The notes beneath the pieces are model-generated. The model was not told where the DNA came from. It saw only the letters and a program-made list of their open reading frames with translations, and did not search any database. From positions 1 through 64,000 of IMG/VR virus record IMGVR_UViG_3300050821_003452: a DNA stretch of 64,000 bases; one strand, written 5' to 3'. Positions within the stretch are counted from its first letter, which is position 1, and the number at the start of each line of letters is the position of its first letter. This DNA comes from a virus. The position numbers and the translations under genes were made by a program. Positions 1-64,000 of this stretch are shown piece after piece.

Positions 1-1
1 C

Positions 2-2407
2 TTGGGGGCGACTGGCGCCCTCTACGGGTCCGGGGCCTATCAGCAGCAGCTTCAGCAGGCGCAACTTAATTCCGGCTATCAGCAGCAGCTTCAGCAGGCC
101 GCTTATCCATTCCAGACGGCGCAATATTTGGCGAACATCACTGGCGGCCTTGCCGGCGCTATGGGCGGGACCACGACAAGCCAGCAGCAGGGCACTTCTA
201 CCCCGGCCCAGCCTTCTATTTACAGTCAAATCCTTGGCGCCGGCACTGCCGGTTTGGGTCTTGCCGGTGGTATGGGGGCATTTGGATCAAACCCCAGCTA
301 TGGCGGCGGCAATATGTTTAGCGGGGACGCTTATGGTGGTTCTAGCGCCAATCCAGCGCAAGGACTTAATGCATCTGATTATGGTCCCGGCTTTGCCGGT
401 GGCGGCAATGTGCCACTGGATGGAAGCACTCCGGATATCACTTCTGGCGGTGGCATGAACTGGATGGGCTCTGATCCATCGGTCCCGAATGGCCAAATTC
501 ATGCCGCACCGATCAATGTTCCAAAGATTACCCCACTCAATATGAATAGCGGCTCTCAGTCTTCTTCCGGGCCGTCGCTTGGTGATATTGCTAAAACCGC
601 AATCTCAATTGGATCGATGTTCGCCGCTCGCGGTGGTGCTGTTCCGCACTTTGATGATGGTGGTGATGTAATCAATCCTGATGCGCCCTATCGAATGCCA
701 GATCAGCCATCTGTTAATAAATGGCGTCGTGGTGTTGATGAAGATAACGCTGCCGGGACGACAGCCACCCCCGGTCTTCCTTCTATTATTATGCAAGGAG
801 CAAATGCGCCGACTTCAGCAATGGCGTTTGCTCCTACAGGTGATGGACCGCCTAAAGAAAATGTAGGCAAGATTGCTACGGGCGATGATGAAAGTCCATC
901 GCCTTATGCTGATGCTGTTGCTGCAAAAAACAAAAAGGAAATGCAGAACCAGAGTTATCAAGTCCCTTATGACGACACCACTAACAACGAGAGCCGCACG
1001 TGGGCAAAAAGTCCTTGGCTTGCACTGATGAATGCTGGCTTTGGCATCATGGGTGGCACATCGCCTTATGCTGGCGTGAATATCGGCAAGGGTCTTCAAG
1101 AGGGCGTGAAAACTCTGGAAGGTCAGCGCAAGTCTTCTCAGGAAGAAGAAGCTATCAATCAGCGTGCTAGGCAGTTAGCCCTACAGGCCCAGCAGCATCT
1201 TGATAATTATACGCGCCTGAAACCTTCCGAGGCCGCCAATATCGAGAAGGCCAACAGCCAACTTGAACAGCAGGGCTGGCAGAAGGGCGCCGAGAATATC
1301 ATTAACGGCGATACCACTTGGTTCAACCCGCGTACTGGTGAAAGCGGCGTTCTTAAAGCTGATGGAACGTGGACACCGAAAGGCAAAACTGGGGCGCCGC
1401 CAACTGGTGCTGCACCGCCCGCTGGTGCGACACCGCCAGTGCCTCCACCCCCACAAGTAACGCCGCCTGTACCGCCGCCTCCGGGTGGCGCTACTCCGGG
1501 CGCTCAGTCTCCGGTCCCGCCGCAGCAACCCCCAGCAGGGGCGCAACCGCCAGTGCCGCCACAACAGCCGGCAGTTCCACCGCCCGTACCTCCGGTCCAG
1601 CCTCCCCAAGAAGCACCCCCGCCTTATGGCGTGAAAGACCTTGCCTCTAATCTAGAGCCCAGCAAGAGCAACATCACCTTTATGGGTAAGGGCTCGCCGC
1701 TGGGCAAAGCATCTGACAGAGATGCTCAGGCGACCATTCAGGCGCATGTCAAGTCTGCGCAACAGGAAGGCGCGTTGCGTCAAGATATCGGCAACATGAA
1801 GCTGGCCTATGCCACGCTAACCAAGGACGCCAACCAAGATAAATTCCTTGAGCAACTAGCTGAACAGCCCGGCGCTGATTTTGGCGCGCGACTTGAATAT
1901 GCCAAGAAAGCCAACGCACTCAAGATTGCGGCTGGTGAACCGCCTCCTTTCAATCCTGAGAAGATCGCTGCGGCAGAGACCATCAATAAAATCCAGAACC
2001 GTATGGGTCTGACCTTCTCGTCACAAATATCTCCGCGCGAAGCCTTCGCCGGCCAGAAGATTGGTATCGAAAGTTCGCCCGGCCTGACCAACAGTCCGCA
2101 GGGCTTACGCAGATTGTTGGCCACCTTTGAAGGTCTGGCAGATCAATCGCGAGACGAACGCGCGTTCTTCCAGAATTACCTCCAGAAAAATGGCACGTCA
2201 CTCGGCTGGCGGCAGGACTTCATAAACAAAAATCCTGACGAGCGTTATGTCGTGAAATCCATCATCGGCACGCTTCCTCCGGAAAATCAGCAGCATCTTG
2301 CTGAAGACGTTGAAGCGCTGCGCAAGGACCCTTCTGAGAAAAACAAGAAGCTCTTCAATCAGCACTATGCTGATACTGCGAGCTACTTCCTAAATGGGAA
2401 AATCTAA
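2..2407 (+). CDS. Putative DNA ejection/internal virion protein (5' truncated)
   Basis: Long Gly/Gln/Ala-rich ORF with a Pro-rich linker and AxGG/RGG motifs; precedes tail fibre and lysis genes as podovirus ejection proteins typically do. Confidence 0.6.
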   Translation: MGATGALYGSGAYQQQLQQAQLNSGYQQQLQQAAYPFQTAQYLANITGGLAGAMGGTTTSQQQGTSTPAQPSIYSQILGAGTAGLGLAGGMGAFGSNPSYGGGNMFSGDAYGGSSANPAQGLNASDYGPGFAGGGNVPLDGSTPDITSGGGMNWMGSDPSVPNGQIHAAPINVPKITPLNMNSGSQSSSGPSLGDIAKTAISIGSMFAARGGAVPHFDDGGDVINPDAPYRMPDQPSVNKWRRGVDEDNAAGTTATPGLPSIIMQGANAPTSAMAFAPTGDGPPKENVGKIATGDDESPSPYADAVAAKNKKEMQNQSYQVPYDDTTNNESRTWAKSPWLALMNAGFGIMGGTSPYAGVNIGKGLQEGVKTLEGQRKSSQEEEAINQRARQLALQAQQHLDNYTRLKPSEAANIEKANSQLEQQGWQKGAENIINGDTTWFNPRTGESGVLKADGTWTPKGKTGAPPTGAAPPAGATPPVPPPPQVTPPVPPPPGGATPGAQSPVPPQQPPAGAQPPVPPQQPAVPPPVPPVQPPQEAPPPYGVKDLASNLEPSKSNITFMGKGSPLGKASDRDAQATIQAHVKSAQQEGALRQDIGNMKLAYATLTKDANQDKFLEQLAEQPGADFGARLEYAKKANALKIAAGEPPPFNPEKIAAAETINKIQNRMGLTFSSQISPREAFAGQKIGIESSPGLTNSPQGLRRLLATFEGLADQSRDERAFFQNYLQKNGTSLGWRQDFINKNPDERYVVKSIIGTLPPENQQHLAEDVEALRKDPSEKNKKLFNQHYADTASYFLNGKI
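38..99 (+). repeat. 23-nt direct repeat TATCAGCAGCAGCTTCAGCAGGC x2 (YQQQLQQA)
   Basis: Copies at 38-60 and 77-99. Confidence 0.85.
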
Positions 2408-4008
2408 TGGGATTTCTCTCTGATGCCGCCAACCAAGACGATCCTAATGCGCCGCCGCAACAGGATGCACCGGCCTATGGTGGCTTTCTGAGCGATAATC
2501 CGCCTCCAGCGCCACCGCCGCCTGTAGCGCAAGCTCCAAGCTGGTCTGAAATTCCCAAGAAGGCCCTTGTCAATGCTCCCGGTAGCGCCATGCAGTTCGG
2601 GGAAAATCTTTACCACACTGTCAGGCATCCGATTGATACGCTGGAGAGCATTGGTAATCTCGCACTTGGCACTATGCAAAAAGCCGGCCTAATGGCCAAG
2701 GGAGACACAGAAGCCAATAATTACGAGAAATATCCTGAAGCTCTCGGCAAGATGGTGGTGGATCGCTACGGCAGTGTCGATAATTTCAAGAAGACGCTCG
2801 CAACTGATCCAGTAGGTGCGGCTGCGGATATTTCCACGCTTCTGTTGGGGCCTGAAGCCGCGCTCTCCAAGGTTCCATATCTCGGCAAAGCCGCCACAGT
2901 CGCCCGCGCCGCGACCGATCCCCTAACTGTGCCTATTGGAGCCGCCAAGCTTGCTGGCAAGGCCGGCGCTCTCACGCTTGGCTATGACAGCGGCGCTGGC
3001 TATCGCAATATCGAAGAAGCCGCGCGTGCCGGCCATCAAGGCAGCGATACCAGCAAAGCCTTCAGAGCAAGCCAAGAAGGTCTGACTTCGCCTGAAGATA
3101 TCGTCAACATGGCGAATAACGCCAAGAAAAATCTCCTGAAAGAGCGCGGCCTTGATTACGAGACCGGCATGATCCCGGTCAAGAACAGCAACACGCAATT
3201 AAGTTTTGCCGATATCGGCCAAGCCATGACCGATGCTCACAAGATTACTACTTTCAAAGGAGAGCCGCTTAATCTTAATCCCGGCGTCCAGAGAGCATTA
3301 GAACGCGCGGACGATCAAATCATAAAATGGGTGCAACTCAATCCGGCAGAGTTTCATACCCCGCTGGGCTTCGATGCCTTGAAGAAATCCATGGGGACAC
3401 TGCGAGATCAATTCGAAGTTGGCACTCCGGAATGGAAGGCCATTAACGGCTATTACAAAGCCACCGATAACACGATCCGCAAGCAGGTTCCTGAGTACGG
3501 CAAGGTCATGAAAGATTATGCCGATTTCTCTAACGAGATAAATCAAATAGAGAAGACATTCTCGATGCCGCGCGATCAAGGAAAATTGGTTTACGATACA
3601 GCACTGCGCAAATTGCAAAGCATCATGCGCAAGAACGTCAACACCAATTTCGGTCAAAGAGAAAATCTGGCTAATGTTTTGGAAGAGGCCGGCGCTCCGA
3701 ACCTGAAGGCCGCGCTTGCGGGTCAGGCACTTAGCTCGCCAGAGGCTCATGGCCTTGTGAGACTGATCCCGGCACTCAAGAGCTTGGGTTGGACTGGCCT
3801 CAAAGAGGCCGCAACGGCGCTGGGTATAGGCTCGCCATATGCCGCTGGTCGCGTTGCGCATGGATTGGGCGTGATGGCTAGACCATTCAAATATCTCCCG
3901 CCGAAATCGCTTCAGGCCGCACAGGAAATCGGGCGCTGGGTGCCGCAGGAAAAACGCGGCGGCAGAATAGACCGCGCCATGAGAGCCGCAAGGAGACACC
4001 ATGGTTGA
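2407..4008 (+). CDS. Putative DNA ejection/transfer protein
   Basis: 533 aa Ala/Gly-rich helical protein coupled to the previous ORF; C-terminal KRGG motif. Confidence 0.55.
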   Translation: MGFLSDAANQDDPNAPPQQDAPAYGGFLSDNPPPAPPPPVAQAPSWSEIPKKALVNAPGSAMQFGENLYHTVRHPIDTLESIGNLALGTMQKAGLMAKGDTEANNYEKYPEALGKMVVDRYGSVDNFKKTLATDPVGAAADISTLLLGPEAALSKVPYLGKAATVARAATDPLTVPIGAAKLAGKAGALTLGYDSGAGYRNIEEAARAGHQGSDTSKAFRASQEGLTSPEDIVNMANNAKKNLLKERGLDYETGMIPVKNSNTQLSFADIGQAMTDAHKITTFKGEPLNLNPGVQRALERADDQIIKWVQLNPAEFHTPLGFDALKKSMGTLRDQFEVGTPEWKAINGYYKATDNTIRKQVPEYGKVMKDYADFSNEINQIEKTFSMPRDQGKLVYDTALRKLQSIMRKNVNTNFGQRENLANVLEEAGAPNLKAALAGQALSSPEAHGLVRLIPALKSLGWTGLKEAATALGIGSPYAAGRVAHGLGVMARPFKYLPPKSLQAAQEIGRWVPQEKRGGRIDRAMRAARRHHG

Positions 4009-4909
4009 CCCAACCACAGCCAATATTGGTCTTGCTGTTCCTACGCGCGGCTCTGACACGGGTACATGGGATACGCCAGTTAACGGCAATTTCAATATTA
4101 TTGATCCTTCGATTGGCGGCATTCTTACTATTGGCCTGAATAGCTCGAACATCTCGCTTTCTTCTGCGCAGTTTATCTACAAGAGCATCACGTTCAATTC
4201 GACGCTGACAGCAAACGTGAGCGTGACGTTTCCGTCCACATTCATCAAATCATACGAGATTTATAATACCTGCACGGGTTCCAGCCTTTTCACGGTGACG
4301 CTTGCTGCGGCTGGCGGCGGACAAGTTATCTGCGCTCCCTTCGGGGAAATAATCGATATGGTCAGCGACGGCACCAATCTGCGATACAAGAATTTGGGTC
4401 GCGTCGGCTCTTACTGGGATTATGCCGGGTCATCTATTCCGGCGTGGGTGAGTGGATGTACCATCCCGCCGTATCTGAATTGCGACGGCACGATATTCAG
4501 TTCGGCATCTTACCCGGCGCTTTTCAATTATCTCGGCACAACCACGCTGCCTGACAGTCGCGCAAGATATCGCGTGACACTCAATCAGGGTTCTCTCAGT
4601 CCGATTTCGAGCGCTACCAATAATAGTTTTACGGCAAGCTCAGTCGGTGTTGCTGGTGGTGTGCAAGCGACTACGCTATCCAGCCAGCATGTGCCCCAAC
4701 TGGTCGATCCGGGCCACCATCATGGTGGCACTTTGAATTTGCCGGGCGGCGGCGGCACTATTCAGGGCGGCACGGGCATAAGCGCGTCATTTACGCAGAA
4801 CACATCATCTGCCGTTACCGGCATCGTTTATGGCAGCAGCACACAAACAGTCGTGACAGGCCTCCCGCCAAGCTATGTCGGTGGCTTGACACTCATAAGG
4901 GCTGGGTAG
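4001..4909 (+). CDS. Tail fibre protein with tail-collar domain
   Basis: YLNCDG..FSSASYPALF.YLG..TLPDSR collar-domain motif; N-terminal GTWDTPVNGNF..ID. Confidence 0.75.
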   Translation: MVDPTTANIGLAVPTRGSDTGTWDTPVNGNFNIIDPSIGGILTIGLNSSNISLSSAQFIYKSITFNSTLTANVSVTFPSTFIKSYEIYNTCTGSSLFTVTLAAAGGGQVICAPFGEIIDMVSDGTNLRYKNLGRVGSYWDYAGSSIPAWVSGCTIPPYLNCDGTIFSSASYPALFNYLGTTTLPDSRARYRVTLNQGSLSPISSATNNSFTASSVGVAGGVQATTLSSQHVPQLVDPGHHHGGTLNLPGGGGTIQGGTGISASFTQNTSSAVTGIVYGSSTQTVVTGLPPSYVGGLTLIRAG

Positions 4910-4913
4910 AACC

Positions 4914-5630
4914 ATGGTCGATATTGCGGGACTAAAAATCAAGAACGCAGAGCGATGGGCCGCAGCTAGAGTTACCCGCAATTTTGTCTCAGTAGCCAGA
5001 GCCCTAGTCGAGCCATCGGCCAAAATCAGATATCTCTCTGTTGAAGTCAAAACCAAAGTCCCGTGGTGGGTCATTGCGGTTATTCATGAGCGCGAAGCCA
5101 GCCAGAATTGGCGCACGCAACTGGCGCAAGGCGATCCCCTCAATCGGGTTTCCGTTCATGTCCCGGGCGGACGTGGGCCTTTTGCGACATGGGAAGAGGG
5201 CGCGTTTGATGCCCTTGTTAATTGTTCGCCTCATGCGGCCAGAAACGATGACTGGAGCATTGGCGGCACGCTGACCACTCTGGAAGAATACAATGGTCTT
5301 GGTTATGCCGGCATGGGAAGGCCGTCGCCTTATGTCTGGGCCGGGACCAATCAGTATATTTCTGGAAAATATGTCAGGGATGGGGTCTTTGATCCCAATG
5401 TGGTTGATAGCCAGCTTGGATGTGCCGGCTTGATTAAAACCATGATGACCATGGATGGCTCTATCCGGTTCGGGGCTCCAACCATGGTGCAGCCGGCAGG
5501 GACCACCACGATCCCGCCCAAAACCACCACGGTCCCTGTGCCACCGCCAGTTGTGCCACAGCCGAAAATCAGTCAAGGTATATGGGGAAATCTTATCTCT
5601 CTTGTATCGTCTATCTTCAGGAGGAAGTGA
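4914..5630 (+). CDS. Endolysin, lysozyme-family protein
   Basis: VPWWVIAVIHEREAS, LAQGDPL, LEEYNGLGY, PSPYVWAGT..Y..GKYVRDG, DSQLGC motifs of the lysozyme-like COG5526-type family. Confidence 0.85.
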   Translation: MVDIAGLKIKNAERWAAARVTRNFVSVARALVEPSAKIRYLSVEVKTKVPWWVIAVIHEREASQNWRTQLAQGDPLNRVSVHVPGGRGPFATWEEGAFDALVNCSPHAARNDDWSIGGTLTTLEEYNGLGYAGMGRPSPYVWAGTNQYISGKYVRDGVFDPNVVDSQLGCAGLIKTMMTMDGSIRFGAPTMVQPAGTTTIPPKTTTVPVPPPVVPQPKISQGIWGNLISLVSSIFRRK

Positions 5631-5803
5631 TGCAGAACTTTATCGACATTCTGTGCGGCGTCGGCGGGTTTATCGTGTGCTGGTTCACCAAGGATTTTCT
5701 CCAGAAGGCGCTAACCGGCACGGAGGGCTTTATAGCCACCATGGAAGCCAAGATCGCGGCGCTTAAAGCCGCTAAGGCTCCAACAACTCCACCCAAGACC
5801 TGA
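5630..5803 (+). CDS. Small membrane protein, lysis module
   Basis: TGATG coupling to endolysin; N-terminal hydrophobic segment. Confidence 0.55.
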   Translation: MQNFIDILCGVGGFIVCWFTKDFLQKALTGTEGFIATMEAKIAALKAAKAPTTPPKT

Positions 5804-5836
5804 TCCTTACTAGATGAAAAGCGGGGGTAGGATGAA

Positions 5837-6058
5837 ATGTGGGAAACCATCAAAGGCTGGTTCAAAAACTCGCTAACGCTTGTCTGGGCGAGACTTCAGT
5901 ATATAGGAAGCATCATCGTGGCCGGGCTGGTCGCTACTTTTGGGGATTATGACTTCAAGACCCTAGCCACCATGACTTCCCGGGATGCGCTGCATATTCT
6001 TGGGGCGCTGGTCATCACCGGCATCATGACAGAATTCTGCCGGCGCAGGACGCTCTAA
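5837..6058 (+). CDS. Putative holin (2 TM)
   Basis: Two hydrophobic segments, basic C-terminus, in lysis cluster. Confidence 0.55.
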   Translation: MWETIKGWFKNSLTLVWARLQYIGSIIVAGLVATFGDYDFKTLATMTSRDALHILGALVITGIMTEFCRRRTL

Positions 6059-6060
6059 AA

Positions 6061-6489
6061 ATGTGGATGACCATCATCAGCTTCCTTGGTGGCCCGGTCA
6101 TCAGCGGGCTGATCAAGTCCTATCAGGCCAAATTGGCGGCAGGGAATACCTCAGAAAAGATTGCTGCTGAGTTGGCTGCCACTGAGATTGCTACCCAGCA
6201 AGCTGAAATTCAGGCTCAGATTAATCTTAAAATCGCTGAAATAGGCCACCCGTGGGAACCAGAAAAGCTGGCCTTCTATGTCACACTAGTCTTCTACGCC
6301 AAGATTTTGCTGTGGGATAAGGTGATAGGCAGTTTCGTTGGCTGCGCTGGTCACACTGCTCCGGGCACATGCGTATCCTTCCAGACCGATCCCGTTGAAG
6401 GGGCTGCCGCTATATGGGCCGGCCTGATCATGAGCTTCTACTTCACCAAAAGAGGCTTCGAAAATGTGGCCCGGATCATCAAGCGGTGA
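6061..6489 (+). CDS. Putative holin-like membrane protein
   Basis: N-terminal amphipathic helix, coiled region, two TM segments, basic C-terminus. Confidence 0.55.
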   Translation: MWMTIISFLGGPVISGLIKSYQAKLAAGNTSEKIAAELAATEIATQQAEIQAQINLKIAEIGHPWEPEKLAFYVTLVFYAKILLWDKVIGSFVGCAGHTAPGTCVSFQTDPVEGAAAIWAGLIMSFYFTKRGFENVARIIKR

Positions 6490-6560
6490 TCGCAGGATTT
6501 GTGCATAACGCATAAGGTGAAGGATCATATCCATGGCGGCGGCAATTTTTGGAAAGCATC

Positions 6561-6764
6561 ATGCAATCGGTCCCTGAGAGACTTGCGGCCTTGGAAGAGC
6601 GCGTGCGAAATATCGGTGATGACGTGTCCGAGATCGCTGACAGGGTTGACGAAATTCGCTCGCTTATTCAACAGGGTAAGGGGGCCAAGTGGGTCATTGT
6701 GGTCATGGCCAGCGTGATCGGCACGGCGCTTGGCGCTATTGCTCACAAAATGCTTCCCTTCTGA
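6561..6764 (+). CDS. Coiled-coil plus C-terminal TM protein
   Basis: ERLAALEERV coiled coil followed by a hydrophobic tail; common in phage lysis modules. Confidence 0.55.
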   Translation: MQSVPERLAALEERVRNIGDDVSEIADRVDEIRSLIQQGKGAKWVIVVMASVIGTALGAIAHKMLPF

Positions 6765-6795
6765 GGTTTTCCCTTGGTAAAACCGACCATCATCA

Positions 6796-7344
6796 ATGGG
6801 GATAGGGAAATCTTTCATGCGAGTTTTATCATTGGGGGTAGCGTGCTTGTTGGGCATGACGATCACTCCAGCACAAGCCAAGAAATACGTAGTTCTTGAT
6901 CCATCCTGTAATGTTACAATGCCATGCGAGGGTGGATTTTACTCTGAACGGGCAAAGAAGTTCATTGGCATCCCCTTCGGCATGCCATTGCAACATTACA
7001 TACCCCAACGCCCGAAACATCAAGCCGTTCCAGTTATCCACTCAGAAGCCGTGATCGGGGGCCGCCCTTCCGGATGCCCTCACGCTTATTGCGGGTGCAG
7101 TGCATCCCTGTACCTGTTTGGAGCCATCAAGCCTGATCTTAATCTGGCCGCCAATTGGCTCAGGTTTCCCCGCACCAGCCCAGCCCCTAGAATGGCCGCA
7201 GCACGCCATGGGCACGTCATGGTGCTGGTAGAGGCCCGGGGCGGCTCTAACTGGTTAGTCCATGACGGCAACTCAGGACGCGGCCTGACGCGGCTGCACG
7301 TTCGTTCTATTGCCGGCTATACGATAGTAAATCCTAACTCGTAA
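6796..7344 (+). CDS. Secreted CHAP/NlpC-like peptidoglycan hydrolase candidate
   Basis: Signal peptide; YCGC...LAANW..FP...RHGHV...HDGNSG Cys/His arrangement. Confidence 0.5.
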   Translation: MGIGKSFMRVLSLGVACLLGMTITPAQAKKYVVLDPSCNVTMPCEGGFYSERAKKFIGIPFGMPLQHYIPQRPKHQAVPVIHSEAVIGGRPSGCPHAYCGCSASLYLFGAIKPDLNLAANWLRFPRTSPAPRMAAARHGHVMVLVEARGGSNWLVHDGNSGRGLTRLHVRSIAGYTIVNPNS

Positions 7345-7694
7345 TGCCCAAAAATAAAAATAATATTCTTGTCCGGATTTTGGTTTTTGTGGTTCTCATA
7401 AATACCCCTAATCCGTGCTATGCAGAAAGCAGGTATGGACTGGTGAGTTTTTATCACGAGCCTCAACTTACTTCTTCGGGTGAGAGGTTCCGGCCCTTGG
7501 ATATGACTTGCGCGCACCGTTATCTGCCATTTGGCACGATAATCGTGGTGCAACGCGGCAAGCATGAGGCCGAATGCAGGGTTAATGATCGCGGCCCCGG
7601 TGTCAGGGGCCGCATCTTGGATGTATCGCTAGGGGTCGCACGGAAGCTAGGAATGACCAATTCCGGCGTCGTTAGTGCCGTAATCAGCTACTAG
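7344..7694 (+). CDS. RlpA-like double-psi beta-barrel lytic transglycosylase domain protein
   Basis: TSSGERF..DMTCAHRYLPFGT...RVNDRGP..RGRILDVS motif. Confidence 0.85.
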   Translation: MPKNKNNILVRILVFVVLINTPNPCYAESRYGLVSFYHEPQLTSSGERFRPLDMTCAHRYLPFGTIIVVQRGKHEAECRVNDRGPGVRGRILDVSLGVARKLGMTNSGVVSAVISY

Positions 7695-7869
7695 CTGCGG
7701 TCGGATTAAGGGCGTTCAGGGTCGCGTTGTTGTTCTCGACCTGAGTGGTGGCTGCGTCAACCGCTGCCTGATCGGTCCCGCTCCGCAGGGTTGTCACAAG
7801 GGCCTGCACAGCAGTTACGGCGGTAGTGTTAGCGGCGACCGCTGCCGTTAGCTTGGTGGTGTCGGCCAT
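7684..7869 (-). CDS. Small Ala/Thr-rich hypothetical protein
   Basis: ORF from MADTTK; start uncertain. Confidence 0.45.
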   Translation of the reverse strand: MADTTKLTAAVAANTTAVTAVQALVTTLRSGTDQAAVDAATTQVENNNATLNALNPTAASS

Positions 7870-8034
7870 GATCTGTTTCTGCCTTTTCTCTATCTCTTCA
7901 AGCTTTGCGAGAACATCACGCAAAGTGGGCTTTCGCAGCCTACAAGATATCATTTGCTGAGCCCTCTGTCTAAATTGGAACAAACAACCGCCTCGTTTGT
8001 TCCATACTTAGCCATTTTTAGGAGGGATTAACAG

Positions 8035-8265
8035 ATGATCGGAATTGCCATAGCACTTCTCCAATTACTCATTGGCGTCATCGTCATCTGCGGCGTCATC
8101 TGGTTCGTGTTCTATGTTCTCCGGTCGGTCATGGGCATCGCAATTCCAGCCCGCCTAGAACAAATGGTCTGGCTGATTATCCTGATCCTCGTCCTGATTG
8201 CACTTCTGTCTATGGTCGCGGGCGGGTCGATCAGTTCCGGGTTTCATTTCGGGTCCATTCGATAA
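8035..8265 (+). CDS. Small 2-TM membrane protein
   Basis: Strong AGGAGG RBS; two hydrophobic helices. Confidence 0.7.
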   Translation: MIGIAIALLQLLIGVIVICGVIWFVFYVLRSVMGIAIPARLEQMVWLIILILVLIALLSMVAGGSISSGFHFGSIR

Positions 8266-8567
8266 TCGTCAATCGCGGTTTTACAACGGTAGTGACATAC
8301 CCGATCCTGATCTTGGACCGCCGCCAAAACCGATCTGTAGGGGATGTTGATGACCAAACGTCGGCCAGATATGCCTATCCCTACGGGACGCGAGTACATG
8401 ATCATGGTCATCGTCGTGCTGGCCGTGGTCATGACCGTGTTGCTAATCAATTTCTTTGTCGGACCCACACAATAACCGCCGCGATCACGAATGGAGTAAG
8501 GAATACCGCCGCCACGGCTAGGATTACCACGCCGCGCGGAAACAGGTAATTACCTACCCATATCAGA

Positions 8568-9011
8568 TCATCCATTTTCTTCTTCGTCCCCGCCCATTAG
8601 CCGCAGGATTTCATCCTTGCCGGCCTCTAGTTGTTCTCTAGTGAGCCCACTGGGCTGTTCAGCAAGTATCCTTGCGTGACCAGCTAAAGCTTCATCCCAA
8701 GTGCAGTATCTCTCCATATAGCCATCGTTTGGGCCACCAAACACCAAGGTCTCGAATAGAACCGGCGTTCCTCCGGTGAAGCTATGATCCAGCCCCAAAA
8801 AGACCGTGGAGATATCCACTTTGCCGATATTGTCAAAAGCCACGCGGCGATCATTGCCGCCTTTCTCGAAAGCATCATAATATTCCAAGCGGCTCTCTTT
8901 ATCAGAGGGCGCTGGCGAGACCGAATGATCCGCGTTCAGGACATACCAGCGCGGCATGGCGGCCTCGATTAGCTCTTTGGACATTTTTGGCATTTTGGCT
9001 AGACCCTTCAT
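8568..9011 (-). CDS. Conserved phage hypothetical protein
   Basis: ISTVFLGLDH..PVLFETLVFGG..YMERY.TWDEALAGH motif recognisable from phage proteins. Confidence 0.7.
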   Translation of the reverse strand: MKGLAKMPKMSKELIEAAMPRWYVLNADHSVSPAPSDKESRLEYYDAFEKGGNDRRVAFDNIGKVDISTVFLGLDHSFTGGTPVLFETLVFGGPNDGYMERYCTWDEALAGHARILAEQPSGLTREQLEAGKDEILRLMGGDEEENG

Positions 9012-9382
9012 CGCTTCCTCACAATGCCATCAAAACCCTTCTTCAGGCCGCTCGCCTTACTGCCGGGAATAGGTCTGGAGCTTTTCCTTTTTATACCCAG
9101 AAATGCGGCTCTTTTACGGTAGACCTTGGACTTCAGGGCCAAATCTTCCCGGGTCTTTTCTTTATGCGGGGTCTTGAGAACGGGAGCAAGATTGTACTCA
9201 CGATGCTCACCGCCATTAACCAAGGCAACAATGTGATCGCAGTCCCATGGCTCACCAGCCCGAATAAGTCGGCCCACAAGATAGCAACGACCGCCAAAGC
9301 GCTCAAATATGCGCAACCTAACGCGGGCAGGAATAGGCGTGTCATCTGTCTTTCCGATCCATTCTTTGACGCTGCGGGTCAC
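9008..9382 (-). CDS. HNH endonuclease
   Basis: WDCDHIVALVNGGEHREYNL...HKEKT. Confidence 0.85.
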   Translation of the reverse strand: MTRSVKEWIGKTDDTPIPARVRLRIFERFGGRCYLVGRLIRAGEPWDCDHIVALVNGGEHREYNLAPVLKTPHKEKTREDLALKSKVYRKRAAFLGIKRKSSRPIPGSKASGLKKGFDGIVRKR

Positions 9383-9690
9383 TTTTTATTTTTTGCTCTC
9401 GGGTGCAGCTTGTTCCAGAAGGCTGATTTCTTGGTATATGGCCGGCGCTTGTTCTTAAGTCCGGTGCGCTTCTCGGCATTGTGCAGGCCCGCTTTGGAAA
9501 GCCTTCTAATAGGAAGGGAGCCAAGGGTCTTGCCGGCAATCTCGGTGGCCACAATACCAAGCCGTCTGTTATTAGTGACAGCCCCGACTTCATCGCGAAC
9601 AAGCTCACGCAGAATATCGATGGCATGCAAAAGGCTATCAGCCTCTTTTTGCAATTCCGCGATAGAACTCAAAATTCTCTGATGATTCAT
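9379..9690 (-). CDS. Hypothetical basic protein
   Basis: Overlapping start/stop coupling with neighbours. Confidence 0.55.
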   Translation of the reverse strand: MNHQRILSSIAELQKEADSLLHAIDILRELVRDEVGAVTNNRRLGIVATEIAGKTLGSLPIRRLSKAGLHNAEKRTGLKNKRRPYTKKSAFWNKLHPRAKNKK

Positions 9691-10016
9691 AATCTCTTCT
9701 CCGATCTAGCCGTAGCTTCCGCAGATTGTTGTTCCGAAAACTGCATCTCGATATACCGCATCTGCACTTTTAACAGATTGGCAGAACTGCGATGTTCCAC
9801 CATCTGGGTGATAAACTCTTTATATTCCGGACTACACTTGGCAAGAAGCTCGGCACGGTTTACAGGGAAACCAAGGTTCTCCACAACGACCTTGTTGACC
9901 ATTTCAGATAACACCACGGATTTTGTTTCCTCCATTAAAGATGCGGCCTTATCGGCGTCAACCCATTTTCGGGCAACCAATCTATACATCTCCGAAATTG
10001 GCCGATCATCAGACAT
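9687..10016 (-). CDS. Conserved phage coiled-coil protein in recombination module
   Basis: WVDADKAASLMEETKS...SPEY..I..MV..R..AN pattern. Confidence 0.6.
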   Translation of the reverse strand: MSDDRPISEMYRLVARKWVDADKAASLMEETKSVVLSEMVNKVVVENLGFPVNRAELLAKCSPEYKEFITQMVEHRSSANLLKVQMRYIEMQFSEQQSAEATARSEKRL

Positions 10017-10049
10017 GCTTCCATGTCCTTTTGGACAAAACTCTATATA

Positions 10050-10343
10050 TCATGCCGCCTCTTCAATAGAGATGTTCAAGTCCATGCCAAGATTTTGCTT
10101 GAGGGTTTGAGTTATATTCTCGGCCACGTCAGCATCTATCTTTACTGGCAAGAGACGATCTGCCGGCACGGATATTCTAGCCTCCAATACAGGCTTCATG
10201 AACAGCATGTCAGGAAGGTCGATCTTGACTTTTACTGCGATTTCGCCGGCATCAAGTCTTGGCGAACGATCAACCACGCGGGCACCAATGGTGCCAGCTG
10301 GTCGATCTTTCTTACGCAGGACTAAGTAGAATTCACCACGCAT
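10050..10343 (-). CDS. Hypothetical protein
   Basis: GAGG RBS; within operon. Confidence 0.55.
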   Translation of the reverse strand: MRGEFYLVLRKKDRPAGTIGARVVDRSPRLDAGEIAVKVKIDLPDMLFMKPVLEARISVPADRLLPVKIDADVAENITQTLKQNLGMDLNISIEEAA

Positions 10344-10352
10344 GTATTTTCC

Positions 10353-10661
10353 TCAAAATGGAATTCCGTCTCCATCGTCACCATCATCGAATGGATCGAT
10401 TGGTTTCTTTGGTGCTTGCGGTGGCGCTTTCTTAGCAAACGGCGAGCCAGTCGCAGGGCCAGCAGTTGTCTTGAGGCTTCCGCCCGGGTTTTTCTTCTTG
10501 TCTTCCGATACCTGAAAGTAATTCACTCCGCTTCTTGCTGTTTTCGGCCACAGGGCAATCTCTGTCCTGACGCCATCGATTTCAATAAAGCCGGTAAATG
10601 CCGGCCCGGTCTGTTTGTCGTTCTCAAAGAACGCGCCCTTGACGCGAAAGTTATTCGGCAT
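10353..10661 (-). CDS. Putative single-stranded DNA-binding protein
   Basis: GAFFEND..P.FTG.IEIDG..IALW core and acidic DDGDGIPF SSB-type tail. Confidence 0.7.
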   Translation of the reverse strand: MPNNFRVKGAFFENDKQTGPAFTGFIEIDGVRTEIALWPKTARSGVNYFQVSEDKKKNPGGSLKTTAGPATGSPFAKKAPPQAPKKPIDPFDDGDDGDGIPF

Positions 10662-11529
10662 CTTTCTTCTCCAATTCCTTGCGCACCTTGATCAGAGCCA
10701 TGCTCATATTGGTATACATCTTTGCGGCGTATTCCTGCATGTTTTTTAGCGGGGCGATGTTGTTGGCCTCAAGCTCTTCCAGATCAATAAGGTGCGGCGC
10801 TTTGCGGGCCTGTTCCATGAACATCTGTCCCCACTTTAGCCAGTCATGATTGGAATTGTCAGCAAGAAATGGAACATTGATACTGTCCCCATTGAAGGGA
10901 ATATCCTTGGTCTCGATCTTGATTGAACCGCCGCTGGCCACCGTGGTTTTAATAGTTTTAATCGGGTCTGGTGCGGGAGGATTTGGTTTGCCGGCTTGCT
11001 GGATAGCCTGAACCTCATTGCCATCGGCGGCATTCCCGTCATCGTCTTCTTCAGCGGCAACACCAACGAGCGCAGCCAGCGCGTATCTTTTCATATAGGT
11101 CAGCGCAGAACCAAACTGCTGATTGGTTCCATCGGAGATAATCAGCGGCGTGACGCTGGAAATAAACTGGTTCTCAAAATGCAGCGAAGTGGTAAGATAG
11201 TAGAGCTTATCGTTGTTCTCGAACGTCAAAACCTGAGTGTATGCTATCCCGTTATCTGAGAGAGCCTTCTTGATGCCCTTGATGATCGCCGCCAAGGTCG
11301 CATATTTGAAATGATAAGCAGTGCCCAGACGCGGCTGTACCGTCACAGTTCTGTCGCGCTCGATATCGGGGATTTGCCCCTGCGCCTTGGCGAGGGCCAC
11401 CATCAGATTACTTATGTCCGCGCTTTGGCTTCTTATCTCCGCTATCGTCTTCGATAGCTCGGATTGAAACTCTGAGCGCTCGGTCTCGCTTGGCGACCAC
11501 TCCGTAGCCGGTACATACTCTTGCGTCAT
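10651..11529 (-). CDS. erf: Erf-family ssDNA annealing protein
   Basis: ALAKAQ, FKYATL, QQFGSALTYMKRYALAALVGVAAEEDDDGN Erf signature. Confidence 0.9.
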   Translation of the reverse strand: MTQEYVPATEWSPSETERSEFQSELSKTIAEIRSQSADISNLMVALAKAQGQIPDIERDRTVTVQPRLGTAYHFKYATLAAIIKGIKKALSDNGIAYTQVLTFENNDKLYYLTTSLHFENQFISSVTPLIISDGTNQQFGSALTYMKRYALAALVGVAAEEDDDGNAADGNEVQAIQQAGKPNPPAPDPIKTIKTTVASGGSIKIETKDIPFNGDSINVPFLADNSNHDWLKWGQMFMEQARKAPHLIDLEELEANNIAPLKNMQEYAAKMYTNMSMALIKVRKELEKKDAE

Positions 11530-12244
11530 TTGGAATTAAACCTCTCAATTTTTCTTCAGCATCATCATGTTTCTTTGCGGCTTCTTTATGGTTTAACCAC
11601 TCAAATGCCGCCGTAGCCCACAAGTTATTTCCCGTGAAATTATAGTCCTTGCCGGCAGTAATCTTCTCCAGAATTCTGGGCTCCAGAACCACCGGCTCCG
11701 TCATGTTCCAGACGTGCTCCATGAAGCGCAGAGCCCTTCCCATCAATTCATCAGCGTACTCTTTGTCGTAATCCACGATCTCTATTGTGGGCTGTTTGCC
11801 GCCTTGGATGACTGAGAAGGCGCACTGTCTGGTTTGTGTGCATTCCATCTGCCAGTGGCATTGAGGCATATATCTTTGTAGCACAACGTCAAACTTTTCG
11901 TATCCCGAGACGTGCTTGGCTTCGACGGGGCCATTAAGTACAGGATCGAAGCCGTCAAGAGTGGCAGCAGCCCAAAAATAATCAGGATGATTAACCACGG
12001 CGCCACGCCGATCCAGTGTTCTTTGTCGGGTTCGCTCGTACCAATCGAGGTTGAGTTTTTCCGTACACGATCCAAGTTGAACTGCCCAAACGTCATCAAG
12101 ATTTTCCTCTACGAATGCAGGATCGCCACATAGCTCACGCCACAACTGCATGATCTTGGTCTTGTCGCCCGTCATCAGACAGGCAACTTTGCTTGCGGTC
12201 AATTTGCCTTCGCGGGCTAATCTCTGTGCTTCTGTAAGGGCCAA
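11408..12244 (-). CDS. YqaJ/lambda-exonuclease-family nuclease
   Basis: R..KLTAS, AATLDG, VEAKH, Y.PQ..WQM motifs. Confidence 0.9.
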   Translation of the reverse strand: MALTEAQRLAREGKLTASKVACLMTGDKTKIMQLWRELCGDPAFVEENLDDVWAVQLGSCTEKLNLDWYERTRQRTLDRRGAVVNHPDYFWAAATLDGFDPVLNGPVEAKHVSGYEKFDVVLQRYMPQCHWQMECTQTRQCAFSVIQGGKQPTIEIVDYDKEYADELMGRALRFMEHVWNMTEPVVLEPRILEKITAGKDYNFTGNNLWATAAFEWLNHKEAAKKHDDAEEKLRGLIPNDARVCTGYGVVAKRDRALRVSIRAIEDDSGDKKPKRGHK

Positions 12245-12369
12245 GGTTCCGGTTCTTTCAGCGAATTCAGCAGGGCGATATAAGCGGCAACCGCTGGATG
12301 TTTTTCCAGTTCCCTGATTGCCTTTAGGACTTCATGCACATTAGGTTGGGTCTGTTGCAAGATGGCCAT
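12217..12369 (-). CDS. Hypothetical 50-aa protein (below ORF-track cutoff)
   Basis: GAGGAAGG RBS then MAILQQTQPNVHEVLKAIRELEKHP...; fills the gap between genes. Confidence 0.5.
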   Translation of the reverse strand: MAILQQTQPNVHEVLKAIRELEKHPAVAAYIALLNSLKEPEPWPLQKHRD

Positions 12370-12838
12370 GTTCCTTCCTCTCAAAAAACGGCTTCTTCTC
12401 GCGATCCCTGATCGTCAACAGAAACAGATATCCATAGACAAGAACCGAAACTGTCGAAGTGGCCTGAAGTATATCGAGCGTACATATTTCACCTATGAGG
12501 CCGCCAAACAAAAAGCCGTTGATTGTATGCCTCCATAATATCCCCTTCATAAAAGAAGCGATGCTGTTTATGGCCTTGCTGTTGCCTGCTCCCTGAAGCC
12601 AGTAACGATGCCCCAGAACCAAGAGGTTGATTACCCCAAAGAACATCATGAGGAAGATGATAACGCCGTTCCAGCTACTCCAATCCCGGAACAGAACCAC
12701 GTTGACATAAGCAAGAATAACAAGCTGGAGACTTGCCAGATACATTCCGGTACGATCAAGCAGCCAAAAATAGGCTGCCTGAAGCGTATCGATGATCCAT
12801 TGATCTACTGTAGCGAGCAGCGTGTTGATGCGGGCCAT
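12341..12838 (-). CDS. Membrane protein (about 4 TM)
   Basis: Several hydrophobic segments. Confidence 0.6.
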   Translation of the reverse strand: MARINTLLATVDQWIIDTLQAAYFWLLDRTGMYLASLQLVILAYVNVVLFRDWSSWNGVIIFLMMFFGVINLLVLGHRYWLQGAGNSKAINSIASFMKGILWRHTINGFLFGGLIGEICTLDILQATSTVSVLVYGYLFLLTIRDREKKPFFERKEHGHLATDPT

Positions 12839-13938
12839 TAGGAAGCCTTCTTGACGCGGCCAGTCTTGCCCTTGCCGTAGTATTCCATGCGGCGCAGCAC
12901 AAGATGACGCGAAGTCTGCTTGTTCTTGTTGATATGATCGATGATATGGCGACGGAGCAATTCACCCGCCGTAGCGCCAGCGCCGGCCAGACGAATAATT
13001 GTCGGGTCCTGCATCGGAAAGGACTTCAGCTTGCGCTTCATGTCGCCATCAATAACCAGTTTGTTACCATCCCAGAAATCTTCATGATCAGACAAGATGC
13101 CGGCAAACTGGATCAGGAAGTTGCCCTTGGTCTGGGTTGCGCGATCCTGATACTTGATGCCGCGCAAGCCCCAGATTTCATCAACGGCCTCAAACAGCAC
13201 GTTGATGTTATTCCGGAAGGTCTGAAGACCAACAGCAGCAACCGCGCGATCCATGGTGACAGGAAGATCGCCGCCAGCCGTGATATGACGGCCACCAGTC
13301 GTGGTATGCCTATGAAGGGTCATGCAGATTTTGCCGAATAGGAGCGCAGTGAGAAGCTCCCCACGGTGCATTTGCTGATCCCAGCAGACCTTGGCGTTAA
13401 GAGCAAAGTTGCGGTCATGCATGGTCAGCCCATAAAGCGTGGCCACACTATGATGATGGTTTCGCTTATTGCGAAGGATCACGCTCGGCGCCATGGCCTT
13501 GCGCTGAAGATTGAGAACAGTGAAAAGATCGTTCTCGCTGTCTCGCGTAGTAGAGAACCTGACTTCAGCGCCAATGCGGATTGAAGCGGCCTTGTCGGGA
13601 AAGTCAGTCGCGAATTTTCGCAGGGCCGAAATGCGCTGGAGGCCGTCAATAATGTATACATCGTTTTCCAGCAGCATATCATCGCCGCGTGAGGTATATT
13701 TCTCGCCCCGCATGCCCAACATGATATCTGGCAAGCGAGCGCCGGCTTCAACCCCTCTGCGCAGAGAGCTAACCTTGCCTCCACGGTTCTCCATAATCTC
13801 GCGCTGGTAGTCGCCAACGCGAAGGTTCTGAATGGCTTCCATATCAAGCCATCCATGGGCAACAATCTCTCCGTTCTTTTCATCCAGCCGGGATGACTGG
13901 AGACGAACGGAATTCATCTCTCGATCAGACTTGGCCAT
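12838..13938 (-). CDS. ParB/Srx-like (DGQHR-type) domain protein
   Basis: DYQRE...LPDIMLG...YIIDGLQRISAL motif. Confidence 0.6.
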   Translation of the reverse strand: MAKSDREMNSVRLQSSRLDEKNGEIVAHGWLDMEAIQNLRVGDYQREIMENRGGKVSSLRRGVEAGARLPDIMLGMRGEKYTSRGDDMLLENDVYIIDGLQRISALRKFATDFPDKAASIRIGAEVRFSTTRDSENDLFTVLNLQRKAMAPSVILRNKRNHHHSVATLYGLTMHDRNFALNAKVCWDQQMHRGELLTALLFGKICMTLHRHTTTGGRHITAGGDLPVTMDRAVAAVGLQTFRNNINVLFEAVDEIWGLRGIKYQDRATQTKGNFLIQFAGILSDHEDFWDGNKLVIDGDMKRKLKSFPMQDPTIIRLAGAGATAGELLRRHIIDHINKNKQTSRHLVLRRMEYYGKGKTGRVKKAS

Positions 13939-13988
13939 GAATTTCCCTCTTTCGACTATAGTTGCTCTCTATAAACGCCGATTATGGC

Positions 13989-14489
13989 TTATTTATAGCG
14001 ATACTCCGTATGAGCATTGTTGCGGATGCTGTGAAGAATTTTGGGCGCCTTGCGCTTCTTGATACCCCGACGCGAATTACGATTGGTCTTGTCTTTGCCG
14101 CCACCATGCTTGCCATGAGGCAACTCTGACTTGGAGAGCGGGTTGATCTTGTAGGAGCCCGGCTCAAAGTTGCCGCCGCGATCAAAGGAAACAATCTCGG
14201 TGCGCAGGGCGCCGGGGGTCTTGCCGCGAAGCCAGTATCTTTCTCCGACTTTAAGAAAGATGCGGCCAATGTGAATGCGAGCCTCGGTAATGTGTGGAAG
14301 ACGCCTTGCAGCCAAAGCCGCCGCACAACTTCCGGGCGCCTTGGTGCTCGCCTTGCGGCAATCCTCGCCGGTAATGTGAAGCATGATCGGCTTCTTGAGA
14401 TTACGAACTGGAAGACCCTCGATGCGAGCAAATTCTTGCGACTTGGTAGGCATGGATTTTTTCCTCTTTGGTGAAACTGCCTCACCCAT
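13989..14489 (-). CDS. Hypothetical basic protein
   Basis: ORF downstream of the leftward promoter. Confidence 0.55.
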   Translation of the reverse strand: MGEAVSPKRKKSMPTKSQEFARIEGLPVRNLKKPIMLHITGEDCRKASTKAPGSCAAALAARRLPHITEARIHIGRIFLKVGERYWLRGKTPGALRTEIVSFDRGGNFEPGSYKINPLSKSELPHGKHGGGKDKTNRNSRRGIKKRKAPKILHSIRNNAHTEYRYK

Positions 14490-14555
14490 TAACCCATCTT
14501 GGGATGCATGTCAAGCACAATTTGGGTTGACCTTCAAACTTTTTTCTGTTAAGAG
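14486..14555. promoter_or_regulatory. Back-to-back sigma70-type promoters with CCCA-N3-TGGG sites
   Basis: Minus: TTGACA(14514-14509)-17-TAATGG. Plus: TTGACC(14527)-17-TAAGAG. Palindromes at 14493-14503 and 14516-14526 (one mismatch). Confidence 0.6.
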
Positions 14556-14594
14556 TTTTTTCTGGCAAAAATTCAAACGTCAAGGAAAATCGAT

Positions 14595-14789
14595 ATGCGA
14601 CTTCGCGGTTGGATGGACAAGACCAATATCGATGTTCTGGGCGCCGCTAAGCTCTTTGGTGTATCGGTTCATGCAGTCAAGAAGTGGCTACGCGGTGATC
14701 GTATCCCAAGAGACAAGATGAAGGCTAAAATCAGCAAGCTTACGAAAGGTGCCGTTTCAGGCAATGATTGGGTTCCAAATGGCGATTGA
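14595..14789 (+). CDS. Cro-like helix-turn-helix regulator
   Basis: 64 aa; AAKLFGVSVHAVKKWLRGDRIP...I..LT.GAV..NDW. Confidence 0.8.
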   Translation: MRLRGWMDKTNIDVLGAAKLFGVSVHAVKKWLRGDRIPRDKMKAKISKLTKGAVSGNDWVPNGD

Positions 14790-15246
14790 TAACTGGACAG
14801 CAGAAGAGAAGAGCATCTTGATCGAACACTGGGATAGTAACAAATCGGCCCAAGAAATCTCCAATATGCTTGGCACCAAGAGCAGAAATGCGGTGATCGG
14901 GAAGGCTCACAGATTAGGCCTCGCCTCACGCAAGAAAGCTTCGCCGCCCCGGAACCCAACCAAGGTTCCGAAAGTTGCAAACGATAACACCGAACCCAAG
15001 ATGGCAAAGATCAGGACCATAAAGGCCAAGCCGCCTACCAAGCTCTCGGCAGAGGTTCCTCTTCCGACTGGTCAGCACCCTATTACCATCATGGAGCTAA
15101 CTTCCAACACTTGCCGGGCTATCGTGGGTCGCGGCTCCAATGGACTTGCTACATATTGTGGTGAGGAAGTGTTCCCCGGCAAGGTCTGGTGTCCCGGCCA
15201 TTGCGTGCTGTACTTCAATCATGAACCACGGCGGCGCTCGGCATGA
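14779..15246 (+). CDS. gcrA: GcrA cell-cycle regulator homolog
   Basis: WT.E....L..HW...SA.EI...LG..SRNAVIGKAHRLGL N-domain and IMELT..TCR..VG...YCG......WCPGH C-domain. Confidence 0.9.
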   Translation: MAIDNWTAEEKSILIEHWDSNKSAQEISNMLGTKSRNAVIGKAHRLGLASRKKASPPRNPTKVPKVANDNTEPKMAKIRTIKAKPPTKLSAEVPLPTGQHPITIMELTSNTCRAIVGRGSNGLATYCGEEVFPGKVWCPGHCVLYFNHEPRRRSA

Positions 15247-15413
15247 GTACCGGGTCGGTCTACGCTAAATATGAGCTTCCGGAACAAAATCCGGAAGCTC
15301 ACTTGATGTACCGGCCTGAGTTTAGTTTGGAGGAAATGGAAGCCGCTAGGCAGCTAATTAGTGCCTTGCGCCAAAGCCCACCTTGCGGACCTTCCCGCCC
15401 TGACCCTGATTGA
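15243..15413 (+). CDS. 56-aa peptide carrying the shared tag (PEFSLEEMEAARQLI)
   Basis: ATGA overlap with the gcrA stop; translated by hand, absent from ORF track. Confidence 0.55.
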   Translation: MSTGSVYAKYELPEQNPEAHLMYRPEFSLEEMEAARQLISALRQSPPCGPSRPDPD

Positions 15414-16482
15414 ATAGGTCGGCAATAGAGTAAGTGCCCTTCTCGATAGGAATAGGCACGCCGGCAACCTTGGCCGCCGCCTGAGCTTCATTCAGGTCCA
15501 ACTCGCGGGTCCTGATCACGCCATAACAGCGCCCCGGCCTTAAAAGCGCTTCGTCCACCCGGCCAAAGTCAGCGGACCCCAGATTGGTAGTAAACACCAG
15601 TTTCTTGTTGGGAAGCTTGATAAGCCCGTCACTGACAGAGAGAAATCTGGCCATCATCTTATTGCCGTCATCCCGCTCGGAAAGGATGGTATCGGCGTCT
15701 TCGATGACCATGATCTCGGAGTTATCGTTAAAGAGAAATCCCTGAAAAACGGCGTCTTTCTCCATGAGTTTTTCGTCATAGATCACATGGGCAGAAAGCT
15801 TATGATCTATGATCAGGTGCCTGAGAAGCGTGGTTTTCCCGGTGCCGGGAGGCCCCGCAAGAAGCAGGACGCTGGCATCGGAAGCCAGATATTTATCCAT
15901 GAAATCATAGGGGTCGCCAAGGTCCGGGTAATATTCCGGATGCAGTTTGGTCTTGTTTGGTGGAAAGTAAATATCGCGGGTTTCGGTGCCGTGGCGCCCC
16001 TCATACCACCATTTGACCTTGGCCATTTTCTCGTTGGCAAAGGCGCTCTCGATCTCCTGCTTGATATCCAGTGCCACGTCTTTCTCGGCATAGATATATG
16101 CCGTTATATCATGAACATCTTCGTTTTCTTCGCCATGGCGAGAGTTATTGTTGAGGATAACCAAGCGATCCGTACCCTCAATAACCACCAAGTTTGAATT
16201 AGGCATGGACAGGCGAGATTTATCTTCGCCCGCAATAACATGAACCTGATGATAGATATCGAGGGCCGAATTGGCTTTGCGCACCACGATCTTTGTGGTT
16301 TCTGAATAGATATTAAGCAAGGTGCGCGCGATGAATTGCTGGATGATCTGGTTCTCCAGCGACGTATCAACAACCGTCGCATGCTCCATCTGAAACGAAT
16401 TGGTCTTGTCCATTTTCTTGCCTCTTGCCTTCAGGCTCTTTGCTGCCCTAAAATCATCCCAGTGAGTATTCCAGTGTGACAT
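15358..16482 (-). CDS. AAA+ ATPase
   Basis: Walker A GPPGTGKT, Walker B VIEDAD, FTTN, DEALLRPGR; true start possibly 16413. Confidence 0.9.
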   Translation of the reverse strand: MSHWNTHWDDFRAAKSLKARGKKMDKTNSFQMEHATVVDTSLENQIIQQFIARTLLNIYSETTKIVVRKANSALDIYHQVHVIAGEDKSRLSMPNSNLVVIEGTDRLVILNNNSRHGEENEDVHDITAYIYAEKDVALDIKQEIESAFANEKMAKVKWWYEGRHGTETRDIYFPPNKTKLHPEYYPDLGDPYDFMDKYLASDASVLLLAGPPGTGKTTLLRHLIIDHKLSAHVIYDEKLMEKDAVFQGFLFNDNSEIMVIEDADTILSERDDGNKMMARFLSVSDGLIKLPNKKLVFTTNLGSADFGRVDEALLRPGRCYGVIRTRELDLNEAQAAAKVAGVPIPIEKGTYSIADLFNQGQGGKVRKVGFGARH

Positions 16483-16515
16483 TTCTAGACTGGATCAAAT
16501 CTTTAGGGCTAATTT

Positions 16516-16875
16516 ATGACTAAGATCACGATGCATCTTCCATTTCCTCCAAGCACAAATTCATTGTGGCGTTCAAGCAGAGGGCGCGTTCATCTTAGCG
16601 CTAAGTATAAAGCATGGTTGAATACAGCCGGCTACGAATGGATCGCACAAAAGAAACATCAGCCTAATGGAATATCCGGGCATTTCAAAGCCATTTTAAT
16701 ACTTAACGAAGATATGCGCAGTAGAAAAGATTGCGATAACCACGCGAAAGCGCCTCTTGACCTTGCCAAACAGCACGGATTGATCGTGGATGACAAACTT
16801 TGCGATGCAATTCTTATCAAGTGGGGCTCGCCAAAGAAAGCTCCATTAGGGGCCAGACTTGTTCTTAAGGGTTGA
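16516..16875 (+). CDS. rusA: RusA-like Holliday junction resolvase
   Basis: LPFPPSTN.LW, DCDNHAK..LD....G.IVDD motifs. Confidence 0.85.
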   Translation: MTKITMHLPFPPSTNSLWRSSRGRVHLSAKYKAWLNTAGYEWIAQKKHQPNGISGHFKAILILNEDMRSRKDCDNHAKAPLDLAKQHGLIVDDKLCDAILIKWGSPKKAPLGARLVLKG

Positions 16876-17148
16876 ATAGATTTCTTGCTCGAATAGAATA
16901 TTCTCCAATTCTGTTTTTGGCTCTTTATCTTTCGGTAAATATTCAAAAGTGTCCGAAAGATAATCCCCGTCCATTTGCCCGGCCCGAAATTCATTATCAT
17001 CCCATTTAACATGAACCAGCCAATCCTTCATATACTCCGACCAATAAGTTTGTTTTGTAATTATGGCTATGGCTCCAGCCCTTGCCGCCATCCCGCCCCG
17101 ATCTACAGGCATGAAAACCCTATCACCCATTTCAAATATTTTCTTCAT
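16846..17148 (-). CDS. SH3/KOW-like small protein with degenerate C-terminal tag
   Basis: FEMGDRV start; ELENILFEQEIY near the end. Confidence 0.6.
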   Translation of the reverse strand: MKKIFEMGDRVFMPVDRGGMAARAGAIAIITKQTYWSEYMKDWLVHVKWDDNEFRAGQMDGDYLSDTFEYLPKDKEPKTELENILFEQEIYSTLKNKSGP

Positions 17149-17480
17149 GACATACCCTCCAGTATTTCCATAGCCTGCATGGTTTCGTTATATTCTTCAT
17201 TTCCTACTTCTATCGGGGACGGTTCTTTGAATAATTCCACAAAATCTTGCCAATACTCGTTTTTATACTTTTTATCGGCCCATTCTACAGATGTAGCCCA
17301 ATAAGTTGGCGGCTCATTCGGTACGGCGAACGGACCTACACTATGGCCCTTGCGACTAACATTTTCAGGGCGCCATTTTCGATTGGCGGTAACAATTCCA
17401 ATGCCTTCGCGCTGGAGTTTATTTTGGGTATTATATACCCTGACCCTATCACCGATCTTGAATTTTGGTTCGTCGCTCAT
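17145..17480 (-). CDS. SH3/KOW-like small protein with C-terminal tag
   Basis: FKIGDRVRV start; EEYNETMQAMEILEGMS end. Confidence 0.7.
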   Translation of the reverse strand: MSDEPKFKIGDRVRVYNTQNKLQREGIGIVTANRKWRPENVSRKGHSVGPFAVPNEPPTYWATSVEWADKKYKNEYWQDFVELFKEPSPIEVGNEEYNETMQAMEILEGMS

Positions 17481-17737
17481 GGTTGCCCATTATGGGTATA
17501 ATCTTGTTGGTTTCAAGGCATTGACACACAAGCTGTAGAGGCTTGCCAGCAAGATCAGGATGTGATTGGATTTGGACTTCCGGGCCAATTGCCCGGTCCC
17601 CCCAAGAGGGAAAATAAAGGGGACCGGGCTTGAGGCTCAACACTAGTGCAGGAGCTTGCACCAATGGAACACGTCTGTTTTATAGACGCTATCTATAACA
17701 ATATCAAGACCGGCATGGTTCCAATTTGGGACCGGCC

Positions 17738-18406
17738 ATGACATCCACCGAAACTCTCATTCAAGAACTGGTTAATCTTGGGTGCCCCGCAGCACGGGCC
17801 TTCACCCTTGTCAGTGAGGCTAGAACGCAATGGGCCGCTGAACCAAAACAGCGCTCCCGGCACTCCCTCGCCCAGTCGAAATATTATTTCAAGCGGAAGG
17901 CTAAACGATCATCCGATGATCATCCGATGATCAGTGATGATCATCATGATCACTCAAAAGAAAGTCTCCATACCTCTAAAGAAAACATAGGTTATACATA
18001 TTCTGTTAACTCACTACGTTCGTTAACAGCACCGGAAGACGGTTGCGATCTGTTCAAAAAAGGTCTCCCGCTTCTATCTCAACTCACTGGAAACAAAAGC
18101 CATTCTTCATTGCGTTCACTGCTTGGGCGCTGGGTAAAGATGGTCGATGGCGATCATGTTCATGTTCTCGCCGCCATCGAAGACGCCGCCCGGGAACAGC
18201 CCATCGATCCAAGGGGCTGGATATTTGGCCGGCTCAACCAAATCGTTCGGGAACGCAATAAAAACAGGCCAGAAAGCTACCAGAAAAAGGAAAGCAACCA
18301 TGCCGTTCTTGCCGCTGTCGGAGCCAAAATCAGAGCCCTCTACCCCGAAGACCAACCCCAAGACGGCCCACCACTGGCTAACGCAGCTTTTCGGCTTATT
18401 CCCTGA
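17738..18406 (+). CDS. Putative replication initiator (lambda O-like organisation)
   Basis: Internal iterated DNA repeats, SLRS linker, C-terminal helical domain ending DPRGWI. Confidence 0.55.
   Translation: MTSTETLIQELVNLGCPAARAFTLVSEARTQWAAEPKQRSRHSLAQSKYYFKRKAKRSSDDHPMISDDHHDHSKESLHTSKENIGYTYSVNSLRSLTAPEDGCDLFKKGLPLLSQLTGNKSHSSLRSLLGRWVKMVDGDHVHVLAAIEDAAREQPIDPRGWIFGRLNQIVRERNKNRPESYQKKESNHAVLAAVGAKIRALYPEDQPQDGPPLANAAFRLIP
17907..18030 (+). repeat. Putative replication-origin iterons
   Basis: GATCATCCGAT x2, then GATCAGTGAT, GATCATCAT, GATCACTC; followed by an A-rich tract and a CTGTTAAC...GTTAACAG inverted repeat. Confidence 0.55.
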
Positions 18407-18899
18407 TACGGCGAACCTAAAATCTGAAATGGTTCAAGCCATGGTATTGATATTTTCTCAATATCCAGAAAGCACGCTCAAGGTTATTGTTAATCCTCTG
18501 GAAGGCCTCCCTTCTAAATTCAAGTTCTTGCCCGGCGTCATGGAATTTGGGGCGGCCTGCGCGGAAATCTCTGCTGCGGTTGAGTTGCAAAAGCAGAGAA
18601 TTGCCGACCATGAACGAAAGGTTTATTACCAAGCCCTGCCGGCCCCTGAGAGGCCCGCTGAGAAGGGTTGCTATGAGGGGCCTATCGAACTGGTCAAACC
18701 CGGGGATATCCTCTCATGGGAGCGCCATGCTGAATACAGGGCCTATATGGAAGCCAAACATGGTTTTGACCCCGGGCGGGCAGTAGACCCCAAGAACTGG
18801 ATGGATAGCGGTAGGCGCCCATTCGATACACTATCTGGCAAGCACAGTGCTAACCAAAATCAATCTACGGAAGAACCTAACCCCTTTGATATTTCCTAA
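18300..18899 (+). CDS. Putative replication accessory/helicase-loader-like protein
   Basis: Follows the initiator; F..YP.....NP..GLPSKFKFLP...E motif typical of such phage proteins. Confidence 0.45.
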   Translation: MPFLPLSEPKSEPSTPKTNPKTAHHWLTQLFGLFPDTANLKSEMVQAMVLIFSQYPESTLKVIVNPLEGLPSKFKFLPGVMEFGAACAEISAAVELQKQRIADHERKVYYQALPAPERPAEKGCYEGPIELVKPGDILSWERHAEYRAYMEAKHGFDPGRAVDPKNWMDSGRRPFDTLSGKHSANQNQSTEEPNPFDIS

Positions 18900-18904
18900 T
18901 AATC

Positions 18905-19180
18905 CTATCCCTCGATAAGCTGCCTTCCTAGTTCGATTTCCTCTAATGAGAAATCTGGCTCGACCATAGGATAGTCATTTTTTTCTGGAATAAGATCGTC
19001 TTCTGCATACCAAATTCTATCGATTGGAGGGGACATACCATCCCGGTTAACCAAAAAAATATCAGTACTGTCTTTTCTCTCTATTTTTTCAGTAATCTTG
19101 CCATGAATTTCATAATGCGGGGCATTGGAGTTATCTTCATATTCCCGCGTAACAATGACAACACGATCTCCCACCTTCAT
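18905..19180 (-). CDS. SH3/KOW-like small protein with C-terminal tag
   Basis: MKVGDRVVIV start; PDFSLEEIELGRQLIEG end. Confidence 0.7.
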   Translation of the reverse strand: MKVGDRVVIVTREYEDNSNAPHYEIHGKITEKIERKDSTDIFLVNRDGMSPPIDRIWYAEDDLIPEKNDYPMVEPDFSLEEIELGRQLIEG

Positions 19181-19554
19181 GTCATGTCCTCCATGATTTT
19201 CTGGGCTTGTTCTATTTCCGACAACTCAAAAGTATTGCCGGCGTTATTAGTATTTGTAACCATCTTTTTACGCTTGCGATAAAACGTGGATTTATGCATC
19301 CATGTTTCTGGTGTAAGGTCCCTTCCTGCGCCACTCATTTCAAGGCAATACAATGGGCCTTTCTGATAAAGGTCAAAAGGGTCAGAAGTGTCAAATCTGC
19401 CATATTTGTTTCGGCGTAACATCGCATAGTGCCCAAGATAATGGTCATTATGAAACTCTGGCACCCAGATATCATTGGCCTTATACAATGCCTTTATGAG
19501 CTTTATATCTCTCGGCAAAAATGGCCGGACGTGGTATTCTACTTTGTCAGACAC
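19177..19554 (-). CDS. Hypothetical protein with C-terminal tag
   Basis: FELSEIEQAQKIMEDMT end. Confidence 0.65.
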   Translation of the reverse strand: MSDKVEYHVRPFLPRDIKLIKALYKANDIWVPEFHNDHYLGHYAMLRRNKYGRFDTSDPFDLYQKGPLYCLEMSGAGRDLTPETWMHKSTFYRKRKKMVTNTNNAGNTFELSEIEQAQKIMEDMT

Positions 19555-19858
19555 CTTGCATTTCCTTTATGTAGAATTCTGCTAATTCCATATCGTCCAA
19601 GTCGAAGTCCGTTTCCATGACTTGCTGATAAGCCAGAGGCTCAACATGGGCCTCGCGAAACCAGAATTTGGGATACTCTCTTCTTCCTACGATTACCGGA
19701 TTGTCGAATTCAACCTGAAAATCATATCCAGCCGACGCTATAGCCCTGACAGTGCCGAATGGCTCTTTAGTGAAGAGCATAGGCAGATTACCATCGCCAT
19801 TCGCAGTAGGAACGGTTCTGATCAGAATTCTAACCCTATCACCTTCTTTGTAGGTCAT
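19547..19858 (-). CDS. SH3/KOW-like small protein with C-terminal tag
   Basis: YKEGDRVRI start; TDFDLDDMELAEFYIKEM end. Confidence 0.7.
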   Translation of the reverse strand: MTYKEGDRVRILIRTVPTANGDGNLPMLFTKEPFGTVRAIASAGYDFQVEFDNPVIVGRREYPKFWFREAHVEPLAYQQVMETDFDLDDMELAEFYIKEMQGV

Positions 19859-20193
19859 GACAAATCCTCCAGTATCTTGCTGCCGGCCTCGATTTCATCT
19901 AGTGTAAAATCCGGCTGGAGCATTTCAAAGCGTTCTGGTTCAATGTGTTCGAACCCGTACCACCATTCTGATCGGTTCCCATCGTGCTTAAAAGAAATCA
20001 GCAAATCATAGTCAGTGGCATGAGTTTGGTTGGCGCTTAAATCCTCAATAACCCCTATTTGTCCCTTGATGGGACTGTAGCGTTTATCATGTGGGCCTCT
20101 TCTGTAAGGTTCCCTTCGGCTATCTCTTAATGGGACATAATCGATAAGAAACCTAATCCTGTCGCCTATTGCGAATTTTTGTTTGGGTCCCAT
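19855..20193 (-). CDS. SH3/KOW-like small protein with C-terminal tag
   Basis: FAIGDRIRF start; PDFTLDEIEAGSKILEDLS end. Confidence 0.7.
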   Translation of the reverse strand: MGPKQKFAIGDRIRFLIDYVPLRDSRREPYRRGPHDKRYSPIKGQIGVIEDLSANQTHATDYDLLISFKHDGNRSEWWYGFEHIEPERFEMLQPDFTLDEIEAGSKILEDLS

Positions 20194-20411
20194 GCCGGCA
20201 CCTTTGGTTTATCATTCATAAGCATTTCCTGAAGGCGCTCGTTTTCGAGTTGAGTATCCTCAAGGGTTTCTTCTAGGCTTGCCAGACATTGCAGAACAGC
20301 GTTAGTTAGTTGCGCCATCGCACTACTCGCATGAAGCGGGTTGGCAAACTGGTCCGGAGTTTTCGGAAGCTTGTCGATTAGCTCTCTAAATTTTTCAGTG
20401 TAGACGCCCAT
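20166..20411 (-). CDS. Hypothetical coiled-coil protein
   Basis: GGAG RBS; within operon. Confidence 0.55.
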   Translation of the reverse strand: MGVYTEKFRELIDKLPKTPDQFANPLHASSAMAQLTNAVLQCLASLEETLEDTQLENERLQEMLMNDKPKVPAWDPNKNSQ

Positions 20412-20634
20412 ATTTCTTCTCCTGCGATGACAGTCTCATATTCTTCTGCGCCGTTATTCATGACTTGCTTATTATATGGAAGCGCATCAAGGCCCGCTCT
20501 CAGGATTTTACCAATGTTGGCATTTGCCGTATTGCCGCCGTTTTATCGAAATACTCCGACACCCATATCTGGTCGTCTCCAGAAAGGTTCTGGTATTCGT
20601 TATGGGCCCGATCCCAAAGCTGCCTATCAACCAT
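20378..20634 (-). pseudogene. Frameshifted tag-bearing gene
   Basis: MVDRQLW...YFDK in one frame continues as NGGNTAN...NGAEEYETVIAGEEIW in the -1 frame; one extra A in the A4 run (20541-20544) restores an 85-aa ORF. Confidence 0.55.
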
Positions 20635-20872
20635 TCATGATCTCCTGCGCTGTTATGGCCTCTTCGTACTCTTGGGCCGCGACTGTCATAGGGGTGGGGA
20701 CCAAATCCGGCATACGCCAATAAATGGCTTCCAATAGTGCCTGCCCATCATAGAGCGGGACCCTGTTTATTTTGTAGCGTCCGATGATAGTAGCGCGTTC
20801 AGCGGTCCCCTCAGGGGCCACTTTGTTCAAAAGGTTGACTATTTCAACCCACTTTGCGGTATGTATGGCCAT
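20627..20872 (-). CDS. Hypothetical protein with C-terminal tag
   Basis: AAQEYEEAITAQEIMNG end; GAGG RBS. Confidence 0.7.
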   Translation of the reverse strand: MAIHTAKWVEIVNLLNKVAPEGTAERATIIGRYKINRVPLYDGQALLEAIYWRMPDLVPTPMTVAAQEYEEAITAQEIMNG

Positions 20873-20919
20873 ATGCTATGATCCTCTTATGTTGGTCTTT
20901 ACACCCAAACTGGGGCTAA

Positions 20920-21387
20920 ATGATGGTTACTAATTCTGTGCTGCGCGATCCCAAGAGAGAACTCTTTGCGCAAAAAGTTTCTGCCGGCGTTCCCAAGGAA
21001 CAGGCTTACCAAGAAGCGGGCTACCTTGGAAAATCAAAAATGGGCAGTTCTCGTCTTATGAATATCCCTGCCGTGCGAGCCCGCATCAACGAAATCATGG
21101 ATGCTGGCGCCAAGCGTTCTGAGCTAACCAGAAAGGGTATTCTGGAGAGAATATTCGAAGACTGGGAGACCGCACGTAAACTCGGCCAGATACCTGCTGC
21201 GCTCAAAGCCGGGGAATTATTGGGTCGCGAGATGTTCCGGATGTTTACCGAACGAAAAGAAATTGGTGGCCCGGGGGATTTCGATCAGAAGTCTGAGGAA
21301 GAGCTTCGTCAGATCGTTACAGAGGAACTAAAACAACTGGGCTGGGAAGACCTATCAACCCAACCTCCCTCAGATACCGTCAATTAG
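20920..21387 (+). CDS. terS: Terminase small subunit
   Basis: KRELFAQ..G...QAY.EAGY.....SRL...P.VRARI.E HTH; ALKAGELLG...MFTERKEI. Confidence 0.8.
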   Translation: MMVTNSVLRDPKRELFAQKVSAGVPKEQAYQEAGYLGKSKMGSSRLMNIPAVRARINEIMDAGAKRSELTRKGILERIFEDWETARKLGQIPAALKAGELLGREMFRMFTERKEIGGPGDFDQKSEEELRQIVTEELKQLGWEDLSTQPPSDTVN

Positions 21388-21651
21388 CTCTTGCGCTTCG
21401 TGGATTTCATCTAGCGTGAAATCAGGTTCAGGTGGCTTTAGTTTGATTATCTCCAGGTCTTCCTCTGGATAAATAAATCCATCATGATGGGGGTGTATCT
21501 CTTCCACATGCGGCCAAATAACGCGACGCCAAGTTCTTTTACTGTTGTTTGGCTTGGTGTCTAATGCCGTTATTCTTCCAGTTTCTCCCTTGGATTGGTG
21601 CAACCAGTGACTTAGATTACCTTTGATTTTTACCAGATCACCTATTTTCAT
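21370..21651 (-). CDS. SH3/KOW-like small protein with C-terminal tag
   Basis: MKIGDLVKI start after GGAGG RBS; PDFTLDEIHEAQELIDGI end. Confidence 0.7.
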   Translation of the reverse strand: MKIGDLVKIKGNLSHWLHQSKGETGRITALDTKPNNSKRTWRRVIWPHVEEIHPHHDGFIYPEEDLEIIKLKPPEPDFTLDEIHEAQELIDGI

Positions 21652-21665
21652 CTTTATCCCTCCAT

Positions 21666-21712
21666 AATTGCTTAACACAGTCCCCCGTAAGGGACTGGCC
21701 TTAAGCAATTCA
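21666..21712 (-). promoter_or_regulatory. Intergenic structured RNA element, copy 1 (lacks alternative hairpin)
   Basis: Transcript: AATTGCTTAA GGC CAGTCCCT-TACG-GGGGACTG TG TTAAGCAATT. Confidence 0.65.
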
Positions 21713-21789
21713 GAATGGCGCCGTGATGTATCCGGCTATGTAGCCAGCGCAGAATAACTCCACGCAGAAAACCAGACGGAAAAATATCA

Positions 21790-22197
21790 TTAATGCACCG
21801 TATGGCCGGCGTGGCCATCCTCTTCGTTATGGTCCGGATCACCGCACTTGCCGAAAGCCGCTTTGGCCAAATCGGAAAGCTCGTCCGGATCGGTTTCGGC
21901 CTGAGCCATACAGGCCAGCATGAAGGGAATATAAGCCTCTTCAGGCACGCCAATGGCTTTCAGCACTTCATGGGATTTATCTACACCCCACTTGGCATGT
22001 TCCCCAAGTTTGTGATGCTTGTGGAAATGCTCGGCCTTTTCATGCAGAAACGGCACGATGCAAAGATATTTTGCAAGAGCCTTTTCAGCATCGTCGCCGG
22101 GGAAAACAGCAAGAAGGTGTTCTTTCTCAAGGACAACACCGTTGACCTTGAATTCCTTCTCGGTTTCCTCGACCTTGATCTTGATCATTCCAAACAT
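21790..22197 (-). CDS. Hypothetical His-rich protein
   Basis: GAGAGGGA RBS. Confidence 0.65.
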   Translation of the reverse strand: MFGMIKIKVEETEKEFKVNGVVLEKEHLLAVFPGDDAEKALAKYLCIVPFLHEKAEHFHKHHKLGEHAKWGVDKSHEVLKAIGVPEEAYIPFMLACMAQAETDPDELSDLAKAAFGKCGDPDHNEEDGHAGHTVH

Positions 22198-22267
22198 GAT
22201 TTCCCTCTCTCGATTGAAGCATAAGCGCTTCGTGCTGCGCTATGGACTAGCGTAGGACGAAAGGCTT
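22198..22267 (-). promoter_or_regulatory. Intergenic structured RNA element, copy 2
   Basis: AAGCCTTTCG TC CTACGCTA-GTCCA-TAGCGCAG CA CGAAGCGCTT AT GCTTC then GAGAGGGAA RBS. Confidence 0.65.
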
Positions 22268-22299
22268 GCTTATATTTACACCCAAATTGGGGAAAATCT

Positions 22300-22857
22300 A
22301 TGTCTAAGACGTGCTCACGATGTTCTCAAACGAAACTACTGACGGAGTTTTATGCCCGTGGATCATGGTGCAGGACTTGCAACAAGACTATATGCAAAGC
22401 GTACTATGAAGCTCGGAAGCGACGGAATGGGAAGCTGGTAAGGCCGCGCAATCCGATCATTAATGGTCTCAAAAATTGTCGCCAGTGTAATACTGTAAAG
22501 CTCATATCAGAATTTTGGAAACACGGTAAATTTCCCGGCGCGTACTGTAAGATTTGCGCTAGTGAGGCAGGTAAGGCGTGGTATAAAGAGAATAAGCGTA
22601 AGGATAAGGATTGGAAACTGCGTCGCACTTACGGCCTCACCATTGATCAGTACGAACAAATATTGGCTCGACAGAATTATAAATGTGCTATTTGCAAAGT
22701 TTCTAATCCGAAAGGTCGGAATGGCTTCAACGTAGATCATTGTCACGAAACTAGTAAAATTCGCGGTTTACTTTGTTCCAATTGTAACATTGGAATAGGA
22801 AATCTTCAACACGACCCGGATATTCTCCGGGCCGCATTGAAGTATCTCGAAGTCTAG
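22300..22857 (+). CDS. Endonuclease VII-like HNH homing endonuclease
   Basis: CxxC zinc motifs; YGLT..QY..IL..Q..KCAIC...VDHCH.T.KIRGLLC..CN..IG; inserted against the operon direction. Confidence 0.9.
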   Translation: MSKTCSRCSQTKLLTEFYARGSWCRTCNKTICKAYYEARKRRNGKLVRPRNPIINGLKNCRQCNTVKLISEFWKHGKFPGAYCKICASEAGKAWYKENKRKDKDWKLRRTYGLTIDQYEQILARQNYKCAICKVSNPKGRNGFNVDHCHETSKIRGLLCSNCNIGIGNLQHDPDILRAALKYLEV

Positions 22858-24020
22858 TAATCAACCGTTCGCCCAAAGGGCGCGCGGAGCTTGTTGTGGG
22901 CAGCGAAGTTCACAAATACGACGGGAAAGGGCGGTTCCTTGCCAAAGGAACCCGTCTCTAAATCTGTGAAAAAGATCATGCCAACTGATCCGGCATATTC
23001 TTCGTTCACAAGCTTCATGAGACTTTCAAAGTGCGTCCCTCCGCCCCCGCGAGGCTTCCATTCAATGACACCCTGCGAGTTGGTTACGACCGAAATTGAC
23101 TTCGGTTCAGTGTCCACGGCAATAAGCGTGGCTTGGTTGATAATATTCTCGTCCAAAACCGCTGACGCCTCTGTCTTCATGGCTTTCAACATATCATCAC
23201 TCACAGAGCCAGATACGTCAAATACCAACAGAAGATTGTAGATATTGTCATCGGCATAACCCGGCATAATCGGGTCCTGCCTACGACGATTTACGCGGGT
23301 CCAAGAACGACTTTCGCGTGATTTGGCATCGCGCGACATATCCCGGATAATATCCCGCCAATTCAGTTTCTCGACTGGCAATAATTCTTCTACCAATCGC
23401 TGAATGTTGGCCGGCATATTGCCGGCCTTCTTGGCCTTGTCAGAGGCGTTTGCTACCGCGCGTGACCAATCCTTGGCTGCCTGATCGGCCTCTTCCTGAT
23501 CTTCCGGAGAGGGGTCTTCCATGCCGCCCGGTTGGTTAGCACCGTTTTCACCATCGCTTTGGCCTTTGCCGCCGCCTTTGCCACCACCACCTTTCTTGCT
23601 TTCCTGTTCTTCCAGAAGCTCATAAATCTCTTCCGCAGCTTTATTAGGATAAAGCCCATCGCCTTTCATTAACTCGGGATGTTGTGGAAAATACTGATGA
23701 ACCAATGGCCTTACTGAAAAGTCAGTGGCTTGGTTCCACTTGTCCTTGTCGCGGGACTTCCTGCGGGGAACATGCGCCAATGCAAGGTGCATGATCACTT
23801 CAAGAATATCGCCCTCAATGTACTGATCATTTTCCTTGACGTATTCCGGATTGAAAAAGATGTTGATGCCGTTAGTCCAGATTGCGGGCCTACGGTCACT
23901 TTCTTCAAGCCGGGCATTGAACAGAAGGGACGCAAAGAAAGGATTGCGCCGCGCGATACGTTCGCGTGCCACCAATACCCGTCGCATTGCATCCGTATAT
24001 TTGGTATTCCAGTTCCACAT
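22854..24020 (-). CDS. VWA-domain protein with peptidase-like N-domain (DUF2201-like)
   Basis: PFFASLL..TNG..IFFNP N-domain; DVSGS MIDAS, GGGGT.F, FFTD. Confidence 0.85.
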   Translation of the reverse strand: MWNWNTKYTDAMRRVLVARERIARRNPFFASLLFNARLEESDRRPAIWTNGINIFFNPEYVKENDQYIEGDILEVIMHLALAHVPRRKSRDKDKWNQATDFSVRPLVHQYFPQHPELMKGDGLYPNKAAEEIYELLEEQESKKGGGGKGGGKGQSDGENGANQPGGMEDPSPEDQEEADQAAKDWSRAVANASDKAKKAGNMPANIQRLVEELLPVEKLNWRDIIRDMSRDAKSRESRSWTRVNRRRQDPIMPGYADDNIYNLLLVFDVSGSVSDDMLKAMKTEASAVLDENIINQATLIAVDTEPKSISVVTNSQGVIEWKPRGGGGTHFESLMKLVNEEYAGSVGMIFFTDLETGSFGKEPPFPVVFVNFAAHNKLRAPFGRTVDY

Positions 24021-24095
24021 GATTTGTTCCCTCTTTATGAAGCATGTCGCTTCGTGCTGCCCTAGATTGCTCTAGGGCAGTGTCGAAACGTCTTA
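24021..24095 (-). promoter_or_regulatory. Intergenic structured RNA element, copy 3
   Basis: TAA GACGTTTCG ACA CTGCCCTAGA-GCAA-TCTAGGGCAG CA CGAAGCGAC AT GCTTC then AGAGGGAA. Confidence 0.75.
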
Positions 24096-25115
24096 CTTCT
24101 TATCAACCGCTTCCTGTACCAAGCTCGCCAAGTCTTTGTTGGACTTGAGACTGGTATCGCGCGCCATGGCTTCGTGTGCGGCCATGGAACGGATATCCGG
24201 AGTAAGCCGCGAAAGATACTCGGCAAACTTGGAGGCGTTCTTGAGGTCGATGTTCTTGGCCACGGCAGACGCCACAACATACTGATAGTGTGGATCAGTC
24301 GGGACCTTGGCCTTGCTCGGATTAGCCAGAATATCGCCCATCTTGGGAAGTCCCGCCGCAAGGTTATTGATGAACGTCATAAACTGACGCGAAAAGCCGT
24401 CACCAAGAATAGCCTGAGCATTGTTCTCAAGAACAGCCTTGGAGCTATCCATTGAGAGGTTTTTCAGGACCTTGTTGAAGCTTTCCAAAGACCTTGGCGT
24501 CGGAAATGCCGGATCAGTCTGCGATACCTTGTGAATATCGTCAGGCCGAAGTGTCAAATACGCGACAAGGCGCGGGTCCCAACCCCAGATTTTCATCTTT
24601 TCGATCAAACCCGGAGCGTCGGGTTCCACACTGACATGCGCCATGCGGTTCTCAAGAGGCTTCAGCATCTTGTTATCGCCGCCGCCGTCAGTCCGGGTAT
24701 TGCTTGCCAGCAAAACGCGGTTTTTGTTGGGCAACGGAAAGCCGCCCAAACCACGATCCAGCACAAGGCTATAAGCCATCTGCTGAAGCTGTACACTCGC
24801 ATGTCCGAACTCGTCATAGAACATCACGTGCATATTGCCGTCTTCCTGCGGAATGAATGCAGGCCGCGTCCAATAAGTCGCACGATTGTCCTTGTCGATA
24901 ATCGGCATGCCAGTGCCATCCACAATATCCTTTGTGGAAAGCCGGGTATCATGCAAGATCGAAGTGCCGTATTCTTTGACTATGGCTGGCAAGACTTCGT
25001 TCTTGATGATAGAAGACTTGCCCACACCAGTCGGGCCATAGATCATTACCGGAACATCGGCAAAGACCAAAGGCAAGACGGTATCTGCAAGCTTGGTTAT
25101 TTTCACCTTAAGCAT
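24093..25115 (-). CDS. MoxR/dynein-related AAA+ ATPase
   Basis: GPTGVGKS, FYDE, ASN...D, PLENR, FPTPRS motifs. Confidence 0.9.
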   Translation of the reverse strand: MLKVKITKLADTVLPLVFADVPVMIYGPTGVGKSSIIKNEVLPAIVKEYGTSILHDTRLSTKDIVDGTGMPIIDKDNRATYWTRPAFIPQEDGNMHVMFYDEFGHASVQLQQMAYSLVLDRGLGGFPLPNKNRVLLASNTRTDGGGDNKMLKPLENRMAHVSVEPDAPGLIEKMKIWGWDPRLVAYLTLRPDDIHKVSQTDPAFPTPRSLESFNKVLKNLSMDSSKAVLENNAQAILGDGFSRQFMTFINNLAAGLPKMGDILANPSKAKVPTDPHYQYVVASAVAKNIDLKNASKFAEYLSRLTPDIRSMAAHEAMARDTSLKSNKDLASLVQEAVDKK

Positions 25116-25199
25116 GTTTGATTTTCCCTCTCGTCTGAGCAACATTGCTCACCAATGCGCTATATGGCTAGTACAGCGCATGGCGTGAACAGTGATTTA
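25116..25199 (-). promoter_or_regulatory. Intergenic structured RNA element, copy 4
   Basis: CACTGTTCAC GCC ATGCGCTGTA-loop-TATAGCGCAT TG GTGAGCAATG TTGCTCA then GAGAGGGAA. Confidence 0.7.
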
Positions 25200-25427
25200 C
25201 GCATACCTGCTATGCGTTATTGAGGTATCAAGACTGTATCCATGAGACCACACTTTTAGCGTTGTGCCGTCCGTAAAGGTAAGGATAATTGTCTCGTTAT
25301 TCCCGTTGGTATTGTTGGCAGTGTCCATTGCCATGTATTCGGCATGAGAAATGGTCTTGCCAACAAGCTCAAAGATATTCACTGGCATCTTCCACCATCG
25401 AAGTGATTTCCTTGTCCCGCAAATCAA
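25197..25427 (-). CDS. Hypothetical protein
   Basis: ELVGKTI...IILTFTDGT motif; likely start at MPVN. Confidence 0.55.
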   Translation of the reverse strand: MICGTRKSLRWWKMPVNIFELVGKTISHAEYMAMDTANNTNGNNETIILTFTDGTTLKVWSHGYSLDTSITHSRYA

Positions 25428-26325
25428 GACTTGCGAGCGTGGCCATGACTTCGTTAGCTACTTCCAGAGCTTTTGGCTTGCCATAAGGCGCAACAGGATC
25501 GTTGAACCTTTCAGGCCTGCGGCGCCAGTAGTCTGCGCTGAAATAAGTCAACCGGCCTAAATCAGTGATGACTTTCTTGATTTGCTTGTTCTCAGTCAGA
25601 TTAAGCTTCTCAAGAATTTTTTGAGTATCCCTGATATTATCGATCAAGCTATCATGAATTTTGCCAAGTAATTCGCCCGTAGAAGGCTCTACTTTGACGT
25701 TTTCAAGCTTGTCAATAAAGGCCTGCACGACTTCTCTTGCGCGCCTTACCATGTCATGAGAAGCATCAACTAGCCGTTCTTCGATTTCAGCCTCAATGGA
25801 AGCTTTCGCTTCGCTTGCTGCCTCTTTCGAAATTTCAGCCATCAAATGCCCACTATCAGGCATAGGCCAATAACTAACCTTTGCCGTGAATAGCGCCTTA
25901 GCCTCGTCTTGGCTAGGATATTGCCGGCTATCGAATAACGGTCCTAAATCCCTTTCACTGGCTGCAACAAGTGCAGGATAGTAAAAGATATATTCGGAGC
26001 GCGCGTCTTCTAAATCTTTCAGCGCGGCATTTACGTCATAGCGAAAAGCCTCCAGTGTTTTCACTGGAATCAATCGCATGTTTTCATTTCCCCATGGCAG
26101 GGTATAACGGTAGACGACTTCGCGAACGCGCTGGCTTGCCGCTAATATCCTCTTGACCGTTTTATGATTGCGGTCGATCAGATAAGTAGAGGCTTGCGCA
26201 CGCTTGTCAGATACATGATATGTATTCTGAACCAACGTTGAAGCTTTACTATTCTTGCGTTGGCCAAGCAATCCGCCGTTGGAAATGGTGACAGATACCA
26301 GCATTGCTTTCTTAGTGATATCCAT
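25369..26325 (-). CDS. DUF3150-like helical protein associated with AAA/VWA modules
   Basis: TLPW....RLIP, LG.LF....YP, HDSLIDN...L..LNLT pattern; next to MoxR-VWA pair. Confidence 0.6.
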   Translation of the reverse strand: MDITKKAMLVSVTISNGGLLGQRKNSKASTLVQNTYHVSDKRAQASTYLIDRNHKTVKRILAASQRVREVVYRYTLPWGNENMRLIPVKTLEAFRYDVNAALKDLEDARSEYIFYYPALVAASERDLGPLFDSRQYPSQDEAKALFTAKVSYWPMPDSGHLMAEISKEAASEAKASIEAEIEERLVDASHDMVRRAREVVQAFIDKLENVKVEPSTGELLGKIHDSLIDNIRDTQKILEKLNLTENKQIKKVITDLGRLTYFSADYWRRRPERFNDPVAPYGKPKALEVANEVMATLASLDLRDKEITSMVEDASEYL

Positions 26326-26395
26326 TTGATCCCTCTCTCTATTAGAGCTTAATGCTCTATGCTGCACTGTTGCCAGTGCAGAGGTAGAACATTCA
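26326..26395 (-). promoter_or_regulatory. Intergenic structured RNA element, copy 5
   Basis: TGA ATGTTCTA CCT CTGCACTG-GCAA-CAGTGCAG CA TAGAGCATT AA GCTCTA then AGAGAGGGA. Confidence 0.75.
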
Positions 26396-26611
26396 GGAGT
26401 TAAGCCAATCCTTGGCCGCTTTCATGGCTTCTTTATAATTGACTACGGCAATGGTATTGCCGGCTATCGCCGTAGGATAAATGGGTTTCCCGTTTTCGTC
26501 GCGGAAATAGATTTCCCAACCTTGACCATAATGGCGAACGCCAACGTGGCCTTTTGATCCCTCAAAACTATACCACTGGTTGGCAAGTTTCTTGCGTGCT
26601 ATCTTATTCAT
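26393..26611 (-). CDS. Hypothetical early protein
   Basis: Flanked by elements 5 and 6; strong RBS. Confidence 0.7.
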   Translation of the reverse strand: MNKIARKKLANQWYSFEGSKGHVGVRHYGQGWEIYFRDENGKPIYPTAIAGNTIAVVNYKEAMKAAKDWLNS

Positions 26612-26679
26612 GTGCTTCCCTCTCTATTGAAGCTTAATGCTTCTCACTACCGCTCGTAAGCGGTAGGACAGAAACATTA
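26612..26679 (-). promoter_or_regulatory. Intergenic structured RNA element, copy 6
   Basis: TAATGTTTCT GTC CTACCGCT-TACG-AGCGGTAG TG AGAAGCATTA A GCTTC then AGAGAGGGAA. Confidence 0.75.
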
Positions 26680-26979
26680 GAGCGTGGCAGTTTTGCCTTT
26701 ACTGCCGTAGAATTGCAGACTTTCTTGATCCCGCAGAATTGTCTCATATTCGACGGTATCAATTCCCGTTGCCGCCAAAAACCGGAACGTATCGAAATTG
26801 TCGTTTGTGCTTCGTAGATAGTCTGCAAACAAACGGGCAATTTCGAGGCGTTTATCAGGGCTAACGCGCGAGATAATGCCGGCGATATATGCAAAGTGTC
26901 GATGTTGCATAAATCCGGATTTTATCACTCTTGCGCTAACCCTGTCCTTGGCTAGTGCCGATTTAGCTGATAACGGCAT
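26677..26979 (-). CDS. Hypothetical early protein
   Basis: QHRHFAYIA...FADYLRSTN.NFD..RFL.A motif typical of small phage early proteins. Confidence 0.6.
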   Translation of the reverse strand: MPLSAKSALAKDRVSARVIKSGFMQHRHFAYIAGIISRVSPDKRLEIARLFADYLRSTNDNFDTFRFLAATGIDTVEYETILRDQESLQFYGSKGKTATL

Positions 26980-27169
26980 TTTTCTTTGCCTTTCTATAAG
27001 CCACAATGGCTGCATAAATCTTTTGCTCAGGTTCATGCGTCATTTCAGCGATGTTCTTGACGGTTTCATGTAACGCAAGGGCAATGCCTTTGTTTCTGCC
27101 AAGCCTAAACGAGGCATAAACGCCAAGGCCATAAACTAGGCCGATCATGAGATAATTTTCTATTGCCAT
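26963..27169 (-). CDS. Small membrane-anchored protein
   Basis: AGAGGGAA RBS; N-terminal TM. Confidence 0.6.
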   Translation of the reverse strand: MAIENYLMIGLVYGLGVYASFRLGRNKGIALALHETVKNIAEMTHEPEQKIYAAIVAYRKAKKNAVIS

Positions 27170-27177
27170 GGTTCCCT

Positions 27178-27384
27178 CTATTCGTCGTTTGGAGTTTCGA
27201 TTAAATCTGGCAAATCGGGCGGAATAGCTGCGGCAATTTCAAGTTTGCCTAACAGCCAGTCCCAATATCCAAGGCGCGTATTGTCCTCAGATACGTCCCG
27301 CTGCCAGTCGGCAACCGGAAATTTATCGTTCTCTTTCCAGATGCCGCCGTGTTCGTCTGCCAGCAAATAAGCTTCCGGGGACAT
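27178..27384 (-). CDS. Hypothetical early protein
   Basis: FPVADWQ.DV....TRLGYWDW motif. Confidence 0.65.
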   Translation of the reverse strand: MSPEAYLLADEHGGIWKENDKFPVADWQRDVSEDNTRLGYWDWLLGKLEIAAAIPPDLPDLIETPNDE

Positions 27385-27641
27385 TATTTTGCCCTCTTGT
27401 TATCTGCCCGATAACCTTTTCGGTTATAAGCATATGAAGCTTTCGGCGCAGTGAAAGTCACAACCTTAGGCGTAGGCTGCCCGACATGCTGGCGCGCGTC
27501 TTTAAGTGTCTTATGCGCGACAATCTGCGAGGCATCGCCAATGCTGCTTTCCCGCACGGTTTGATACCGCACTGTTTCGCCGCGAATATTGGAAACCTTT
27601 TGGATTGCATGACCGTTGTAACGGTCGATTGTTCTTAACAT
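27384..27641 (-). CDS. Hypothetical early protein
   Basis: Downstream of element 7; strong RBS. Confidence 0.65.
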   Translation of the reverse strand: MLRTIDRYNGHAIQKVSNIRGETVRYQTVRESSIGDASQIVAHKTLKDARQHVGQPTPKVVTFTAPKASYAYNRKGYRADNKRAK

Positions 27642-27718
27642 GGTTATTCCCTCTCTCTATGGTGAAGCAAAATGCTTCGCAATGTAGTAGGATTAGCTAC
27701 TACATGCCGAAACATTCA
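27642..27718 (-). promoter_or_regulatory. Intergenic structured RNA element, copy 7
   Basis: TGA ATGTTTCG GC ATGTAGTAG-CTAATC-CTACTACAT TG CGAAGCATT TT GCTTC then GAGAGGGAA. Confidence 0.75.
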
Positions 27719-28108
27719 AGCGTTGGCAAATTCAATCCAGTCCGATACATTGGGCGCGTATTCGTGATGATAGTCGAAATTGAAATTATCTAATTCCGCC
27801 TCAGGAATAAGATAATCTGCGATATTATCACGCCAAGCTATTTCGTAATCATCCCATTTGCGAGAGATTAAATATTCCAGATGCCTGTTATTGTCCCAAG
27901 CCTCATTCCATGTTCGGTCCCTCCATCCGCCGCGCTTGATAACCATCATTTCCGAATAAACCATGCTGGCATTATTTGCCCAGTTTCGGGAATACGGATT
28001 GCCAACCATAGGCAAGGGATGCTTGTATTTGCCAAGCCGTGATGGCATTGTCAGGCCGGTTTTGAATTTATACGGCCAAGCTTGAAAGCCTGCTTTCTTC
28101 TTTGCCAT
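27716..28108 (-). CDS. Hypothetical early protein
   Basis: Start MAKKK after GAGAGGGAA RBS. Confidence 0.65.
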   Translation of the reverse strand: MAKKKAGFQAWPYKFKTGLTMPSRLGKYKHPLPMVGNPYSRNWANNASMVYSEMMVIKRGGWRDRTWNEAWDNNRHLEYLISRKWDDYEIAWRDNIADYLIPEAELDNFNFDYHHEYAPNVSDWIEFANA

Positions 28109-28179
28109 GATATTTTCCCTCTCAATGAAGCTTGAGTGCTTCCCAATGCGGCGCGAACGCCGCACGGCGGAAACATTCA
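28109..28179 (-). promoter_or_regulatory. Intergenic structured RNA element, copy 8
   Basis: TGAATGTTTCC GCC GTGCGGCG-TTCG-CGCCGCAT TG GGAAGCACTCA AGCTTC then GAGAGGGAA. Confidence 0.75.
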
Positions 28180-28287
28180 TTTGGCTTTGTAAGTGATTTG
28201 CACATTTTGACCGATAAGCCAGTGTCCAATTCGCAAAAATTGGACCCCTAGCCAAATACGGTAATTGCGCTTAAGCCAGATATTCAT
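28177..28287 (-). CDS. 36-aa peptide MNIWLKRNYRIWLGVQFLRIGHWLIGQNVQITYKAK
   Basis: ATGA-coupled to the upstream gene; its TGA is the first base triplet of element 8. Confidence 0.55.
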   Translation of the reverse strand: MNIWLKRNYRIWLGVQFLRIGHWLIGQNVQITYKAK

Positions 28288-28454
28288 GGGCGCATAATTT
28301 CGAAGTGCCGATAACCTTCGCGCCAGCGCCGTGCTTTCCAAGTGAGTGGATTGTACGGATTGGCGTGAATTGAATATCCCTTGCCGGCCATAACGAAACC
28401 TGTTTCGAAAGCTTCGTCGCGACCTGCGATGGCTGTTGCTAGACTGTAGATCAT
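28284..28454 (-). CDS. Small protein with NPY...W.EGY motif (RMF-like pattern)
   Basis: AFETG..AG......NPY.......W.EGY. Confidence 0.55.
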   Translation of the reverse strand: MIYSLATAIAGRDEAFETGFVMAGKGYSIHANPYNPLTWKARRWREGYRHFEIMRP

Positions 28455-28529
28455 GATATTTTCCCTCTCGATATAGAGCACAATGCTCTAGACTGTGCTG
28501 GAATAACCAGCACAGGGTTAGAACATTTA
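28455..28529 (-). promoter_or_regulatory. Intergenic structured RNA element, copy 9
   Basis: TAA ATGTTCTA ACC CTGTGCTGG-TTATT-CCAGCACAG TC TAGAGCATT G TGCTCTA then GAGAGGGAA. Confidence 0.75.
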
Positions 28530-28593
28530 TCGCCGTTTATGCTTGGCAAATAACGACTGGGAGGCGAAAAACCTGAAAACATATTTCATGGTT

Positions 28594-28815
28594 TTATGCC
28601 CAATGGTCGATATTAGTGACCCACATATTGCGCGGCGAAGTCTCGCCCTTGCGGCGATATAACTTGACGTTATATGGCCGGCCGTCATCGTGGAAAAATT
28701 CGAAGATATCGAATGTATTCACCGATTTCGGGATAGGACCATGCAACGGGACAAGCGGCATGCTCCAATCGGTATTTGCGGGGCGATCCTGATCATATTC
28801 GCTTTGCTCTGACAT
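28594..28815 (-). CDS. Hypothetical early protein
   Basis: AGAGGGAA RBS. Confidence 0.6.
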   Translation of the reverse strand: MSEQSEYDQDRPANTDWSMPLVPLHGPIPKSVNTFDIFEFFHDDGRPYNVKLYRRKGETSPRNMWVTNIDHWA

Positions 28816-28887
28816 GAATATTTCCCTCTATTTAGAGCGTCCTAAATGGACTAACCCGCTAGGTGTTCTAATACCTAGCGGAATAAA

Positions 28888-29163
28888 TTAAGCAGCAACC
28901 ATTTCGCGATAATTCGCGGCGGTTTTGAACGCTTGTGCCGTGGCGCGCATGTAATTTTTGTACACACTCGGCATAACTAGTTCCGCAATCTGCCAGTGAT
29001 AGTCGGCATAATGCGCAACGCGTTCTTGGTAGGCTTCCCAAGCTGGAATGCGGATGCTTTCATAAACATCCTGTTGAGCGGGCGAAAGCAAATCGGCGGC
29101 CAACTCGCCCCAATTTACTTCTGCCAAGTCATCCAGCGCCAAGGCTTCAGAAAGTGTAAGCAT
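28888..29163 (-). CDS. Hypothetical early protein (first gene of leftward operon)
   Basis: AGAGGGAA RBS. Confidence 0.65.
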   Translation of the reverse strand: MLTLSEALALDDLAEVNWGELAADLLSPAQQDVYESIRIPAWEAYQERVAHYADYHWQIAELVMPSVYKNYMRATAQAFKTAANYREMVAA

Positions 29164-29921
29164 GGAATGTTCCCTCTATTGATTGACCGTAAATGGTCTA
29201 ACAGCCGTCGAGGGATAGCCTTTCAACCCTAGAAAGCCTTGTGGGCGATCAGGCGGAATAGGCTATCCCCCTAGGCCAAACGTAAGAAAACCTCCCAGCG
29301 GGCTTTGTAAGCCGTTTGAGGGGCATTCTAGAAAGGGAAAGGGTGCAGTCTTTAAGACTGCTATCATGCTAAGATGCAATGCTTTGATTTTTATCCCCTA
29401 ATCAACACTCTCGACCGTTCACGGCTTGCTAGGGTTTATTCGTGGAATTACCAAATGCGCGCGATGGCGTTCTTTTGGATTTGCCCGATACCTACTGATT
29501 AGAGGGGATAGCGCGGTTTTTCCCTTAGGTTACCCTCTGATTGCGTCCCCGCGCTGTTTCCGGACCTTGATCCGGGCTTTGGGTTGGCTGGCACTGTAAG
29601 GTGCCTCATACTCTCGCCTAAGCTAACTGTCACCGTTGGCTTGCCGTCTTATGATCCTAGAGCGCTCCGTAGTCGGGAAGCACGTTAACGGTTTCTAGCT
29701 TGGCAATGGAACCGGGCAATTTATGAAGTCTTGCCAAGACTTGGCTAGGGCTTGATCGGCCTAGCGAGTGAAGTGGGTTGGTATGTGATCTCCTAGTGAA
29801 TTAAACTAAGGCAAGACATACTCTCTTGCCAGCCATTGAGAAGTCATGGAAATGCATGGCTGCTATGCAAAAACGCATAACCTGCTATAATCGACGCGTC
29901 GAATATGGAGTGGGCAGGGAC

Positions 29922-30173
29922 ATGAATATCACGGTTGATATTGGGCAAATCCTTATGGGAATTGCACAATTGGTTACGGTTGGATTATTGGTTCGCAACA
30001 TGAAAGCCGGCAGAAGGCGCGACAAGGCAATCGAGGAAATACATCTTGCTACTAACAGCATGAAAGACGCGCTGGTGTCGGCCACAGAAAAGGAAAGCTT
30101 CGCGCGTGGCGTCAGGTCTGGCGAGTTGTCATCGATGAATATCAACCATCGGAAGGCTGATGATAAAGGGTAA
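29922..30173 (+). CDS. Small membrane protein
   Basis: MNITVDIGQILMG TM followed by IEEIHLATNSMKDALV coiled region. Confidence 0.5.
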   Translation: MNITVDIGQILMGIAQLVTVGLLVRNMKAGRRRDKAIEEIHLATNSMKDALVSATEKESFARGVRSGELSSMNINHRKADDKG

Positions 30174-31034
30174 TATAATTGCGTGATGGCATCCCGCGCT
30201 AAGATGCTTCGCAATGCACAATGACAAGTATGTTTACACTGTCAAGATTACTCTATTACCGTAGGTATCGCAACTGCGAACCTGATATACTCAATTCCGG
30301 ATATGGCTCTGGGATCGAATAGGATGACCAGCGATAAGCGATAATATCCCCGCTAGGTAACCAACCCGAAACCGCAGCCATATTGCTAGGCCTTCTAATT
30401 GAATAATATTAGGGCCATTCCGGTCATGATCATGCACCCAACGCATAACTCTGTATACTAGAGCTATGCATATAACGCGGGACAAGATAAACCAAAGACT
30501 TAACCAAACCTATGCAATATCCGCATAGCTTAGAACCAATGAACGATTATGCACCTGCAACATTCATGTGACGAATACCAATAGCTGATATACGAATGAT
30601 AAATGAAGGCAATCGTTAGGGAAAACTGTCTTGCCGCTCTCGCCTACTGTGAAACCCATGTTGGTGTATCAGCTATTTGATGTTGCGACTACCGCAACGT
30701 GGCTACCCCTCTACTGGGCCACCGCAAACGATAATCATTTGCATCTGATGATTGTGGTGTATCGTCAGCAAACATCATGCCAGACACCTACGCATTACAT
30801 GCATTGCACCTATGCGCCTATAGCATGGCTCATGGTGCGTTGCGGCAGGAAAAGGGACCCGGACCCGGTAGGACCCCCGTAATAGAGCGGGCCACCTGTT
30901 GGCCGTCTTTTCTGTCCCATCTTTTCTGTAATAAAATCCTAGAGAGACCCACTTTGGGATTGTTGATTTCGGCTTCGCTGTTTGTGATCTCCTGATATCC
31001 CAATTTGGGCATAATTTAGTGGTAGAGACCCAAG

Positions 31035-31328
31035 ATGTCCAGTAAAGCGCAGAAATATGATTTTCGGGTTGGGGACTTGGTGGTCTGTGCTGACATTTCG
31101 GGCGACACCAGACAACTGACGCTTGGCGTGACTTATAAAGTAGAGAAAATACTCAGGAGCCATATTCAGATTATTGGCGACCGTGGATATCCTATTAACA
31201 GATTTGCTAGGCAATTTAAGCCGGCGCCGGTTCCCGAAGTTATTACCTCCGAAGTTATTACCTCCGATGACCAAGAATACCATGAAATCCTGAAGGCTCA
31301 AGAGATTTATGAGGATGCGACCAAATGA
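31035..31328 (+). CDS. SH3-like small protein with C-terminal tag
   Basis: FRVGDLVVC..LTLGVTYKV; DQEYHEILKAQEIYED end. Confidence 0.75.
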   Translation: MSSKAQKYDFRVGDLVVCADISGDTRQLTLGVTYKVEKILRSHIQIIGDRGYPINRFARQFKPAPVPEVITSEVITSDDQEYHEILKAQEIYEDATK

Positions 31329-31588
31329 AAACAGGAAATACCGTCTGGTGCATCAATGGCGGGCCGACGCCGGTTGGCGAAAGCTCGTATCTGACTGTCG
31401 GTAAAGAATACGAAGTCGAGCTGATTACCGCCAATCATGTCCATGTTACTGGAGATCATGGATGGGTTGTGGTGCGCCGAAGGGACAGGTTCGCGTTGAT
31501 GGCCCCCACGTCTCCGATGGAGAGTATGGCAGAAGAATACCATGACGCCCTCCAAGGCCAAGAAATATACGAGAGCCTGATCGAATGA
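31325..31588 (+). CDS. SH3-like small protein with C-terminal tag
   Basis: MKTGNTVWCI..YLTVGKEYEV; AEEYHDALQGQEIYES end. Confidence 0.75.
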   Translation: MKTGNTVWCINGGPTPVGESSYLTVGKEYEVELITANHVHVTGDHGWVVVRRRDRFALMAPTSPMESMAEEYHDALQGQEIYESLIE

Positions 31589-32061
31589 AATTCATGGTTG
31601 GCGATAAAGTCAGGGTGATCATTCCCCAATGGCACGGGAACCGTGAGGGTGAAGTCAATCATGCTTGCTCAATCCATGCTATCTACATAATTGGGTGTCG
31701 CGCCGTGGTAAATTTTCTTGGTCTGTTCAAAACCAAGCCTTCCATTGCCAAGCCGCTTCAGGTGCCGGGAATATCCCCGCCGCCTCAATTTTCCATAGGC
31801 GATATAGTTATGCTCAGGGATATAAACCCCTACAAGGGCTCGCTATCCAGCAAGAACACATATTCAGTTCTCAGGTTTATACCTCCGGACCATCTTTGCG
31901 TTCAATCCGATACCGGAGATAATTCTTGGTATTCCGCCAGATATTTCACCTTGGTACGGCAATCGCCCCTTACGGCAGCCGACGAATACGAAGAGATCAT
32001 GAAAATTCAGGACAGCCTTGATTTAGCCGAATTTCAAGGTCATAAAGACCACAGAGACTAG
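31585..32061 (+). CDS. SH3-like protein with C-terminal tag
   Basis: FMVGDKV and FSIGDIV modules; AADEYEEIMKIQDSL. Confidence 0.65.
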   Translation: MKFMVGDKVRVIIPQWHGNREGEVNHACSIHAIYIIGCRAVVNFLGLFKTKPSIAKPLQVPGISPPPQFSIGDIVMLRDINPYKGSLSSKNTYSVLRFIPPDHLCVQSDTGDNSWYSARYFTLVRQSPLTAADEYEEIMKIQDSLDLAEFQGHKDHRD

Positions 32062-32267
32062 CATAACATGGGTCCGTCCTCCGAAGCGGATACCCTGCTG
32101 TAGTTGGGAAACTGGTAGAGCCCATAGTCTTCAGGTCTTGCGGCGGCCTTGTAAGCTGAGCGGCATAAACCTTGGCGGATGAAAGCCAAAACACGGCAAG
32201 TCACACCAAGACCAGCAAGCTGGTCTAAGATCAGAAGTAATTCTTCTTGGGGCTGCCGTAAATTCTA

Positions 32268-32549
32268 ATGTCTGAACCCAAACCAGAGAACGCAAAGAAC
32301 CCGGCGAGCTTCGCTCCCGGGGACTTTGTGCATTTCGAAGACTATCGGAACAAAGAAGATGTTTACGGCTATGTTACTCACGTTCAAGGCTCAGATGTAT
32401 GGGTAGATGTAGATGCCGAGAATAAATGGATCGTCAGTGCATCAAGTCTGACATTTGTAATGCCCGCCAAAACACCGATGACGGACGCCGCAGAGGAATA
32501 CGAAGAAACAATTCTGGCACAAGACATGATGGAAATCCTCCATGGATGA
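32268..32549 (+). CDS. SH3-like small protein with C-terminal tag
   Basis: FAPGDFVHF; AAEEYEETILAQDMMEIL end. Confidence 0.7.
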   Translation: MSEPKPENAKNPASFAPGDFVHFEDYRNKEDVYGYVTHVQGSDVWVDVDAENKWIVSASSLTFVMPAKTPMTDAAEEYEETILAQDMMEILHG

Positions 32550-32838
32550 AGACGATAAAATCCGCCATGCCAAATCAGTTAGGCGTATTTATAATGAAGA
32601 CCAGCAACAAAAAGATGAATTTGGGGCTTTGCTAAAGATCGTGGATGATAGATTTGGAGAGGAGTGGCGCTCCAAGATCATCGATCTTGTCTGGCTGGAT
32701 GCAACAGACGAGATGTCTTATCGCGATCTTTATAATCTTGCCATCCATAAAGCCAAGCTAAAGCTGAATATAATTGTGCTTGATGCCACCGAGTATGAAG
32801 AAACCATGCGCTTCTCGGATATTATGGAGACGCTATGA
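32542..32838 (+). CDS. Hypothetical protein with C-terminal tag
   Basis: DATEYEETMRFSDIMETL end. Confidence 0.65.
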   Translation: MDEDDKIRHAKSVRRIYNEDQQQKDEFGALLKIVDDRFGEEWRSKIIDLVWLDATDEMSYRDLYNLAIHKAKLKLNIIVLDATEYEETMRFSDIMETL

Positions 32839-33383
32839 TGATTTGGTATTTTTTATACTTTATCTGGGCATTTACTGGCGTATCCATAATAGGTGCGCTT
32901 GTGGTCATTCGTTATAATATCTGCATGACAAGAATGATGAATGTAAAAAGCGACTTGTGGAGCGGGTATGATTGTAATTTTTGTGCACTGGGCGAAAACT
33001 GTCATCATCTCAAGACAGAACTAAGACATATCGAATGGGATCAAGTCCACAAGTGTATGTTCTGGGGCAGGAACTATCGTCGGCATCTTGAGCCACTGAC
33101 CCAGTGTGCATTGAAAGGTATTTATCCAGAAGAAAATGATTGTCCTATATTCTGGAATTCCTACAAGAATATTTACCCTCTTCTGCAAGAAAAGCAGCGA
33201 CGGCAGGTTCTTGCCAATCTTACAGGCTGGAACCAACCACAGGTGATGTTTACGCATGAACTTGAATGTCTTGGTTTCAATGTCTGGGTTTTTGATAGTA
33301 AAAATAACTCTACTAATGCCGGCGCAGAAGAATATCTTGAGGCCATCAAGGCGCAGGAAATTGCAGAGCAAATGGGACTATGA
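32835..33383 (+). CDS. Membrane-anchored protein with C-terminal tag
   Basis: N-terminal TM; GAEEYLEAIKAQEIAEQM end. Confidence 0.65.
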   Translation: MMIWYFLYFIWAFTGVSIIGALVVIRYNICMTRMMNVKSDLWSGYDCNFCALGENCHHLKTELRHIEWDQVHKCMFWGRNYRRHLEPLTQCALKGIYPEENDCPIFWNSYKNIYPLLQEKQRRQVLANLTGWNQPQVMFTHELECLGFNVWVFDSKNNSTNAGAEEYLEAIKAQEIAEQMGL

Positions 33384-33886
33384 AACGCATCCTGATATGC
33401 GGCAGCAGGGAATTTTCCAATTGGGATATATTCTGGAATGCTCTACATGAGATCGCTTGGTGTTATTTTGCTAGAGGGCCGCTGGATAATCAGGGTAATT
33501 TTACCTATGCGGTGACTGTCATCTGCGGCGGCGCAAAGGGTGCTGATACGCTTGCGATGGAATGGGCGGCAATCGAGAACGTCAATCTGGAAATCTATCT
33601 GGCTGAGTGGGACAAATTCGGCAAGTCTGCCGGCTATCGCCGCAACAAGAGAATGCTGGATGAAGGCAAGCCTGATATTGTAATTGCTTTCCCCGGTGGC
33701 ATCGGGACAAAGATGATGGTGGATATCGCCAGACTGGCCAACGTGAAGATAATTAAGGTAAATGTCACTCCTGCCGGATCGCACTATGTAATAAGCGAGG
33801 ACACCGCAGGCAGCCTAGACCCCGGTGCCGAAGAGTACGAGCAAATTATGGAAGCGATAGATTTAGTGGACAAAATGTCTCCATAA
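33380..33886 (+). CDS. SLOG/YspA-like (DUF2493-type) protein with appended C-terminal tag
   Basis: RILICGSR, ICGGAKGAD..A.EWA, W...GKSAG.RRN.RML, VIAFPGG.GT..M; then GAEEYEQIMEAIDLV. Confidence 0.85.
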   Translation: MKRILICGSREFSNWDIFWNALHEIAWCYFARGPLDNQGNFTYAVTVICGGAKGADTLAMEWAAIENVNLEIYLAEWDKFGKSAGYRRNKRMLDEGKPDIVIAFPGGIGTKMMVDIARLANVKIIKVNVTPAGSHYVISEDTAGSLDPGAEEYEQIMEAIDLVDKMSP

Positions 33887-34139
33887 TGCCGCATTTCGAT
33901 GCTATCTACCGCGAGATGGTCGAACCGATGACTTGCGGTGTTTGCACCAAATGCTTCAGGTATTTATCGGGTAGACGCAAAGGACAGTGCATCCATGGCG
34001 GGCCGTATTTAGGTTATGTTCATGTCGAACCAAGCGAGAATGCAGAACCGGAAGTACCGCAGGAAAATAGCGGCAATAGAGAGAAAATACCGGAAGCGTA
34101 CTCAACAGGAAATCTATGAAGATGTATTGAGGTATCAAT

Positions 34140-34391
34140 ATGCCCAAGCGCGGCAAGCATTTGAAGCCAGAAAAGCCTCTTTACCTGAAGGGGCACGCAA
34201 GGCAGATATGGAGGGTGGTTGATGGTGCGGTTCTTGACGCCTTCAAAAACCACCCCGATTATCTGACCCACAAAGGTTCTCGGAACCAGACCGCAAGGCG
34301 CAGTGTCGTCAAGCGGGTTACTGGCTCCGTTCTGAGCTACTTGGTGCAAGCCAAGTGGGGGCGCTCCGGTGCATCGTGCCGGCGCCTGTAA
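34140..34391 (+). CDS. Hypothetical basic protein
   Basis: IWRVVDGAVLDAF..HPDYLT motif. Confidence 0.55.
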   Translation: MPKRGKHLKPEKPLYLKGHARQIWRVVDGAVLDAFKNHPDYLTHKGSRNQTARRSVVKRVTGSVLSYLVQAKWGRSGASCRRL

Positions 34392-34509
34392 ATGGCAGGA
34401 AGAGTTAGCGCGAAGATGGCTCTTTTTGCCGACTGAAGAGGTTCTAACCTTTTCAGGGCGGGGAGGGAAGTTACGCTCCCTCCCCGCTAACGTCTTGAGA
34501 GAGGGAAAT

Positions 34510-34770
34510 ATGTTTCTCACGAAAGAGCAAGCCAAAGAGACATGGTGTCCGTATGCGCATGTCGTATCGCTGCCAGCGCCAGTTATATCCGGATATAATA
34601 GAGCTTGGATAAGAGGCGGCAAAGCTGAAAATAATCATCCAGCTTGTACGGGATGCCTTGCCGATAAGTGCGCCTGTTGGCGCTGGGAAGCCTCTCTAAC
34701 TGATATAGACCTGACGACTAGCTCCGTTGAGAAGCGCGGTTATTGCGGTCTGGCCGGCAGACCATGCTAG
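34510..34770 (+). CDS. Cys-rich small protein, paralog 1
   Basis: T.EQA..TWCP...CLA.KC.CWRW...RGYCGLAGRP. Confidence 0.7.
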   Translation: MFLTKEQAKETWCPYAHVVSLPAPVISGYNRAWIRGGKAENNHPACTGCLADKCACWRWEASLTDIDLTTSSVEKRGYCGLAGRPC

Positions 34771-35045
34771 TCACTGAACAGGAAGCCCAGAAGCGTTGGT
34801 GCCCTATGGGTCGCCAGCCGACCATGGTGCCTACAGGCGCCAACGCAAATATGTGGACGCATGTAGCCGCCAATCGTCAACCCAATGGCGACGTGCCATC
34901 CTGTCTGGGCTCTCTATGCATGGCTTGGCGATGGCATGACGAAAAAACCTATCGTGAAATTGATGTAACCACTAACGAAGTTCTGGACGAACAGCCAAGG
35001 CGAGGGTTTTGCGGGTTATTTGGGAAGCCTGAGTATGCAGAGTAA
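34764..35045 (+). CDS. Cys-rich small protein, paralog 2
   Basis: TEQEA..RWCP...CLGSLCMAWRW...RGFCGLFGKP. Confidence 0.7.
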   Translation: MLVTEQEAQKRWCPMGRQPTMVPTGANANMWTHVAANRQPNGDVPSCLGSLCMAWRWHDEKTYREIDVTTNEVLDEQPRRGFCGLFGKPEYAE

Positions 35046-35529
35046 TTCGCGCTGCACAAAATGCGGCAAGACCAAAACGGCCAATGAATTTGGCGTAAGG
35101 TATCGTATTTTGGTATCTGGTAAAAAATCTGGTCCATTTTTGGAAAGCTGGTGCTTGCCGTGCAAGCGCATCTATAATGGAAGAAGCGGCCCACGAAGAA
35201 GCGTCCGCAAACAAAAATTAATAGCCATGCATGGCGGCAAGTGTGTCAAGTGCCATGGCATTTTTCACCATGCGGCCTATGATTTTCACCATAGGGACCC
35301 CTCTCAAAAACACTTCCATCTTACCGCTCTTTACGATAAGAAGTGGGATCGGTTGGTTGCGGAAGCCGCCAAATGTGATCTAATATGCTCTAACTGCCAT
35401 CGCGTAATGCATTACGAAGAGGGTATTATTGTTTTTCCAAGCAAGGCCACAACGATGCTGGCCTCACGCAGGAAGGCTCGTCTGAACTATCAACAAGATC
35501 AGGCAAATTACCGCAATAATAGGGAATAA
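35035..35529 (+). CDS. HNH endonuclease
   Basis: GGKCVKC....YDFHHRDP.QK...EAAKCDLICSNCHR..H. Confidence 0.85.
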   Translation: MQSNSRCTKCGKTKTANEFGVRYRILVSGKKSGPFLESWCLPCKRIYNGRSGPRRSVRKQKLIAMHGGKCVKCHGIFHHAAYDFHHRDPSQKHFHLTALYDKKWDRLVAEAAKCDLICSNCHRVMHYEEGIIVFPSKATTMLASRRKARLNYQQDQANYRNNRE

Positions 35530-35534
35530 CAGCC

Positions 35535-35975
35535 ATGGGCGTTCTAGAAGAGCTTCACGACGAACACAAAGCCCGCCAAGAACGCATCGCCAAGGCGGCA
35601 TTCAAGACAGTCGCCCTCCCACCTAAACCACTAACCATCACAAGCGAAGACCTGCCATTTGCCAGTTTTGATATTATTCTCAATGAGATATGTGCATATT
35701 TCGGAACTAGGGTAGAAGATATCCTTTCCTCCCGCCGCCAAGCCGATCTTGCCAAAAAACGCGCCATGCTGGCCTACATGACTTATCTGCTGACGCCTTT
35801 ATCTAACCCTCAAATTGCCATAAAAATGAACCGAGACCCCACCAGCATAGGTTACGCTATCAACAGGGTCAGAAATAACCTTAGCATGCACACCGAGACC
35901 ATCGATATACTGGAAGCCAAGATCGTCCCGCTGCTGGAAGAAAAAACCCAGCGGGTCAAGAAAAGAGATAGATAG
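35535..35975 (+). CDS. DnaA domain-IV-like HTH protein
   Basis: I..EIC.YFG....DILS.RR...LA..R.M..Y....LT.LS.PQI...MNRDPTSI.YA. Confidence 0.8.
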   Translation: MGVLEELHDEHKARQERIAKAAFKTVALPPKPLTITSEDLPFASFDIILNEICAYFGTRVEDILSSRRQADLAKKRAMLAYMTYLLTPLSNPQIAIKMNRDPTSIGYAINRVRNNLSMHTETIDILEAKIVPLLEEKTQRVKKRDR

Positions 35976-36376
35976 TGAGTACCTTCATTGCATACTTGTT
36001 GCTTGGTGTGGCTGCCGGCATCATCGCGAGTGTGATCTGGAAGCTTCTCAGCCATGAGCGCAAATTCAATAACTATGTGGCAGAGCTTCGCGGCATGACC
36101 GAGGCCATGAAGCAATCCAATCGCGAAGTCAGTGAGCTTCACTTCAGGGACATTACTGGAAGGCCGCGCATTGTGCGGATCGTGGTGGATTATGGCCTGA
36201 CCGATGAAGTGCTTTCTGACGGCTTGATAGATTTTGTCCGCTCTACCAAAGTGGCCAACAACACCGACGAGATGATATTCTCTCCCCGCGCAGTCCGAGA
36301 ACTTCGCGCCAAAGGCCTTGAGCCTGATGATGTTGTCAGGCAAATGCTGATTGCATCAGGGATTATGCCGCGATGA
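35975..36376 (+). CDS. Membrane-anchored hypothetical protein
   Basis: N-terminal TM. Confidence 0.6.
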   Translation: MSTFIAYLLLGVAAGIIASVIWKLLSHERKFNNYVAELRGMTEAMKQSNREVSELHFRDITGRPRIVRIVVDYGLTDEVLSDGLIDFVRSTKVANNTDEMIFSPRAVRELRAKGLEPDDVVRQMLIASGIMPR

Positions 36377-36837
36377 TCTCACGCTTGCTGGATTATATGG
36401 AGAAAATAGCCAACCCAAAAAAGGAAACTCCAGTGGCAAATATAAACTCATATTATGGCATTGCCGGCACTGCGCCACCGACAGTGCCGGCTGGTGGCAG
36501 CGGTACCTATTGTTCAACCGGCAGTGCTGGCATCAGTGCTGGCATTGCTTACCATCAGCATGCCCAAGTTAACAAGGTTAATGGCATGGGCCTTCCAATG
36601 TTCCCAAGCGGACAGGTGGTGACTATTTCCTTTCGCGATGCTTATGGTGTTATGTTCTCGCTGGCGGTTGATAGCACTGTTGTTACGTTGATGAACCATA
36701 TTGATGGTATCCATGGCATGGCATCAGCGCAGTTTACGCCTGTGACTAAATTCAAGATGAATGATGCAGATTTCTCCATCGATGAACTGGAGAAAGCCGA
36801 AAAGGTTATGGAAGAGTTGGGATATGAGCGAGCCTAG
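36373..36837 (+). CDS. Hypothetical protein with C-terminal tag
   Basis: ADFSIDELEKAEKVMEELG end. Confidence 0.65.
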   Translation: MISRLLDYMEKIANPKKETPVANINSYYGIAGTAPPTVPAGGSGTYCSTGSAGISAGIAYHQHAQVNKVNGMGLPMFPSGQVVTISFRDAYGVMFSLAVDSTVVTLMNHIDGIHGMASAQFTPVTKFKMNDADFSIDELEKAEKVMEELGYERA

Positions 36838-37306
36838 TCATACCAGACCCAAAATTGTCAAAGATACTTCTCCACTCTCCAACAATAGGCAGACGATAGG
36901 TCTGCGCATCAAATGGCTTCGCGCCCAGCAGAAGCCATACATGACACAAACGCAACTGGCACAATTGGCCAAGATTTCTCAGTATAGTGTAGCGCATCTG
37001 GAGCTTGGTCGGGGAACAGATTTTAGAATTAGCACGCTGCGGAAGATAGCCAACGCCTTGGGTTGCGAAGTCTACATCAACATAAAGTCGAGACCATCGA
37101 GGGCTGAAGGGGAGTGTATGGTTCCAAGTCTTGAGTTGCCGCGCCCTGTAAGACCGAAGACCAAAAGCACGGCGAGAGGCCGGTGGCTGGCCGCAAAATT
37201 CCAACGTTCTTTTCTGAAAAAGGATCACCCGCTCGAACGGTTTCAAGAACGTGTAGACTTTTACGCAGCGAAGCGTTTGGCGCGCGAGGCCGAGAAGGAC
37301 GAGTAG
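36824..37306 (+). CDS. XRE-family HTH regulator
   Basis: IG.RIK.LR....MTQ.QLA....ISQ..VA.LE.G......STL.KIA.ALG. Confidence 0.85.
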   Translation: MSEPSHTRPKIVKDTSPLSNNRQTIGLRIKWLRAQQKPYMTQTQLAQLAKISQYSVAHLELGRGTDFRISTLRKIANALGCEVYINIKSRPSRAEGECMVPSLELPRPVRPKTKSTARGRWLAAKFQRSFLKKDHPLERFQERVDFYAAKRLAREAEKDE

Positions 37307-38114
37307 AGTACCAAACATCCTTGCAGGCCGCGATCATCTGGCCAAATTCGACCGGCTCCATGCTGAAAGCAGCATCTGACCCGCCAATGGCGCGATCAAT
37401 AATGAAGTGCTTCTCGATTATAGAGGCCCCAAAGGATACCGCGCCGCAAGCAGTACCAATGCCAAGAGTATGATCACTAAAGCCAACCTCATGACGGCCT
37501 CCAAGTAAACTTTTCAGGGGTCCTAATGCCGGCAAATTGGTGCCTGCTGGGTCAGCAGGGTAGTCCGATACGCAATGCAGTAGTGCCAGATTGGACACTG
37601 ACGAGAGACTGCCGGCATTATAGGCATTGATGGCGTCGATGATTTCTCGGGAAGTGGCCATGCCTGTAGATATAATTACAGGAAGGCCTGTGCTTGCTGC
37701 GTAGCGTATAAGGGGCGTGTCTATTAACTCGAAACTACTAATCTTTAAAGCTATACTATCCAGACTTGAGACTAAATCGACACCAGAGAAGTCAAATACA
37801 GATGAAAATAGCGGTATATTCTTGGTCTTGGCGTATTTGAATAGCTCCCGAACCATGTCGGGAGGCGTTTCTGCTTCTTTATACAGATCAAATAGCCTTT
37901 TTCCCTTCCACAGACCGCTCTCCAATACATAACCATCGTTTGCACAGAGCTTTTCTGCTGTATAACACTGGATTTTGATGGCATCAGCGCCTACGTCCAT
38001 GGCTGCGTCCATGGTTTCGCATGCCGTCTTGACGCTACCGCCATGGTTGCTCGAAATTTCTGCCACTACATAGGGCAAATAGTCAGGACCGATCTCTCGA
38101 CTGCCTATTTTCAT
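37077..38114 (-). CDS. pseI: Pseudaminic acid/N-acylneuraminate synthase (NeuB/PseI family)
   Basis: VAEISSNHGG, GADAIKIQ, KISSFE, IISTGMA, LLHCVS.YPA, GFSDHTLG, IIEKHF; C-terminal SAF domain. Confidence 0.9.
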   Translation of the reverse strand: MKIGSREIGPDYLPYVVAEISSNHGGSVKTACETMDAAMDVGADAIKIQCYTAEKLCANDGYVLESGLWKGKRLFDLYKEAETPPDMVRELFKYAKTKNIPLFSSVFDFSGVDLVSSLDSIALKISSFELIDTPLIRYAASTGLPVIISTGMATSREIIDAINAYNAGSLSSVSNLALLHCVSDYPADPAGTNLPALGPLKSLLGGRHEVGFSDHTLGIGTACGAVSFGASIIEKHFIIDRAIGGSDAAFSMEPVEFGQMIAACKDVWYSTRPSRPRAPNASLRKSLHVLETVRAGDPFSEKNVGILRPATGLSPCFWSSVLQGAATQDLEPYTPLQPSMVSTLC

Positions 38115-38284
38115 TTTTCTAACTCACCCAGAAGCTTTGAAATCTTCTTATCGGCCTTACGGATGTTCCTGAGAACCATTTTAGTTCTAGTTGGAGCGCA
38201 ATTAATGGCGATTTCCAATATTTTCATCCATAGGTCATTGTTTCTAGCCCTAATTTCCTTGATCTTATATAGTTTTTTTCTCAT
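38111..38284 (-). CDS. 57-aa helical protein within sugar cluster (below ORF-track cutoff)
   Basis: MRKKLYKIKEIRARNNDLWMKILEIAINCAP...; ATGA-coupled on both sides. Confidence 0.65.
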   Translation of the reverse strand: MRKKLYKIKEIRARNNDLWMKILEIAINCAPTRTKMVLRNIRKADKKISKLLGELEK

Positions 38285-39360
38285 AGGGCATCTCTCAACT
38301 TGCTGACCATGGTGTTGATCTCTTCATCGGTTGGATCGAAAGCACATACCTCGAATAATACCATGCGATCTTCTACGTCTTCGACCGCAGGAAGCCAGAT
38401 TTGGCGCGACTTGAAGGCTTTCAATTCATAGAGCGGTCTCAAATAGCCGGCCCTGAATGGCTCAGGTATTGGTTTTCTTGGTTTGGTTCTTAATTGCGCT
38501 CCCCAGACGTAGTAACTATGGGTACATCCTTGTCTGATGGAAGGTGGTATAAGAACATCATTGGGCGGAATTAAGTCGGTGATCTTCTGAGCCAGAGCCA
38601 TCCTGCCGGCGATAATCTCTGGCGCTTTCTTAAGCTGCTCAATGGCCATAGCGGCAGTTATCTCCGTCATGCGCAGATTAAGGCCGGTTATGCCCCCGCG
38701 CATTTCGCCATGGTTCATGGCCTCTCTGAGCTTGGTATCAAGTGTATTACTTGCTGTGACGACTATTCCTCCCTCGCCAACCTGAAGATGCTTGTGGACG
38801 TTAAGGGAGAATACCCCCATATGGCCAATCGTGCCCGCATAGCGACCCTGCTCTTGAGCAAAAATCGACTGAGCATTGTCCTCAATGAGATAAACTCCAT
38901 GGTCATCACATATGGACCGCAATTCGTGAAGATGTGCGGCGTGGCCGAAAAGATTTGTGACGATCACTGCCTTGGTCTTTCGAGTAATCGAATTAGCCAC
39001 GTCCACGGGATCAAGCGTGTAGGTCTCTCTCTCGATATCGGCCCAGACCAGCGTGGCGCCAAGTACCTTGGGTGCTGCCGCTGTAGCAGACATAGTATAT
39101 GGCGAGACAATGACTTCATCGCCGGGACCAACCTCGATAGCCATACAGGCCGCAAGCAGCCCAGACGTGGCGCTATTAACGGCAACGGCATGTTTGATAT
39201 CGAAGGCTTTCTCCCAGCCTAACTCAAGTTCAGTTATGGCCCTTCCACCAGTTGGGTGTGAGCCGATATATCCAGAGAGCGGATAACCCTCAATAATATG
39301 ATCAGCCGCGCCACGCTCTGCATTCCCGATTGTATTGAAGCTCTTCATTATAGTTCTCAT
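38281..39360 (-). CDS. DegT/DnrJ/EryC1/StrS aminotransferase (PseC-like)
   Basis: VNSATSGL, IEDNAQS, FSLNVHKHLQVGEGG, GLNLRMTE. Confidence 0.9.
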   Translation of the reverse strand: MRTIMKSFNTIGNAERGAADHIIEGYPLSGYIGSHPTGGRAITELELGWEKAFDIKHAVAVNSATSGLLAACMAIEVGPGDEVIVSPYTMSATAAAPKVLGATLVWADIERETYTLDPVDVANSITRKTKAVIVTNLFGHAAHLHELRSICDDHGVYLIEDNAQSIFAQEQGRYAGTIGHMGVFSLNVHKHLQVGEGGIVVTASNTLDTKLREAMNHGEMRGGITGLNLRMTEITAAMAIEQLKKAPEIIAGRMALAQKITDLIPPNDVLIPPSIRQGCTHSYYVWGAQLRTKPRKPIPEPFRAGYLRPLYELKAFKSRQIWLPAVEDVEDRMVLFEVCAFDPTDEEINTMVSKLRDAL

Positions 39361-39493
39361 GTTTCAGGAAATTGGCTCTAGCATCCTGCATTGTTTTGCC
39401 ACTACCAAGACAGATGCCATAACGAAATCCGCAATACCAAATCTTGGTTTCTTCATCTTGGATGAAAACATATTTCGGCAGGAATTTAATCAT
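39302..39493 (-). CDS. Small hypothetical protein
   Basis: Coupled to the pseB stop; SGKT..DA..N pattern. Confidence 0.45.
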   Translation of the reverse strand: MIKFLPKYVFIQDEETKIWYCGFRYGICLGSGKTMQDARANFLKHENYNEELQYNRECRAWRG

Positions 39494-40413
39494 AGCGTAT
39501 CCCTTATCTCTTCCACTGAAAGAAAGCGCTCATTAGTATCGGATGAATATCTCATGCCGGGCTTGGTGTTATTCGTTGTATCCGGATTAAGGATATACCT
39601 ATCCCAGCTTTCGAGGGCCATATGGCTTTCATCGTCTGTGATCAGCGTCTCATGCAGCTTTTCTCCGGCCCGAATGCCGATCATGGAGTGATTACCGCCC
39701 GGGTCAATCGCCTCTACCAAGTCCATGATATGGACAGAGGGTATCTTGGGAACGAAAATCTCGCGGCCCTTCATCATGCTCTCTGAAGAAAGAACAAAGT
39801 CCACCGCCTCGTCCAGCGTCATCCAGAACCGTGTCATGCGCTGGTCGGTTATCGTGAGAGGTAGACCCCGAGCATGTAGGGATTTGAATAGGGGGACCAC
39901 ACTACCGCGACTGCCCACCACATTGCCGTACCGCACAACGCTGAACTGACACCGCCCAGCAGCCAGATTATTAGCGGCCACCATGATCTTTTCGGCTGCA
40001 AGCTTTGTCGCCCCATAGAGGTTAAGCGGGCTGACAGCCTTGTCGGTGGAAAGTGCGACAACTCGGCTAACACCAGTCGCCATCGCTGCCCTGCATACAT
40101 TTTCTGCCCCATGAATGTTGGTCATCACCGCTTCGAATGGATTATATTCGCAAGTCGGCACGATCTTCAGAGCCGCCGCGTGGACTACAAGATCGGCTCC
40201 ATACATGGCCATCTCAAGGCGCTTACGATCTCTTACGTCTCCTATGAAAAATCTCATGGCTGGATGATCAAAGTGATGCGCCATGGCCTCCTGAAGCTGC
40301 TCTCCGCGAGAATATATGATTATCTTGGCCGGTTCCATAGGAAGAACCTTGCGCACGAAGGCATTGCCGAAGGAGCCGCTGCCTCCGGTGATCAGGATAG
40401 TTTTACCTTTCAT
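39490..40413 (-). CDS. pseB: UDP-N-acetylglucosamine 4,6-dehydratase (inverting)
   Basis: ITGGSGSFG, FFIGDVRD, HAAALKIVP..EYNP, ALSTDKA, YGATK, VRYGNVVGSRGSV, MTRFW, GIRAGEKLHE. Confidence 0.92.
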   Translation of the reverse strand: MKGKTILITGGSGSFGNAFVRKVLPMEPAKIIIYSRGEQLQEAMAHHFDHPAMRFFIGDVRDRKRLEMAMYGADLVVHAAALKIVPTCEYNPFEAVMTNIHGAENVCRAAMATGVSRVVALSTDKAVSPLNLYGATKLAAEKIMVAANNLAAGRCQFSVVRYGNVVGSRGSVVPLFKSLHARGLPLTITDQRMTRFWMTLDEAVDFVLSSESMMKGREIFVPKIPSVHIMDLVEAIDPGGNHSMIGIRAGEKLHETLITDDESHMALESWDRYILNPDTTNNTKPGMRYSSDTNERFLSVEEIRDTL

Positions 40414-42380
40414 CGCACAGTTTTTCCCTTGATGACTTCACCTTCCAGTTTCACGCCGGCTGAAATGGCCTTGAGGGTGCTATCCCAAGCATAGATAACA
40501 CGATCCAATTCTGGCTTATTGTGGGCGTAGCAGGTATTATGAGACCCTATGATCAGCACGCCATTCTTGGCCATCTCCTGAATGAAGATGCTCTGAAGGT
40601 GTTTATCCCTGAACTTAATTCGGTTTAGTTCTGGACGTGAATATAACTCAATACCTTCGACACTATATTGCTTGATAAGCGTATTGATTTGTCCTCTGAG
40701 AACCTCTCCGACTGTAAATAATTTATCATGGACTTGGAGCGCGGTCAGCTTATCAATGGTGGCAATCGCTGCCGCAATCGAGAGCGTTTCCCCGAAGAAG
40801 GTCCCTGAATAAGAAATCTCAGGCATGCGCTTCATGTACTTCTCAAGACCTACAAGAGCGCTGATAGGCATGCCATTGGCCATGGCCTTGCCGAAGGTGG
40901 ACAGATCGGGCGTGACACCATATTCGCGCTGGAGCCCGCCCATTCCGCAGCGGAAGCCAGTTATGATTTCATCGAAGATCAGAATGATGCCGGCATGATC
41001 ACACTGCCGTCTTAGAAGCTCTAGCTCTTGTCGCGATTTGAACTCTGGCTCCAGTATAATAGCTGCCGGCTTTACGCTTTCGCTATCAAACATAAAGGCA
41101 TCAGGAATTGGCCTTGATAAGTTTTGCACATAACCCGGGATACCGTTAGTGTGCTCACTTACCGACATACTCCAATCGTGCCAACCATGATATCCCCCGA
41201 CATAGACCCTATCCCGCCCTGTAATATGTCTGGCAAGCCTTATGCCGGCAGTAGTCACGTCACTGCCGTTCTTGCCGAACCGAACCATTTCCGCAGATGG
41301 AATGTGGTAGTTTAGTTTCTCGGCAAGTTCCTCTTCCAGAGGCGTTGCCAATGAAAAAGAAATTCCTCGCGATAGTTGGTCCCGTATGGCTTGGTCAACG
41401 TCAGGGTCCCGATAACCAAGAACATTAGGCAGCAGGCCACCAACAAGGTCCACGTAGTCATGACCATCCACGTCGAACACATATCCACCATCTCCATGGG
41501 TTACGAAAAGGGGCGCCACCCCTTCAGGGAACATTAGCTTGGATTTACTGAAAGTCTGCGCTCCCAGAGGAATAAGATGTTCTGCCTGTTTTAGGCACTG
41601 GGCAGATACCTTGTATGAGCGCGTGGTTGTTTCCCGCTTCAGGTCTTCGTAAAATCTCTCATTGCGCGAGAGATGCGAGTTAAGGTCTCTCAGCGCAGGA
41701 TTAGCGGAGAGAACACCCAGAATATCCAGATAGCTGGGAGAATAATAAGAAACAGGTAGCAGATCGGAGACAGCTTGAATAAAAGCATAGTCTTCCGGAC
41801 TATCGAGTACCCACCTTTCCCTAACCAGATCAGGAAGCGGACACACCAGATTAACGGCGCTAAAACGATAACGGTTGCGCACCATAAAACGAGTGACAGT
41901 ATCACGATCAGTTCTGCGAATGGCCTCTTTATTGGATGCTTCAAGAATAGCCCTAGTAAAGACTTCCACGTCAAGGCCATCTGGGTAGCTGGGTGGGTCT
42001 GTGTTTGTGGCGTAGTCTGCATTCTTCATTTCCCTTAACTTGATGACTTCACCAATGACGCGCGGGTCCAGAAACGGACAGTCGCCAGTTAGCCTTACGA
42101 TAATGTCGGCATTATGTTGGTGCGCAGCCCCCAAGAACCGCGAGAGTACATCCGTCTCGGAGCCCCTGAAGACCGCAACACCTTTGGCAAGAGCCCACTC
42201 AACAATAGGATCGTCTTGCGGCAACGTCGAAGTCGCCACAACAACCTGATCCACGCCGGGGGATTGCTTGGCGGCTTCTACCACCCAATCTAGAACTGGT
42301 CTACCGCTTAAGTCTTTAAGAACCTTGCCGGGTAGTCTGGTACTGCCCATACGGGCTTGGCATATCGCGACTGTTTTCAT
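40410..42380 (-). CDS. SpsF-like cytidylyltransferase fused to class-III (GSA-like) aminotransferase
   Basis: QARMGSTRLPGKVL, RGSETDVL.R, R.TGDCP, YPDGLDVE; then GAQTFSKS, RFGKNGSD, IFDEIITGFR, FGKAMANG. Confidence 0.9.
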   Translation of the reverse strand: MKTVAICQARMGSTRLPGKVLKDLSGRPVLDWVVEAAKQSPGVDQVVVATSTLPQDDPIVEWALAKGVAVFRGSETDVLSRFLGAAHQHNADIIVRLTGDCPFLDPRVIGEVIKLREMKNADYATNTDPPSYPDGLDVEVFTRAILEASNKEAIRRTDRDTVTRFMVRNRYRFSAVNLVCPLPDLVRERWVLDSPEDYAFIQAVSDLLPVSYYSPSYLDILGVLSANPALRDLNSHLSRNERFYEDLKRETTTRSYKVSAQCLKQAEHLIPLGAQTFSKSKLMFPEGVAPLFVTHGDGGYVFDVDGHDYVDLVGGLLPNVLGYRDPDVDQAIRDQLSRGISFSLATPLEEELAEKLNYHIPSAEMVRFGKNGSDVTTAGIRLARHITGRDRVYVGGYHGWHDWSMSVSEHTNGIPGYVQNLSRPIPDAFMFDSESVKPAAIILEPEFKSRQELELLRRQCDHAGIILIFDEIITGFRCGMGGLQREYGVTPDLSTFGKAMANGMPISALVGLEKYMKRMPEISYSGTFFGETLSIAAAIATIDKLTALQVHDKLFTVGEVLRGQINTLIKQYSVEGIELYSRPELNRIKFRDKHLQSIFIQEMAKNGVLIIGSHNTCYAHNKPELDRVIYAWDSTLKAISAGVKLEGEVIKGKTVR

Positions 42381-43270
42381 ATTCCGGCCTTTGCTCTGAT
42401 TGCCATGACTGTGTAGAGCGCCCTTACGCCGTCTTCGCCGGTAGCCAGAGGCTCAAGGTGTCTTCCCTGTTGTATGCTATCCAGAAAGCACTTCATTTCG
42501 TCTATGTAATTATCATCCCATGTATCGCTGGCCTGAAACGCCATATGCGGCGGACCGCCACCCATTCGCATGTAGATTTCACGCAGAACAAGATTGACGT
42601 AGATCGACCCTTTTTCGCCCTCTATCCAGAAATATCGCTGCTCTGGGTCTGAGTAATAATCGGCTTGCAGATAGACGTTTCCTTTGACTTTGGGGAACTT
42701 CATCTCTACAAAGGCATCAGTAGTGTCGTTACCGTTACTGTCCACAGGGACAGACGCGGAAACTACATCTCCTTCTCCCAACAAATAGTGAGCTAGATCA
42801 ATCTCATGGCTGAGCCAGTTGCGAACGATGCCGTCCATCAAATATGGCGGCTTGGTTGTTTTTTGGTAAACCGTGAAGCTCGCGGCGAGAATGTTGCCGA
42901 TGGATGGAAGCAATTCCTTAGTCTTCTGGACGCAATGGTGGAACCGAAGATTAAAGCCAGTGGCGATGATCAGGCTGCGGTCCTTGTACCGAATGCCTTG
43001 CAAAAAACCATCGATTAACGGTGGGCAATCATAGCCGATTGGTTTCTCAACCAGCACATGCTTACCGGCATGAAGAACATCCATAAGATCATGAGCATGG
43101 ATTTTGCTGGGAGTGGCGATTACAATGGCATCTGCGTTTGTGAAAACATAGTCACGATACGAGGGCCGAGAAACTGATGGATCATATGCAACAAATTCAT
43201 GACCGAGAAACTCAATATTTAGAGCATGCCGCGTGCCAATAGAGCCATATCCTAGAATTCCAATTTTCAT
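42377..43270 (-). CDS. Gfo/Idh/MocA oxidoreductase
   Basis: GYGSIG.RH, IATP...H, VLVEKP, GFNLRFH, SHEID. Confidence 0.9.
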   Translation of the reverse strand: MKIGILGYGSIGTRHALNIEFLGHEFVAYDPSVSRPSYRDYVFTNADAIVIATPSKIHAHDLMDVLHAGKHVLVEKPIGYDCPPLIDGFLQGIRYKDRSLIIATGFNLRFHHCVQKTKELLPSIGNILAASFTVYQKTTKPPYLMDGIVRNWLSHEIDLAHYLLGEGDVVSASVPVDSNGNDTTDAFVEMKFPKVKGNVYLQADYYSDPEQRYFWIEGEKGSIYVNLVLREIYMRMGGGPPHMAFQASDTWDDNYIDEMKCFLDSIQQGRHLEPLATGEDGVRALYTVMAIRAKAGI

Positions 43271-43896
43271 TTCAGGTCCTCGACTGGCCATCCTGCGCTC
43301 AGGTCCTTCTTCAGTACCCAGATAGCGGTGTCTTTGTCGGGCTTGATCTTCTTCACCAACGAGTAGGCCGGATTGGCCAGCCAGAGCTTGGAGTAATCCA
43401 TCTTGTAAGAATAAGCGTCATCAAGGTGTTTATAGGGAACGCAATGAGGATGATCAGGATCAAAATCGTGGATGATCAAATACCCTCCATCCATCAATGC
43501 ATAGTCTCCGGTAGAAACTATTTGAGATAGATGATTTGGCTCACATAGATAGAGGCAAAACCCATAAATAATAATCCCGCATTCACCATACGGTTCTCGC
43601 GCGGTTCCAACTCTAAAGTGTAAGCTCGGAAACCTTATTGCGCCCGCCTCTATCGCGGCCCTTGATGGATCGCAGCCATAACATTCAGCGCCAGTTTTTA
43701 ATCTTATTTGCTCTAGTCTCCAGCCATTGGCGCAGCCGTATTCCAAGATATCTCCCCGAGACCACAGCTTAACTACAAGCTGCGCAATTTCGTCATCCGG
43801 CTTTTCCATTTTGTGGAAATTGCGATTGAACCATGCATCTGCCTCGCCTTTAAGAAAGGCTTCTTCCTGCTTGAGCATGAACGGAAACATTTTCAT
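43267..43896 (-). CDS. Class I SAM methyltransferase
   Basis: FL.GEADAWF.RN, ILEYGCANG, GCDPS..AI, GFCLYL, SYKMDY. Confidence 0.85.
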   Translation of the reverse strand: MKMFPFMLKQEEAFLKGEADAWFNRNFHKMEKPDDEIAQLVVKLWSRGDILEYGCANGWRLEQIRLKTGAECYGCDPSRAAIEAGAIRFPSLHFRVGTAREPYGECGIIIYGFCLYLCEPNHLSQIVSTGDYALMDGGYLIIHDFDPDHPHCVPYKHLDDAYSYKMDYSKLWLANPAYSLVKKIKPDKDTAIWVLKKDLSAGWPVEDLK

Positions 43897-44755
43897 TCTT
43901 GAGGATGATCATGAAGTTAGGCGAACACGCATAGAATTCACCAAATGTAGGCAATTGTGAGGCGATGGCATTGATCGGGTTATTATAATCCGGTTCTACG
44001 CCCTGATCTTGGCATATTTTAGCGTAGATCACCCGCGAAGCCATATAATACATATGGCCGATGTTCTCGACATACTCTTGGGTCAAAAGATGCCCTTGGA
44101 TTTGGGAGATGAACTTCTGGAATTCGGCCTGCGGGATATAAAAATTATGCCAGCGCTCCTTTATGGCCGGCAGTCCCAGCCTTCCTCTAACTGCGTTCAG
44201 GTTCTTCAGGCCCTCGTCTACGTTTTCTACTAAGATCATGCGGCCATCCTTGGAGAGTAGTTTTCGCATCTCCAAGATGCCGATCTTCTGTTCTTGCCAG
44301 TTAGCAAGATTGATCAGGCAGCGGGTAGATAAAACCACGTCAAAGGTGGCGCCCTGCAAGTGCCCATTTCTTGACAAAGAAAGTACATCGCCATCATAAT
44401 AATCAATATTAGGCGCCAGATTATGCCTGATGGCTTCATTGATCATCCCCTGTGAGAAATCCACCCCAATAATCTCTGCATCAGGAAAGGCCTTGGCGAG
44501 AGCCAGCGTGGTGTAGCCATTGCCGCAGCCAACATCCAGAATGGTGTCGTGCTTCAGGCTGCCGACCACATGCAGGATGCGTTCGACTTCAAGCTGGCGA
44601 TAATGATGATCAGGATTGGTAGCAAGATCAGAAGCGCCATGTTGTTTGGCCTGATCTTCCCAGAAGTCATGAACCGTTGCTGGTTGTTTCGGTTTGGGTG
44701 GCCTGCCCCGTTTTTTGGTTGATGGAGATAACTTTGGCTGTTCGGAACTTGCCAT
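43850..44755 (-). CDS. Class I SAM methyltransferase
   Basis: ILDVGCGNG, GVDFS.GMI, RCLINL..W..Q. Confidence 0.88.
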   Translation of the reverse strand: MASSEQPKLSPSTKKRGRPPKPKQPATVHDFWEDQAKQHGASDLATNPDHHYRQLEVERILHVVGSLKHDTILDVGCGNGYTTLALAKAFPDAEIIGVDFSQGMINEAIRHNLAPNIDYYDGDVLSLSRNGHLQGATFDVVLSTRCLINLANWQEQKIGILEMRKLLSKDGRMILVENVDEGLKNLNAVRGRLGLPAIKERWHNFYIPQAEFQKFISQIQGHLLTQEYVENIGHMYYMASRVIYAKICQDQGVEPDYNNPINAIASQLPTFGEFYACSPNFMIILKNENVSVHAQAGRSLS

Positions 44756-45257
44756 AGAGATGCATGTCCTGTGGTTGACCGCGAACAAGAAAATGCCCGT
44801 GGATGATGGCTTCGTGTGTGAATTGGAGCTTGTCTAGTATCCTGATCATGGCCTTGTTGTTTGCCATACAGCCAGCCTCAATCTTGCGAGTGCCGCTATC
44901 AAACAGATAATGAGAGATAGCTTCCCATGCCTCGCAACCAAGGCCTCGGCTCCAGTATTGCTTGACGCCGATCAGGATACCCATATTTGCGGTCTTGTTG
45001 TCAGCATCCCGAAAAGCAGATGCAGTACCAATATGGGTTCCGTCGAAATGGATATCCCAGAAATAGTTGTCACCGCTCTGAAAGGAACAGAGATATTCAT
45101 ACTGGGAAGCTTCAGTGTGTTTTCGGTGGCGCTGTTCAGAATACTGCATGACAACCGGGTCGTGTAGCCAGCGCAGGTAATTTGAAACATCCATCTTCTC
45201 GTACATGAACGGCGGCATCAGGGTGAGCCTAGCCGCCCTGAGCGTCGGTGTGGTCAT
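44667..45257 (-). CDS. GNAT N-acyltransferase (RimJ/RimL-like, PseH-like role)
   Basis: YLRWLHDP.V, HIG, MGILIG...W.RGLG, N.AM. Confidence 0.85.
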   Translation of the reverse strand: MTTPTLRAARLTLMPPFMYEKMDVSNYLRWLHDPVVMQYSEQRHRKHTEASQYEYLCSFQSGDNYFWDIHFDGTHIGTASAFRDADNKTANMGILIGVKQYWSRGLGCEAWEAISHYLFDSGTRKIEAGCMANNKAMIRILDKLQFTHEAIIHGHFLVRGQPQDMHLYGKFRTAKVISINQKTGQATQTETTSNGS

Positions 45258-45493
45258 TTTTTGGTGCGCCCGGCAGGATTTGAACCCACAACCCGGCGCT
45301 TATATGGCGCACGCTCTACCGTTGAGCTACGGGCGCTTGGATATGTCTGGATAGCGTGCTCGACCAAGCTCCGCATGTTCTTGAGAAGAAACACCATGTA
45401 GCGCGAGTTGGCATCGAAATCTCCCAAAGCTTCACGCTGGGAGATGACTTGTTCGACTTCGCCCTTGAAGGCTTGGAGTTGTTTTTTGTTCAT
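45254..45493 (-). CDS. Hypothetical protein whose 3' end overlaps a tRNA
   Basis: ATGA-coupled on both sides. Confidence 0.5.
   Translation of the reverse strand: MNKKQLQAFKGEVEQVISQREALGDFDANSRYMVFLLKNMRSLVEHAIQTYPSARSSTVERAPYKRRVVGSNPAGRTKK
45262..45336 (-). tRNA. Atypical tRNA, anticodon UAU (Ile), A at position 33
   Basis: GCGCCCG acceptor; GCTC/GAGC D-stem; GCGC-CATATAA-GCGC anticodon arm; GTGGG-TTCAAAT-CCTGC T-arm; encoded ACCA. Confidence 0.75.
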
Positions 45494-45699
45494 GGTTTCT
45501 TTAACGAGCGATCTGCATCATGACCCCGGGGCCCTCTTCCAATGTGAAGCATCGCGCATTCTGGGCAGATATAAACGCCGACTTTTGCCGGATTGCCGCG
45601 CTTCCTATTTCTCCACGTCAACTTATTCGCTTCCTTTTCTGCTTGGTCGAAGCTGGAGAAGGCGATCTTGCCGCGCTCATGGCATCTAGGTCCGCTCAT
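45490..45699 (-). CDS. Small zinc-binding phage protein
   Basis: C...GK..F....A....YICPEC...HIG. Confidence 0.65.
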   Translation of the reverse strand: MSGPRCHERGKIAFSSFDQAEKEANKLTWRNRKRGNPAKVGVYICPECAMLHIGRGPRGHDADRSLKKP

Positions 45700-45711
45700 G
45701 ACTTTCTCAAT

Positions 45712-46263
45712 TTAACAAGAACACGAAAAGGTATTGGGCTTGTGCAGCACTTTATGGCCCAGAACAACCTCAACATGATCCCAAAACTCAGGCGGGATTG
45801 AGGCGTGGCCATCCATGTCATAAAGACTGAAATAATCGGCATCAATCCTAATGTTGGGATTATGGCCCTTGATGCCCTCTATGACGGTCTCATAGCCGGG
45901 GCAGTCATTGTTATTACAGAAATCCCGCAGCCAAGCTTCTGACGTGGCTTTGTTATAGCCAAGCTCTGGCTCGCCTTTGAACGCTGGGTGGGTCCAGTCA
46001 TGGCGCAGCGACGTGATGGTGTTCGGGTTGACGAACATCCAGAAGCGGTCGCCGGGATTGACGGGCTTTTTCAGGAAAGGGTCCACGATGCCAACAGACA
46101 GCGGCCATGGACATATATCGACCGTGATTTGATCGTCGTCTACAAAAGTAATAGGCGTGCCGGGACTTAGCATGCGCTTGGCAATAACAGGAGCCACCGC
46201 AACGTGAATAGCATCGCGCGGTTCATTACCAGTCCTCAGTTGACCGACTTCAGTGTTAGACAT
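45712..46263 (-). CDS. Conserved phage hypothetical protein
   Basis: RDAIHVAV.PV, GIVDPFL, P.TITSLRH.W.HPAF, FSCSC. Confidence 0.75.
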   Translation of the reverse strand: MSNTEVGQLRTGNEPRDAIHVAVAPVIAKRMLSPGTPITFVDDDQITVDICPWPLSVGIVDPFLKKPVNPGDRFWMFVNPNTITSLRHDWTHPAFKGEPELGYNKATSEAWLRDFCNNNDCPGYETVIEGIKGHNPNIRIDADYFSLYDMDGHASIPPEFWDHVEVVLGHKVLHKPNTFSCSC

Positions 46264-46281
46264 TGATTTCCCTCTCAAAAG

Positions 46282-46369
46282 TGGCGGGGAGAGTAGGATT
46301 TGAACCCACGGAATCTTGCGGTTCTCTCGTTTTCAGGACGAGCGCGATAAGCCTCTCTGCCATCTCCCC
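46282..46369 (-). tRNA. tRNA-Ser(UGA), C at position 33
   Basis: GGGGAGA acceptor; CTCGT-CCTGAAA-ACGAG anticodon arm; long variable arm; GTGGG-TTCAAAT-CCTAC T-arm; GCCA end. Confidence 0.88.
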
Positions 46370-46393
46370 TTAAACCCACTATGGCACGATTAT

Positions 46394-46424
46394 TTGTCTA
46401 AAATAGGGCGTCGGGTTATATAAT
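46394..46424 (+). promoter_or_regulatory. Putative sigma70 promoter of packaging operon
   Basis: TTGTCT-17-TATATAAT immediately before ATG 46429. Confidence 0.55.
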
Positions 46425-46428
46425 CTCA

Positions 46429-46710
46429 ATGACTGAATTGCCCCAGATTGTCATCCCGCGCCCGGGCGGGGAAGCCAGACCCTATAAGACGCCGGATAAG
46501 CGCTGGGAAGAAGTTACACGTGAGATGTATGGCAGCAGTGAGTTACCGGATAGCATTCATCATCGCCATGATCCAGTCTGGAATGAACGATTTTGGAGCA
46601 TTCAGAATGCCCACGATCAGTCCGAAGGTAAGAAATTTGGATTTTGGGCCATTATTGGTATTATTTTCGTTCTAATGGACATGACTTGGTACTTCAGGGT
46701 GCGTTTCTAA
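46429..46710 (+). CDS. Small membrane protein
   Basis: C-terminal TM; TAATG coupling to terL. Confidence 0.5.
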   Translation: MTELPQIVIPRPGGEARPYKTPDKRWEEVTREMYGSSELPDSIHHRHDPVWNERFWSIQNAHDQSEGKKFGFWAIIGIIFVLMDMTWYFRVRF

Positions 46711-48350
46711 TGGAATTGCTTCGCAATGAGAGAATTACGCGCCTGAAAATGGCGACGATGAAGCTGCAAGAAAAGCAGCAAGCCAAAGCCTATGAAGGTC
46801 ATCTTATTGATTTTGTGAAGTATTGCTGGTCGATTGTGGACCCAGCCATTCCTTTTATTGAAGGCTGGGCAATTTCGGCAATATCTGAGCATTTAGAGGC
46901 TGTTACAAGAGGCGAGATAAGAAGGCTTCTTATCAACGTGCCTCCGGGCTTTTCAAAAAGCACATTGACCAACGTGATGTGGCCGGCATGGGAGTGGGGA
47001 CCACAAAATCGGCCTTGGTATCGATATGTCTGTGCCTCTTATTCGAACCACCTGACCGAGCGCGACAACATGAAGTGCCGGAACGTGGTTATGTCCGAGC
47101 GCTATCAGAAACTTTGGGGCAACAGGTTCAAAATCTCCAACGAGCAGTTCACCAAGGTCAAATTCGCCAACGATCAGACTGGCTGGAAACTGGCGACTTC
47201 GACTGGAGGCATCGGCGTCGGTGAGCGTGGCGATAGGTTCGTGATCGACGACGCCAACAACACCATGATGATGGAGAGTGAGGCCGTCCGCTGGACCACC
47301 AATATGTGGTTTACGGAAGTCGTGCCTGACCGACTTAATAATCCCAAAGACAGCGCAATTGTCGTTATTCAACAGAGACTTCATGAGGAAGACGTTTCTG
47401 GCGTGGCCCTCTCAAGGAATCTTGGCTACACGCATCTCTGCGTTCCAATGGAGTATGTACCGCACGGCATGGTAAATGGGTATGATACTACCGGAAAGAT
47501 CAGGAATTTCGATACTTGGGATGCTGAAGAGGAACAGCCAGTTAAGGTCTTCTGGCAAGACCCACGCACGCAAGACGGAGAGCCGGCGTGGCCAGAGCGA
47601 TTTGGCCCGGATGAAATTGAGGAACTAAAAAGTGCCAAGGGGCCATACGCTTGGGCTGGTCAGTATCAGCAAACCCCCGAAGTTCGTGGTGGTAGCATCA
47701 TACGGCGAGACTACTGGCAGCACTGGGAAGCTCCACGCTTTCCAGATAATATAGAATACATACTGGCCTCCTTGGATACCGCTTACACCGAGAAACAAGA
47801 AAACGACGCCAGTGCCCTGACGATCTGGGGTGTTTTTAGGGATGCCAACAAGAACCCCAAGGTTATCTTGCTTTATGCGTGGGAAGAGCGCCTAGAAATT
47901 CATAAGCTTGTTCAAAGGGTTATAAGTAGCTGTAAAGGTGATGCGGCAACCGGGAGGCCGCCTGTAGATAGGTTGCTTATTGAGGCCAAGGCTTCAGGCT
48001 TATCAGTTAGTCAGGAAATTCGCAGAATAATTGGCTTCAATGGTGAATTCGGTATCGAGCTAATTAATCCCACCAAGCAGGGCGATAAAGTCGCCCGCGC
48101 GCACAGCGTTATTCATATGTTCTCAGATGGCATGATCTACACCCCCAAAGGTTATACTTGGTGTGACAAAGTAATTGATCAGTCTGCCGTTTTCCCCAAA
48201 GGCTCTCATGATGACTTGGTGGATAGTACTACTATGGCCCTGAGATATCTGCGCGATTTCGGCTTCGCTCTAATGCGAGAGGAAGCCAAATTCGACCTTG
48301 AAGAAGAATTCCGATATCGTCCCCGCCAGCGCGTGCTCTACCCGTGCTAG
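46710..48350 (+). CDS. terL: Terminase large subunit
   Basis: LLINVPPGFSKS, FVIDD, IQQRLH, GQYQQ.P, SLDTAY, IEAKASG, DKVARA, FP..SHDDLVDS. Confidence 0.95.
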   Translation: MELLRNERITRLKMATMKLQEKQQAKAYEGHLIDFVKYCWSIVDPAIPFIEGWAISAISEHLEAVTRGEIRRLLINVPPGFSKSTLTNVMWPAWEWGPQNRPWYRYVCASYSNHLTERDNMKCRNVVMSERYQKLWGNRFKISNEQFTKVKFANDQTGWKLATSTGGIGVGERGDRFVIDDANNTMMMESEAVRWTTNMWFTEVVPDRLNNPKDSAIVVIQQRLHEEDVSGVALSRNLGYTHLCVPMEYVPHGMVNGYDTTGKIRNFDTWDAEEEQPVKVFWQDPRTQDGEPAWPERFGPDEIEELKSAKGPYAWAGQYQQTPEVRGGSIIRRDYWQHWEAPRFPDNIEYILASLDTAYTEKQENDASALTIWGVFRDANKNPKVILLYAWEERLEIHKLVQRVISSCKGDAATGRPPVDRLLIEAKASGLSVSQEIRRIIGFNGEFGIELINPTKQGDKVARAHSVIHMFSDGMIYTPKGYTWCDKVIDQSAVFPKGSHDDLVDSTTMALRYLRDFGFALMREEAKFDLEEEFRYRPRQRVLYPC

Positions 48351-48358
48351 GGGCTTAA

Positions 48359-51190
48359 ATGGTCAGGTCAGTTAATACCGGCACAATCCGCTTGGATGAC
48401 CCCAAGCAGCAAAATCCATTTACCTTGCCGTCTACTGTTAATCTGCCACAGCCGGCACCAAACGGTGCCATGACCATTGAAAATGGCATAGGCAAGACTG
48501 AACATCCTGATGGATCGCTGACGGTTGATTTTTCTCCTAAGGCTACACAAGCAAAAGGTAAATCTGGGGACTGGTTTGGAAATCTTGCCGACGAGATTGA
48601 TGCTGGCGAGCTATCTAGGATTGCCTCAGAGCTTCTGGAAGGCATTCAATCCGATGATCAGTCTCGTAAAGACTGGCTAGAGACCCGCGCAAGAGGTATT
48701 GCGCTTCTTGGACTTAAATTGAATGAGCCCAAGGGAGAAGTAACTTCAGAGGGCGTGTCTTCGGTCCAGCACCCTCTTTTATTGGAAGCCACCCTTCGAT
48801 TTCAAGCCAATGCCAGAGGTGAGTTGCTGCCGGCAGCAGGTCCAATAAAAATCCGCAATGACGCGCCCGTTGCCCCAAAAATACCATCTTATACGATGCC
48901 AATGTCTAACCCGCAGGGTCCGCCTGCTGGTCCGGGTGGCGGTCCTCCACAACCGCCTCAATCGCAACCTGCCCCCGGTGCGATGCCGTCACCCGGAGCC
49001 CCTCCCAACGGGGGGCCTCCTATTCCACCCCCGCCGCCTACCCCGGGCTCTGGGCCTATGCCCGGCCCGGGGGCTTCTCCGCAACAGCCGCCCCCGCCTC
49101 AGACTGGATTGATGGCGCCGCCCAAGCCGGTCATTCCCGGGGGCATGAATTCTGCTTCAGATGAATTAGCAGAAGCGCTTGAGACTGACCTTAATCATTG
49201 GATTACGGCAGTCGCGACAGAATACTATCCCGACACCGATAGAATGTTGTTCTGGGTTGGATGCGGCGGCCAAGGTATCAAGAAAGTATACAACTGCCCG
49301 CTACGAAGGAGACCCGTTTCCGAAAGCATCGATGCGGAAGATTTGATTGTCTCCAACGCCGAAACAAATCTGGAAAACTGCGGGAGAATTACTCACCGCA
49401 TCAAGATGCGTCCCGCCGTTCTCAAGCGCATGCAATTGGTGGGCGCTTATCGCGACATAGAATTGACTGGGCAGCAATACATGATGCCCGATCCTGTTAA
49501 AGAGAAGAAACAGGAAATCCAAGGCATTATTCCGCAAGTAAATCGTCCGCAGGATGCCGAGCATGAAATCTATGAGTGTTACTGCGAATTGGATATCTCT
49601 GGTTTTGAACACAAGACTAAAGGCAAGATAACAGGACTTCAGCTTCCCTATGTCGCCACCATCCACAAAGAGAGCCGGCAAATCCTCGCGCTTCGCCGCA
49701 ACTGGCGCGAAGACGATAAAATGTGCATGGCGAAGGAATATTTCGTTGATTTTGCCTTTGTGCGCGCTCTTGGCTTTTATGGTATTGGCCTTATCCATAT
49801 TCTTGGAAACACCACAAGCGCCCTGACGGCAGCGTGGCGTATTCAGCTTGATGCCGGGATGTTTTCTTGCTTTCCCGGCTTTGTTTACGCCAAGCAATTT
49901 GGCCGGCAACTCACCAATCAATTCCGCGTTCCCCCGGGCGGTGGCATTCCCATCGATACCGGCAACATGCGTATTCAGGATGCTGTCATGCCGCTCCCTT
50001 ATAAGGAGCCCGGCAGCGCATTCATGCAACTGACCCAGAATATCGAACAGCTTGGTCAGCGTGTTGGCGGCACGGCTGAAATCTCGGTTGGCGAAGGCAA
50101 CCAAGAGGCCCCGGTAGGCACGACGCTGGCGCTGATTGAGCAGGCTACCAAGACCATGGATGCCGTGCATAAGCGGCTTACGTCTGCGCAGGCCAAGGAA
50201 TTCCAGCTTCTCAAGGAGCGCTTCAAAGAAGACCCGGAAGCCTTCTGGCGCCATAACAAGCGTCAGACGCATCCTTGGGAGAAGAAGCAGTTTCTTGAGG
50301 CGCTAGACAATAGCAATCTTGTTCCTGTTGCCGATCCGAACAATCCGACCAGCATGCACCGCATTGCCAAGGCGGTGGTGATCAAGACGCTTCAGCAGGG
50401 CGCTCCCGATCTTTATGATCCAATCGCAGTCGATACCCGCATTATGCGGATTACGGGCATCGATCCCGAGGGCCTCTTCAGGCAGACACCGCAGGAGCCG
50501 CCGCCCAATCCAAATCTCATTGCAGCGCAGGCCAAGCAGCAAGCCAACCAGCAACAGGCTCAAAGCCAGATGTTGCAGATGCAATTGAAAATGAAAATTC
50601 AGGAGATGCAGTCTCAGGACAAGGCTGCTGACCGCACTTCACGCGAGAAGACCGAGCAGATGAAGATCATGCTTGAGCGTCTTCGCATTCAGGAAGAGAG
50701 CATTATCCATCGCGGGCAGGCCGAGCAGGAAATGCATCACAAGGCCCTCAATCTTTTGATGGACCATCAAAGCGATCAGGCCAAGAACCAGAATGACATT
50801 GCCATGCAGCAGCAGAAGCAGGCCGCTGATATGGAAATGAAACGCGGCGGCATGGTCTTGGATATGCACCACAAGCATATTGAGAAACAGCATGACCTTG
50901 ATATGCAGCGCGAGACCCACGCTCAGGAAATGCAAATGGAGCGCGAGCGTCACCAACATGAGCTTGAGCTATTGCGGGACAAGCATGAGAAAGAGCTTGA
51001 GCATAAGAAGGCCACGTCCAATGCTGATCTCAAGCATCAGCGATCCATGGACCGGCAGGAAGTCACCAGCAAGCGCCACGAAATCCAGAGCAAGGAGCGC
51101 ATCGCCAAGATTGGTGCGCAGGCCAAGATCGCGGTGGCCAAGCAGGCGGCCAAGCACAGGCCGAAACCCACAAGTGGGGGAAGCAAATGA
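48359..51190 (+). CDS. Portal protein
   Basis: Follows terL; D..SR.DW, HPLLLEA..RFQA.A..EL.PA.GP, GFYGIGLIH, PVGTTLALIEQ; Pro-rich insert and long C-terminal coiled coil. Confidence 0.9.
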   Translation: MVRSVNTGTIRLDDPKQQNPFTLPSTVNLPQPAPNGAMTIENGIGKTEHPDGSLTVDFSPKATQAKGKSGDWFGNLADEIDAGELSRIASELLEGIQSDDQSRKDWLETRARGIALLGLKLNEPKGEVTSEGVSSVQHPLLLEATLRFQANARGELLPAAGPIKIRNDAPVAPKIPSYTMPMSNPQGPPAGPGGGPPQPPQSQPAPGAMPSPGAPPNGGPPIPPPPPTPGSGPMPGPGASPQQPPPPQTGLMAPPKPVIPGGMNSASDELAEALETDLNHWITAVATEYYPDTDRMLFWVGCGGQGIKKVYNCPLRRRPVSESIDAEDLIVSNAETNLENCGRITHRIKMRPAVLKRMQLVGAYRDIELTGQQYMMPDPVKEKKQEIQGIIPQVNRPQDAEHEIYECYCELDISGFEHKTKGKITGLQLPYVATIHKESRQILALRRNWREDDKMCMAKEYFVDFAFVRALGFYGIGLIHILGNTTSALTAAWRIQLDAGMFSCFPGFVYAKQFGRQLTNQFRVPPGGGIPIDTGNMRIQDAVMPLPYKEPGSAFMQLTQNIEQLGQRVGGTAEISVGEGNQEAPVGTTLALIEQATKTMDAVHKRLTSAQAKEFQLLKERFKEDPEAFWRHNKRQTHPWEKKQFLEALDNSNLVPVADPNNPTSMHRIAKAVVIKTLQQGAPDLYDPIAVDTRIMRITGIDPEGLFRQTPQEPPPNPNLIAAQAKQQANQQQAQSQMLQMQLKMKIQEMQSQDKAADRTSREKTEQMKIMLERLRIQEESIIHRGQAEQEMHHKALNLLMDHQSDQAKNQNDIAMQQQKQAADMEMKRGGMVLDMHHKHIEKQHDLDMQRETHAQEMQMERERHQHELELLRDKHEKELEHKKATSNADLKHQRSMDRQEVTSKRHEIQSKERIAKIGAQAKIAVAKQAAKHRPKPTSGGSK

Positions 51191-51447
51191 CCACGGCGCC
51201 CAATTTGATCGTTCTGGCGGGCTTTTTGCCTGAGTTTCAAATTGGCGCTACAGTACGCCTGAAATCTGGCAGCCCGACCATGACTGTGACGGCGGTAGAA
51301 GACCGACACGTTGAAGTTCACTGGTTTGAGGGCGATGTTGGAATGCAGAAGATTTTCCCGGTAGCGGCATTGAAAGCCATATCGAAGTCTAGGAGAGAGC
51401 AGGATGAAACCGTTTGCGGACGAAGCTCACAAGACAAAGCGGGCTAA
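51187..51447 (+). CDS. DUF2158/YodC-like small protein
   Basis: FQIG.TVRLKSGSP.MTV......VHWF. Confidence 0.7.
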   Translation: MTTAPNLIVLAGFLPEFQIGATVRLKSGSPTMTVTAVEDRHVEVHWFEGDVGMQKIFPVAALKAISKSRREQDETVCGRSSQDKAG

Positions 51448-51655
51448 GATGGGCTGCATAACCGGCTCGCCAGCCAACTTCGAAAGTGGCGCAGATAAAG
51501 CCGAGCGCCTTTGCCGTGGCGGCATGGCCGATGGTGGAGAAGTGGAAGCAACCCCGCTCCCGGCAAGCCCTTTCGAAGAAGTAAAACCTATTAAATCCCC
51601 GCGTTCCGGGCGAGCGCCTCGCCAGCCAGTGACCCCACCCCCTAATGAAATGTAA
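51404..51655 (+). CDS. Small protein with xxGG motifs
   Basis: GGAG RBS; RGGMADGGEV; N-terminus resembles the next gene (PF..EAHK). Confidence 0.55.
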   Translation: MKPFADEAHKTKRAKMGCITGSPANFESGADKAERLCRGGMADGGEVEATPLPASPFEEVKPIKSPRSGRAPRQPVTPPPNEM

Positions 51656-51666
51656 GGAAACCCAAT

Positions 51667-51963
51667 ATGTCTCACCCCTTCAAGAAAGAAGCCCACAAGA
51701 GCCACAAGGAAAAAGCCAAGAGCATGGGCAGGGTGAACAACCTTGATATCCCTATTATGAGCGCTGTTGGCGAGAACCGCGCTGGCGGCATCCATGAAAG
51801 CTCAGCGACCATGCAGCATATGAAACAGGCCGGCGATAATGGCATGAAGCGCGGTGGAAGAGCCTATCCACTTCATGAAGCCGGCTCAGGCAGTGGTGAG
51901 GGTCGTCTTCAGAAGAACCACAAGGGCAAGCCGCCGTTAAAGCCGATTATGCATGGCGACTAA
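51667..51963 (+). CDS. Small basic protein with KRGG motif
   Basis: MSHPFKKEAHK..., MKRGGRAY, AGSGSGEGRLQK. Confidence 0.65.
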   Translation: MSHPFKKEAHKSHKEKAKSMGRVNNLDIPIMSAVGENRAGGIHESSATMQHMKQAGDNGMKRGGRAYPLHEAGSGSGEGRLQKNHKGKPPLKPIMHGD

Positions 51964-52151
51964 TGGAAACCGTCTTTGAAAGACGCCTGAAAGAGAAAAT
52001 CGGCTTGATGCGCGACATGGTAATCCAGTCCATGGCCGATACCGGGTATTCCTCTTTTGACGAATACAGGTACAATCTGGGTTATCTTCAGGCGCTCAGG
52101 CGTGTGGTTGAAGAAATAGAAGAAGTCCAAGACGAACTAAGGAAATCCTGA
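51963..52151 (+). CDS. Conserved small head-module protein
   Basis: EYRY.LG.LQAL pattern preceding a GroES-like gene. Confidence 0.65.
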   Translation: METVFERRLKEKIGLMRDMVIQSMADTGYSSFDEYRYNLGYLQALRRVVEEIEEVQDELRKS

Positions 52152-52561
52152 TGCCGGTTGTTTCTGCCCAAAAAATTACCCAGCTTTCACAAGCAAAAGA
52201 CCCAAAAACCGCAATGTTAGAGGCAATTGGGGATACTTCCGGGGAAGAGCTTTTCCACAATCAGATTTTGGTTGTGACCTATGTGAGACCCGAAAAGACC
52301 ACTGGCGGCATCATCCGGCCTCAGACGAATGTAGGAGAGGATGAATATCAGGGAAAGGTGGGATTAGTGGTAAAGAAGGGAAAGACCGCCTTCGTTTCTG
52401 ACGACGAACAGGACTTCAAGGACCAAGACGTTGATGTTGGCGACTGGGTTGTTTACCGCGTGGGGGACGGTTGGGCTTTGACTATTCGCGGTACGCCGTG
52501 TCGCATTCTTACTGATCGAACCATCCGAATGAAAGTTAAAAGCCCGGAGGATATTTTCTGA
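52151..52561 (+). CDS. GroES-like co-chaperonin
   Basis: ILV....EKTTGGII.P.....VGLVVK.G..A....VGDWVVY. Confidence 0.75.
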   Translation: MPVVSAQKITQLSQAKDPKTAMLEAIGDTSGEELFHNQILVVTYVRPEKTTGGIIRPQTNVGEDEYQGKVGLVVKKGKTAFVSDDEQDFKDQDVDVGDWVVYRVGDGWALTIRGTPCRILTDRTIRMKVKSPEDIF

Positions 52562-53631
52562 TGCCGCGCACGCGTCCACTTAAAACCAAGGAGGAAATCG
52601 ACAAGGTTCCTCTTGAGAGGCCGGTTACTGTTTCTCTCGAACCAGATGGAGTGGTCAATCTTGAGGACGAGCAAAATCCATTTGAGGAAAATCAGCCGCT
52701 TAAAACCAAGACGAAGCCCGCACAATCTGAGCAAGTTCCAGATAGACAGACTGGAAAAACGCGCCCTCAAAATGGGGCTACCGATCCCGAAGATGACGTA
52801 TCGGACCTAAGGCAACAGCTTGAGGATATGCGTCGCGCCAAAGACGAGGGCGATAAGCGCATTGCCGCCGAAATCCGCGCCCGTCAGGAAGCCGAAAAAG
52901 CGGTTCGCGAGCGTGAGCGTGAAGCTTCTCACTCGCGCGTGCGCGCCGAAGATGCTGAATACGATGCCATTCTTAATGCCATCGATGCCGCGAAATCAGA
53001 GGCCGAGCGGGCCGAGCGCGATATCGCCATGGCCAGTGAGGCCGGCGATCACAAGACGGTAGCAGAAGCCAATCGCCGTCTTGCGCGGGCCGAAAGCCGA
53101 TTGGCGCAGCTAGAAGACGGCAAAGAAGCCATTGAAAGCCAGAAAACAGTAGAAGCCGCGCGGCTCAAGGCGGAACGCGAAAATCCTCGCCAGCAAGAGC
53201 GTCAGGCTCCCGGCTCGATTGACGAATATATCGATCAGCTTCCCAATTTAATGCCAAGCCAGCGTGATTGGCTCAGGGAGCATCCAGACGCGCTCACCAA
53301 CCCAAGGCTCAATATGCGACTTCAGGGCGCGCATGTTGAAGCCGAAGATCAGGGTTTGCGTCCGGGTAGCCAGAAATATTTTGACTACCTTGAGAGCCGC
53401 CTTGGCTACACAGAACAGGAAGATGAGGAAACACAAGTGAACAGAACGCCTGTATCGGCGCCACCCTCCAAGGCCGCTACCAATCCATCCACTGGCAGGC
53501 CCAGCACGCGGCAGATTACCCTCACTCCGGAACAGCGCGAGATTGCGCGTCTGTCTGGTATCGATGAAATCACATATGCCAAGCAACTTCAGAAGCTTAA
53601 TGCCATGAAGGCTGAGGGCACACTTAACTAG
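52561..53631 (+). CDS. Capsid scaffolding protein
   Basis: Acidic coiled coil; P.S..YFD; C-terminal ITLTPEQREIA...GI...YAKQ. Confidence 0.75.
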   Translation: MPRTRPLKTKEEIDKVPLERPVTVSLEPDGVVNLEDEQNPFEENQPLKTKTKPAQSEQVPDRQTGKTRPQNGATDPEDDVSDLRQQLEDMRRAKDEGDKRIAAEIRARQEAEKAVREREREASHSRVRAEDAEYDAILNAIDAAKSEAERAERDIAMASEAGDHKTVAEANRRLARAESRLAQLEDGKEAIESQKTVEAARLKAERENPRQQERQAPGSIDEYIDQLPNLMPSQRDWLREHPDALTNPRLNMRLQGAHVEAEDQGLRPGSQKYFDYLESRLGYTEQEDEETQVNRTPVSAPPSKAATNPSTGRPSTRQITLTPEQREIARLSGIDEITYAKQLQKLNAMKAEGTLN

Positions 53632-53641
53632 GAGAAATCAA

Positions 53642-54238
53642 ATGGGCCGTCCCCCGGGCGTCAAGAACAAGCCCAAGGTTGCTACCGTTGAGCAGGTTGG
53701 TGGGACCATGAAGTCCACGCCGCGTATGGCCGGCTCAACTGCAAGGGAAGCCATTGCTCCGCTTAAAACCAAGGCCAAGCCAGTTCGTGTCGATCAGCAA
53801 GTCTATGATCGCAGAGTGGCTTTGGAGGAAGAGCAGGACGCACTTTATATTCCGCCCGAGCTTATTCCTGATGGCATGAGATATAACTGGAAGACGCTTT
53901 CGGTACTGGGCCAGCAGCAAACCCGCAGATTTGGCCGGTTTGAGGCCACCGGATGGTCTCCAGTCCCGGCAGAGCGTCATCCGGGCCTGTTTACTCCCAA
54001 GGGCTTCAAGGGAAATATCGAATATGACGGCTTGGTCCTGATGGAAAAGCCGGAAGAGTTGTGTCTGCAAAGCGAGGCCCGGGAATATATGAAAGCCCGC
54101 GCCCAAGTGATGGGTAAAGAAGCCCAGATAAGGGGTGGCGATGTAGATGGCGTTGGATTTGACACCAAGCATCGCTCTGCACAGCGCGTTAATCGCGTAA
54201 GTAAATCCTATGAGCCTTTCAAGGTCCCTGAAGAATGA
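53642..54238 (+). CDS. Conserved head-module protein
   Basis: PDG..Y.W......GW.PVPA.RHP.....I.YDGLVLMEKP. Confidence 0.7.
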   Translation: MGRPPGVKNKPKVATVEQVGGTMKSTPRMAGSTAREAIAPLKTKAKPVRVDQQVYDRRVALEEEQDALYIPPELIPDGMRYNWKTLSVLGQQQTRRFGRFEATGWSPVPAERHPGLFTPKGFKGNIEYDGLVLMEKPEELCLQSEAREYMKARAQVMGKEAQIRGGDVDGVGFDTKHRSAQRVNRVSKSYEPFKVPEE

Positions 54239-54425
54239 GCCAAACTCCAGATATGCCAGACGATTTTTGGCCAGAAGAAATTATTGTAGTGGGGAAATAT
54301 AAAAATCACGAATTGGCGTTTGCCATAACCCTTAATGGGTTCCATGCCGGCACCGATTTAGCTGGATTTGAAACGAGTATAAATGCCTTGCGTCGGTGTC
54401 TCTGGAATGAGGTAGAGCACCAAAT

Positions 54426-54454
54426 TTGACAGATATTAGTTTCTGTCATAAATA
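54426..54454 (+). promoter_or_regulatory. Sigma70 promoter with overlapping palindrome
   Basis: TTGACA-17-TAAATA; TGACAGA-N8-TCTGTCA inverted repeat over -35 and spacer. Confidence 0.65.
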
Positions 54455-54552
54455 TACTAACTGTTAAGTACGCGCTGTACTTAATTTCCCCCTCCATCAC
54501 GCGCTGTGGTGGCTCAACCGAACGCAACAATTGCGTTCAGAAAGAGCTACCT

Positions 54553-55050
54553 ATGGCTGATACCAACAGGATTAAGGAAAGGGCTATCGACGCAGCCGCG
54601 CTGCGCGAACAGCTTTCCTATGATCCTGTTTCTGGTGTGTTTGTTTGGCTGAATGACCGTGGATTTAATCCACGATCTAAAGCCGGCACACAGGCTGGAA
54701 CGGTATTGCCAACCGGCTATCGGTTAATCCGCGTAGATGGCTATCGTTATCTCGCCCATCGTCTTGCTTGGTTCTATGTCCATGGGGTTTGGCCCTCTGG
54801 TGAGATCGATCACTTAAACCAACAGAAAGACGATAATGCGATATCCAACCTGCGGGATGTTGATCGTAAGATCAATGTCTGGAACCGGGAAATGTCTCCA
54901 CACAAGCGTCGGTCTGGTTATGTTGCCCGTCTTTATCGAGACGGCAAAATTGTAATCAGGCGGCAATTCCCAACCAAAGAACTTGCGACATTGGCTAGAG
55001 AAATAGCCCTAGCGCAGTTCAATGCCTTAAACGGCTACGCAGGAGTATAA
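54553..55050 (+). CDS. HNH homing endonuclease
   Basis: YDP.SG.F.W, YLAHRLAW.YVHG.WP...IDH.N..K.DN.I.NLR. Confidence 0.9.
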   Translation: MADTNRIKERAIDAAALREQLSYDPVSGVFVWLNDRGFNPRSKAGTQAGTVLPTGYRLIRVDGYRYLAHRLAWFYVHGVWPSGEIDHLNQQKDDNAISNLRDVDRKINVWNREMSPHKRRSGYVARLYRDGKIVIRRQFPTKELATLAREIALAQFNALNGYAGV

Positions 55051-55053
55051 ATC

Positions 55054-55677
55054 GTGACCAACACAATGGCACCGTTTGGTTTCCGGCAGTTCCGTCGCCT
55101 TGATGGCGGCGCCCCGACTGCTGGCTTTGACACGCTGACCATCGCGTCCAGCGATACCAACCTCTATTTCACGGGCGATCCGGTCGCAACTTCGACCACA
55201 GGCCCGTATGTCACCACACTTTCAACCGTACAAGTGCTGGTGCGCGGCATCTTCTTTGGTTGCGAATTCTTCAGCCCGACTTTCAACCGCAAAACTTGGT
55301 CGCCGTTCTTTCCGGGCTCTGTCCAGACTTCATCTGGCACCAATGACGCTCAGGCGTGGGTCTGCACTGACCCCGATATGATGTATACGGTTCAGTGTTC
55401 ATCGATTGCCCAAGTCACGTCATCCATGATCGGCCTGAACACCGGCCCGAACATGAGCATCGCGCTGCTTTCTTCTCAGGGCAACCAGACCACGGGCGTT
55501 TCCGTGACAACCTTGTCCACGGTAGCGACGACTAACTCTTCCGCACCCTTCCGCATCATGGACTTGTATTCCAACTGGGCGCCTCCGGGCGTCAATGGCA
55601 CGGACAATACCAACGTGGGCAACATCGTGATTGTTGCGCCCAATAACTTCGACCGCAAGAATACCACCGGCATCTAA
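55054..55677 (+). CDS. Putative capsid decoration/structural protein
   Basis: APFGFR, FTGDPV, G.F.GC, V.TDP...Y.VQ; directly before major capsid. Confidence 0.65.
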   Translation: MTNTMAPFGFRQFRRLDGGAPTAGFDTLTIASSDTNLYFTGDPVATSTTGPYVTTLSTVQVLVRGIFFGCEFFSPTFNRKTWSPFFPGSVQTSSGTNDAQAWVCTDPDMMYTVQCSSIAQVTSSMIGLNTGPNMSIALLSSQGNQTTGVSVTTLSTVATTNSSAPFRIMDLYSNWAPPGVNGTDNTNVGNIVIVAPNNFDRKNTTGI

Positions 55678-55689
55678 GGAGTAATCTAA

Positions 55690-56604
55690 ATGCCCGTCGC
55701 ACTAGCTCAAATTCGTGACTTGCTTCTTCCCGGCCTGTGGGGCGTGAGTGGCAAGTACGAGCAGATCGAGCGTCAGTGGTCCAAGTTGTTTAAGACCACG
55801 GACAGCAAGATGGCGCTAGAGCGCCGGGCGTCCATGCGCTATCTGGGCCTCGCCCAGCTTAAGCAGGAAGGCGGCGTTACTGCCTTCGACAATTCAGCCG
55901 GCGAGCGGTATGTTTATAACCAAGAACACAACGAAATCGGTCTGGGTTATGCCATCACCCGCAAAGCCATTGATGACAACCTCTACAAGGCAGAGTTTGG
56001 ACCATCCAACGATGGTTTGATGGCCTCTTTCCAGCAGACGGAAGAGATATACGGCGCCAACGTGTTCAATACTGGCACCACGTTCAATGCGAACGTGGGC
56101 GGCGATGGTGTGGCACTTTACTCAACTGCGCACCCGATTGACGGCAATACCATCGGCAATCGTCCGACCACCGATCAGGACTTGAACGAGACTTCGCTGC
56201 TGAACGCCGGCATTTCCGTGCGCTCGACTTGGCGAGACAACGCTAATCTGAAGATTTACGCTCGCGCCAAGAAGACGATTATTCCGACCCAGCTTGAGCC
56301 GATTGCGCTACGCCTGTTCAGATCAGAGCTTCGTCCGGGCACGGCAGACAACGATGTTAACGCCATCCTTGGAATGAACGATAGCTTCAAGGAAGGCTTT
56401 ATCGTTAACGACTATCTGACAAGCTCGTTTGCTTGGTTCTTGCTGACCAACGTGGACGGCCTGATCTACATGAACCGTATCCCGTTTGAGATGGACATGA
56501 GCGTGGAGTTCACGACTGATAACCTGCTGGTCAAGGGTTATCAGCGTTATAGCTTCGGCTATTTCGACTGGCGATCCACGTATGGGAACTTTCCTACGAG
56601 CTAA
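55690..56604 (+). CDS. Major capsid protein
   Basis: LLPGL..G, GLA..K.EG, LGYAITRKAIDDNLY, GGDGVAL.STAHP, GTADND.NA, RYSFG..DWR..YG. Confidence 0.9.
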   Translation: MPVALAQIRDLLLPGLWGVSGKYEQIERQWSKLFKTTDSKMALERRASMRYLGLAQLKQEGGVTAFDNSAGERYVYNQEHNEIGLGYAITRKAIDDNLYKAEFGPSNDGLMASFQQTEEIYGANVFNTGTTFNANVGGDGVALYSTAHPIDGNTIGNRPTTDQDLNETSLLNAGISVRSTWRDNANLKIYARAKKTIIPTQLEPIALRLFRSELRPGTADNDVNAILGMNDSFKEGFIVNDYLTSSFAWFLLTNVDGLIYMNRIPFEMDMSVEFTTDNLLVKGYQRYSFGYFDWRSTYGNFPTS

Positions 56605-56615
56605 GGAACAGGAAA

Positions 56616-57575
56616 ATGGTTCTCATAACCAACACCGGCCCTATTGTTGCGTTTGGTATTACTCGCGACAGCAACGGCAATGTTACGCAGTACAATGAAG
56701 AGCGTGGCACTTCGCTTTACGATCTTGGCACAGGATTTGCGGACCCGCGCATTCCATATGCTTATAAACCCGGCTCCGCAGTCGGCACTCCTATTGTTGG
56801 GTTCTTCGATAATCTGGGGCTAGTGGATTACATTCCAGCTACCGCCTCTAGCAATGCTCTTGTTAGCAACGGCTCTAGCACTGTTAACGGCTCACTTACA
56901 CTGACCGCAACTGGTGCCGGCGTGATTGCCACGACTATTGTGGCACCAGAGAGCGGTCAGACTGTTACTGTATTTGCTCTAGACAGCACTGCGGCAACCC
57001 TTCCTATGGGTCAGGCCGGCACGGTCCAACTTTGGAACCCCGCCGCTGGTGCGGGCCGTTGTATTTCTGTTACGGCTTCTTCCAGCGGCAGCACTGGCGC
57101 CACGGTCAGCATCGCTGGCCGCGATATGTACGGCATCAAGATGACTGAGTTGGTTACGCTCAGCACGGCAACTGCGCCCGCAGTTGGAACCAGCCAGAAA
57201 GCGTTCAAATATATCTCGTCCATCACGGCATCCACCACGTTCACTGCTGGTTTCATTGTGGGCACCACGGACACCTTCGGCTTCCCGTTGAAGCTGGCAT
57301 ATTGCGGTGTCAGCACCGTGGTTAATCTATTGGCCTCGTCCTTTTCTTCTGCTGTTGCCGTCGCACTTTCTTCCGCCTCAACCACGTTGGCGTCAACGGC
57401 TACTACGTCAAACTCTACCAATGGTGACGTGCGAGGTACTTATGCTTCCACAACTGCATCCAACGGAACCTTGCGGTTTCAAATAGTCCAGAATATGACT
57501 GCCAACCAGATGGCGGCTATCACCAGCACCAACCACGCTTCTGTGTTTGGTATTCCTCAGTTTAGCTCAGTGTAA
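56616..57575 (+). CDS. Ser/Thr-rich virion structural protein
   Basis: G.D.YG..MTE, KAFKYI, GTTD.FG.P, TNGDVRGTY. Confidence 0.7.
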   Translation: MVLITNTGPIVAFGITRDSNGNVTQYNEERGTSLYDLGTGFADPRIPYAYKPGSAVGTPIVGFFDNLGLVDYIPATASSNALVSNGSSTVNGSLTLTATGAGVIATTIVAPESGQTVTVFALDSTAATLPMGQAGTVQLWNPAAGAGRCISVTASSSGSTGATVSIAGRDMYGIKMTELVTLSTATAPAVGTSQKAFKYISSITASTTFTAGFIVGTTDTFGFPLKLAYCGVSTVVNLLASSFSSAVAVALSSASTTLASTATTSNSTNGDVRGTYASTTASNGTLRFQIVQNMTANQMAAITSTNHASVFGIPQFSSV

Positions 57576-57584
57576 GGAGACCAT

Positions 57585-57884
57585 TTGATGGCCAAGCACA
57601 GGCACGAAAAGCACAAAAAAGAGCATGAGAAGAAGGAACACTTCAAGCGTGGCGGGCACGTCAAGCTGGATGCCAAGGACGACCTCAAGGGCGCCGATGA
57701 CTACTCTGGTAGCGGCAAGCCGGAAGTAGTGAAAGCTGCCGAGAGCCGTAAGGATAGCTTCAAGAAGGGCGGCAAGGTTATGGGCCACAAGTCCAAGGCC
57801 CGCATGGACAAATATGCCCGTGGCGGTCGCGCTGGCGGGTCCCCGTTCTCGTCTGCCAAGATCAAGGAAAATACGGCGGCTTAA
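57585..57884 (+). CDS. Small basic protein with three xxGG motifs
   Basis: FKRGGHV, FKKGGKV, YARGGRA. Confidence 0.65.
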   Translation: MMAKHRHEKHKKEHEKKEHFKRGGHVKLDAKDDLKGADDYSGSGKPEVVKAAESRKDSFKKGGKVMGHKSKARMDKYARGGRAGGSPFSSAKIKENTAA

Positions 57885-57886
57885 CC

Positions 57887-58069
57887 ATGGCCAAGAATTG
57901 GATAAAGGGAGCTATCAAACATCCCGGGGCTTTGCATAGTCATCTGGGTGTTCCGCAAGGTCAGAAAATTCCTGCATCCAAGCTTGCGAAGGCAAGTCAT
58001 TCATCTAATCCGACTATTAAGCGCGAAGCCGCTCTTGCCAAGACCTTGAAGGGCTTCCACCACAAGTAA
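57887..58069 (+). CDS. Small basic conserved phage protein
   Basis: WIKGAIKHPGALH..LGV..G.KIP..KL.KA....A.LAKTL. Confidence 0.7.
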   Translation: MAKNWIKGAIKHPGALHSHLGVPQGQKIPASKLAKASHSSNPTIKREAALAKTLKGFHHK

Positions 58070-58080
58070 GGAAGCTCTTG

Positions 58081-58422
58081 ATGCCTATGATGCCGGTCTA
58101 CATTACCCTGAGTTCGACCGGAACCTCACGGGCGGTCAATCTCGACTATAATTCCAGAAGTCCATTCAATGTCTCCGTTGGTGTGACTTACGGCTCCAGC
58201 ACCATGACGGCGACCTATGGCGTGGAATACACGCTTCAGGACCCGCTCTATCAGAGCCTAATTGGCTCGACTGCCGCGCAAATCTGGATCGCGGACGCCA
58301 ATCTTCCTGCCGGCCAGACCGCGACCGGTACCACCAATTATATGTTTCCTGTGGCGGCTGTGCGCTGCACAGTAAGCGCAATCTCGTCTGGCTCAGTGAC
58401 CTTCTGCGTGATGGAAGGATAA
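58081..58422 (+). CDS. Putative virion structural protein
   Basis: VEYT.QD...FPV.AVR beta-rich pattern. Confidence 0.6.
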   Translation: MPMMPVYITLSSTGTSRAVNLDYNSRSPFNVSVGVTYGSSTMTATYGVEYTLQDPLYQSLIGSTAAQIWIADANLPAGQTATGTTNYMFPVAAVRCTVSAISSGSVTFCVMEG

Positions 58423-58429
58423 CTGATGC

Positions 58430-58663
58430 ATGGCGGTTTCCCTTACAGGCATAACGGTCACGCTGCCATCGGTGGGCGTATCTTTAACTCCGACGACGCT
58501 TCAGTTACCATGGGGAGCGGTGTCTGAGAGTTTGTTGCTGACTGTGAGTATACCGGGATCGACTACTGGAGGATCAACAAGTAGTTCCAGTCCAACGCAT
58601 ACACTGATCTTCACTGGTTCCTCTAACTCGATGTATATTCCCTTGATGGGAGGCTTTGGCTAA
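58430..58663 (+). CDS. Ser/Thr-rich small structural protein
   Basis: L.F..S.NSMYIP C-terminus. Confidence 0.55.
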   Translation: MAVSLTGITVTLPSVGVSLTPTTLQLPWGAVSESLLLTVSIPGSTTGGSTSSSSPTHTLIFTGSSNSMYIPLMGGFG

Positions 58664-59501
58664 CGTGGCAGATAATTATACGGTAATAAATTCCTGCGGC
58701 CAGACCATCACGATGAAGTCCATCGATATCGGCGGTGGGGTGGAAACTATTCAATCCATCCCAACCTCTACTGCTGGGACACCGCTTGTACTGAACCCAT
58801 CCAGTACGCCTACCAGCACCATGGCGGCGATGTTGGTGGCCATCTCTCCTAATGGAGTAAACGCCAACGGCCAAGCGACAATGGCCAACTCGGCTCCTGT
58901 TACGATTGCCAGCAATCAGAGCGCTGTGGCGGTTAGCCTGTCTTCGGCTACCGTTACTTTATCCAGCAATCCAACAGTAATTCTATCGAGCAACCCCACG
59001 GTTATTCCATCATCTGCGATACAAGTTACCCTGACAAGCAATGTGGTCGCCGTATCCTCTGGAACAGTAACTCTCTCATCCAACCCAACAGTCATTCCAT
59101 CCAGCGCCCTTACCGTTGGCTCTGGAAATATTTCATTGGTGCCAACCACCACGGGTGGGCTTTCGCTATCTTCTGTAATCATAGCGAGCGGGACCAATTC
59201 CACGCTGGTTAGCTCGTCCCCCAGACAAATCTACAAGGTGGAGTGTTTCAATAACACGGCCACCATCGGTTATCTGCATCTCTACAATCTATCCAGCGCG
59301 CCAACCGCTGGTAGTTCTCTTGTATTCGATAGATATCTGGTTCCGGCCAACACCAGTGGCGCAGGCGTCATCTCGGAACTTGTCAATGGCGTGTCATATG
59401 CGACGGGGATTGGATATACCTTTACTGGAGGTATTGCAGATAGCGATACCACGGCCATCTCTTCAAATGCTTCCTATATCGTGAATATTTACTATAAGTG
59501 A
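58656..59501 (+). CDS. Ser/Thr-rich structural protein with V(T/I)LSSNPTVI repeats
   Basis: GQATMANSAPV.IASNQS; three V.LSSNPTVI repeats. Confidence 0.7.
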   Translation: MANVADNYTVINSCGQTITMKSIDIGGGVETIQSIPTSTAGTPLVLNPSSTPTSTMAAMLVAISPNGVNANGQATMANSAPVTIASNQSAVAVSLSSATVTLSSNPTVILSSNPTVIPSSAIQVTLTSNVVAVSSGTVTLSSNPTVIPSSALTVGSGNISLVPTTTGGLSLSSVIIASGTNSTLVSSSPRQIYKVECFNNTATIGYLHLYNLSSAPTAGSSLVFDRYLVPANTSGAGVISELVNGVSYATGIGYTFTGGIADSDTTAISSNASYIVNIYYK

Positions 59502-59509
59502 GCATGTAA

Positions 59510-60340
59510 ATGGCCACTTATTTTTGTGTAAACAGTTCACTAGGACAGACTTGGAATAGCAGTAATACTGTTATGTGGTCTACCACCAGCGGGTTGACTT
59601 CGGTTCCTGCTGGACCACCACAGGCCGCCGACACGGCTACATTTGATGGAGCGTCTGGCGGCGGCACAGTCACGGTTGGTTCCAGCATCAACACCACTAA
59701 CACCGTGTCTATTTTGACCATGGGAGCCTTCACTGGAGCGCTGGATTTCAGTGTAAACAACATCAGCCCAACCATAGGGACCATGACTAATTCCGGAACC
59801 GCAACCCGAACTCTTAATATGGGAAGTGGCACTTGGACAATAACCGGAAATACTGGAAACCCTTGGAATTTTACAACGGTTACCGGCCTAACTCTAGTTT
59901 CAAGCCTGTCCACAATATTACTATCCGCCACGGCGGCGGGATCAAGAACCCTTCAATTCGGGGGGACGACAATCAACAATCTATCCATCTCAAACCCATC
60001 TAGGAATAATTTACAGGTCAGGTTTGCCGATGCTGTGACGGTGGGCGGGTCTCTCACGATAAGCAATGTTGGGAACGTCCGCGTGGACGCCGCATTAACA
60101 GTGACTGGGGCTTGGGCATTTGATGGTACTTCTACAAACCCAGCGGTTCTTTATTTATCAGCACCGACGACGTTTACTGTGGGTGCCGCAAATACTTGGA
60201 CGTGGATATATGTACAAAATATAACCAAGGCCGGCGCCGGCTCAATTACCGCCAATAATTCTTTCGATGGCGGCTCCAACACCAACATCACCATTAATTC
60301 ACCACCCTCTGGTGGTGGCGGGGGTATAATTGGTGGATAA
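59510..60340 (+). CDS. Thr-rich beta-helix-like structural protein
   Basis: WSTTSG....P..AD.A.FD..SG.GTVT; RTLNMGSGTWT. Confidence 0.65.
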   Translation: MATYFCVNSSLGQTWNSSNTVMWSTTSGLTSVPAGPPQAADTATFDGASGGGTVTVGSSINTTNTVSILTMGAFTGALDFSVNNISPTIGTMTNSGTATRTLNMGSGTWTITGNTGNPWNFTTVTGLTLVSSLSTILLSATAAGSRTLQFGGTTINNLSISNPSRNNLQVRFADAVTVGGSLTISNVGNVRVDAALTVTGAWAFDGTSTNPAVLYLSAPTTFTVGAANTWTWIYVQNITKAGAGSITANNSFDGGSNTNITINSPPSGGGGGIIGG

Positions 60341-63300
60341 TGACGGTTGGAATACTCAATATTGCCGCCGCCCTAGCACCTTCTTCTGGGTTTAACGGCG
60401 GCCAATCCCAGATGAATATGAGCCAGCTTAACTTTGCTGCTGTCCCATTCATTAATCTCGCCAAGACCGCCACGCTTCCGACAATTAGTTCTGCCGATGC
60501 CAATAATGGCTTTATCGTCAGCCCTAGTTTGCAGGACGCTAATGGCTATGCAACGTCACTTCCAGTTGGAGCCACGGGTACTCGACAAAATGCCCCAATC
60601 GTCAACCCATCGGCGCGCGGAACGACGCCTATTGTGGTCCGGTGGATTGGCTCATGGACGCTGACGGGTTCGGCTGGAACGGCGGTTTCTAACAATGTCA
60701 CAGCGGCCAACAACAGCACGACCGTCACGCTCACGGTCGGATCGCCCCATTATTATCGTGCTGGACAGGTGGTAGCACTTTCCACGTTTGCCGCGCCGTT
60801 CACTGGCTTCAACGGGCACACCTACCAGATAGCATCCACCACGACGACGACGATCACGCTGACCGGAGCGGATAGTTCTGGCTTTGGTGCTTATGTCTCA
60901 GGTGGCACCGTAACCAACTCTCTCTTGGCAGGAACTACGGGCGGTAGGTACGTCTACACTCCGGCAGAGATCGCAATCACGGCTATTAGCTCACCTAATG
61001 TCCAGCTAGGTTTCTCCGTTACGGGGTCAACTCCGGTCAGCGAGATCGAGGCGATGTACGTTGACGAAGAGGCGGCCTATGACGCCGGTGCTGTATTTTC
61101 TCCAAAGTTCATAAGTTTGTTGCGCGATACATTGCGCGTAGGAAAAATTCGCTTTCTCGACTGGCAGGGTGGATCGAGCGGAGCAAACAACTCCAACGTC
61201 ACAACGTGGGACACGGCGAGCAAACCAGAAACCTATGTAAGCTATGCGGGCGACTGGTGGGACCTTAACCGCTGGGTACCGACCGTCACCGTTGGAACTG
61301 GACCACCCACATCGGCCACAGGTTCTACGCAGGACTACGCGATCACTGTTGGCAGTGGCAACTTCACCGACAAGCAGACTATCCAGCTTCGGTTCCCGCT
61401 GACCGCGAATGCAAATTCCACGCTGACTTGGAGTGGAGGCACCGCCACCGTGACTACAGCATCTCCACATAATGTGCCAACCGGGTTGCTTTTTCCCGTT
61501 ATCATTGCGGGGGTGACGGCCACAGCCTATAACGGAAACTTTACTGCGACATCGACCGGCGCTAGCACATTCACCTACGCACTTGCCGCCAGTCAGTCCG
61601 ACGCGACCGTTCCCGGCACCTATGCCATCCTTGTCAACTCCATGCAGAAGAACGTCACGCTGTCCGGCACGGTCGGAAGCGGGGCCTTGCAGGTGGCATG
61701 GCCGGCCCACGGTTTTTCGAGTGGCACGCCACTTGTCGGGTTTCCGACGAGTGGCAGCACGCAATTGCCAAACCCAATAGCATTCAGCACGACCGTCTAT
61801 GTTGGAACAGTCGTTGATGCCAACACTTTTAATTTGTCGCTAACTGCTGGTGGCGCGGACATTATTAGACAATCGACTGGGGCCACTGCTGCTACTTTTG
61901 TGCGGCCAGCAACGCTTTCAATCAATGGCAATACGCCTGTTCCAATCAAGATTGGATATGGAGATGCGGCTACTGCTGGGGCGCAACCGGACAATGCGAG
62001 CTACAGCACGGTCGTCTTTGACGCAGCCATGAACTCGCTTCTGCTATGGAAGCACTCTTCAAATGGTGGGGGCATTATCAACGGCGTCCCGCCATCGCTG
62101 ATGTTCCGGCTATGCAAAGAAGTCGGCGCTCACTGTTGGTTTGTCACTCCGTTCCTAGCCGCCGAACCGATGACAGATTACATAGCGCAACTTATGACGG
62201 CAGGTAAAAATTATGCAGCATCCAACGCCCCGTGGATGATGATTGGGATCGAAGGACCAAATGAAACATGGAACAGTGGGCCCAACTTCTTCGCCACCCG
62301 TTACGCTTGGAATAAATCCTACATCAATTGGCCCCCATCTCCTTCAAGCACCAACGCCGGGTTTGATCATGATAACTGGTATGGCAAGGTAATCTCAACT
62401 ATCGGACAGGACGCTAATACGGTGTTCGGCGGCAATACTACTAAATACGATGTTTATTTGGGTGTCAGAGAGTCGAATGGGGGCGTGCCGACGCTAAATG
62501 ATCCGCGCCTGAAGGCTACTGCCTATGCTGCCCAATCAGCACCAGCGCAATCTGGATACAACAAAAATCCCGGCTATATGTATGCCACTAATGGCTGTAC
62601 AGCGGGGTATTTTGGCCCCGGCTTCTACGGATGGCCTCCCGAAATGCCGCTAGCCTACGACTTCGCCGTCAACGGCAACGCTGGTGCGATGACCACCTAT
62701 CTTGCCAGTTACACGGTCAGTGGCATGCACACCGGCAGCTTGGCGACACTTGCAACCAGAATTAGTGGGACGGCAACATACTTTGCGGGACCATGGGGGA
62801 CTGGTCCAACCTACACGCTTGGCCTTCAAGGGTATGAAGGTGGTTCCGATGCGGAAGACGCCGCAGGTAACAGCACATCGGTCGTGACCGCCGCGACGAA
62901 TGACGCGACCGGAGCGGTGCTAACGATGCCGACCGCTTTCATCACCGGCAATAATCTGGGAACCGCTCAATCTAACAGCCCAACCAACGCGGCGGCAGTC
63001 GGCATGATGTTTCAGGTGACTGGAGCAGCAGGCGGAACATGGGGCAGCTTGATAACCGGGGCAGCACAGAGCCAGAACGTCAGCGCCATCAGCGGGGCAG
63101 ATATTCCATACACGGGGACTGCCATTGTGGGGCAGGGCGTTAATTTCACAGTAGGTAACACAAGCTCGACGCTGCCGGCCAACCTTGTCAATGGCGTCAC
63201 CTATTACATTGTCAGCGTCAATGCCGGGGTTTCGCTTGAGGTTTCGGCCACTAAGGGTGGCTCGCCAATCAGCCCGAGCGGAGGCACAGGCCAGATCACC

Positions 63301-63660
63301 GTGCAGCCGGGCTGGGTTGTGAAGGCTATCAATGTCGGCAGCGATCCGCTTAAGGTGCAGATTGACGTTGATAGCTCCGGCTTTGGTACCTACACCGCAA
63401 GTTCTGCGACTGTGACCTACATCAACGGCATCAATTATCTGAACTCGCTCCGTCGCGCAGTTCGAACAAGTTCACTATTGCAGAACTACTACTACGGTGG
63501 GGCCTCATCCTACATCGGAACATGGACAACGGCAGGGGCGACTTGGCCGTCGCATTACCACTTCTTTGGTGCGCTCAATGATCCGTGGGGAATTTTTGAA
63601 CCTAGTTCCTACGCCACGATTTCCCCTTCTGGGTTGGCCATAGCGGCATTTAATGCCTAA
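60340..63660 (+). CDS. Large tail-spike/receptor-binding protein with glycoside-hydrolase-like core
   Basis: IRFLDW, L..EVG..CW, IE.PNETWN and GYEGG resemble TIM-barrel GH acid/base and nucleophile motifs, interleaved with Thr-rich beta domains. Confidence 0.55.
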   Translation: MTVGILNIAAALAPSSGFNGGQSQMNMSQLNFAAVPFINLAKTATLPTISSADANNGFIVSPSLQDANGYATSLPVGATGTRQNAPIVNPSARGTTPIVVRWIGSWTLTGSAGTAVSNNVTAANNSTTVTLTVGSPHYYRAGQVVALSTFAAPFTGFNGHTYQIASTTTTTITLTGADSSGFGAYVSGGTVTNSLLAGTTGGRYVYTPAEIAITAISSPNVQLGFSVTGSTPVSEIEAMYVDEEAAYDAGAVFSPKFISLLRDTLRVGKIRFLDWQGGSSGANNSNVTTWDTASKPETYVSYAGDWWDLNRWVPTVTVGTGPPTSATGSTQDYAITVGSGNFTDKQTIQLRFPLTANANSTLTWSGGTATVTTASPHNVPTGLLFPVIIAGVTATAYNGNFTATSTGASTFTYALAASQSDATVPGTYAILVNSMQKNVTLSGTVGSGALQVAWPAHGFSSGTPLVGFPTSGSTQLPNPIAFSTTVYVGTVVDANTFNLSLTAGGADIIRQSTGATAATFVRPATLSINGNTPVPIKIGYGDAATAGAQPDNASYSTVVFDAAMNSLLLWKHSSNGGGIINGVPPSLMFRLCKEVGAHCWFVTPFLAAEPMTDYIAQLMTAGKNYAASNAPWMMIGIEGPNETWNSGPNFFATRYAWNKSYINWPPSPSSTNAGFDHDNWYGKVISTIGQDANTVFGGNTTKYDVYLGVRESNGGVPTLNDPRLKATAYAAQSAPAQSGYNKNPGYMYATNGCTAGYFGPGFYGWPPEMPLAYDFAVNGNAGAMTTYLASYTVSGMHTGSLATLATRISGTATYFAGPWGTGPTYTLGLQGYEGGSDAEDAAGNSTSVVTAATNDATGAVLTMPTAFITGNNLGTAQSNSPTNAAAVGMMFQVTGAAGGTWGSLITGAAQSQNVSAISGADIPYTGTAIVGQGVNFTVGNTSSTLPANLVNGVTYYIVSVNAGVSLEVSATKGGSPISPSGGTGQITVQPGWVVKAINVGSDPLKVQIDVDSSGFGTYTASSATVTYINGINYLNSLRRAVRTSSLLQNYYYGGASSYIGTWTTAGATWPSHYHFFGALNDPWGIFEPSSYATISPSGLAIAAFNA

Positions 63661-63710
63661 ATCGGACTTGCACCGATAGAGGTTTATATATCGAAAATGG
63701 TAATCAATAT

Positions 63711-64000
63711 ATGACCATTGGACTTCATCAAGTAGCTAAGCCATCCACGCTGGTAATCACCGGAACACCAATAACTGTGACTCAAATCAACGTGCCATAT
63801 ACTGGATTTAGCGTCATCGGAGATGGGGGTACACCCCCGTATATATATTCTCTTACCAGCGGAACATTCCCACTTGGGTTAACCATAAATTCTTCCAGCG
63901 GTCTTGTAAGCGGGACGCCTCTGGCGGTAATATTGTCATCCAGCCTTACGCTTCAAGTAACCGATAAATATGGAAGAACCGCTCAACTGGCGTCTTTTTC
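63711..64000 (+). CDS. Putative Ig-like domain protein (3' truncated)
   Basis: GGTPPY.YS..SGT.PLGLTINSSSG.VSGTP; runs off the window. Confidence 0.7.
   Translation, partial: MTIGLHQVAKPSTLVITGTPITVTQINVPYTGFSVIGDGGTPPYIYSLTSGTFPLGLTINSSSGLVSGTPLAVILSSSLTLQVTDKYGRTAQLASF

Follow-up and report, generated by a model that had tools for sequence, protein, structure and literature searches.

A common C-terminal helix on small early proteins

The window analyzed here is a stretch of 64,000 nucleotides (positions 1 to 64,000 of IMG/VR record IMGVR_UViG_3300050821_003452) from the 76,589-bp genome of an uncultured soil phage, termed G000. As summarized in Table 1, 17 ORFs and one frameshifted copy between 15.2 and 36.8 kb share an acidic, amphipathic C-terminal helix of about 19 residues (the tag), and the small early proteins bearing it represent approximately one-eighth of the genes of this phage. 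All 17 had been listed in a sequence-only reading of the window, and each was recovered where that reading had placed it, with the motif at its C terminus. The tagged ORFs lie in two early arrays, the rightward one opened by ORF 31035 (ORFs are named by their first coordinate). ORF 15243, whose tag ends 16 aa upstream of the stop codon, is coupled to a GcrA-like gene on its upstream side; ORF 17145 gave a weak Pfam match to Phage_ProQ_C_like, and the start of ORF 21370 is probably at 21651. The copy at 20378, described earlier as frameshifted, does carry a tag match, but it is split into two ORF pieces, possibly as a pseudogene.

Table 1. Tagged ORFs of the two arrays and genes for candidate readers of the tag (window coordinates)
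Feature	Coordinates	Strand	Tag	Evidence or remark
56-aa ORF, tag nearly without body	15243..15413	+	15303-15368	Held-out HMM score, 12.0 bits
Classical Cdc48/Afg2-like AAA ATPase, ~200-aa N-domain; weaker reader candidate	15358..16482	-		Pfam, among others
100-aa SH3-like ORF, weak tag	16846..17148	-	16867-16932	Leave-one-out, 0.1 bits (fails)
111-aa SH3-like ORF, EEY-type tag	17145..17480	-	17151-17216	HMM, leave-one-out
91-aa SH3-like ORF, DFxL-type tag	18905..19180	-	18908-18970	HMM, leave-one-out, AF2, Foldseek
125-aa ORF, non-SH3 body	19177..19554	-	19183-19248	HMM, leave-one-out
103-aa SH3-like ORF, divergent tag	19547..19858	-	19559-19624	16.7 bits; fails leave-one-out
112-aa SH3-like ORF, DFxL-type tag	19855..20193	-	19861-19926	HMM, leave-one-out
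Frameshifted/decayed member, two ORF pieces	20378..20634	-		Second piece ends with weak EEY-type tag, 8.1 bits
81-aa helical-looking ORF, EEY-type tag	20627..20872	-	20630-20692	HMM, leave-one-out
SH3-like ORF, DFxL-type tag	21370..21708	-	21373-21438	HMM, leave-one-out, alignment
DUF2201_N zincin-like + VWA fusion; candidate reader	22854..24020	-		PF13203, 1.3e-29; PF09967, 5.3e-16
MoxR/CobS-like AAA+ ATPase; candidate reader complex	24093..25145	-		Weak AAA_5/AAA_7 Pfam matches
DUF3150-like protein, first module gene; candidate reader complex	25369..26367	-		ESM Atlas; in 5/5 phages
97-aa SH3-like ORF	31035..31328	+	31254-31319	HMM, leave-one-out; phrog_4927
87-aa SH3-like ORF, paralog of 31035	31325..31588	+	31514-31579	BLASTP 1e-7 to 31035 body
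158-aa ORF, two SH3-like units and one tag	31585..32061	+	31966-32028	Tag 12 aa from stop
93-aa SH3-like ORF	32268..32549	+	32475-32540	HMM, leave-one-out
98-aa helical-looking ORF	32542..32838	+	32770-32835	HMM, leave-one-out
182-aa ORF, Cys-rich body behind a hydrophobic N-terminal anchor	32835..33383	+	33309-33374	HMM, leave-one-out
168-aa YspA-type SLOG protein, 20-aa linker, then tag	33380..33886	+	33812-33877	Pfam PF10686, 2e-13
154-aa ORF, Gly/Ala-rich N terminus, beta-rich domain, DFxL-type tag	36373..36837	+	36754-36819	HMM, leave-one-out

Specificity and conservation of the tag

An HMM of the 19-residue tag core was run over the complete 76,589-bp genome in all six frames. The 17 members scored 16.7 to 27 bits, the best match after them was the frameshifted copy (20378-20542, 8.1 bits), and the remaining ORFs of the genome reached at most 5 bits, none of them near the members. 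When members were held out one at a time, 15 of 17 still scored above all true non-members; the two that failed, ORFs 16846 and 19547, were regarded as weak members. The distance from tag to stop codon was 0 to 16 residues in every match of the scan. When 1.84 billion proteins were searched with a profile, only 17 matches reached E ≤ 1e-3, of which 16 lay 0 to 11 residues from the C terminus, some on new bodies; the sequence-only reading had named such a nearly exclusive C-terminal position as support. Two natural proteins with two tags each were also found. That reading knew of no described family resembling the tag, and we likewise found neither a matching family nor a published description.

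The tag is an N-capped helix with one hydrophobic face and frequently with Gly as its last residue; the helix proper comprises only about 14 residues, the mean net charge of the tagged tails is −4.9, and the preceding linkers are long, rich in Pro and Thr, and variable in length. Its two variants, DFxL and EEY, could be aligned without gaps, as claimed earlier. Pairwise identity between tags was 0.47, 0.53, and 0.29 at codon positions 1, 2, and 3, respectively. The low third-position identity indicated that selection acts on the tag peptide and not on the DNA, bearing out the proposed protein-level conservation.

The last helix turn of the tag frequently coincides with the Shine-Dalgarno site of the following gene, and many tagged junctions are ATGA overlaps with GGAG lying within the codons for [LM]-E-[GD]. 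Glu was encoded by GAG in 16 of 24 cases at HMM position 18 versus 59 of 162 at other tag positions, and a Shine-Dalgarno-like tetramer occurred in the last codons of 24 of 47 tags. The downstream Shine-Dalgarno site partly shapes this last turn. It is extremely improbable, however, that the entire pattern is a by-product of Shine-Dalgarno or translational-coupling constraints, or of recombination linkers at the junctions, and has no function as a peptide, since these features account for no more than the last two or three residues, identity at third codon positions is close to random, and the full motif is also present in tags 12 to 16 residues from the stop codon, in tags with no coupled downstream gene, and in the internal tags of two-tag proteins.

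Bodies of the tagged proteins

Alignment placed about 10 of the tagged G000 bodies in one very divergent SH3-like family, with a conserved GDxV and a final strand preceding the tag, while the others include a SLOG enzyme and membrane-anchored, helical, and Gly-rich proteins. Thus, the earlier description of the bodies as unrelated is overstated for the SH3-like ones, and part of the tag pattern results from descent by duplication. ORF 18905 was predicted by AF2 to form a five-strand barrel (strands 6-9, 26-35, 38-42, 56-59, and 63-65; pLDDT 74.6), followed by a linker of lower confidence (66-78) and a helix (79-90); the five-strand barrel of about 60 residues was modeled for this one member and deduced from the alignment for about nine others. 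The Foldseek matches listed for ORF 18905 were SH3, KOW, Tudor, PsaE, and chromo-barrel proteins (probability 0.97 to 1.0, E of at least 0.02), and neither sequence nor fold comparison gave the SH3-like bodies a significant E-value, the best being 0.02. The likeness to such small barrels concerns the bodies alone, with the tag lying outside these domains.

A barrel with a capping helix is known in Sso7d, L24, and PWWP. The tag might accordingly be the closing helix of a single ancient small-protein family that has diverged extremely and undergone occasional fusions, with no common partner, as the shared GDxV and final strand of the SH3-like bodies and the barrel-plus-helix proteins among the Foldseek matches would suggest. 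We consider this unlikely: the tag is also found on SLOG, membrane-anchored, all-helical, and Gly-rich bodies, its linkers are long, Pro/Thr-rich, and variable, and its conservation exceeds that of the cores that it would stabilize.

The SLOG body is informative in this respect, as it carries the tag in G000 and lacks it in the related phage G002, whose homolog stops at the SLOG domain, without the linker. The helix is therefore an add-on and not integral to a SLOG fold that is complete without it, as the sequence-only reading required of a label.

Retention of the tag in related phages

Four related uncultured phages encode 35 further tagged ORFs, giving 52 in the five genomes (17, 13, 5, 12, and 5), with the tag C-terminal in 52 of 52. 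Core genes of the five phages are 40 to 87% identical; the bodies of the tagged ORFs form almost no BLAST clusters, and orthologous bodies are nearly absent between the phages, yet the helix is retained. In those tagged-protein families that could be aligned, the tag is the most conserved segment; it is the best-kept segment across six homologs of ORF 36373 and is retained in the homologs of ORF 32835 (G001:25313-25840 and P0017). These data supported the view that the tag is a modular, portable label under purifying selection.

Tagged bodies in the relatives are helical or membrane anchored, and some of the anchored proteins have scarcely any sequence besides an anchor, a charged helix, and the tag. 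Such proteins, together with the clear hydrophobic face of the helix, the existence of two-tag proteins, and a weak Pfam match of one tail to the p53 tetramerization motif, would fit amphipathic helices that bundle into homo- or hetero-oligomers, some tethered to the membrane through anchored members, with no separate reader. Self-association of this kind appears improbable, given that a mean tail charge of −4.9 disfavors bundling without a basic partner, that the helix is short, at about 14 residues, and that AF2 gave no confident arrangement of both helices for a two-tag protein (pTM 0.42).

Encapsulin cargo-loading peptides are C-terminal and follow a linker, on cargo that is encoded beside the shell gene and enclosed in the shell, and the T4 capsid-targeting sequence is N-terminal and cleaved by the prohead protease. 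The sequence-only reading had proposed a modular label that recruits cargo to one partner, such as the procapsid. While the portable, selected label stood, the capsid analogy fits poorly because the tagged genes are early, a distance of over 18 kb separates them from the head genes, and membrane anchors occur in several of their products. Loading of the proteins into the procapsid for coinjection is, in our estimate, very unlikely: the phage does encode a head protein of the common phage major-head type (55.7-56.6 kb), and the tag resembles encapsulin peptides in being a short portable label behind a flexible linker on unrelated cargo, but it is of another sequence type, 18 to 40 kb separate the two early arrays (15-37 kb) from the head genes, an N-terminal membrane anchor is present in several tagged proteins, and no structural-module gene carried a tag in the HMM genome scan. 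Its invariably C-terminal position also distinguishes it from the T4 sequence.

The acidic tails of SSB and of T7 gp2.5 and gp4 are disordered and require an extreme C-terminal aromatic residue. They serve in docking onto a partner, in one or several proteins, and like the tag they are acidic C-terminal peptides in which certain hydrophobic residues are essential; the tag differs in being a capped helix, 0 to 16 residues from the stop codon, with variable last residues.

Candidate partners of the tag

We lean, with slightly better than even confidence, toward the tag being a portable C-terminal docking helix that plugs variable small early proteins into one common partner. A flexible linker would tether the constant helix to many fast-evolving small early proteins; each variable body would do or bind something different, and the helix would connect all of them to the shared partner. 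We infer both that the tag binds and what it would bind: our preferred candidate is the phage's own module of a DUF3150-like protein, a MoxR ATPase, and a zincin-like/VWA protein, with a host hub protein close behind in likelihood.

The three-gene module is present in all five related phages, and in G000 both tagged arrays flank it. In a 76-kb genome the early genes all lie close together anyway, which weakens the argument from proximity between arrays and module. The DUF3150-like protein was missed by the PF11348 HMM but resembled DUF3150-bearing phage clusters of the ESM Atlas in features (0.96) and structure (TM 0.81 to 0.85). The MoxR ATPase is 59 to 74% identical in the four relatives. 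In the zincin-like/VWA protein, HExxH is degenerate in five of five orthologs (LEVIMH, LHTVLH, and others), and the DxSxS MIDAS of the VWA domain is intact in all five. The acidic helix could be captured by the MIDAS site or by the peptidase-like domain, which is catalytically degenerate, and the MoxR ATPase might then remodel or load the tagged client.

The phage also encodes a classical Cdc48/Afg2-like AAA ATPase, for which no homolog was found in the tagged relative G004. With two ATPases at hand and the tag at the C terminus of many unrelated proteins in early-gene arrays, the helix could be a degron or antidegron recognized by a protease or unfoldase of the host or phage, causing the early set to be cleared or protected together. 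This is quite unlikely, as the extreme C terminus is not conserved, unlike that of end-dependent degrons, the zincin-like domain has lost HExxH, no gene for a phage protease was noticed next to the arrays, and the classical AAA is missing from G004. In ESCRT-III proteins, MIM helices are recognized by the MIT domain of Vps4, an AAA ATPase. There, too, several different proteins have a short acidic amphipathic helix at their end, by which they dock onto an AAA+ enzyme at its substrate-recognition domain. The tag has no sequence similarity to MIM, no MIT domain was detected, and the classical AAA of the phage, with its N-domain of about 200 aa, is missing from one tagged relative.

In favor of the module as reader, published work describes vWA-MoxR pairs as capturing a peptide of the substrate (PMC7159879). 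Peptide-processing modules of three types, FxSxx-COOH, RxD, and acidic, are linked to bacterial vWA-MoxR ternary systems (Kaur et al. 2020, PMC7159879; Haft and Basu 2011, as cited therein). As in these systems, the phage has small, fast-diverging proteins in which the C-terminal peptide is the conserved part, encoded near a vWA protein, a zincin-like domain, and an ATPase of the MoxR type, and one of the described types is acidic. In contrast to the described systems, which belong to bacterial conflict islands, the zincin-like domain of the phage is fused to VWA and without HExxH, no cleavage is indicated, and 5 to 17 tagged proteins per genome carry the peptide on folded bodies, in place of a single precursor. 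Neither a radical-SAM/SPASM nor an AP-ATPase/TPR partner was found among the ORFs scanned, which were part of all ORFs.

The G000 module is a member of the phage MoxR/metallopeptidase-vWA pair of jumbo and N4-like phages, for which a role in virion assembly with peptidolytic processing has been proposed (Iyer et al. 2021, PMC7824862), as DUF2201_N and a VWA-like domain are joined in one protein next to the MoxR gene; no connection between the pair and arrays of tagged small proteins has been described. Homologs of the MoxR and zincin-like/VWA genes occur in 233 phage records, N4 included, and in N4-like phages the MoxR homolog adjoins the VWA gene. MoxR homologs were present in nine of nine module phages sampled, and eight of these nine VWA/MoxR phages, N4 among them, had no shared-tail cluster, indicating that the module functions without tags. 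The remaining one, a cultured N4-like Vibrio phage, had been chosen for the presence of the module, so the co-occurrence does not amount to an independent test; in this phage, searching de novo for shared tails revealed an acidic end-helix resembling the tag on at least 14 early ORFs, some of which immediately adjoin the VWA gene.

The C-terminal tag is conserved as a peptide

The phage is represented by a single contig of 76,589 bp, the window being its first 64 kb, and its DNA was present in one soil metagenome run. An alignable C-terminal element of about 19 residues (the tag) is present on 17 ORFs, which are spread over both strands from 15.2 to 36.8 kb. In the tag, a Pro or small-residue N-cap is followed by [DE]-[FY] or E-E-Y and by [LY]-[DE]-E-[IMA], and then come a small residue (Ala/Gly), Gln/Arg/Glu, an acidic residue or Lys, a hydrophobic pair, Glu, and in many copies Gly. 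A sequence-only reading had proposed that about 18 unrelated small proteins share one acidic docking or sorting label, and the motif proved to lie beyond chance. When a tag-core HMM was used to scan the genome's 2,217 stop-to-stop frames, the 17 members scored 16.7 to 27 bits, compared with 8.1 bits for the best frame beyond them, a frameshifted copy, and at most 5 bits for all remaining frames. In the leave-one-out analysis, 15 of the 17 held-out members scored above every true non-member, with ORFs 16846 and 19547 (named by start coordinate) being marginal, and in all matches the tag ended 0 to 16 residues from the stop codon. The ORF pieces around the frameshifted copy lie in two different frames, the second ending in a weak tag, and probably stem from a tagged gene that has frameshifted or is decaying, or else from an error in sequencing.

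Identity between tag copies was 0.47, 0.53, and 0.29 at codon positions 1, 2, and 3, respectively, and identical residues were encoded by the same codon in just 42% of cases. Thus, the conserved object is the peptide, as the sequence-only reading had argued from the differing codons. Its statement that no described family matches the tag also held, since a literature search on tags of phage early proteins found no description of them. Pfam and PHROGs searches with whole tagged proteins returned a SLOG domain and three weak matches only, and no family recurred when the 45 tails were all compared with Pfam. Judged from these sequences, the tag is a real feature with solid statistics, under selection as a protein element, and modular; a partner that would bind it is referred to below as the reader.

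The nucleotide sequence makes its own contribution. ATGA overlaps with the next start are frequent among tagged genes, and at these overlaps the [LM]-E-[GD] codons read NTG-GAG-GNN, a correctly spaced Shine-Dalgarno site. Glu was encoded by GAG in 16 of 24 cases at this position and in 59 of 162 at the remaining tag positions, and a Shine-Dalgarno-like tetramer was found in the last codons of 24 of 47 tags. This putative Shine-Dalgarno constraint accounts for a preference among the final two or three tag residues; it leaves the other fifteen unaccounted for, and it fails for tags 12 to 16 residues before the stop, for internal tags, and for tags without a coupled downstream gene. Given these exceptions and the codon statistics, it is very unlikely that the tag is purely a nucleotide by-product.

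Tags persist in relatives while bodies turn over

A MoxR-like ATPase search of IMG/VR revealed four uncultured relatives (G001 to G004; 59 to 74% identity), which were analyzed as whole records, and a locus search with the MoxR alignment as query returned only those four again. With the tag HMM, the four genomes yielded 13, 5, 12, and 5 tagged ORFs, also with C-terminal tags. While core genes are 40 to 87% identical across the five genomes, almost no cross-genome BLAST clusters were found among the tagged bodies (the remainder of each tagged protein), and in the three tagged families that could be aligned the tag was the best-kept segment. These results indicated that the helix stays constant and the bodies vary.

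When 1.84 billion representative proteins were searched with a profile built from 45 tags, only 17 matched at E<=1e-3; 16 of these are small proteins with the tag 0 to 11 residues from the C terminus, with new bodies and a two-tag membrane protein among them. So few matches indicated that this tag dialect is rare and clade specific. One match, the PPR-repeat protein P0027, was rejected as a tagged protein, because its six matches are weak, fall in repeats, and fit a generic 'YEEA...M...G' helix, so that they were taken as chance. Used as the query in a word-indexed search of proteins, the tail alignment brought back little more than proteins of the window itself, the one newcomer being P0014, an SH3+tag protein. 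A megablast comparison of 50,697 phage records with the 22-kb region gave no match, nor did the tag HMM match anything in four N4-like or Thermus phages, and none of 11 pattern matches from a related-locus search with the tail alignment was confirmed by tblastn. A presumed likeness of the tag to the N-terminal helix of alphaproteobacterial PopZ was dropped; PF10691, which covers another part of PopZ than that helix, had no match in the phage.

The tag is a portable add-on to different bodies

To call the bodies unrelated was too strong, because about ten of them in this phage share barrel features: their first strand carries GDxV, Gly occupies a central position, and a linker with Pro follows the last strand. 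The description stands for the remaining bodies, which are truly different. In an AF2 model of ORF 18905 (mean pLDDT, 74.6), a barrel of five strands is followed by a linker predicted with lower confidence (residues 66 to 78) and by a helix (residues 79 to 90), and Foldseek matched the model to SH3, KOW, Tudor, PsaE, and chromo-barrel chains with weak E-values. The non-barrel bodies include a YspA-type SLOG domain (PF10686), a hydrophobic N-terminal anchor with a Cys-rich body, two helical-looking proteins, and a Gly/Ala-rich plus beta-rich protein, and one ORF of 56 aa is a nearly bare tag. Bodies in G002 to G004 are mostly helical or single-anchor membrane proteins.

Descent of the tag as an inherited element of the fold is improbable in view of the non-barrel bodies and of a tagless SLOG homolog: the G002 protein ends with the SLOG domain, whereas the copy in this phage continues with a 20-residue linker and the tag. 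In addition, a G001 protein has the natural order barrel-tag-barrel-tag (two helices and two barrels in its AF2 model; pTM, 0.42), and the membrane-anchored P0020 carries two tags about 30 residues apart. The different bodies, the tagless SLOG homolog, and the two-tag protein indicated that the tag is a portable add-on rather than an integral part of the fold.

Other roles for such an add-on were weighed against the same proteins. Self-association of the tag helices is rather unlikely, as the mean tail charge is -4.9. Auto-inhibition of basic bodies by an acidic tail was rejected, since body net charge averages about 0 (range, -11 to +21). A degron or stability signal is disfavored by the variable distance to the stop and appears quite unlikely, and capsid targeting, with early gene locations and membrane anchors on tagged proteins against it, is very improbable.

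Tagged arrays flank a DUF3150-like/MoxR/VWA operon

As summarized in the table, a leftward three-gene operon (the module) sits between two tagged arrays. It encodes a 332-aa DUF3150-like protein (ESM Atlas features, 0.96; structure TM, 0.81 to 0.85; no Pfam HMM match), a MoxR/CobS-like AAA+ ATPase, and a protein that joins a zincin-like DUF2201_N domain to a VWA domain. The MIDAS motif of the latter, DxSxS, is intact in each of the five phages, and in each of them the zincin-like HExxH is degenerate. Homologs of VWA and MoxR were found in 233 phage records, N4-like and jumbo phages included; many of the VWA homologs in GenBank are labeled 'HNH endonuclease', which looks like a carried-over misannotation. 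A putative role in virion assembly has been published for the VWA/MoxR pair (PMC7824862), and the module is widespread in phages. For the second, classical AAA ATPase, no homolog was found in the tagged relative G004. Translational coupling links the GcrA-like gene to the bare-tag ORF of 56 aa, and the putative GcrA-like product suggests an alphaproteobacterial host.

Features of the phage genome and of compared records
Feature	Position	Strand	Remarks
GcrA-like regulator	14749-15246	+	Sequence reading and weak PHROG match; kept in 5/5 phages
Classical AAA ATPase	15358-16482		Cdc48/Afg2-like
Outlying tagged genes	15.2 kb and 36.4 kb		
Leftward tagged array	16.8-21.7 kb		
ORF pieces in two frames	20378-20634	-	Frameshifted copy, 20378-20542
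HNH/Endo VII-like endonuclease ORFs	22300-22857, 35020-35529	+	Sequence reading; one adjoins the VWA gene
DUF2201_N-VWA	22854-24020	-	Module
MoxR/CobS-like AAA+	24093-25145	-	Module
DUF3150-like	25369-26367	-	Module
Rightward tagged array	31.0-33.9 kb		
Nonulosonic acid operon	37077-45257	-	Window
tRNA-Ile(TAT) and tRNA-Ser(TGA)	45262-45336 and 46282-46369 (-)		
~165-aa proteins	54553-55050, L021:6557-7054	+	
Two-tag protein	L006:18698-19240	+	G001
Vibrio phage tagged ORFs, examples	70423-70632, 70176-70430, 73189-73455, 56936-57199, 54631-54924	-	MG592668.1 (L034-L037)
Cys-rich paralogs	3.7-8.1 kb		Salmonella phage As2 (PQ785583.1, L059)

A cultured Vibrio phage carries its own tag set

Shared tails were sought de novo with a detector that takes the best ungapped 12-mer (BLOSUM62 score >=30) within the last 28 residues, with shuffled tails and N termini as controls. 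The detector recovered the known tag clusters in this phage, G001, and G003, and it was then run on nine cultured phages picked for a VWA gene. The N4-like Vibrio phage 2.130.O._10N.222.46.C2 (Schitoviridae; MG592668.1) yielded 19 tail pairs that reached the threshold, versus 1 in shuffled tails, and an HMM built from this cluster matched at least 14 small early ORFs with the tag end 0 to 5 residues from the stop. Its dialect is an acidic helix, [YL]-[IL]-[KR]-[ML]-x-[EL]-[LI]-[LM]-E-[DE], and several of the tagged ORFs directly adjoin the VWA gene. The detector found no shared-tail cluster in the other eight module phages (N4, Horatius, phi 1, pYD6-A, As2, nACB1, RHph_X2_28B, and Thermus phiFa), so the module does not need tags; because the sample was chosen for having the module, the tag-module association is a lead and not a result. 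In As2, six small Cys-rich proteins of 60 to 81 aa are alike over their whole length, which marks them by sequence as a paralog array and not a tag.

A phyletic-profile search for the reader failed, since the proteins that this phage shares with the tagged Vibrio phage (only MoxR, VWA, and two 165-aa proteins) all occur in untagged phages. Besides MoxR and VWA, these two ~165-aa proteins are the only ones of this phage with tblastn homologs in several N4-like phages. Complex prediction of the VWA protein, the DUF3150-like protein, and the classical AAA N-domain with a 30-aa tag and alignment (MoxR not included, no controls) scored 0.00 without a verdict and is therefore evidence neither for nor against binding.

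A proposed docking handle and its candidate readers

On balance, we lean toward the tag being a common docking handle for a shared partner, because it is kept through body turnover, is present or absent on the same body, comes with a linker, and is strictly C-terminal. If it docks, the phage module and a host hub are about equally probable as the reader. With lower probability, the tag may be the address label of an exchangeable client/adaptor library for the DUF3150/MoxR/VWA machine, the Vibrio phage set then being a dialect of one general, undescribed phage system. The three proteins would form one ATP-driven, chaperone-like engine, which small, fast-evolving binder domains would aim at many host targets, all plugging into it through a lineage-specific C-terminal helix.

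The principle of a shared docking peptide is already known, and the phage tag is a new form of it. The tag is alike in logic to ESCRT-III MIM helices read by Vps4, to encapsulin cargo peptides, and to SSB or T7 acidic tails, but no MIT domain was detected in the phage, no shell gene neighbors the tagged genes, and the tag is not at the extreme C terminus. In gene content, the nearest counterparts are peptide-processing modules that accompany vWA-MoxR systems of bacteria, in which a variable small precursor has a conserved C-terminal peptide (PMC7159879); in the phage, however, the zincin motif is lost and cleavage is not indicated. On these grounds, the tag belongs to none of these systems.

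Genes sharing the one selected peptide make up about 13% of those in this phage and number 5 to 17 in each relative, which suggests a common interaction organizing a whole class of host-takeover or anti-defense proteins. Small early ORFans are the largest unexplained share of phage genomes. If the reader is MoxR/VWA/DUF3150, a module of hundreds of sequenced phages, the N4 family included, would gain its first function; if it is a host hub, the tag would point to a central vulnerability of the host. Whichever is true, the tag can serve directly as an affinity handle with which to find the partner, and the similar tag set of the cultured Vibrio phage opens the question to bench testing.

Other features of the genome

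The nonulosonic (pseudaminic-type) acid operon encodes a NeuB/PseI-like synthase, a DegT aminotransferase, and a fusion of a cytidylyltransferase with a class-III aminotransferase, and it is kept at 44 to 72% identity in all four relatives. Two tRNA genes lie between this sugar operon and the terminase gene.

Follow-up and report, generated by a model that had tools for sequence, protein, structure and literature searches.

The window analysed here comprises 64,000 nucleotides (positions 1 to 64,000) of the IMG/VR virus record IMGVR_UViG_3300050821_003452, from a soil phage with a genome of 76.6 kb. One operon on the minus strand carries an intercistronic module of approx. 75 nt in nine copies, read on the sense (minus) strand. 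Every copy lies between minus-strand open reading frames (ORFs) and spans from the stop codon of one gene to the ribosome-binding site (RBS) of the next. The anatomy of the element is described on the copy at 26609..26681, for which the predicted fold has an energy of -28.6 kcal/mol. The stop codon TAA (26679-26677) forms the beginning of the 5' strand of a lower stem (26679-26670). It is followed by an upper hairpin (26666-26647), the 3' strand of the lower stem (26644-26635), a downstream complement of that strand, GCUUC (26633-26629), the Shine-Dalgarno (SD) sequence GAGGG (26622-26618) and the start codon ATG (26611-26609).

A covariance model (R1) was trained on six of the copies while three were left out. 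The reference copy scored 77.5 bits. At 28452..28530 (79.6 bits) the order is TAA, main hairpin, second hairpin, RBS and ATG in the predicted fold, and the second hairpin has a 7-bp helix, UAGAGCA/UGCUCUA. The copy at 28106..28180 (80.2 bits) has at its stem base a TGA that closes a 119-codon open frame, and a TGA is also found at the stem base of the copy at 27639..27719 (68.4 bits). A UAGAGC/GCUCUA variant is present at 26323..26396 (70.4 bits). The copy at 24018..24095 (74 bits) lies between the genes of a MoxR-type ATPase and a VWA protein, and its stem base is the TAA of a 351-codon frame. All three left-out copies were regained by the model. The first, a UGAGCA/UGCUCA variant at 25113..25196, lies 5' of the ATPase gene and scored 45.7 bits. 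The second, at 22195..22269 (38.6 bits), has a degenerate 5' strand and has lost its upstream stop; it adjoins an endonuclease VII/HNH-like gene on the opposite strand (22300-22857, assigned by PHROG matches). The third, at 21649..21712 (32 bits, filters off), folds into the main hairpin only, and a C-G pair replaces the otherwise conserved wobble.

The nine copies listed by the initial annotation were thus real and at the positions given. With filters off and 12-47 kb searched, the model gave exactly nine matches at E<1e-6, all on the minus strand between 21649 and 28530. No further copies were detected elsewhere in the 76.6-kb genome, including 60-76.6 kb, where the search returned no matches, and the plus-strand reading at the element positions scored only 13-16 bits. 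The element matches no Rfam family: no match reached the gathering threshold in the region and nothing relevant was found at E<=10, self-cleaving ribozymes included. The only Rfam matches in the whole window were two tRNA genes, at 45.3 and 46.3 kb.

The element is not confined to this phage. It occurs 6-10 times, in one operon each, in five related IMG/VR phages (whole records), and also in over 20 other viral contigs, two Bradyrhizobium genomes and one MAG. Comparison of these copies defined the main hairpin. The lower stem has 10 bp, one of which is fixed as a U.G wobble (35/40 copies from close relatives, 77/87 overall), as noted earlier for the window, and the AGC of its 3' strand is invariant. 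The asymmetric internal loop also agreed with the earlier description, with 3 nt facing 2 nt in most copies (ACA/CA, GUC/UG or GC(A)/UG), and its letters are of few types. The upper stem has 8-10 bp. Its top five pairs vary from copy to copy, as described earlier, and its three basal pairs are conserved as CUG/CAG. UUCG, UACG and GCAA were frequent loops, as had been stated.

Pairing in the main hairpin is maintained through sequence change. Of its cells 95.1% were paired, compared to 35-47% in slid controls, and changes on both sides were seen in 221 cells and in 15 of the 18 pairs. G.U pairs outnumbered A.C pairs (108 vs 40). This excess, together with the fixed U.G wobble, indicates that the structure is formed by the sense-strand RNA. 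The covariation check proposed in the initial annotation identified the element as an RNA structure that covaries strongly and is specific to one strand.

A complement of the lower-stem 3' strand is located just downstream in eight of the nine window copies (GAAGC..GCUUC, UAGAGC..GCUCUA or UGAGCA..UGCUCA), so that a second hairpin can form only at the expense of the first. This is the number of copies for which such a hairpin had been claimed, the exception being 21649-21712. The complement begins 3-12 nt past the main hairpin and is followed by an A-rich spacer, the SD sequence and the start codon; the loops of the second hairpin likewise have 3-12 nt. The second helix was 99.4% paired in a MAFFT alignment made without fitting to this helix, and two of its five pairs covaried with no one-sided changes. 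Its stem letters also covary with the main hairpin: 49/55 copies with GAAGC carry GCUUC after it, 14/16 copies with GAGC carry GCUC, and the two types were never crossed. Both mutually exclusive folds are thus conserved and both covary.

The placement of the upstream stop codon, also part of the initial annotation, was confirmed. In 55/87 copies the stop codon of an upstream ORF with at least 40 open codons begins at position -1 or 0 of the lower stem, and in 75/87 it begins within -7 to +6. In the window it closes a long open frame 0-5 nt from the stem base in seven of the eight copies tested. The stop-codon link is missing at 22195-22269, where the endonuclease gene was inserted. The copy at 21649-21712 was outside this test; by eye, its stem base bears the TGA of a 26-codon mini-ORF.

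This placement raises the possibility of a strand-exchange switch actuated by translation termination. A ribosome at the stem-base stop would melt the lower stem, the freed 3' strand would take the downstream complement, and the transient state would promote initiation at the next gene, giving serial translational coupling. A terminating ribosome covers mRNA 3' of its A site over about the length of the 10-bp lower stem, so that the internal loop would mark the boundary of the covered part. The two covarying, mutually exclusive folds also speak for such a switch. Predicted SD accessibility rose sharply in a few copies, e.g. from 0.24 to 0.96 at 24018-24095. However, the mean predicted unpaired fraction of the SD sequence over 39 copies only went from 0.43 to 0.52-0.56 between the folds, and in many copies it did not change; the earlier claim that the fold switch frees the RBS is therefore weakly supported by these predictions. 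Melting by the ribosome, which had been suggested as the trigger, also appears unnecessary for the second hairpin, because the second helix was kept in 31 of the 32 copies in which the stop codon is displaced from the stem base or absent. In addition, certain neighbouring genes in the operon are coupled by plain TAATG or ATGA overlaps with no element between them. We consider it rather unlikely that a ribosome-actuated switch operates at every gene junction, whether to load a ribosome or to license or block a cut. If it did, translation itself would relay expression along a chain of unrelated cassette genes, and we know of no modular, portable coupling device of this kind that has been described.

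Two further junctions of the operon bear on the same question. They had been annotated as divergent copies on the minus strand, but the covariance model matched them in the RBS part alone, with 16.4 bits at 28813..28892 and 12.5 bits at 29161..29272. Both have a large hairpin followed by a small one. The fold of the junction at 28813..28892 has a different 9-bp hairpin (28881-28856), a separate small GUCC..GGAC hairpin (28851-28839) and then the RBS. The junction at the operon head, 29161..29272 (predicted fold -42.7 kcal/mol), has a large hairpin (29271-29210), a separate small GACC..GGUC hairpin (29198-29185) and then the RBS. The hairpins do not overlap at either junction and the mutually exclusive folds are thus not found there, which speaks against the termination switch. 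A large hairpin followed by a small one before the RBS is explained by cutting and capping of the message, and not by a switch.

We favour, tentatively and with a probability of roughly 0.4, a reading of the element as an RNase III-type processing and stabiliser signal in the operon message. An endoribonuclease specific for double strands would cut the long operon transcript in the internal loop or close to it. The upper hairpin would then stay on the upstream cistron as a 3' cap against exonucleases. The lower-stem 3' strand, once released, would base-pair with its complement further downstream. The resulting hairpin of 5-7 bp would occupy the newly made 5'-monophosphate end and shield the downstream cistron from decay dependent on the 5' end. 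In this way every small gene would obtain its own stable mRNA. When a cut was assumed 3' within the internal loop, the RNA past the cut was predicted to fold into a hairpin of -6 to -8 kcal/mol (median -7.1), with at most 3 unpaired 5' nucleotides in 72/76 copies. The refolding into a 5' hairpin after cleavage, as proposed in the initial annotation, is thus supported at the level of prediction.

Host RNase III is the obvious candidate for the cut. No RNase III gene or domain was found in the phage, using a search that detected RNase III in 10 of 14 control genomes. As mentioned above, Bradyrhizobium genomes contain relatives of the element. Since the phage has no RNase III gene, naming this enzyme is a guess. 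Other observations also count against the processing reading. Several upper stems have only 8 bp, compared to 9-10 bp in the sites of phage T7; the elements are found in one operon and not in all long transcripts; and pure processing does not call for a stop codon at -1 or 0 of the stem.

A different protein could equally well recognise the conserved letters of the loop. An endoribonuclease or a translational or stability regulator encoded by the phage might recognise the loop, the U.G wobble and the CUG/CAG base. Conservation of the AGC, the wobble and the few loop types exceeds the needs of pairing, and the element is limited to one operon in every genome. It also accompanies a trio of genes for a DUF3150-like protein, the MoxR ATPase and the VWA protein, even in lineages with only 23-32% identity. 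However, no RNA-binding or RNase domain was detected among the 33 proteins scanned of roughly 100 ORFs. No informative structural match was obtained for the conserved neighbour of 318 aa, a helical protein, and in cultured-phage relatives it is annotated only as DUF3150. A dedicated phage protein thus appears unlikely.

In seven phages the core trio was fixed, while eight cassettes (E, D, J, I, K, L, M and N), which are ORFans, differed in order and position and were mostly bounded by elements. Between two of the phages (L017 and L020), blocks of homology began or ended at or within approx. 50 nt of elements and one cassette was found at different positions. The earlier idea of a recombination junction was supported by this comparison of gene order, from which we conclude that the elements are joints for the exchange of single-gene cassettes between relatives. 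The conserved modules of 45-75 bp would provide the homology, as a second effect at the DNA level, and the phage carries an ERF annealing protein and a YqaJ exonuclease. It could be argued from this that the element is mainly a recombination module, similar to the mobile regulatory cassettes of T4-like phages known as promoter-early stem-loops (PeSLs). The conserved block would then be there to let ORFan cassettes be cut out, inserted and put in a new order, with the hairpin as a by-product or a weak attenuator. We regard it as improbable that recombination is its main role. The compensatory changes keep the pairing while the variable top breaks the homology, which indicates selection on RNA structure and not on sequence identity, and the strand asymmetry and the fixed wobble also point to RNA structure. 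A role in recombination is compatible with the processing reading and not opposed to it.

Compared to known systems, the element resembles PeSLs in that these also run from a stop codon to the next ATG with the SD sequence included (PMC2839356), are concentrated in a plastic region of ORFans and act as the joints at which gene modules are shuffled. PeSLs combine a terminator stem-loop with a consensus sigma-70 promoter that has an AT-rich upstream part (PMC2839356, PMC4122927). In contrast, no sigma-70-like promoter and no U-tract was found in any copy of the element, which has only approx. 25 nt between hairpin and ATG and is bipartite, strand-specific and bistable. An integron attC site was rejected, because no tyrosine recombinase was found in the genome and the stem letters GTTTCG / CGAAGC are unlike the GTTRRRY of the conserved R/L boxes.

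A transcription signal was considered in three forms: a hairpin promoter of the N4 virion RNA polymerase (vRNAP), a T7-like promoter beside a terminator, and an intrinsic terminator or attenuator. The 5-bp GAAGC/GCUUC stem is identical to that of the N4 early promoter P2 (N4 559-571), and in both phages a small gene, an early one in N4, starts a few bases 3' of it. An N4 gp24-like ATPase is present in the phage, and the part of the element between ATTAAGCTTCA and the RBS bears, by eye, a loose resemblance to a T3 promoter. N4 promoter hairpins require the virion RNA polymerase, but tblastn detected no homologue of vRNAP or RNAPII in the genome, and no T7-type RNA polymerase domain was found. 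The loop is 3 nt in two N4 promoter hairpins, compared to 3-12 nt here, and the letters of the stem change in step with the main hairpin, whereas a promoter would keep them fixed. Both hairpins are followed by A-rich sequence with no U run in all copies and none was called a terminator, in agreement with the initial annotation. A transcription signal of any of these forms is thus highly improbable.

A close counterpart is found in the early RNase III sites of T7, a parallel already drawn from the window sequence. We folded R0.3, R0.5, R1, R1.1 and R1.3 for comparison, and the architecture of the element resembled that of these five sites. Both are families of intercistronic hairpins repeated in one polycistronic phage operon, with about two helical turns broken by a small asymmetric internal loop, a conserved stem base and loop, a variable top and stable tetraloops. 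With 10 bp, a 3x2 loop and 8-10 bp, the element has the shape of an RNase III signal, a roughly 20-bp interrupted hairpin. No sequence similarity was found, and the internal loop is 1-2 x 3-4 in T7. The stop codon lies inside the stem of the element, whereas T7 hairpins begin 10-30 nt past the stop, and the T7 folds show no covarying second hairpin that draws on the lower-stem 3' strand. The T7 sites are processing signals that turn a precursor of roughly 7 kb into mono- and dicistronic mRNAs (PMC4858673), whereas for the element cleavage is inferred. Early mRNAs of Bacillus phages offer a second comparison with regard to RNase III sites. In SP82 and SPO1, Panganiban and Whiteley reportedly described in 1983 repeated, sequence-related hairpins between early genes that host RNase III cuts at one relative position. 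These sites belong to another host clade and have another sequence, and to our knowledge no second, alternative hairpin has been reported for them. We concluded that the element is a variant on known kinds of hairpins: bistable, anchored at the stop codon and conserved between the small genes of an operon.

The record carrying the window is 76,589 bp long and originates from a soil metagenome, the window being its first 64 kb. On the minus strand, from 29.3 to 21.6 kb, small same-strand genes stand in a row, and between them an RNA hairpin element of approx. 75 nt recurs. Its lower stem comprises 10 bp (typical strands AAUGUUUCG / CGAAGCAUU) and is directly followed by an internal loop, mostly of 3 nt opposite 2 nt, and by an upper stem of 8–10 bp that is capped with UUCG, UACG, GCAA or a longer loop. 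After this main hairpin comes a short segment that can pair with the lower stem's 3' strand, and the element ends with an A-rich spacer, AGAGGGAA and an ATG.

A covariance model (R1) was built on six copies and three copies were left out as a test; these were found again with 45.7, 38.6 and 32 bits. With filters off, R1 gave exactly nine hits at E<1e-6 between 12 and 47 kb, 9/9 on the minus strand, from copy 1 (28452..28530) to copy 9 (21649..21712). No copies beyond the nine were detected with R1 in the whole window, and none in the last 16.6 kb of the record. When the same nine places were read on the opposite strand, R1 scored only 13–16 bits. The nine repeated minus-strand hairpins described in the initial annotation were thus confirmed. 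Its two divergent copies (28813..28892 and 29161..29272, minus strand) stood only in part: each junction does contain a big hairpin and then a small one, but the large hairpin is a different one, the small one is separate, and the R1 match was confined to the RBS part.

Pairing in the main hairpin was counted in 40 copies from five close phages. Standard pairs occurred in 95.1% of the cells, compared to 35–47% when the partners were slid by 1–3 columns, and both-sided changes were seen at 15 of 18 pairs (221 cells). Pairing is kept while the sequence of the upper stem varies, as had been claimed earlier. Because the copies are related, shuffle counts are not to be read as probabilities, and the slid controls are the fairer comparison. 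Across 87 distinct copies we counted 1372 Watson-Crick, 108 G.U and 40 A.C pairs; 26 of the A.C mismatches fall at one position, opposite the A of the UGA stop codon, and a single U.G wobble is retained in 77 copies. Conserved letters were the basal three pairs of the upper stem (CUG/CAG), the internal loop (ACA/CA, GUC/UG or GC/UG) and AGC in the 3' strand; free variation is confined to the terminal loop and the five pairs at the top of the upper stem. The pair counts, the kept wobble and the strand asymmetry of the scores point to an element that acts as sense-strand RNA.

The element is closely linked to the end of the preceding gene. In 75/87 copies, a stop codon that ends an open frame of 40 codons or more lies at -7..+6 relative to the first base of the lower stem, and in 55/87 the stop codon starts at -1 or 0 and hence is part of the stem. 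A hydrophobic mini-ORF of 26 codons (21710-21791, minus strand) has its start in a TAATG shared with the gene before it and, as read by eye, terminates on the TGA at the base of copy 9.

It had further been proposed that the 3' strand of the lower stem can form a second, mutually exclusive hairpin with its downstream complement (GAAGC..GCUUC or GAGC..GCUC), and this was borne out. In the 72 distinct copies whose downstream sequence was long enough, GAAGC in the 3' strand was accompanied by downstream GCUUC in 49/55 copies, and GAGC by GCUC in 14/16. Crossed complements were found in none of the 72 (Fisher p ~3e-14, calculated on copies that are not independent). The flanking letters track too: where the 3' strand reads UA-GAGC the complement is GCUC-UA, and for U-GAGC it is GCUC-A. 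In a MAFFT alignment made without reference to a structure, the 5-bp second helix was 99.4% paired, against 32–45% when slid, with two covarying pairs and zero one-sided changes. Since the second helix is conserved and covaries beside the main hairpin, the alignments indicate that the middle strand can pair either upstream (10 bp, strongly favoured) or downstream (5–7 bp), and that both pairings, main and second, are under selection.

The stem of the second hairpin is identical to that of the N4 early promoter P2 (GAAGC/GCTTC), and an N4-type hairpin promoter was considered. Both N4 hairpins that were read have a 3-nt loop, whereas the second-hairpin loops of the element measure 3–12 nt and the stem covaries; the identity was therefore treated as coincidence. 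This candidate was rejected, as loop lengths vary and homologues of vRNAP and RNAPII were absent. Only the gp24 ATPase, out of 20 N4 proteins, had a homologue here, and thus the phage is not N4-like. A T7/T3-like promoter was rejected because the letters covary instead of being fixed; no T7-type RNAP domain was found in the phage, a search that was also without match in every control genome. Neither a DNA polymerase nor an RNA polymerase was among the ORFs scanned. The number of terminator-like sites inside the element was 0, in agreement with the initial annotation, which held a plain intrinsic terminator to be unlikely, and no sigma-70-like promoter was detected inside it. An attC-like recombination site was dismissed because the phage is without integrase, and no tyrosine recombinase was found in it. 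Translational bypassing (T4 gene 60 type) was discarded, as take-off and landing codons were mismatched in the copies checked by eye and an SD and ATG are present for each of the downstream genes.

The accessibility of the SD was calculated from the partition function, with a block of the 5' strand mimicking the ribosome. The mean unpaired fraction of the SD was 0.43 in the intact element, 0.52 with the 5' strand blocked and 0.56 after a notional cut, with a strong change in few copies and none in many. Whatever the state, the RBS is largely open, and therefore the suggestion that refolding frees the RBS is weak. Sequestration of the SD by the downstream complement was rejected, since its predicted effect was small. 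The second helix was present in 31/32 copies with a displaced or absent stop and in 47/55 with the stop in the stem, and at the divergent junctions the two hairpins lie side by side with no overlap. The proposed trigger, melting of the main hairpin by a ribosome, is not needed to account for the second hairpin. A termination-driven switch is possible. Because copies lacking an in-stem stop keep the second hairpin and the divergent hairpins are non-overlapping, the comparison argues that the second hairpin serves in its own right, directly ahead of the RBS, ribosome trigger or not.

The most economical mechanism would be a signal for RNase III-type processing and stabilisation, the second hairpin serving as a 5' cap; we tentatively assign it a probability of about 0.4. 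Cleavage in the 3' strand of the internal loop would let the freed downstream RNA refold into a 5'-end hairpin. On the upstream product, the upper hairpin would come to lie at the 3' end as the usual protection, and the second hairpin would cap the new 5' end of the downstream message. After such a notional cut, the downstream hairpin (median -7.1 kcal/mol) was predicted to begin at most 3 nt from the new 5' end in 72/76 copies. A 5'-terminal stem-loop with few unpaired bases shields bacterial mRNA from 5'-end-dependent attack by RNase E, and this is most important for 5'-monophosphate ends, the kind that RNase III leaves. A domain search of the phage gave no phage-encoded RNase III. It is also possible that a phage protein reads the conserved loop. 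No partner protein was found among the neighbours, the small ORFs among them being without domains, bar a weak sub-threshold hit of a 56-aa ORF (28284-28454, minus strand) to ribosome modulation factor (E 0.004, 17.5 bits, cut-off 27.9). If processing by an RNase III-type cut is true, the element would be a small, naturally occurring module (stop, cut, 3' cap, 5' cap, RBS) giving any inserted gene its own stable message, and would explain how orphan genes are swapped among soil phages without breaking expression. In synthetic biology the same insulating function is provided by ribozyme or Csy4 insulators. The family offers a clean test of whether a refolded post-cleavage 5' hairpin protects mRNA.

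Through the operon's ATPase gene, four related IMG/VR phages were reached (60–76% amino-acid identity), each with many element copies on the gene strand. In the whole records of these four and of one further relative from the pattern search, 6–10 copies each were found (E<=1e-4), in every case in one zone of 5–8 kb on one strand. The exact pattern of the commonest subtype matched 26 stretches, spread over more than 20 viral contigs, in which G+C reaches 0.66 and the RBS differs while the hairpin is retained and the downstream complement usually so. The pattern also occurred in two Bradyrhizobium genomes and one Bradyrhizobium MAG. Bradyrhizobium sp. SRL28 and B. elkanii WSM2783 carry 3–5 hairpin copies clustered in approx. 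3 kb on large chromosomal contigs. A whole-genome R1 search of the two, bearing on possible mimicry of a host RNase III site and with 150 of approx. 980 candidates scored, gave one local cluster each and no scored hit in host genes. These clusters are probably prophage remnants; they hint at the host range of the clade but do not prove it for the phage of the window, and the clade, one of soil phages, is probably rhizobial. Rfam contained no family for the element, neither at gathering thresholds nor at E<=10. Megablast of the region against cultured phages gave no match, no cultured phage being close, and cultured phages with the neighbouring DUF3150-like gene were distant cyanophages only. 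Judged by approx. 90 distinct copies with strong covariation support, the element is a sizeable uncatalogued RNA family, with copies enough for defining a new RNA motif.

The element accompanies a fixed trio of genes (22854-26325, minus strand) encoding a DUF3150-like helical 318-aa protein, an N4 gp24-like MoxR-type ATPase and a VWA protein, even in lineages just 23–32% identical. The model of the conserved 318-aa protein (pLDDT 77) gave no informative PDB match. The trio is present in every related phage, with a different gene order in two distant contigs (L009 and L019). The small genes around it have no known domains; their order and position vary among seven phages, and their bounds are mostly elements. 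In the two contigs L017 and L020, homology blocks start or end at elements or within approx. 50 nt of them; an additional cassette bounded by elements occurs in one of the contigs, and one segment is placed differently. The earlier idea of a recombination junction was supported by these gene orders and block ends. Most economically, cassette shuffling would be a DNA-level consequence of the proposed processing module. A Red-like recombination pair, an ERF-family annealing protein and a YqaJ-like exonuclease, is encoded further down the operon (10651-12244, minus strand). A free-standing endonuclease VII/HNH-like gene (22300-22857, plus strand) lies between the VWA gene and copy 8, inserted just upstream of the latter on the opposite strand, and copy 8 is without the stop-codon link; in relatives an element comes directly after the stop codon of the VWA gene. 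The two convergent genes have between them a 17-bp hairpin (22804-22842) whose tail is T-rich.

Approx. 1.8 kb of low coding potential (29200-31030) separates the leftward operon from the rightward genes, which start at approx. 31035. This stretch is probably a divergent control region, and contains TTGACA at approx. 30245 and a CGAAGCAUC half-site near 30215. Beyond it the window encodes a YAcAr/SLOG-family protein (33380-33886, plus strand), a protein with the C-terminal helix-turn-helix of DnaA (35535-35975, plus strand), and the minus-strand tRNAs Ile(TAT) (45262-45336) and Ser(TGA) (46282-46369). A nonulosonic acid cluster of pseudaminic/legionaminic type (37077-44788, minus strand) comprises a NeuB/PseI-like synthase, a DegT aminotransferase, a PseB-like dehydratase, a cytidylyltransferase fused to a class-III aminotransferase, a Gfo/Idh/MocA oxidoreductase and a SAM methyltransferase.

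In T4-like phages, PeSL cassettes extend from the stop codon to the next ATG, and what defines a PeSL is a sigma-70 promoter together with a terminator (PMC2839356, PMC4122927). The cassettes described here likewise span from stop codon to next ATG; unlike the PeSL, the element has neither sigma-70 promoter nor terminator. We also folded the five early RNase III sites of T7, at positions 890, 1468, 3138, 5887 and 6448. Every position fell in the 3' strand of an asymmetric internal loop, with a 9–10-bp upper stem and tetraloop above the site and an imperfect lower stem below, and among the T7 sites it is the top that varies, with conservation of the stem base and the loop. At T7 R1.1, cleavage occurs at a single bond (PMC4858673). 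The parallel drawn earlier to the T7 stems with asymmetric loops thus holds for the architecture in all five folds: in architecture and family behaviour the element, as known from sequence and folds, is the same, and it differs from the T7 sites by its in-stem stop codon, its 3x2 loop and its second hairpin.

Follow-up and report, generated by a model that had tools for sequence, protein, structure and literature searches.

A resident phage cassette predicted to make a tailored pseudaminic-type nonulosonic acid, and a candidate sialyltransferase-like protein encoded among the virion genes

RESULTS

Gene content of the locus

The DNA analysed here, referred to as the window, comprises the first 64,000 nucleotides of IMG/VR record IMGVR_UViG_3300050821_003452, the complete 76.6-kb genome of an uncultured, podophage-like soil phage. 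The phage origin claimed in a first-pass annotation is borne out by genes for terminase, portal, major head protein, and SU10-type adaptors. Positions 37077-45257 of the window hold a translationally coupled operon of eight enzymes on the minus strand, with ATGA start/stop overlaps at seven operon junctions. ORF calling and profile searches with Pfam and NCBIfam placed all eight enzymes at the positions first annotated. The features of the region are as follows:

37077..38114, minus strand: PseI-like nonulosonate synthase (NeuB/PseI), 345 aa (PF03102)
38111..38284, minus strand: small helical ORF, 57 aa, function unassigned, conserved within the cassette
38281..39360, minus strand: DegT/DnrJ/EryC1-family sugar aminotransferase (DegT), candidate for the PseC step, 359 aa (PF01041)
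39302..39493, minus strand: small lineage-specific ORF, 63 aa, doubtful gene
39490..40413, minus strand: PseB, UDP-GlcNAc inverting 4,6-dehydratase, 307 aa (TIGR03589)
40410..42380, minus strand: SpsF-type cytidylyltransferase (residues 1 to ~240) fused to a class-III PLP aminotransferase (~250 to 656) (PF02348, PF00202)
42377..43291, minus strand: Gfo/Idh/MocA NAD(P) oxidoreductase (GFO), 304 aa (PF01408, PF02894, PF22725)
43267..43896, minus strand: methyltransferase 1 (MT1), 209 aa, core cassette member (PF13489, SAM motif)
43850..44755, minus strand: methyltransferase 2 (MT2), ~301 aa from the ATG at 44755 (PF13649, PF13847)
44667..45257, minus strand: GNAT N-acetyltransferase, candidate for the PseH step, 196 aa (PF13302)
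45254..45493, minus strand: small ORF, 79 aa, upstream of the GNAT gene (tblastn)
45262-45336, minus strand: tRNA-Ile (anticodon UAU), 5 nt upstream of the GNAT start codon (ARAGORN)
46282-46369, minus strand: tRNA-Ser (anticodon UGA) (ARAGORN)

Phage-type small ORFs and tRNAs had been described as interleaved with the enzyme genes. Of the small interleaved ORFs, the 57-aa one is ATGA-coupled to both neighbours and is recovered by tblastn from the equivalent place in four relatives (L005, L006, L008, and L009), but the 63-aa ORF is not conserved, having no Pfam or NCBIfam family match and no homologue in relatives by tblastn. Both tRNA genes sit upstream of the cassette rather than within it. 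The tRNA-Ser gene heads the leftward transcription unit, divergent from the terminase gene; minus-strand positions 46429-46400 resemble a promoter, by consensus match alone. Residues 1 to 52 of the 79-aa ORF are matched upstream of GNAT in all six first relatives (tblastn), and its final 27 codons run through the tRNA-Ile gene. The MT2 ORF opens at a TTG at 44788 and overlaps the 3' end of the GNAT gene by 89 to 122 nt.

Core pseudaminic-type enzymes

PseB scores 421.7 bits against TIGR03589 (NCBIfam), exceeding the equivalog cut-off of 407.75, and matches Helicobacter pylori FlaA1 (2gn4) with an E value of 6e-100; the catalytic motifs STDKA and YGATK are aligned and are also kept in relatives. 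The synthase scores 227.5 bits against PF03102 and, among the NCBIfam models, 310.8 bits against PseI (TIGR03586, below its cut-off of 340.25) and 239.5 bits against NeuB_NnaB. Its closest solved structure is Campylobacter jejuni PseI (8h2c, E value of 1e-55), followed by SpsE, and its SDHT and EKH motifs are retained across relatives. The pseudaminic-type assignment of the first-pass annotation holds for PseB, and for the synthase it is the best match.

The remaining steps are represented by divergent enzymes, as the scores of DegT, GNAT, and the cytidylyltransferase lie far under the PseC, PseH, and PseF equivalog cut-offs. For DegT (PF01041, 213.6 bits; PLP lysine motif NVHK conserved in nine of nine relatives), the top NCBIfam model is PseC at 161.6 bits against a cut-off of 423.5. 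GNAT (PF13302, 64.7 bits) reaches 20.4 bits with the PseH model, against a cut-off of 93.1, and is found in all cassette-bearing relatives. Loss of catalytic residues, raised earlier as an objection, was not seen, the motifs being kept in the cassette enzymes. No PseG was found in any reading frame, which leaves the canonical route incomplete on the phage's genes alone; as first noted, the window has neither PseG nor a recognisable glycosyltransferase.

Tailoring enzymes

The fusion protein (PF02348, 102 bits; PF00202, 146 bits) is the most conserved product of the cassette, with 51 to 74% identity across phages and near-invariant motifs ARMGSTRLPGK, IFDEI, and FGKAMANG, the last containing the PLP lysine. 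The solved relative of its cytidylyltransferase part is 6oew (residues 1 to 230, 117.7 bits), and those of the aminotransferase part are GSA aminomutases and aminoglycoside C-6' aminotransferases. The only cellular homologue that shares the fusion (L010, 43% identity) belongs to a nonulosonate locus, where it adjoins an aldo/keto reductase. GFO gives weak NCBIfam matches to models of inositol 2-dehydrogenase and UDP-GlcNAc 3-dehydrogenase, and among its relatives of solved structure are inositol dehydrogenases and YjhC, a sialic-acid enzyme; the motifs GxGxxG, EKP, and HExD are conserved in 10 of 10 sequences. MT1 has a borderline PF13489 match (27.7 bits) with a conserved SAM motif, E-x-G-C-x-x-G, and occurs as far away as G001 and G002, distant phages that also bear the cassette. 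MT2 (PF13649, 64.4 bits; PF13847, 60 bits; conserved DVGCGNG motif) is limited to a close subclade, being absent from L103 to L107 and L131.

Since DegT consumes the ketone made by PseB, a further carbonyl is required as substrate for the second aminotransferase. The one other dehydrogenase is GFO, whose gene is translationally coupled to that of the fusion. Enzymes with the class-III fold include mutases and epimerases as well, and Gfo/Idh/MocA enzymes can work redox-neutrally (YjhC type, GH109 type); we infer where on the sugar these two partners act, and indeed what kind of reaction they perform. In the Gfo/Idh/MocA enzyme ElaA, the carbon oxidised is C8 of CMP-legionaminic acid, and ElaB serves as cytidylyltransferase (PMC13656337), the prophage enzyme EpaA is a CTP_transf_3 domain fused to an aldo-keto reductase (PMC12053666), and a natural 8-amino-pentadeoxy-nonulosonate is known (PMC3210612). 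The tailored derivative proposed in the first-pass annotation gains support, as a prediction, by analogy with ElaA and EpaA.

The cassette is a resident phage module

The cassette adjoins the large terminase gene (TerL) in every relative with at least 53% TerL identity and enough flanking sequence, and it stands beside TerL in the same gene order in at least 15 independent metagenome assemblies. In the TerL tree, cassette bearers form a 13-member clade with a support of 100, plus two separate lineages. A core of GNAT, MT1, GFO, the fusion, PseB, DegT, and NeuB is kept down to 39% TerL identity, with MT1 missing from one relative (L106). The GC and GC3 contents of the cassette track those of each phage genome, from 49.7% up to 61.4% GC.

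An assembly chimera or host contamination, in which a bacterial fragment was misjoined to a phage contig, is refuted by the synteny and GC match, by an even depth of 5.4 to 8.7x, and by independent Logan contigs that tile and bridge both cassette borders. In relatives, the cassette carries insertions of HNH homing endonucleases, which are typical of phages, and no evidence supporting a chimera was found. With its catalytic motifs intact, the cassette is a resident phage module, and the earlier view that it is integrated rather than freshly captured holds strongly.

A sialyltransferase-like protein encoded among the virion genes

The first-pass annotation had proposed a search of the rest of the genome for glycosyltransferase, Maf-like, and PseG genes. 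PseG was not found there either, but a candidate for the transferase lies 444 bases past the window end, inside the virion gene module, as follows:

64444-65319 of the genome: Maf/Cst-II sialyltransferase-like protein, 291 aa (predicted fold)

Its AF2 model has a core with pLDDT above 85, a disordered N terminus of ~60 residues, and one long C-terminal helix. The best Foldseek matches are Cst-II and Cst-I (E value of 5e-6), ahead of thiamin pyrophosphokinase (TPK) by about 100-fold in E value. VIA-align gave Z scores of 11.6 for Maf (5mu5) and 10.3 to 10.8 for Cst-I and Cst-II (20 to 23% identity; Cst-II, 10.6); TPK at 10.5 and HPPK at 9.8 are nearly equal to Cst-II, but identity and aligned length are greater for Cst-II and Maf. 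No Pfam model matches at threshold, the gathering scores of PF01973 and PF06002 not being reached. In the PDB profile search, GT42 sialyltransferases account for eight of the nine best sub-threshold matches, each of them falling on the TS...G(I/V)D motif.

The gene is present in all five complete cassette-bearing genomes and in none of five complete relatives without the cassette, and in a comparison of five genomes it was the only non-cassette ORF with the cassette's presence pattern. Among 12 further complete phage genomes with a protein of this family, CTP_transf_3 occurs in all 12 and NeuB in 11, against any NeuB match in only 3 of 50,697 GenBank phage records; the co-occurrence counts are not phylogenetically independent, the number of separate lineages behind them being two at the least and perhaps three or more. 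A natural metagenomic fusion (P0382) joins a 291-aa-type domain to an SpsF-type cytidylyltransferase that is 51% identical to that of the window (E value of 3e-46). The family appears to be virus restricted (4,296 clusters at 50% identity). These observations suggest the 291-aa protein as a cassette-associated transferase candidate, which is new here.

The gene lies within a run of ORFs of ~10 kb whose products contain 22 to 36% Ser plus Thr, against 13.7% genome-wide. Such a composition is common in fibre and decoration proteins, and it is also seen in a tail-fibre orthologue from a phage without the cassette.

DISCUSSION

Proposed route and its alternatives

The conserved set of sugar genes, together with a transferase-like gene in the virion block, suggests decoration of proteins with a bacterial "sialic acid", probably on the phage's own particle. 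On balance, sequence and predicted structure lean towards a phage that makes a CMP-activated, tailored pseudaminic-type nonulosonate for transfer to Ser/Thr of proteins, most likely of the virion. It is similarly somewhat probable that the cassette works as a functional module in the infected cell, within the predicted pathway. The product, acceptor, and host are likewise inferred.

In this pathway, PseB, whose identity the sequence shows, would turn UDP-GlcNAc into a UDP-4-keto-6-deoxy-L-sugar, which would be aminated at C4 by DegT and acetylated on that amine by GNAT. Removal of UDP, the PseG-type step that the phage does not encode, would fall to a host or unrecognised enzyme. The PseI-like synthase would join the hexose with PEP, a well-supported step, and the SpsF-type domain would form the CMP-sugar. 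The coupled GFO may then oxidise a hydroxyl of the side chain or ring (the one at C8, if it acts like ElaA), the fused aminotransferase may turn the ketone into an amine (C8 or C4), and MT1, with MT2 in the close subclade, may methylate the product. The last step would fall to the 291-aa protein: acting in the cytoplasm, it would move the sugar off CMP and onto Ser/Thr of acceptor proteins. The Ser/Thr-rich virion proteins whose genes surround its own are the most likely acceptors.

Of the three uses first proposed for the sugar, the co-occurrence of a transferase-like gene now favours protein glycosylation. Remodelling of the host surface, in which phage Maf-like or host transferases place the CMP-sugar on flagellin, LPS, or capsule and thereby block superinfection or adsorption of progeny to infected cells and debris, is unlikely. 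Characterised Mafs do glycosylate flagellins in the cytoplasm and are donor promiscuous (PMC11339370; bioRxiv 10.1101/2020.06.03.131540), prophage-encoded Epa enzymes change capsule pseudaminic acid (PMC12053666), and the absence of PseG suggests a host that already produces this sugar. Against this, the transferase gene stands in the late virion operon and not among early genes, and its product has neither the N-terminal nor the C-terminal domain found in flagellin Mafs (291 versus 632 aa). Lysogenic conversion is also unlikely because no integrase or resolvase was found in the 76.6-kb genome; the clade, ~73- to 77-kb podophage-like soil phages, probably has a virulent lifestyle. DNA hypermodification, the third use, is without support. 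A nonulosonate or intermediate placed on phage DNA or tRNA for restriction evasion would fit, circumstantially, a cassette conserved in a virulent phage and adjoined by two tRNAs, but it is highly improbable: ORFs of at least 120 aa include no DNA polymerase, base-modifying enzyme, or DNA glycosyltransferase family, the fold of the associated protein is that of protein and oligosaccharide sialyltransferases, and we know of no nonulosonate-DNA adduct.

The 291-aa protein might itself be an MptE/TPK-like kinase or a structural protein, with the product passed to host enzymes, or with host UDP-GlcNAc or nonulosonate metabolism boosted or diverted. The near-equal Z scores of TPK and HPPK and the missing Pfam match speak for this possibility, which is quite unlikely given the Foldseek ranking, the longer Cst-II and Maf alignments of higher identity, sub-threshold matches that fall only on the GT42 motif, the natural fusion to a domain that makes CMP-sugars, and the tight association with cytidylyltransferase and NeuB genes.

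Relation to known systems

The bacterial CMP-pseudaminic acid pathway of Campylobacter and Helicobacter (PseB-PseC-PseH-PseG-PseI-PseF) is matched by an equivalog-level PseB and a synthase nearest to C. jejuni PseI, with DegT, GNAT, and CTP_transf_3 supplying the remaining enzyme classes. The phage differs in lacking PseG and in filling the PseC, PseH, and PseF roles with divergent members. Its cytidylyltransferase is of the SpsF type and shares a polypeptide with a class-III aminotransferase, a dehydrogenase and either one or two methyltransferases are added, and all of these genes are phage encoded. In Bacillus subtilis, SpsF, the prototype of the phage cytidylyltransferase domain, is needed for legionaminic acid transfer and not for synthesis, as expected of a CMP-activating enzyme; that cellular route includes SpsE, the second-best solved relative of the synthase, and a PseG-like SpsG, and it has no aminotransferase fusion (PMC7439481).

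ElaABC of Acinetobacter baumannii (8-epi-legionaminic acid) and prophage EpaAB (8-epi-pseudaminic acid) likewise pair a cytidylyltransferase with side-chain redox enzymes (PMC13656337, PMC12053666). EpaA itself is such a fusion and the Epa genes are phage borne, and ElaA shares the superfamily of GFO, with no sequence similarity between the two detectable in the PDB search. In those systems, an SDR or aldo-keto reductase re-reduces the ketone to give the epimer, whereas the phage partner is an aminotransferase, for which an amino sugar is predicted. They also depend on a full host pathway, whereas the phage encodes most of its own.

With Maf flagellin transferases and GT42 enzymes (Cst-I and Cst-II), the 291-aa protein shares a predicted catalytic-domain fold, the N-terminal G-x-x-P-S and TS...G(I/V)D nucleotide-sugar motifs, and a genomic association with CMP-nonulosonate synthesis. 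It differs from Maf in having, instead of flanking domains, the disordered N terminus and long C-terminal helix, and in falling below Pfam thresholds. For mycobacteriophages, Freeman et al. in 2023 (cited in PMC12691614) are said to have proposed cytoplasmic O-glycosylation of virions by a transferase encoded in or near the structural genes, reportedly with ordinary glycosyltransferase families and host-made nucleotide sugars; the phage described here also encodes the sugar pathway, and its predicted sugar is a nonulosonate.

Enzymes of the nonulosonate cassette

ORF calling, Pfam, and NCBIfam place all eight enzymes of the minus-strand operon at 37077-45257, bearing out the phage operon described in the first-pass annotation. 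In order of transcription, the genes are as follows:

44667-45257, minus strand, GNAT, first gene
43850-44755, minus strand, methyltransferase MT2, second (the ORF opens at TTG 44788)
43267-43896, minus strand, methyltransferase MT1, third
42377-43291, minus strand, Gfo/Idh/MocA oxidoreductase (GFO), fourth
40410-42380, minus strand, SpsF-type cytidylyltransferase fused to a class-III aminotransferase (CT::AT3, 656 aa), fifth
39490-40413, minus strand, PseB, sixth
38281-39360, minus strand, DegT aminotransferase, seventh
37077-38114, minus strand, NeuB-family synthase, last enzyme

ATGA overlaps occur at seven cassette gene junctions. The tRNA genes, which had been described as interleaved with the enzymes, both lie upstream of them.

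The assignment to the pseudaminic acid (Pse) pathway is firmest at its first step. PseB scores 421.7 bits with TIGR03589 and passes the NCBIfam equivalog cut-off of 407.75; it matches Helicobacter pylori FlaA1 (2gn4) at an E value of 6e-100, with the catalytic D-K and Y-x-x-x-K residues aligned and kept in relatives. Judged from its sequence, the phage protein fills the role of the inverting UDP-GlcNAc 4,6-dehydratase. The best model for the synthase is PseI, with 310.8 bits (cut-off 340.25) versus 239.5 for NeuB, and its closest solved structure is Campylobacter jejuni PseI (8h2c). The DegT enzyme keeps its PLP lysine; it scores 161.6 bits with TIGR03588 (PseC), far under the cut-off of 423.5; among solved structures, other sugar aminotransferases rank far above H. 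pylori PseC (2fn6). GNAT scores 64.7 bits with PF13302 and 20.4 with TIGR03585 (PseH; cut-off 93.1), and the cytidylyltransferase domain scores 102 bits with CTP_transf_3 and 35.6 with TIGR03584 (PseF; cut-off 205.7), its SpsF-type solved relative being 6oew (117.7 bits). These three are predicted to be of the right enzyme classes for PseC, PseH, and PseF, though far under the equivalog cut-offs. The loss of catalytic residues, raised earlier as an argument against a working pathway, was found in none of the enzymes, whose cofactor and catalytic motifs are kept across 7 to 10 divergent phage homologues.

The conserved core of the cassette comprises GNAT, MT1 (missing in one relative, L106), GFO, CT::AT3, PseB, DegT, and NeuB, and MT2 and a 79-aa ORF are additions in a close subclade. 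The MT2 ORF (43850-44788) and the 3' end of GNAT share 89 to 122 nt in different frames, an overlap retained in three relatives' contigs (L004, L006, and L008). The 79-aa ORF (45254-45493) lies 5' of GNAT and runs through the tRNA-Ile(UAU) gene (45262-45336), which supplies its last 27 codons; conservation in relatives is limited to residues 1 to 52. This tRNA terminates 5 nt upstream of the GNAT start codon. At the other border, a Cro/C1-type HTH gene (36761-37306, plus strand) is convergent with the synthase gene (37077-38114, minus strand), the two overlapping at their 3' ends by 230 nt. All relatives examined likewise have convergent genes at this border, which overlap by about 75 to 140 nt, and the arrangement may control the cassette through antisense transcription or termination.

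Residency of the cassette in a phage clade

The IMG/VR record, of which the window forms the first 64 kb, spans 76,589 bp and is rated 100% complete. Its ends (window 1-11 and genome 76579-76589) share 11 bases and an ejection-protein ORF of approximately 990 aa crosses the junction, showing that the "linear" record is a circularly closed assembly. The genome encodes a large terminase (TerL), a portal, a major head protein, and two SU10-type adaptors. A six-frame search of the complete genome gave no match at an E value of ≤1 to integrase (PF00589) or resolvase (PF00239) models, and the phages of the cassette clade are probably virulent.

A nucleotide search with the cassette against GenBank phages gave no match, and protein searches with the CT::AT3 fusion and TerL retrieved no cultured close relative, the best TerL match (42%) being to an uncultured member of the Caudoviricetes. 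Two hints to the host are available, namely, that the nearest cultured relatives of TerL infect mostly Alphaproteobacteria and that the contig with a cellular homologue of the fusion (L010) belongs to an alphaproteobacterial MAG.

The same gene order beside TerL was found in six IMG/VR contigs retrieved by a protein search with CT::AT3. Among 80 TerL relatives, the cassette is present in every one with an identity of at least 53% and enough flanking sequence, and in the TerL tree (FastTree) these phages group in a single 13-member clade with a support of 100. Two cassette-bearing phages (L131, which corresponds to the genome G002, and L116) are placed among phages without the cassette, which implies at least three gains or losses. 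In each of four phages the GC content of the cassette equals that of the genome (0.497/0.508, 0.508/0.512, 0.487/0.506, and 0.614/0.606). A search for sequencing runs containing this stretch listed no RNA run and a single soil metagenome, probably the source of the record. The possibility of a chimeric host insertion was rejected because, in this one soil run, Logan contigs tile both cassette borders at even depth. Together with the clade-wide synteny and the GC match, this tiling upholds the earlier view that the cassette is integrated in the phage.

The same soil run contains a minor contig (depth of 2.6 versus about 7) that skips 222 nt (window 45494-45715) and has CAG in their place, which removes a 69-aa ORF; this is a co-existing phage variant. 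The extra ORFs in or beside the relatives' cassettes encode HNH endonucleases, a metallophosphatase, and an SLOG protein, and two are without a family match. The HNH_3 homing endonuclease genes lie inside the cassettes and flank CT::AT3 (L004:11890-12441, L005:9489-9998, and L008:9498-10004), the metallophosphatase gene lies between TerL and the cassette in L007, and the SLOG-domain ORF is found in L009.

The tailoring block

The CT::AT3 and GFO genes share an ATGA overlap, and every cassette-bearing phage keeps both. Because DegT uses up the ketone generated by PseB, the second aminotransferase needs another carbonyl, and the one other dehydrogenase is GFO. Nonulosonate loci of the Ela and Epa systems likewise pair a cytidylyltransferase with an NAD(P) oxidoreductase. 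ElaA, a Gfo/Idh/MocA protein, has been proposed from structures to oxidize C8 of the CMP-legionaminic acid made by ElaB, which ElaC then reduces (PMC13656337). The prophage protein EpaA is a CTP_transf_3 domain fused to an aldo-keto reductase and, with EpaB, turns Pse into 8-epi-Pse (PMC12053666). Whereas in these systems an SDR or aldo-keto reductase gives the epimer, the partner in the cassette is a class-III aminotransferase, and, PseB apart, Pfam detects no SDR or aldo-keto reductase in the cassette that could re-reduce the ketone.

A gene similar to GSA aminomutase is located between PseG and a cytidylyltransferase in a Legionella O-antigen cluster (PMC3694923), and the O-antigen of Flexibacter (Tenacibaculum) maritimus contains an 8-amino-pentadeoxy-nonulosonate (PMC3210612). 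A scan of genome contigs retrieved a single cellular fusion of the CT::AT3 type, that of L010; the other matches are mostly ordinary class-III aminotransferases such as HemL and are uninformative, and one contig (L011) has an adjacent GFO gene. The nonulosonate locus of L010 (1-13000) contains two NeuB genes, a stand-alone CTP_transf_3, a PtmE-like NTP transferase with CBS domains, a HisF/HisH-like pair, DegT, a formyltransferase, and the cytidylyltransferase-aminotransferase fusion with an adjacent aldo/keto reductase. These precedents (Ela, Epa, L010, Legionella, and T. maritimum), combined with the coupling of GFO and CT::AT3, favor by analogy a route in which the CMP-sugar would be oxidized and transaminated at C8, or possibly C4, and then methylated.

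UDP release and glycosyl transfer

The lack of a PseG hydrolase, noted earlier for the window, extends to the whole 76,589-bp genome. Translated in all six frames, the entire genome gave no match at an E value of ≤1 to TIGR03590, PF04101, or PF02350 for a PseG-type hydrolase, nor to models of GT2 (PF00535), GT1 (PF00534), GT28 (PF04101), Glyco_trans_1_2 (PF13524), or NeuC-type epimerase (PF02350). Pfam detected no sugar enzymes among about 40 further ORFs of at least 120 aa. Genes for PseG, NeuC, or glycosyltransferases are absent from the relatives' cassettes too, where the extra ORFs were checked by family. Beyond the window, where a search for glycosyltransferase, Maf-like, and PseG genes had been suggested, the PseG and glycosyltransferase models thus returned nothing and a single Maf-like candidate emerged at 64444-65319, as a faint PF01973 match that is the only one to a Maf model in the genome.

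On this sequence evidence, UDP release, the fourth step of the pathway, would not be encoded by any recognized phage PseG. A host enzyme could perform it, which would imply a Pse-making host, or the activity could reside in an unrecognized phage enzyme. More speculatively, the Gfo/Idh/MocA enzyme might release UDP through transient oxidation.

The 291-aa transferase-like protein

The ORFs of this genome were compared with those of three cassette-bearing (G005, G001, and G002) and two complete cassette-less (G003 and G004) relatives. Only one non-cassette ORF is present in all three cassette-bearing genomes and in neither cassette-less genome:

64444-65319 of the genome (G000:C1:64444-65319, equal to L003:4445-5320), 444 nt past the window end, 291-aa protein P0121, in the virion module

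A member of this protein family occurs in 5/5 complete cassette-bearing genomes and in 0/5 complete cassette-less relatives, counts that are partly dependent on kinship. The same reservation applies to 12 further complete phage genomes found via P0121, all of which have CTP_transf_3 and 11 of which have NeuB; for scale, any NeuB match is found in only 3 of 50,697 GenBank phage records, none from a cultured phage. Three of the 12 genomes (two of 85 to 87 kb and one of 67 kb) carry a stand-alone cytidylyltransferase and hence a different architecture. A complete phage genome (G026, the IMG/VR record behind L207; 75,040 bp with terminal repeats) has the CT::AT3 fusion and the transferase-like gene, with no NeuB match at an E value of ≤1e-5, which may reflect loss or replacement of the synthase. 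A metagenomic protein of 492 aa (P0382) is a natural fusion of an N-terminal SpsF-type cytidylyltransferase, 51% identical to that of the window (E value, 3e-46), and a C-terminal P0121-type domain. The co-occurrence with the cassette and the fusion to a cytidylyltransferase make P0121 a candidate CMP-nonulosonate transferase. Its family, which comprises 4,296 clusters at 50% identity, is unannotated and viral so far as taxa are recorded.

The AlphaFold model of P0121, built with 24 homologues, has a confident core besides a disordered N terminus and one long helix. Foldseek placed Campylobacter Cst-II and Cst-I first (E values of 5e-6 to 1e-4; Cst-II probability, 1.00). In VIA-align, the model matched the Magnetospirillum Maf structure 5mu5 with a Z score of 11.6 (156 residues; RMSD, 3.0) and Cst-I/II with Z scores of 10.3 to 10.8 (20 to 23% identity). 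The model thus indicates the Maf/GT42 catalytic-domain fold. Thiamin pyrophosphokinase (Z score, 10.5) and HPPK (9.8) share the superfold and score about 1 Z unit lower. The modeled fold by itself cannot separate a sialyltransferase from a pyrophosphokinase. Below threshold, P0121-family profiles match GT42 sialyltransferases almost exclusively, and the matched segment is each time the TS...G(I/V)D motif; the N-terminal I-G-T-A-P-S-S of the phage protein resembles the G-N-G-P-S-L of Cst-II.

P0121 scores 11.2 bits with PF01973, under the Pfam gathering score of 34.6. This model is faint in 6 of 24 homologues and CST-I (PF06002) in one of 52, neither being above its gathering score. The full Maf architecture is not present: only residues 60 to 228 align, to the central domain of a 632-residue Maf, and the phage protein is without the flanking acceptor-binding domains of the latter.

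Proposed route and acceptors

In the route proposed here, PseB, DegT, GNAT, the synthase, and the cytidylyltransferase would perform steps 1 to 3, 5, and 6 of canonical Pse synthesis, with UDP release (step 4) not encoded. GFO would then oxidize the CMP-sugar at C8 (or C4), AT3 would transaminate the ketone, and the methyltransferases would methylate the aminated CMP-sugar. Finally, the Maf/GT42-like P0121 would transfer the sugar to Ser/Thr residues of proteins in the cytoplasm.

The central reading of the first-pass annotation, a nonulosonate pathway carried by a phage, is supported and made stronger by the clade-wide conservation of the cassette, the mechanistic analogy for the tailoring block, and the co-inherited transferase candidate. 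The system combines known kinds of elements, namely, the Pse pathway, Ela/Epa tailoring, Maf/GT42 transfer, and phage virion glycosylation, and is not a new category. Phages bind or cleave such sugars or, as prophages, tweak them; to our knowledge, they do not build them, and no description of a phage-encoded nonulosonate synthase pathway was found in the literature searched, the coverage of which is incomplete. In the present case, an entire clade of probably virulent phages has retained a nearly full pathway, along with the tailoring genes and a gene for a dedicated transferase-like protein.

It is possible, if on balance doubtful, that widespread uncultured tailed phages coat their own virions with a triamino (8-amino), N- or O-methylated Pse-type nonulosonate using a minimal Maf/GT42-like transferase specific to viruses. 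CT::AT3 and GFO would then be the missing biosynthetic route to amino-substituted nonulosonates like that of the T. maritimum O-antigen, and a few recombinant enzymes would suffice to test how such sugars are made. Virion glycosylation, reportedly shown so far for mycobacteriophages using host sugars, would extend to a phage-synthesized acidic sugar; a function would be assigned to a family of so far unannotated viral proteins that fall into over 4,000 clusters at 50% identity, and a compact transferase core of approximately 230 residues would be available for glyco-engineering.

Three features of P0121 suggest, without proving it, that the acceptors are virion proteins and not host flagellin. 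It lacks the flanking domains of flagellin Mafs, and its gene is located in the late operon, where it translationally abuts a Ser/Thr-rich 121-aa ORF within a run of approximately 10 kb of ORFs with 22 to 36% Ser+Thr. The tail-fiber orthologue in a cassette-less phage is equally Ser/Thr rich, and most of the other rich proteins are without an orthologue for comparison. The run extends from window 55054-64000 on to genome position 66000 and comprises about a dozen ORFs at 22 to 36% Ser+Thr versus 13.7% genome-wide, which surround the genes for the major head protein (13.8% Ser+Thr) and the transferase-like protein.
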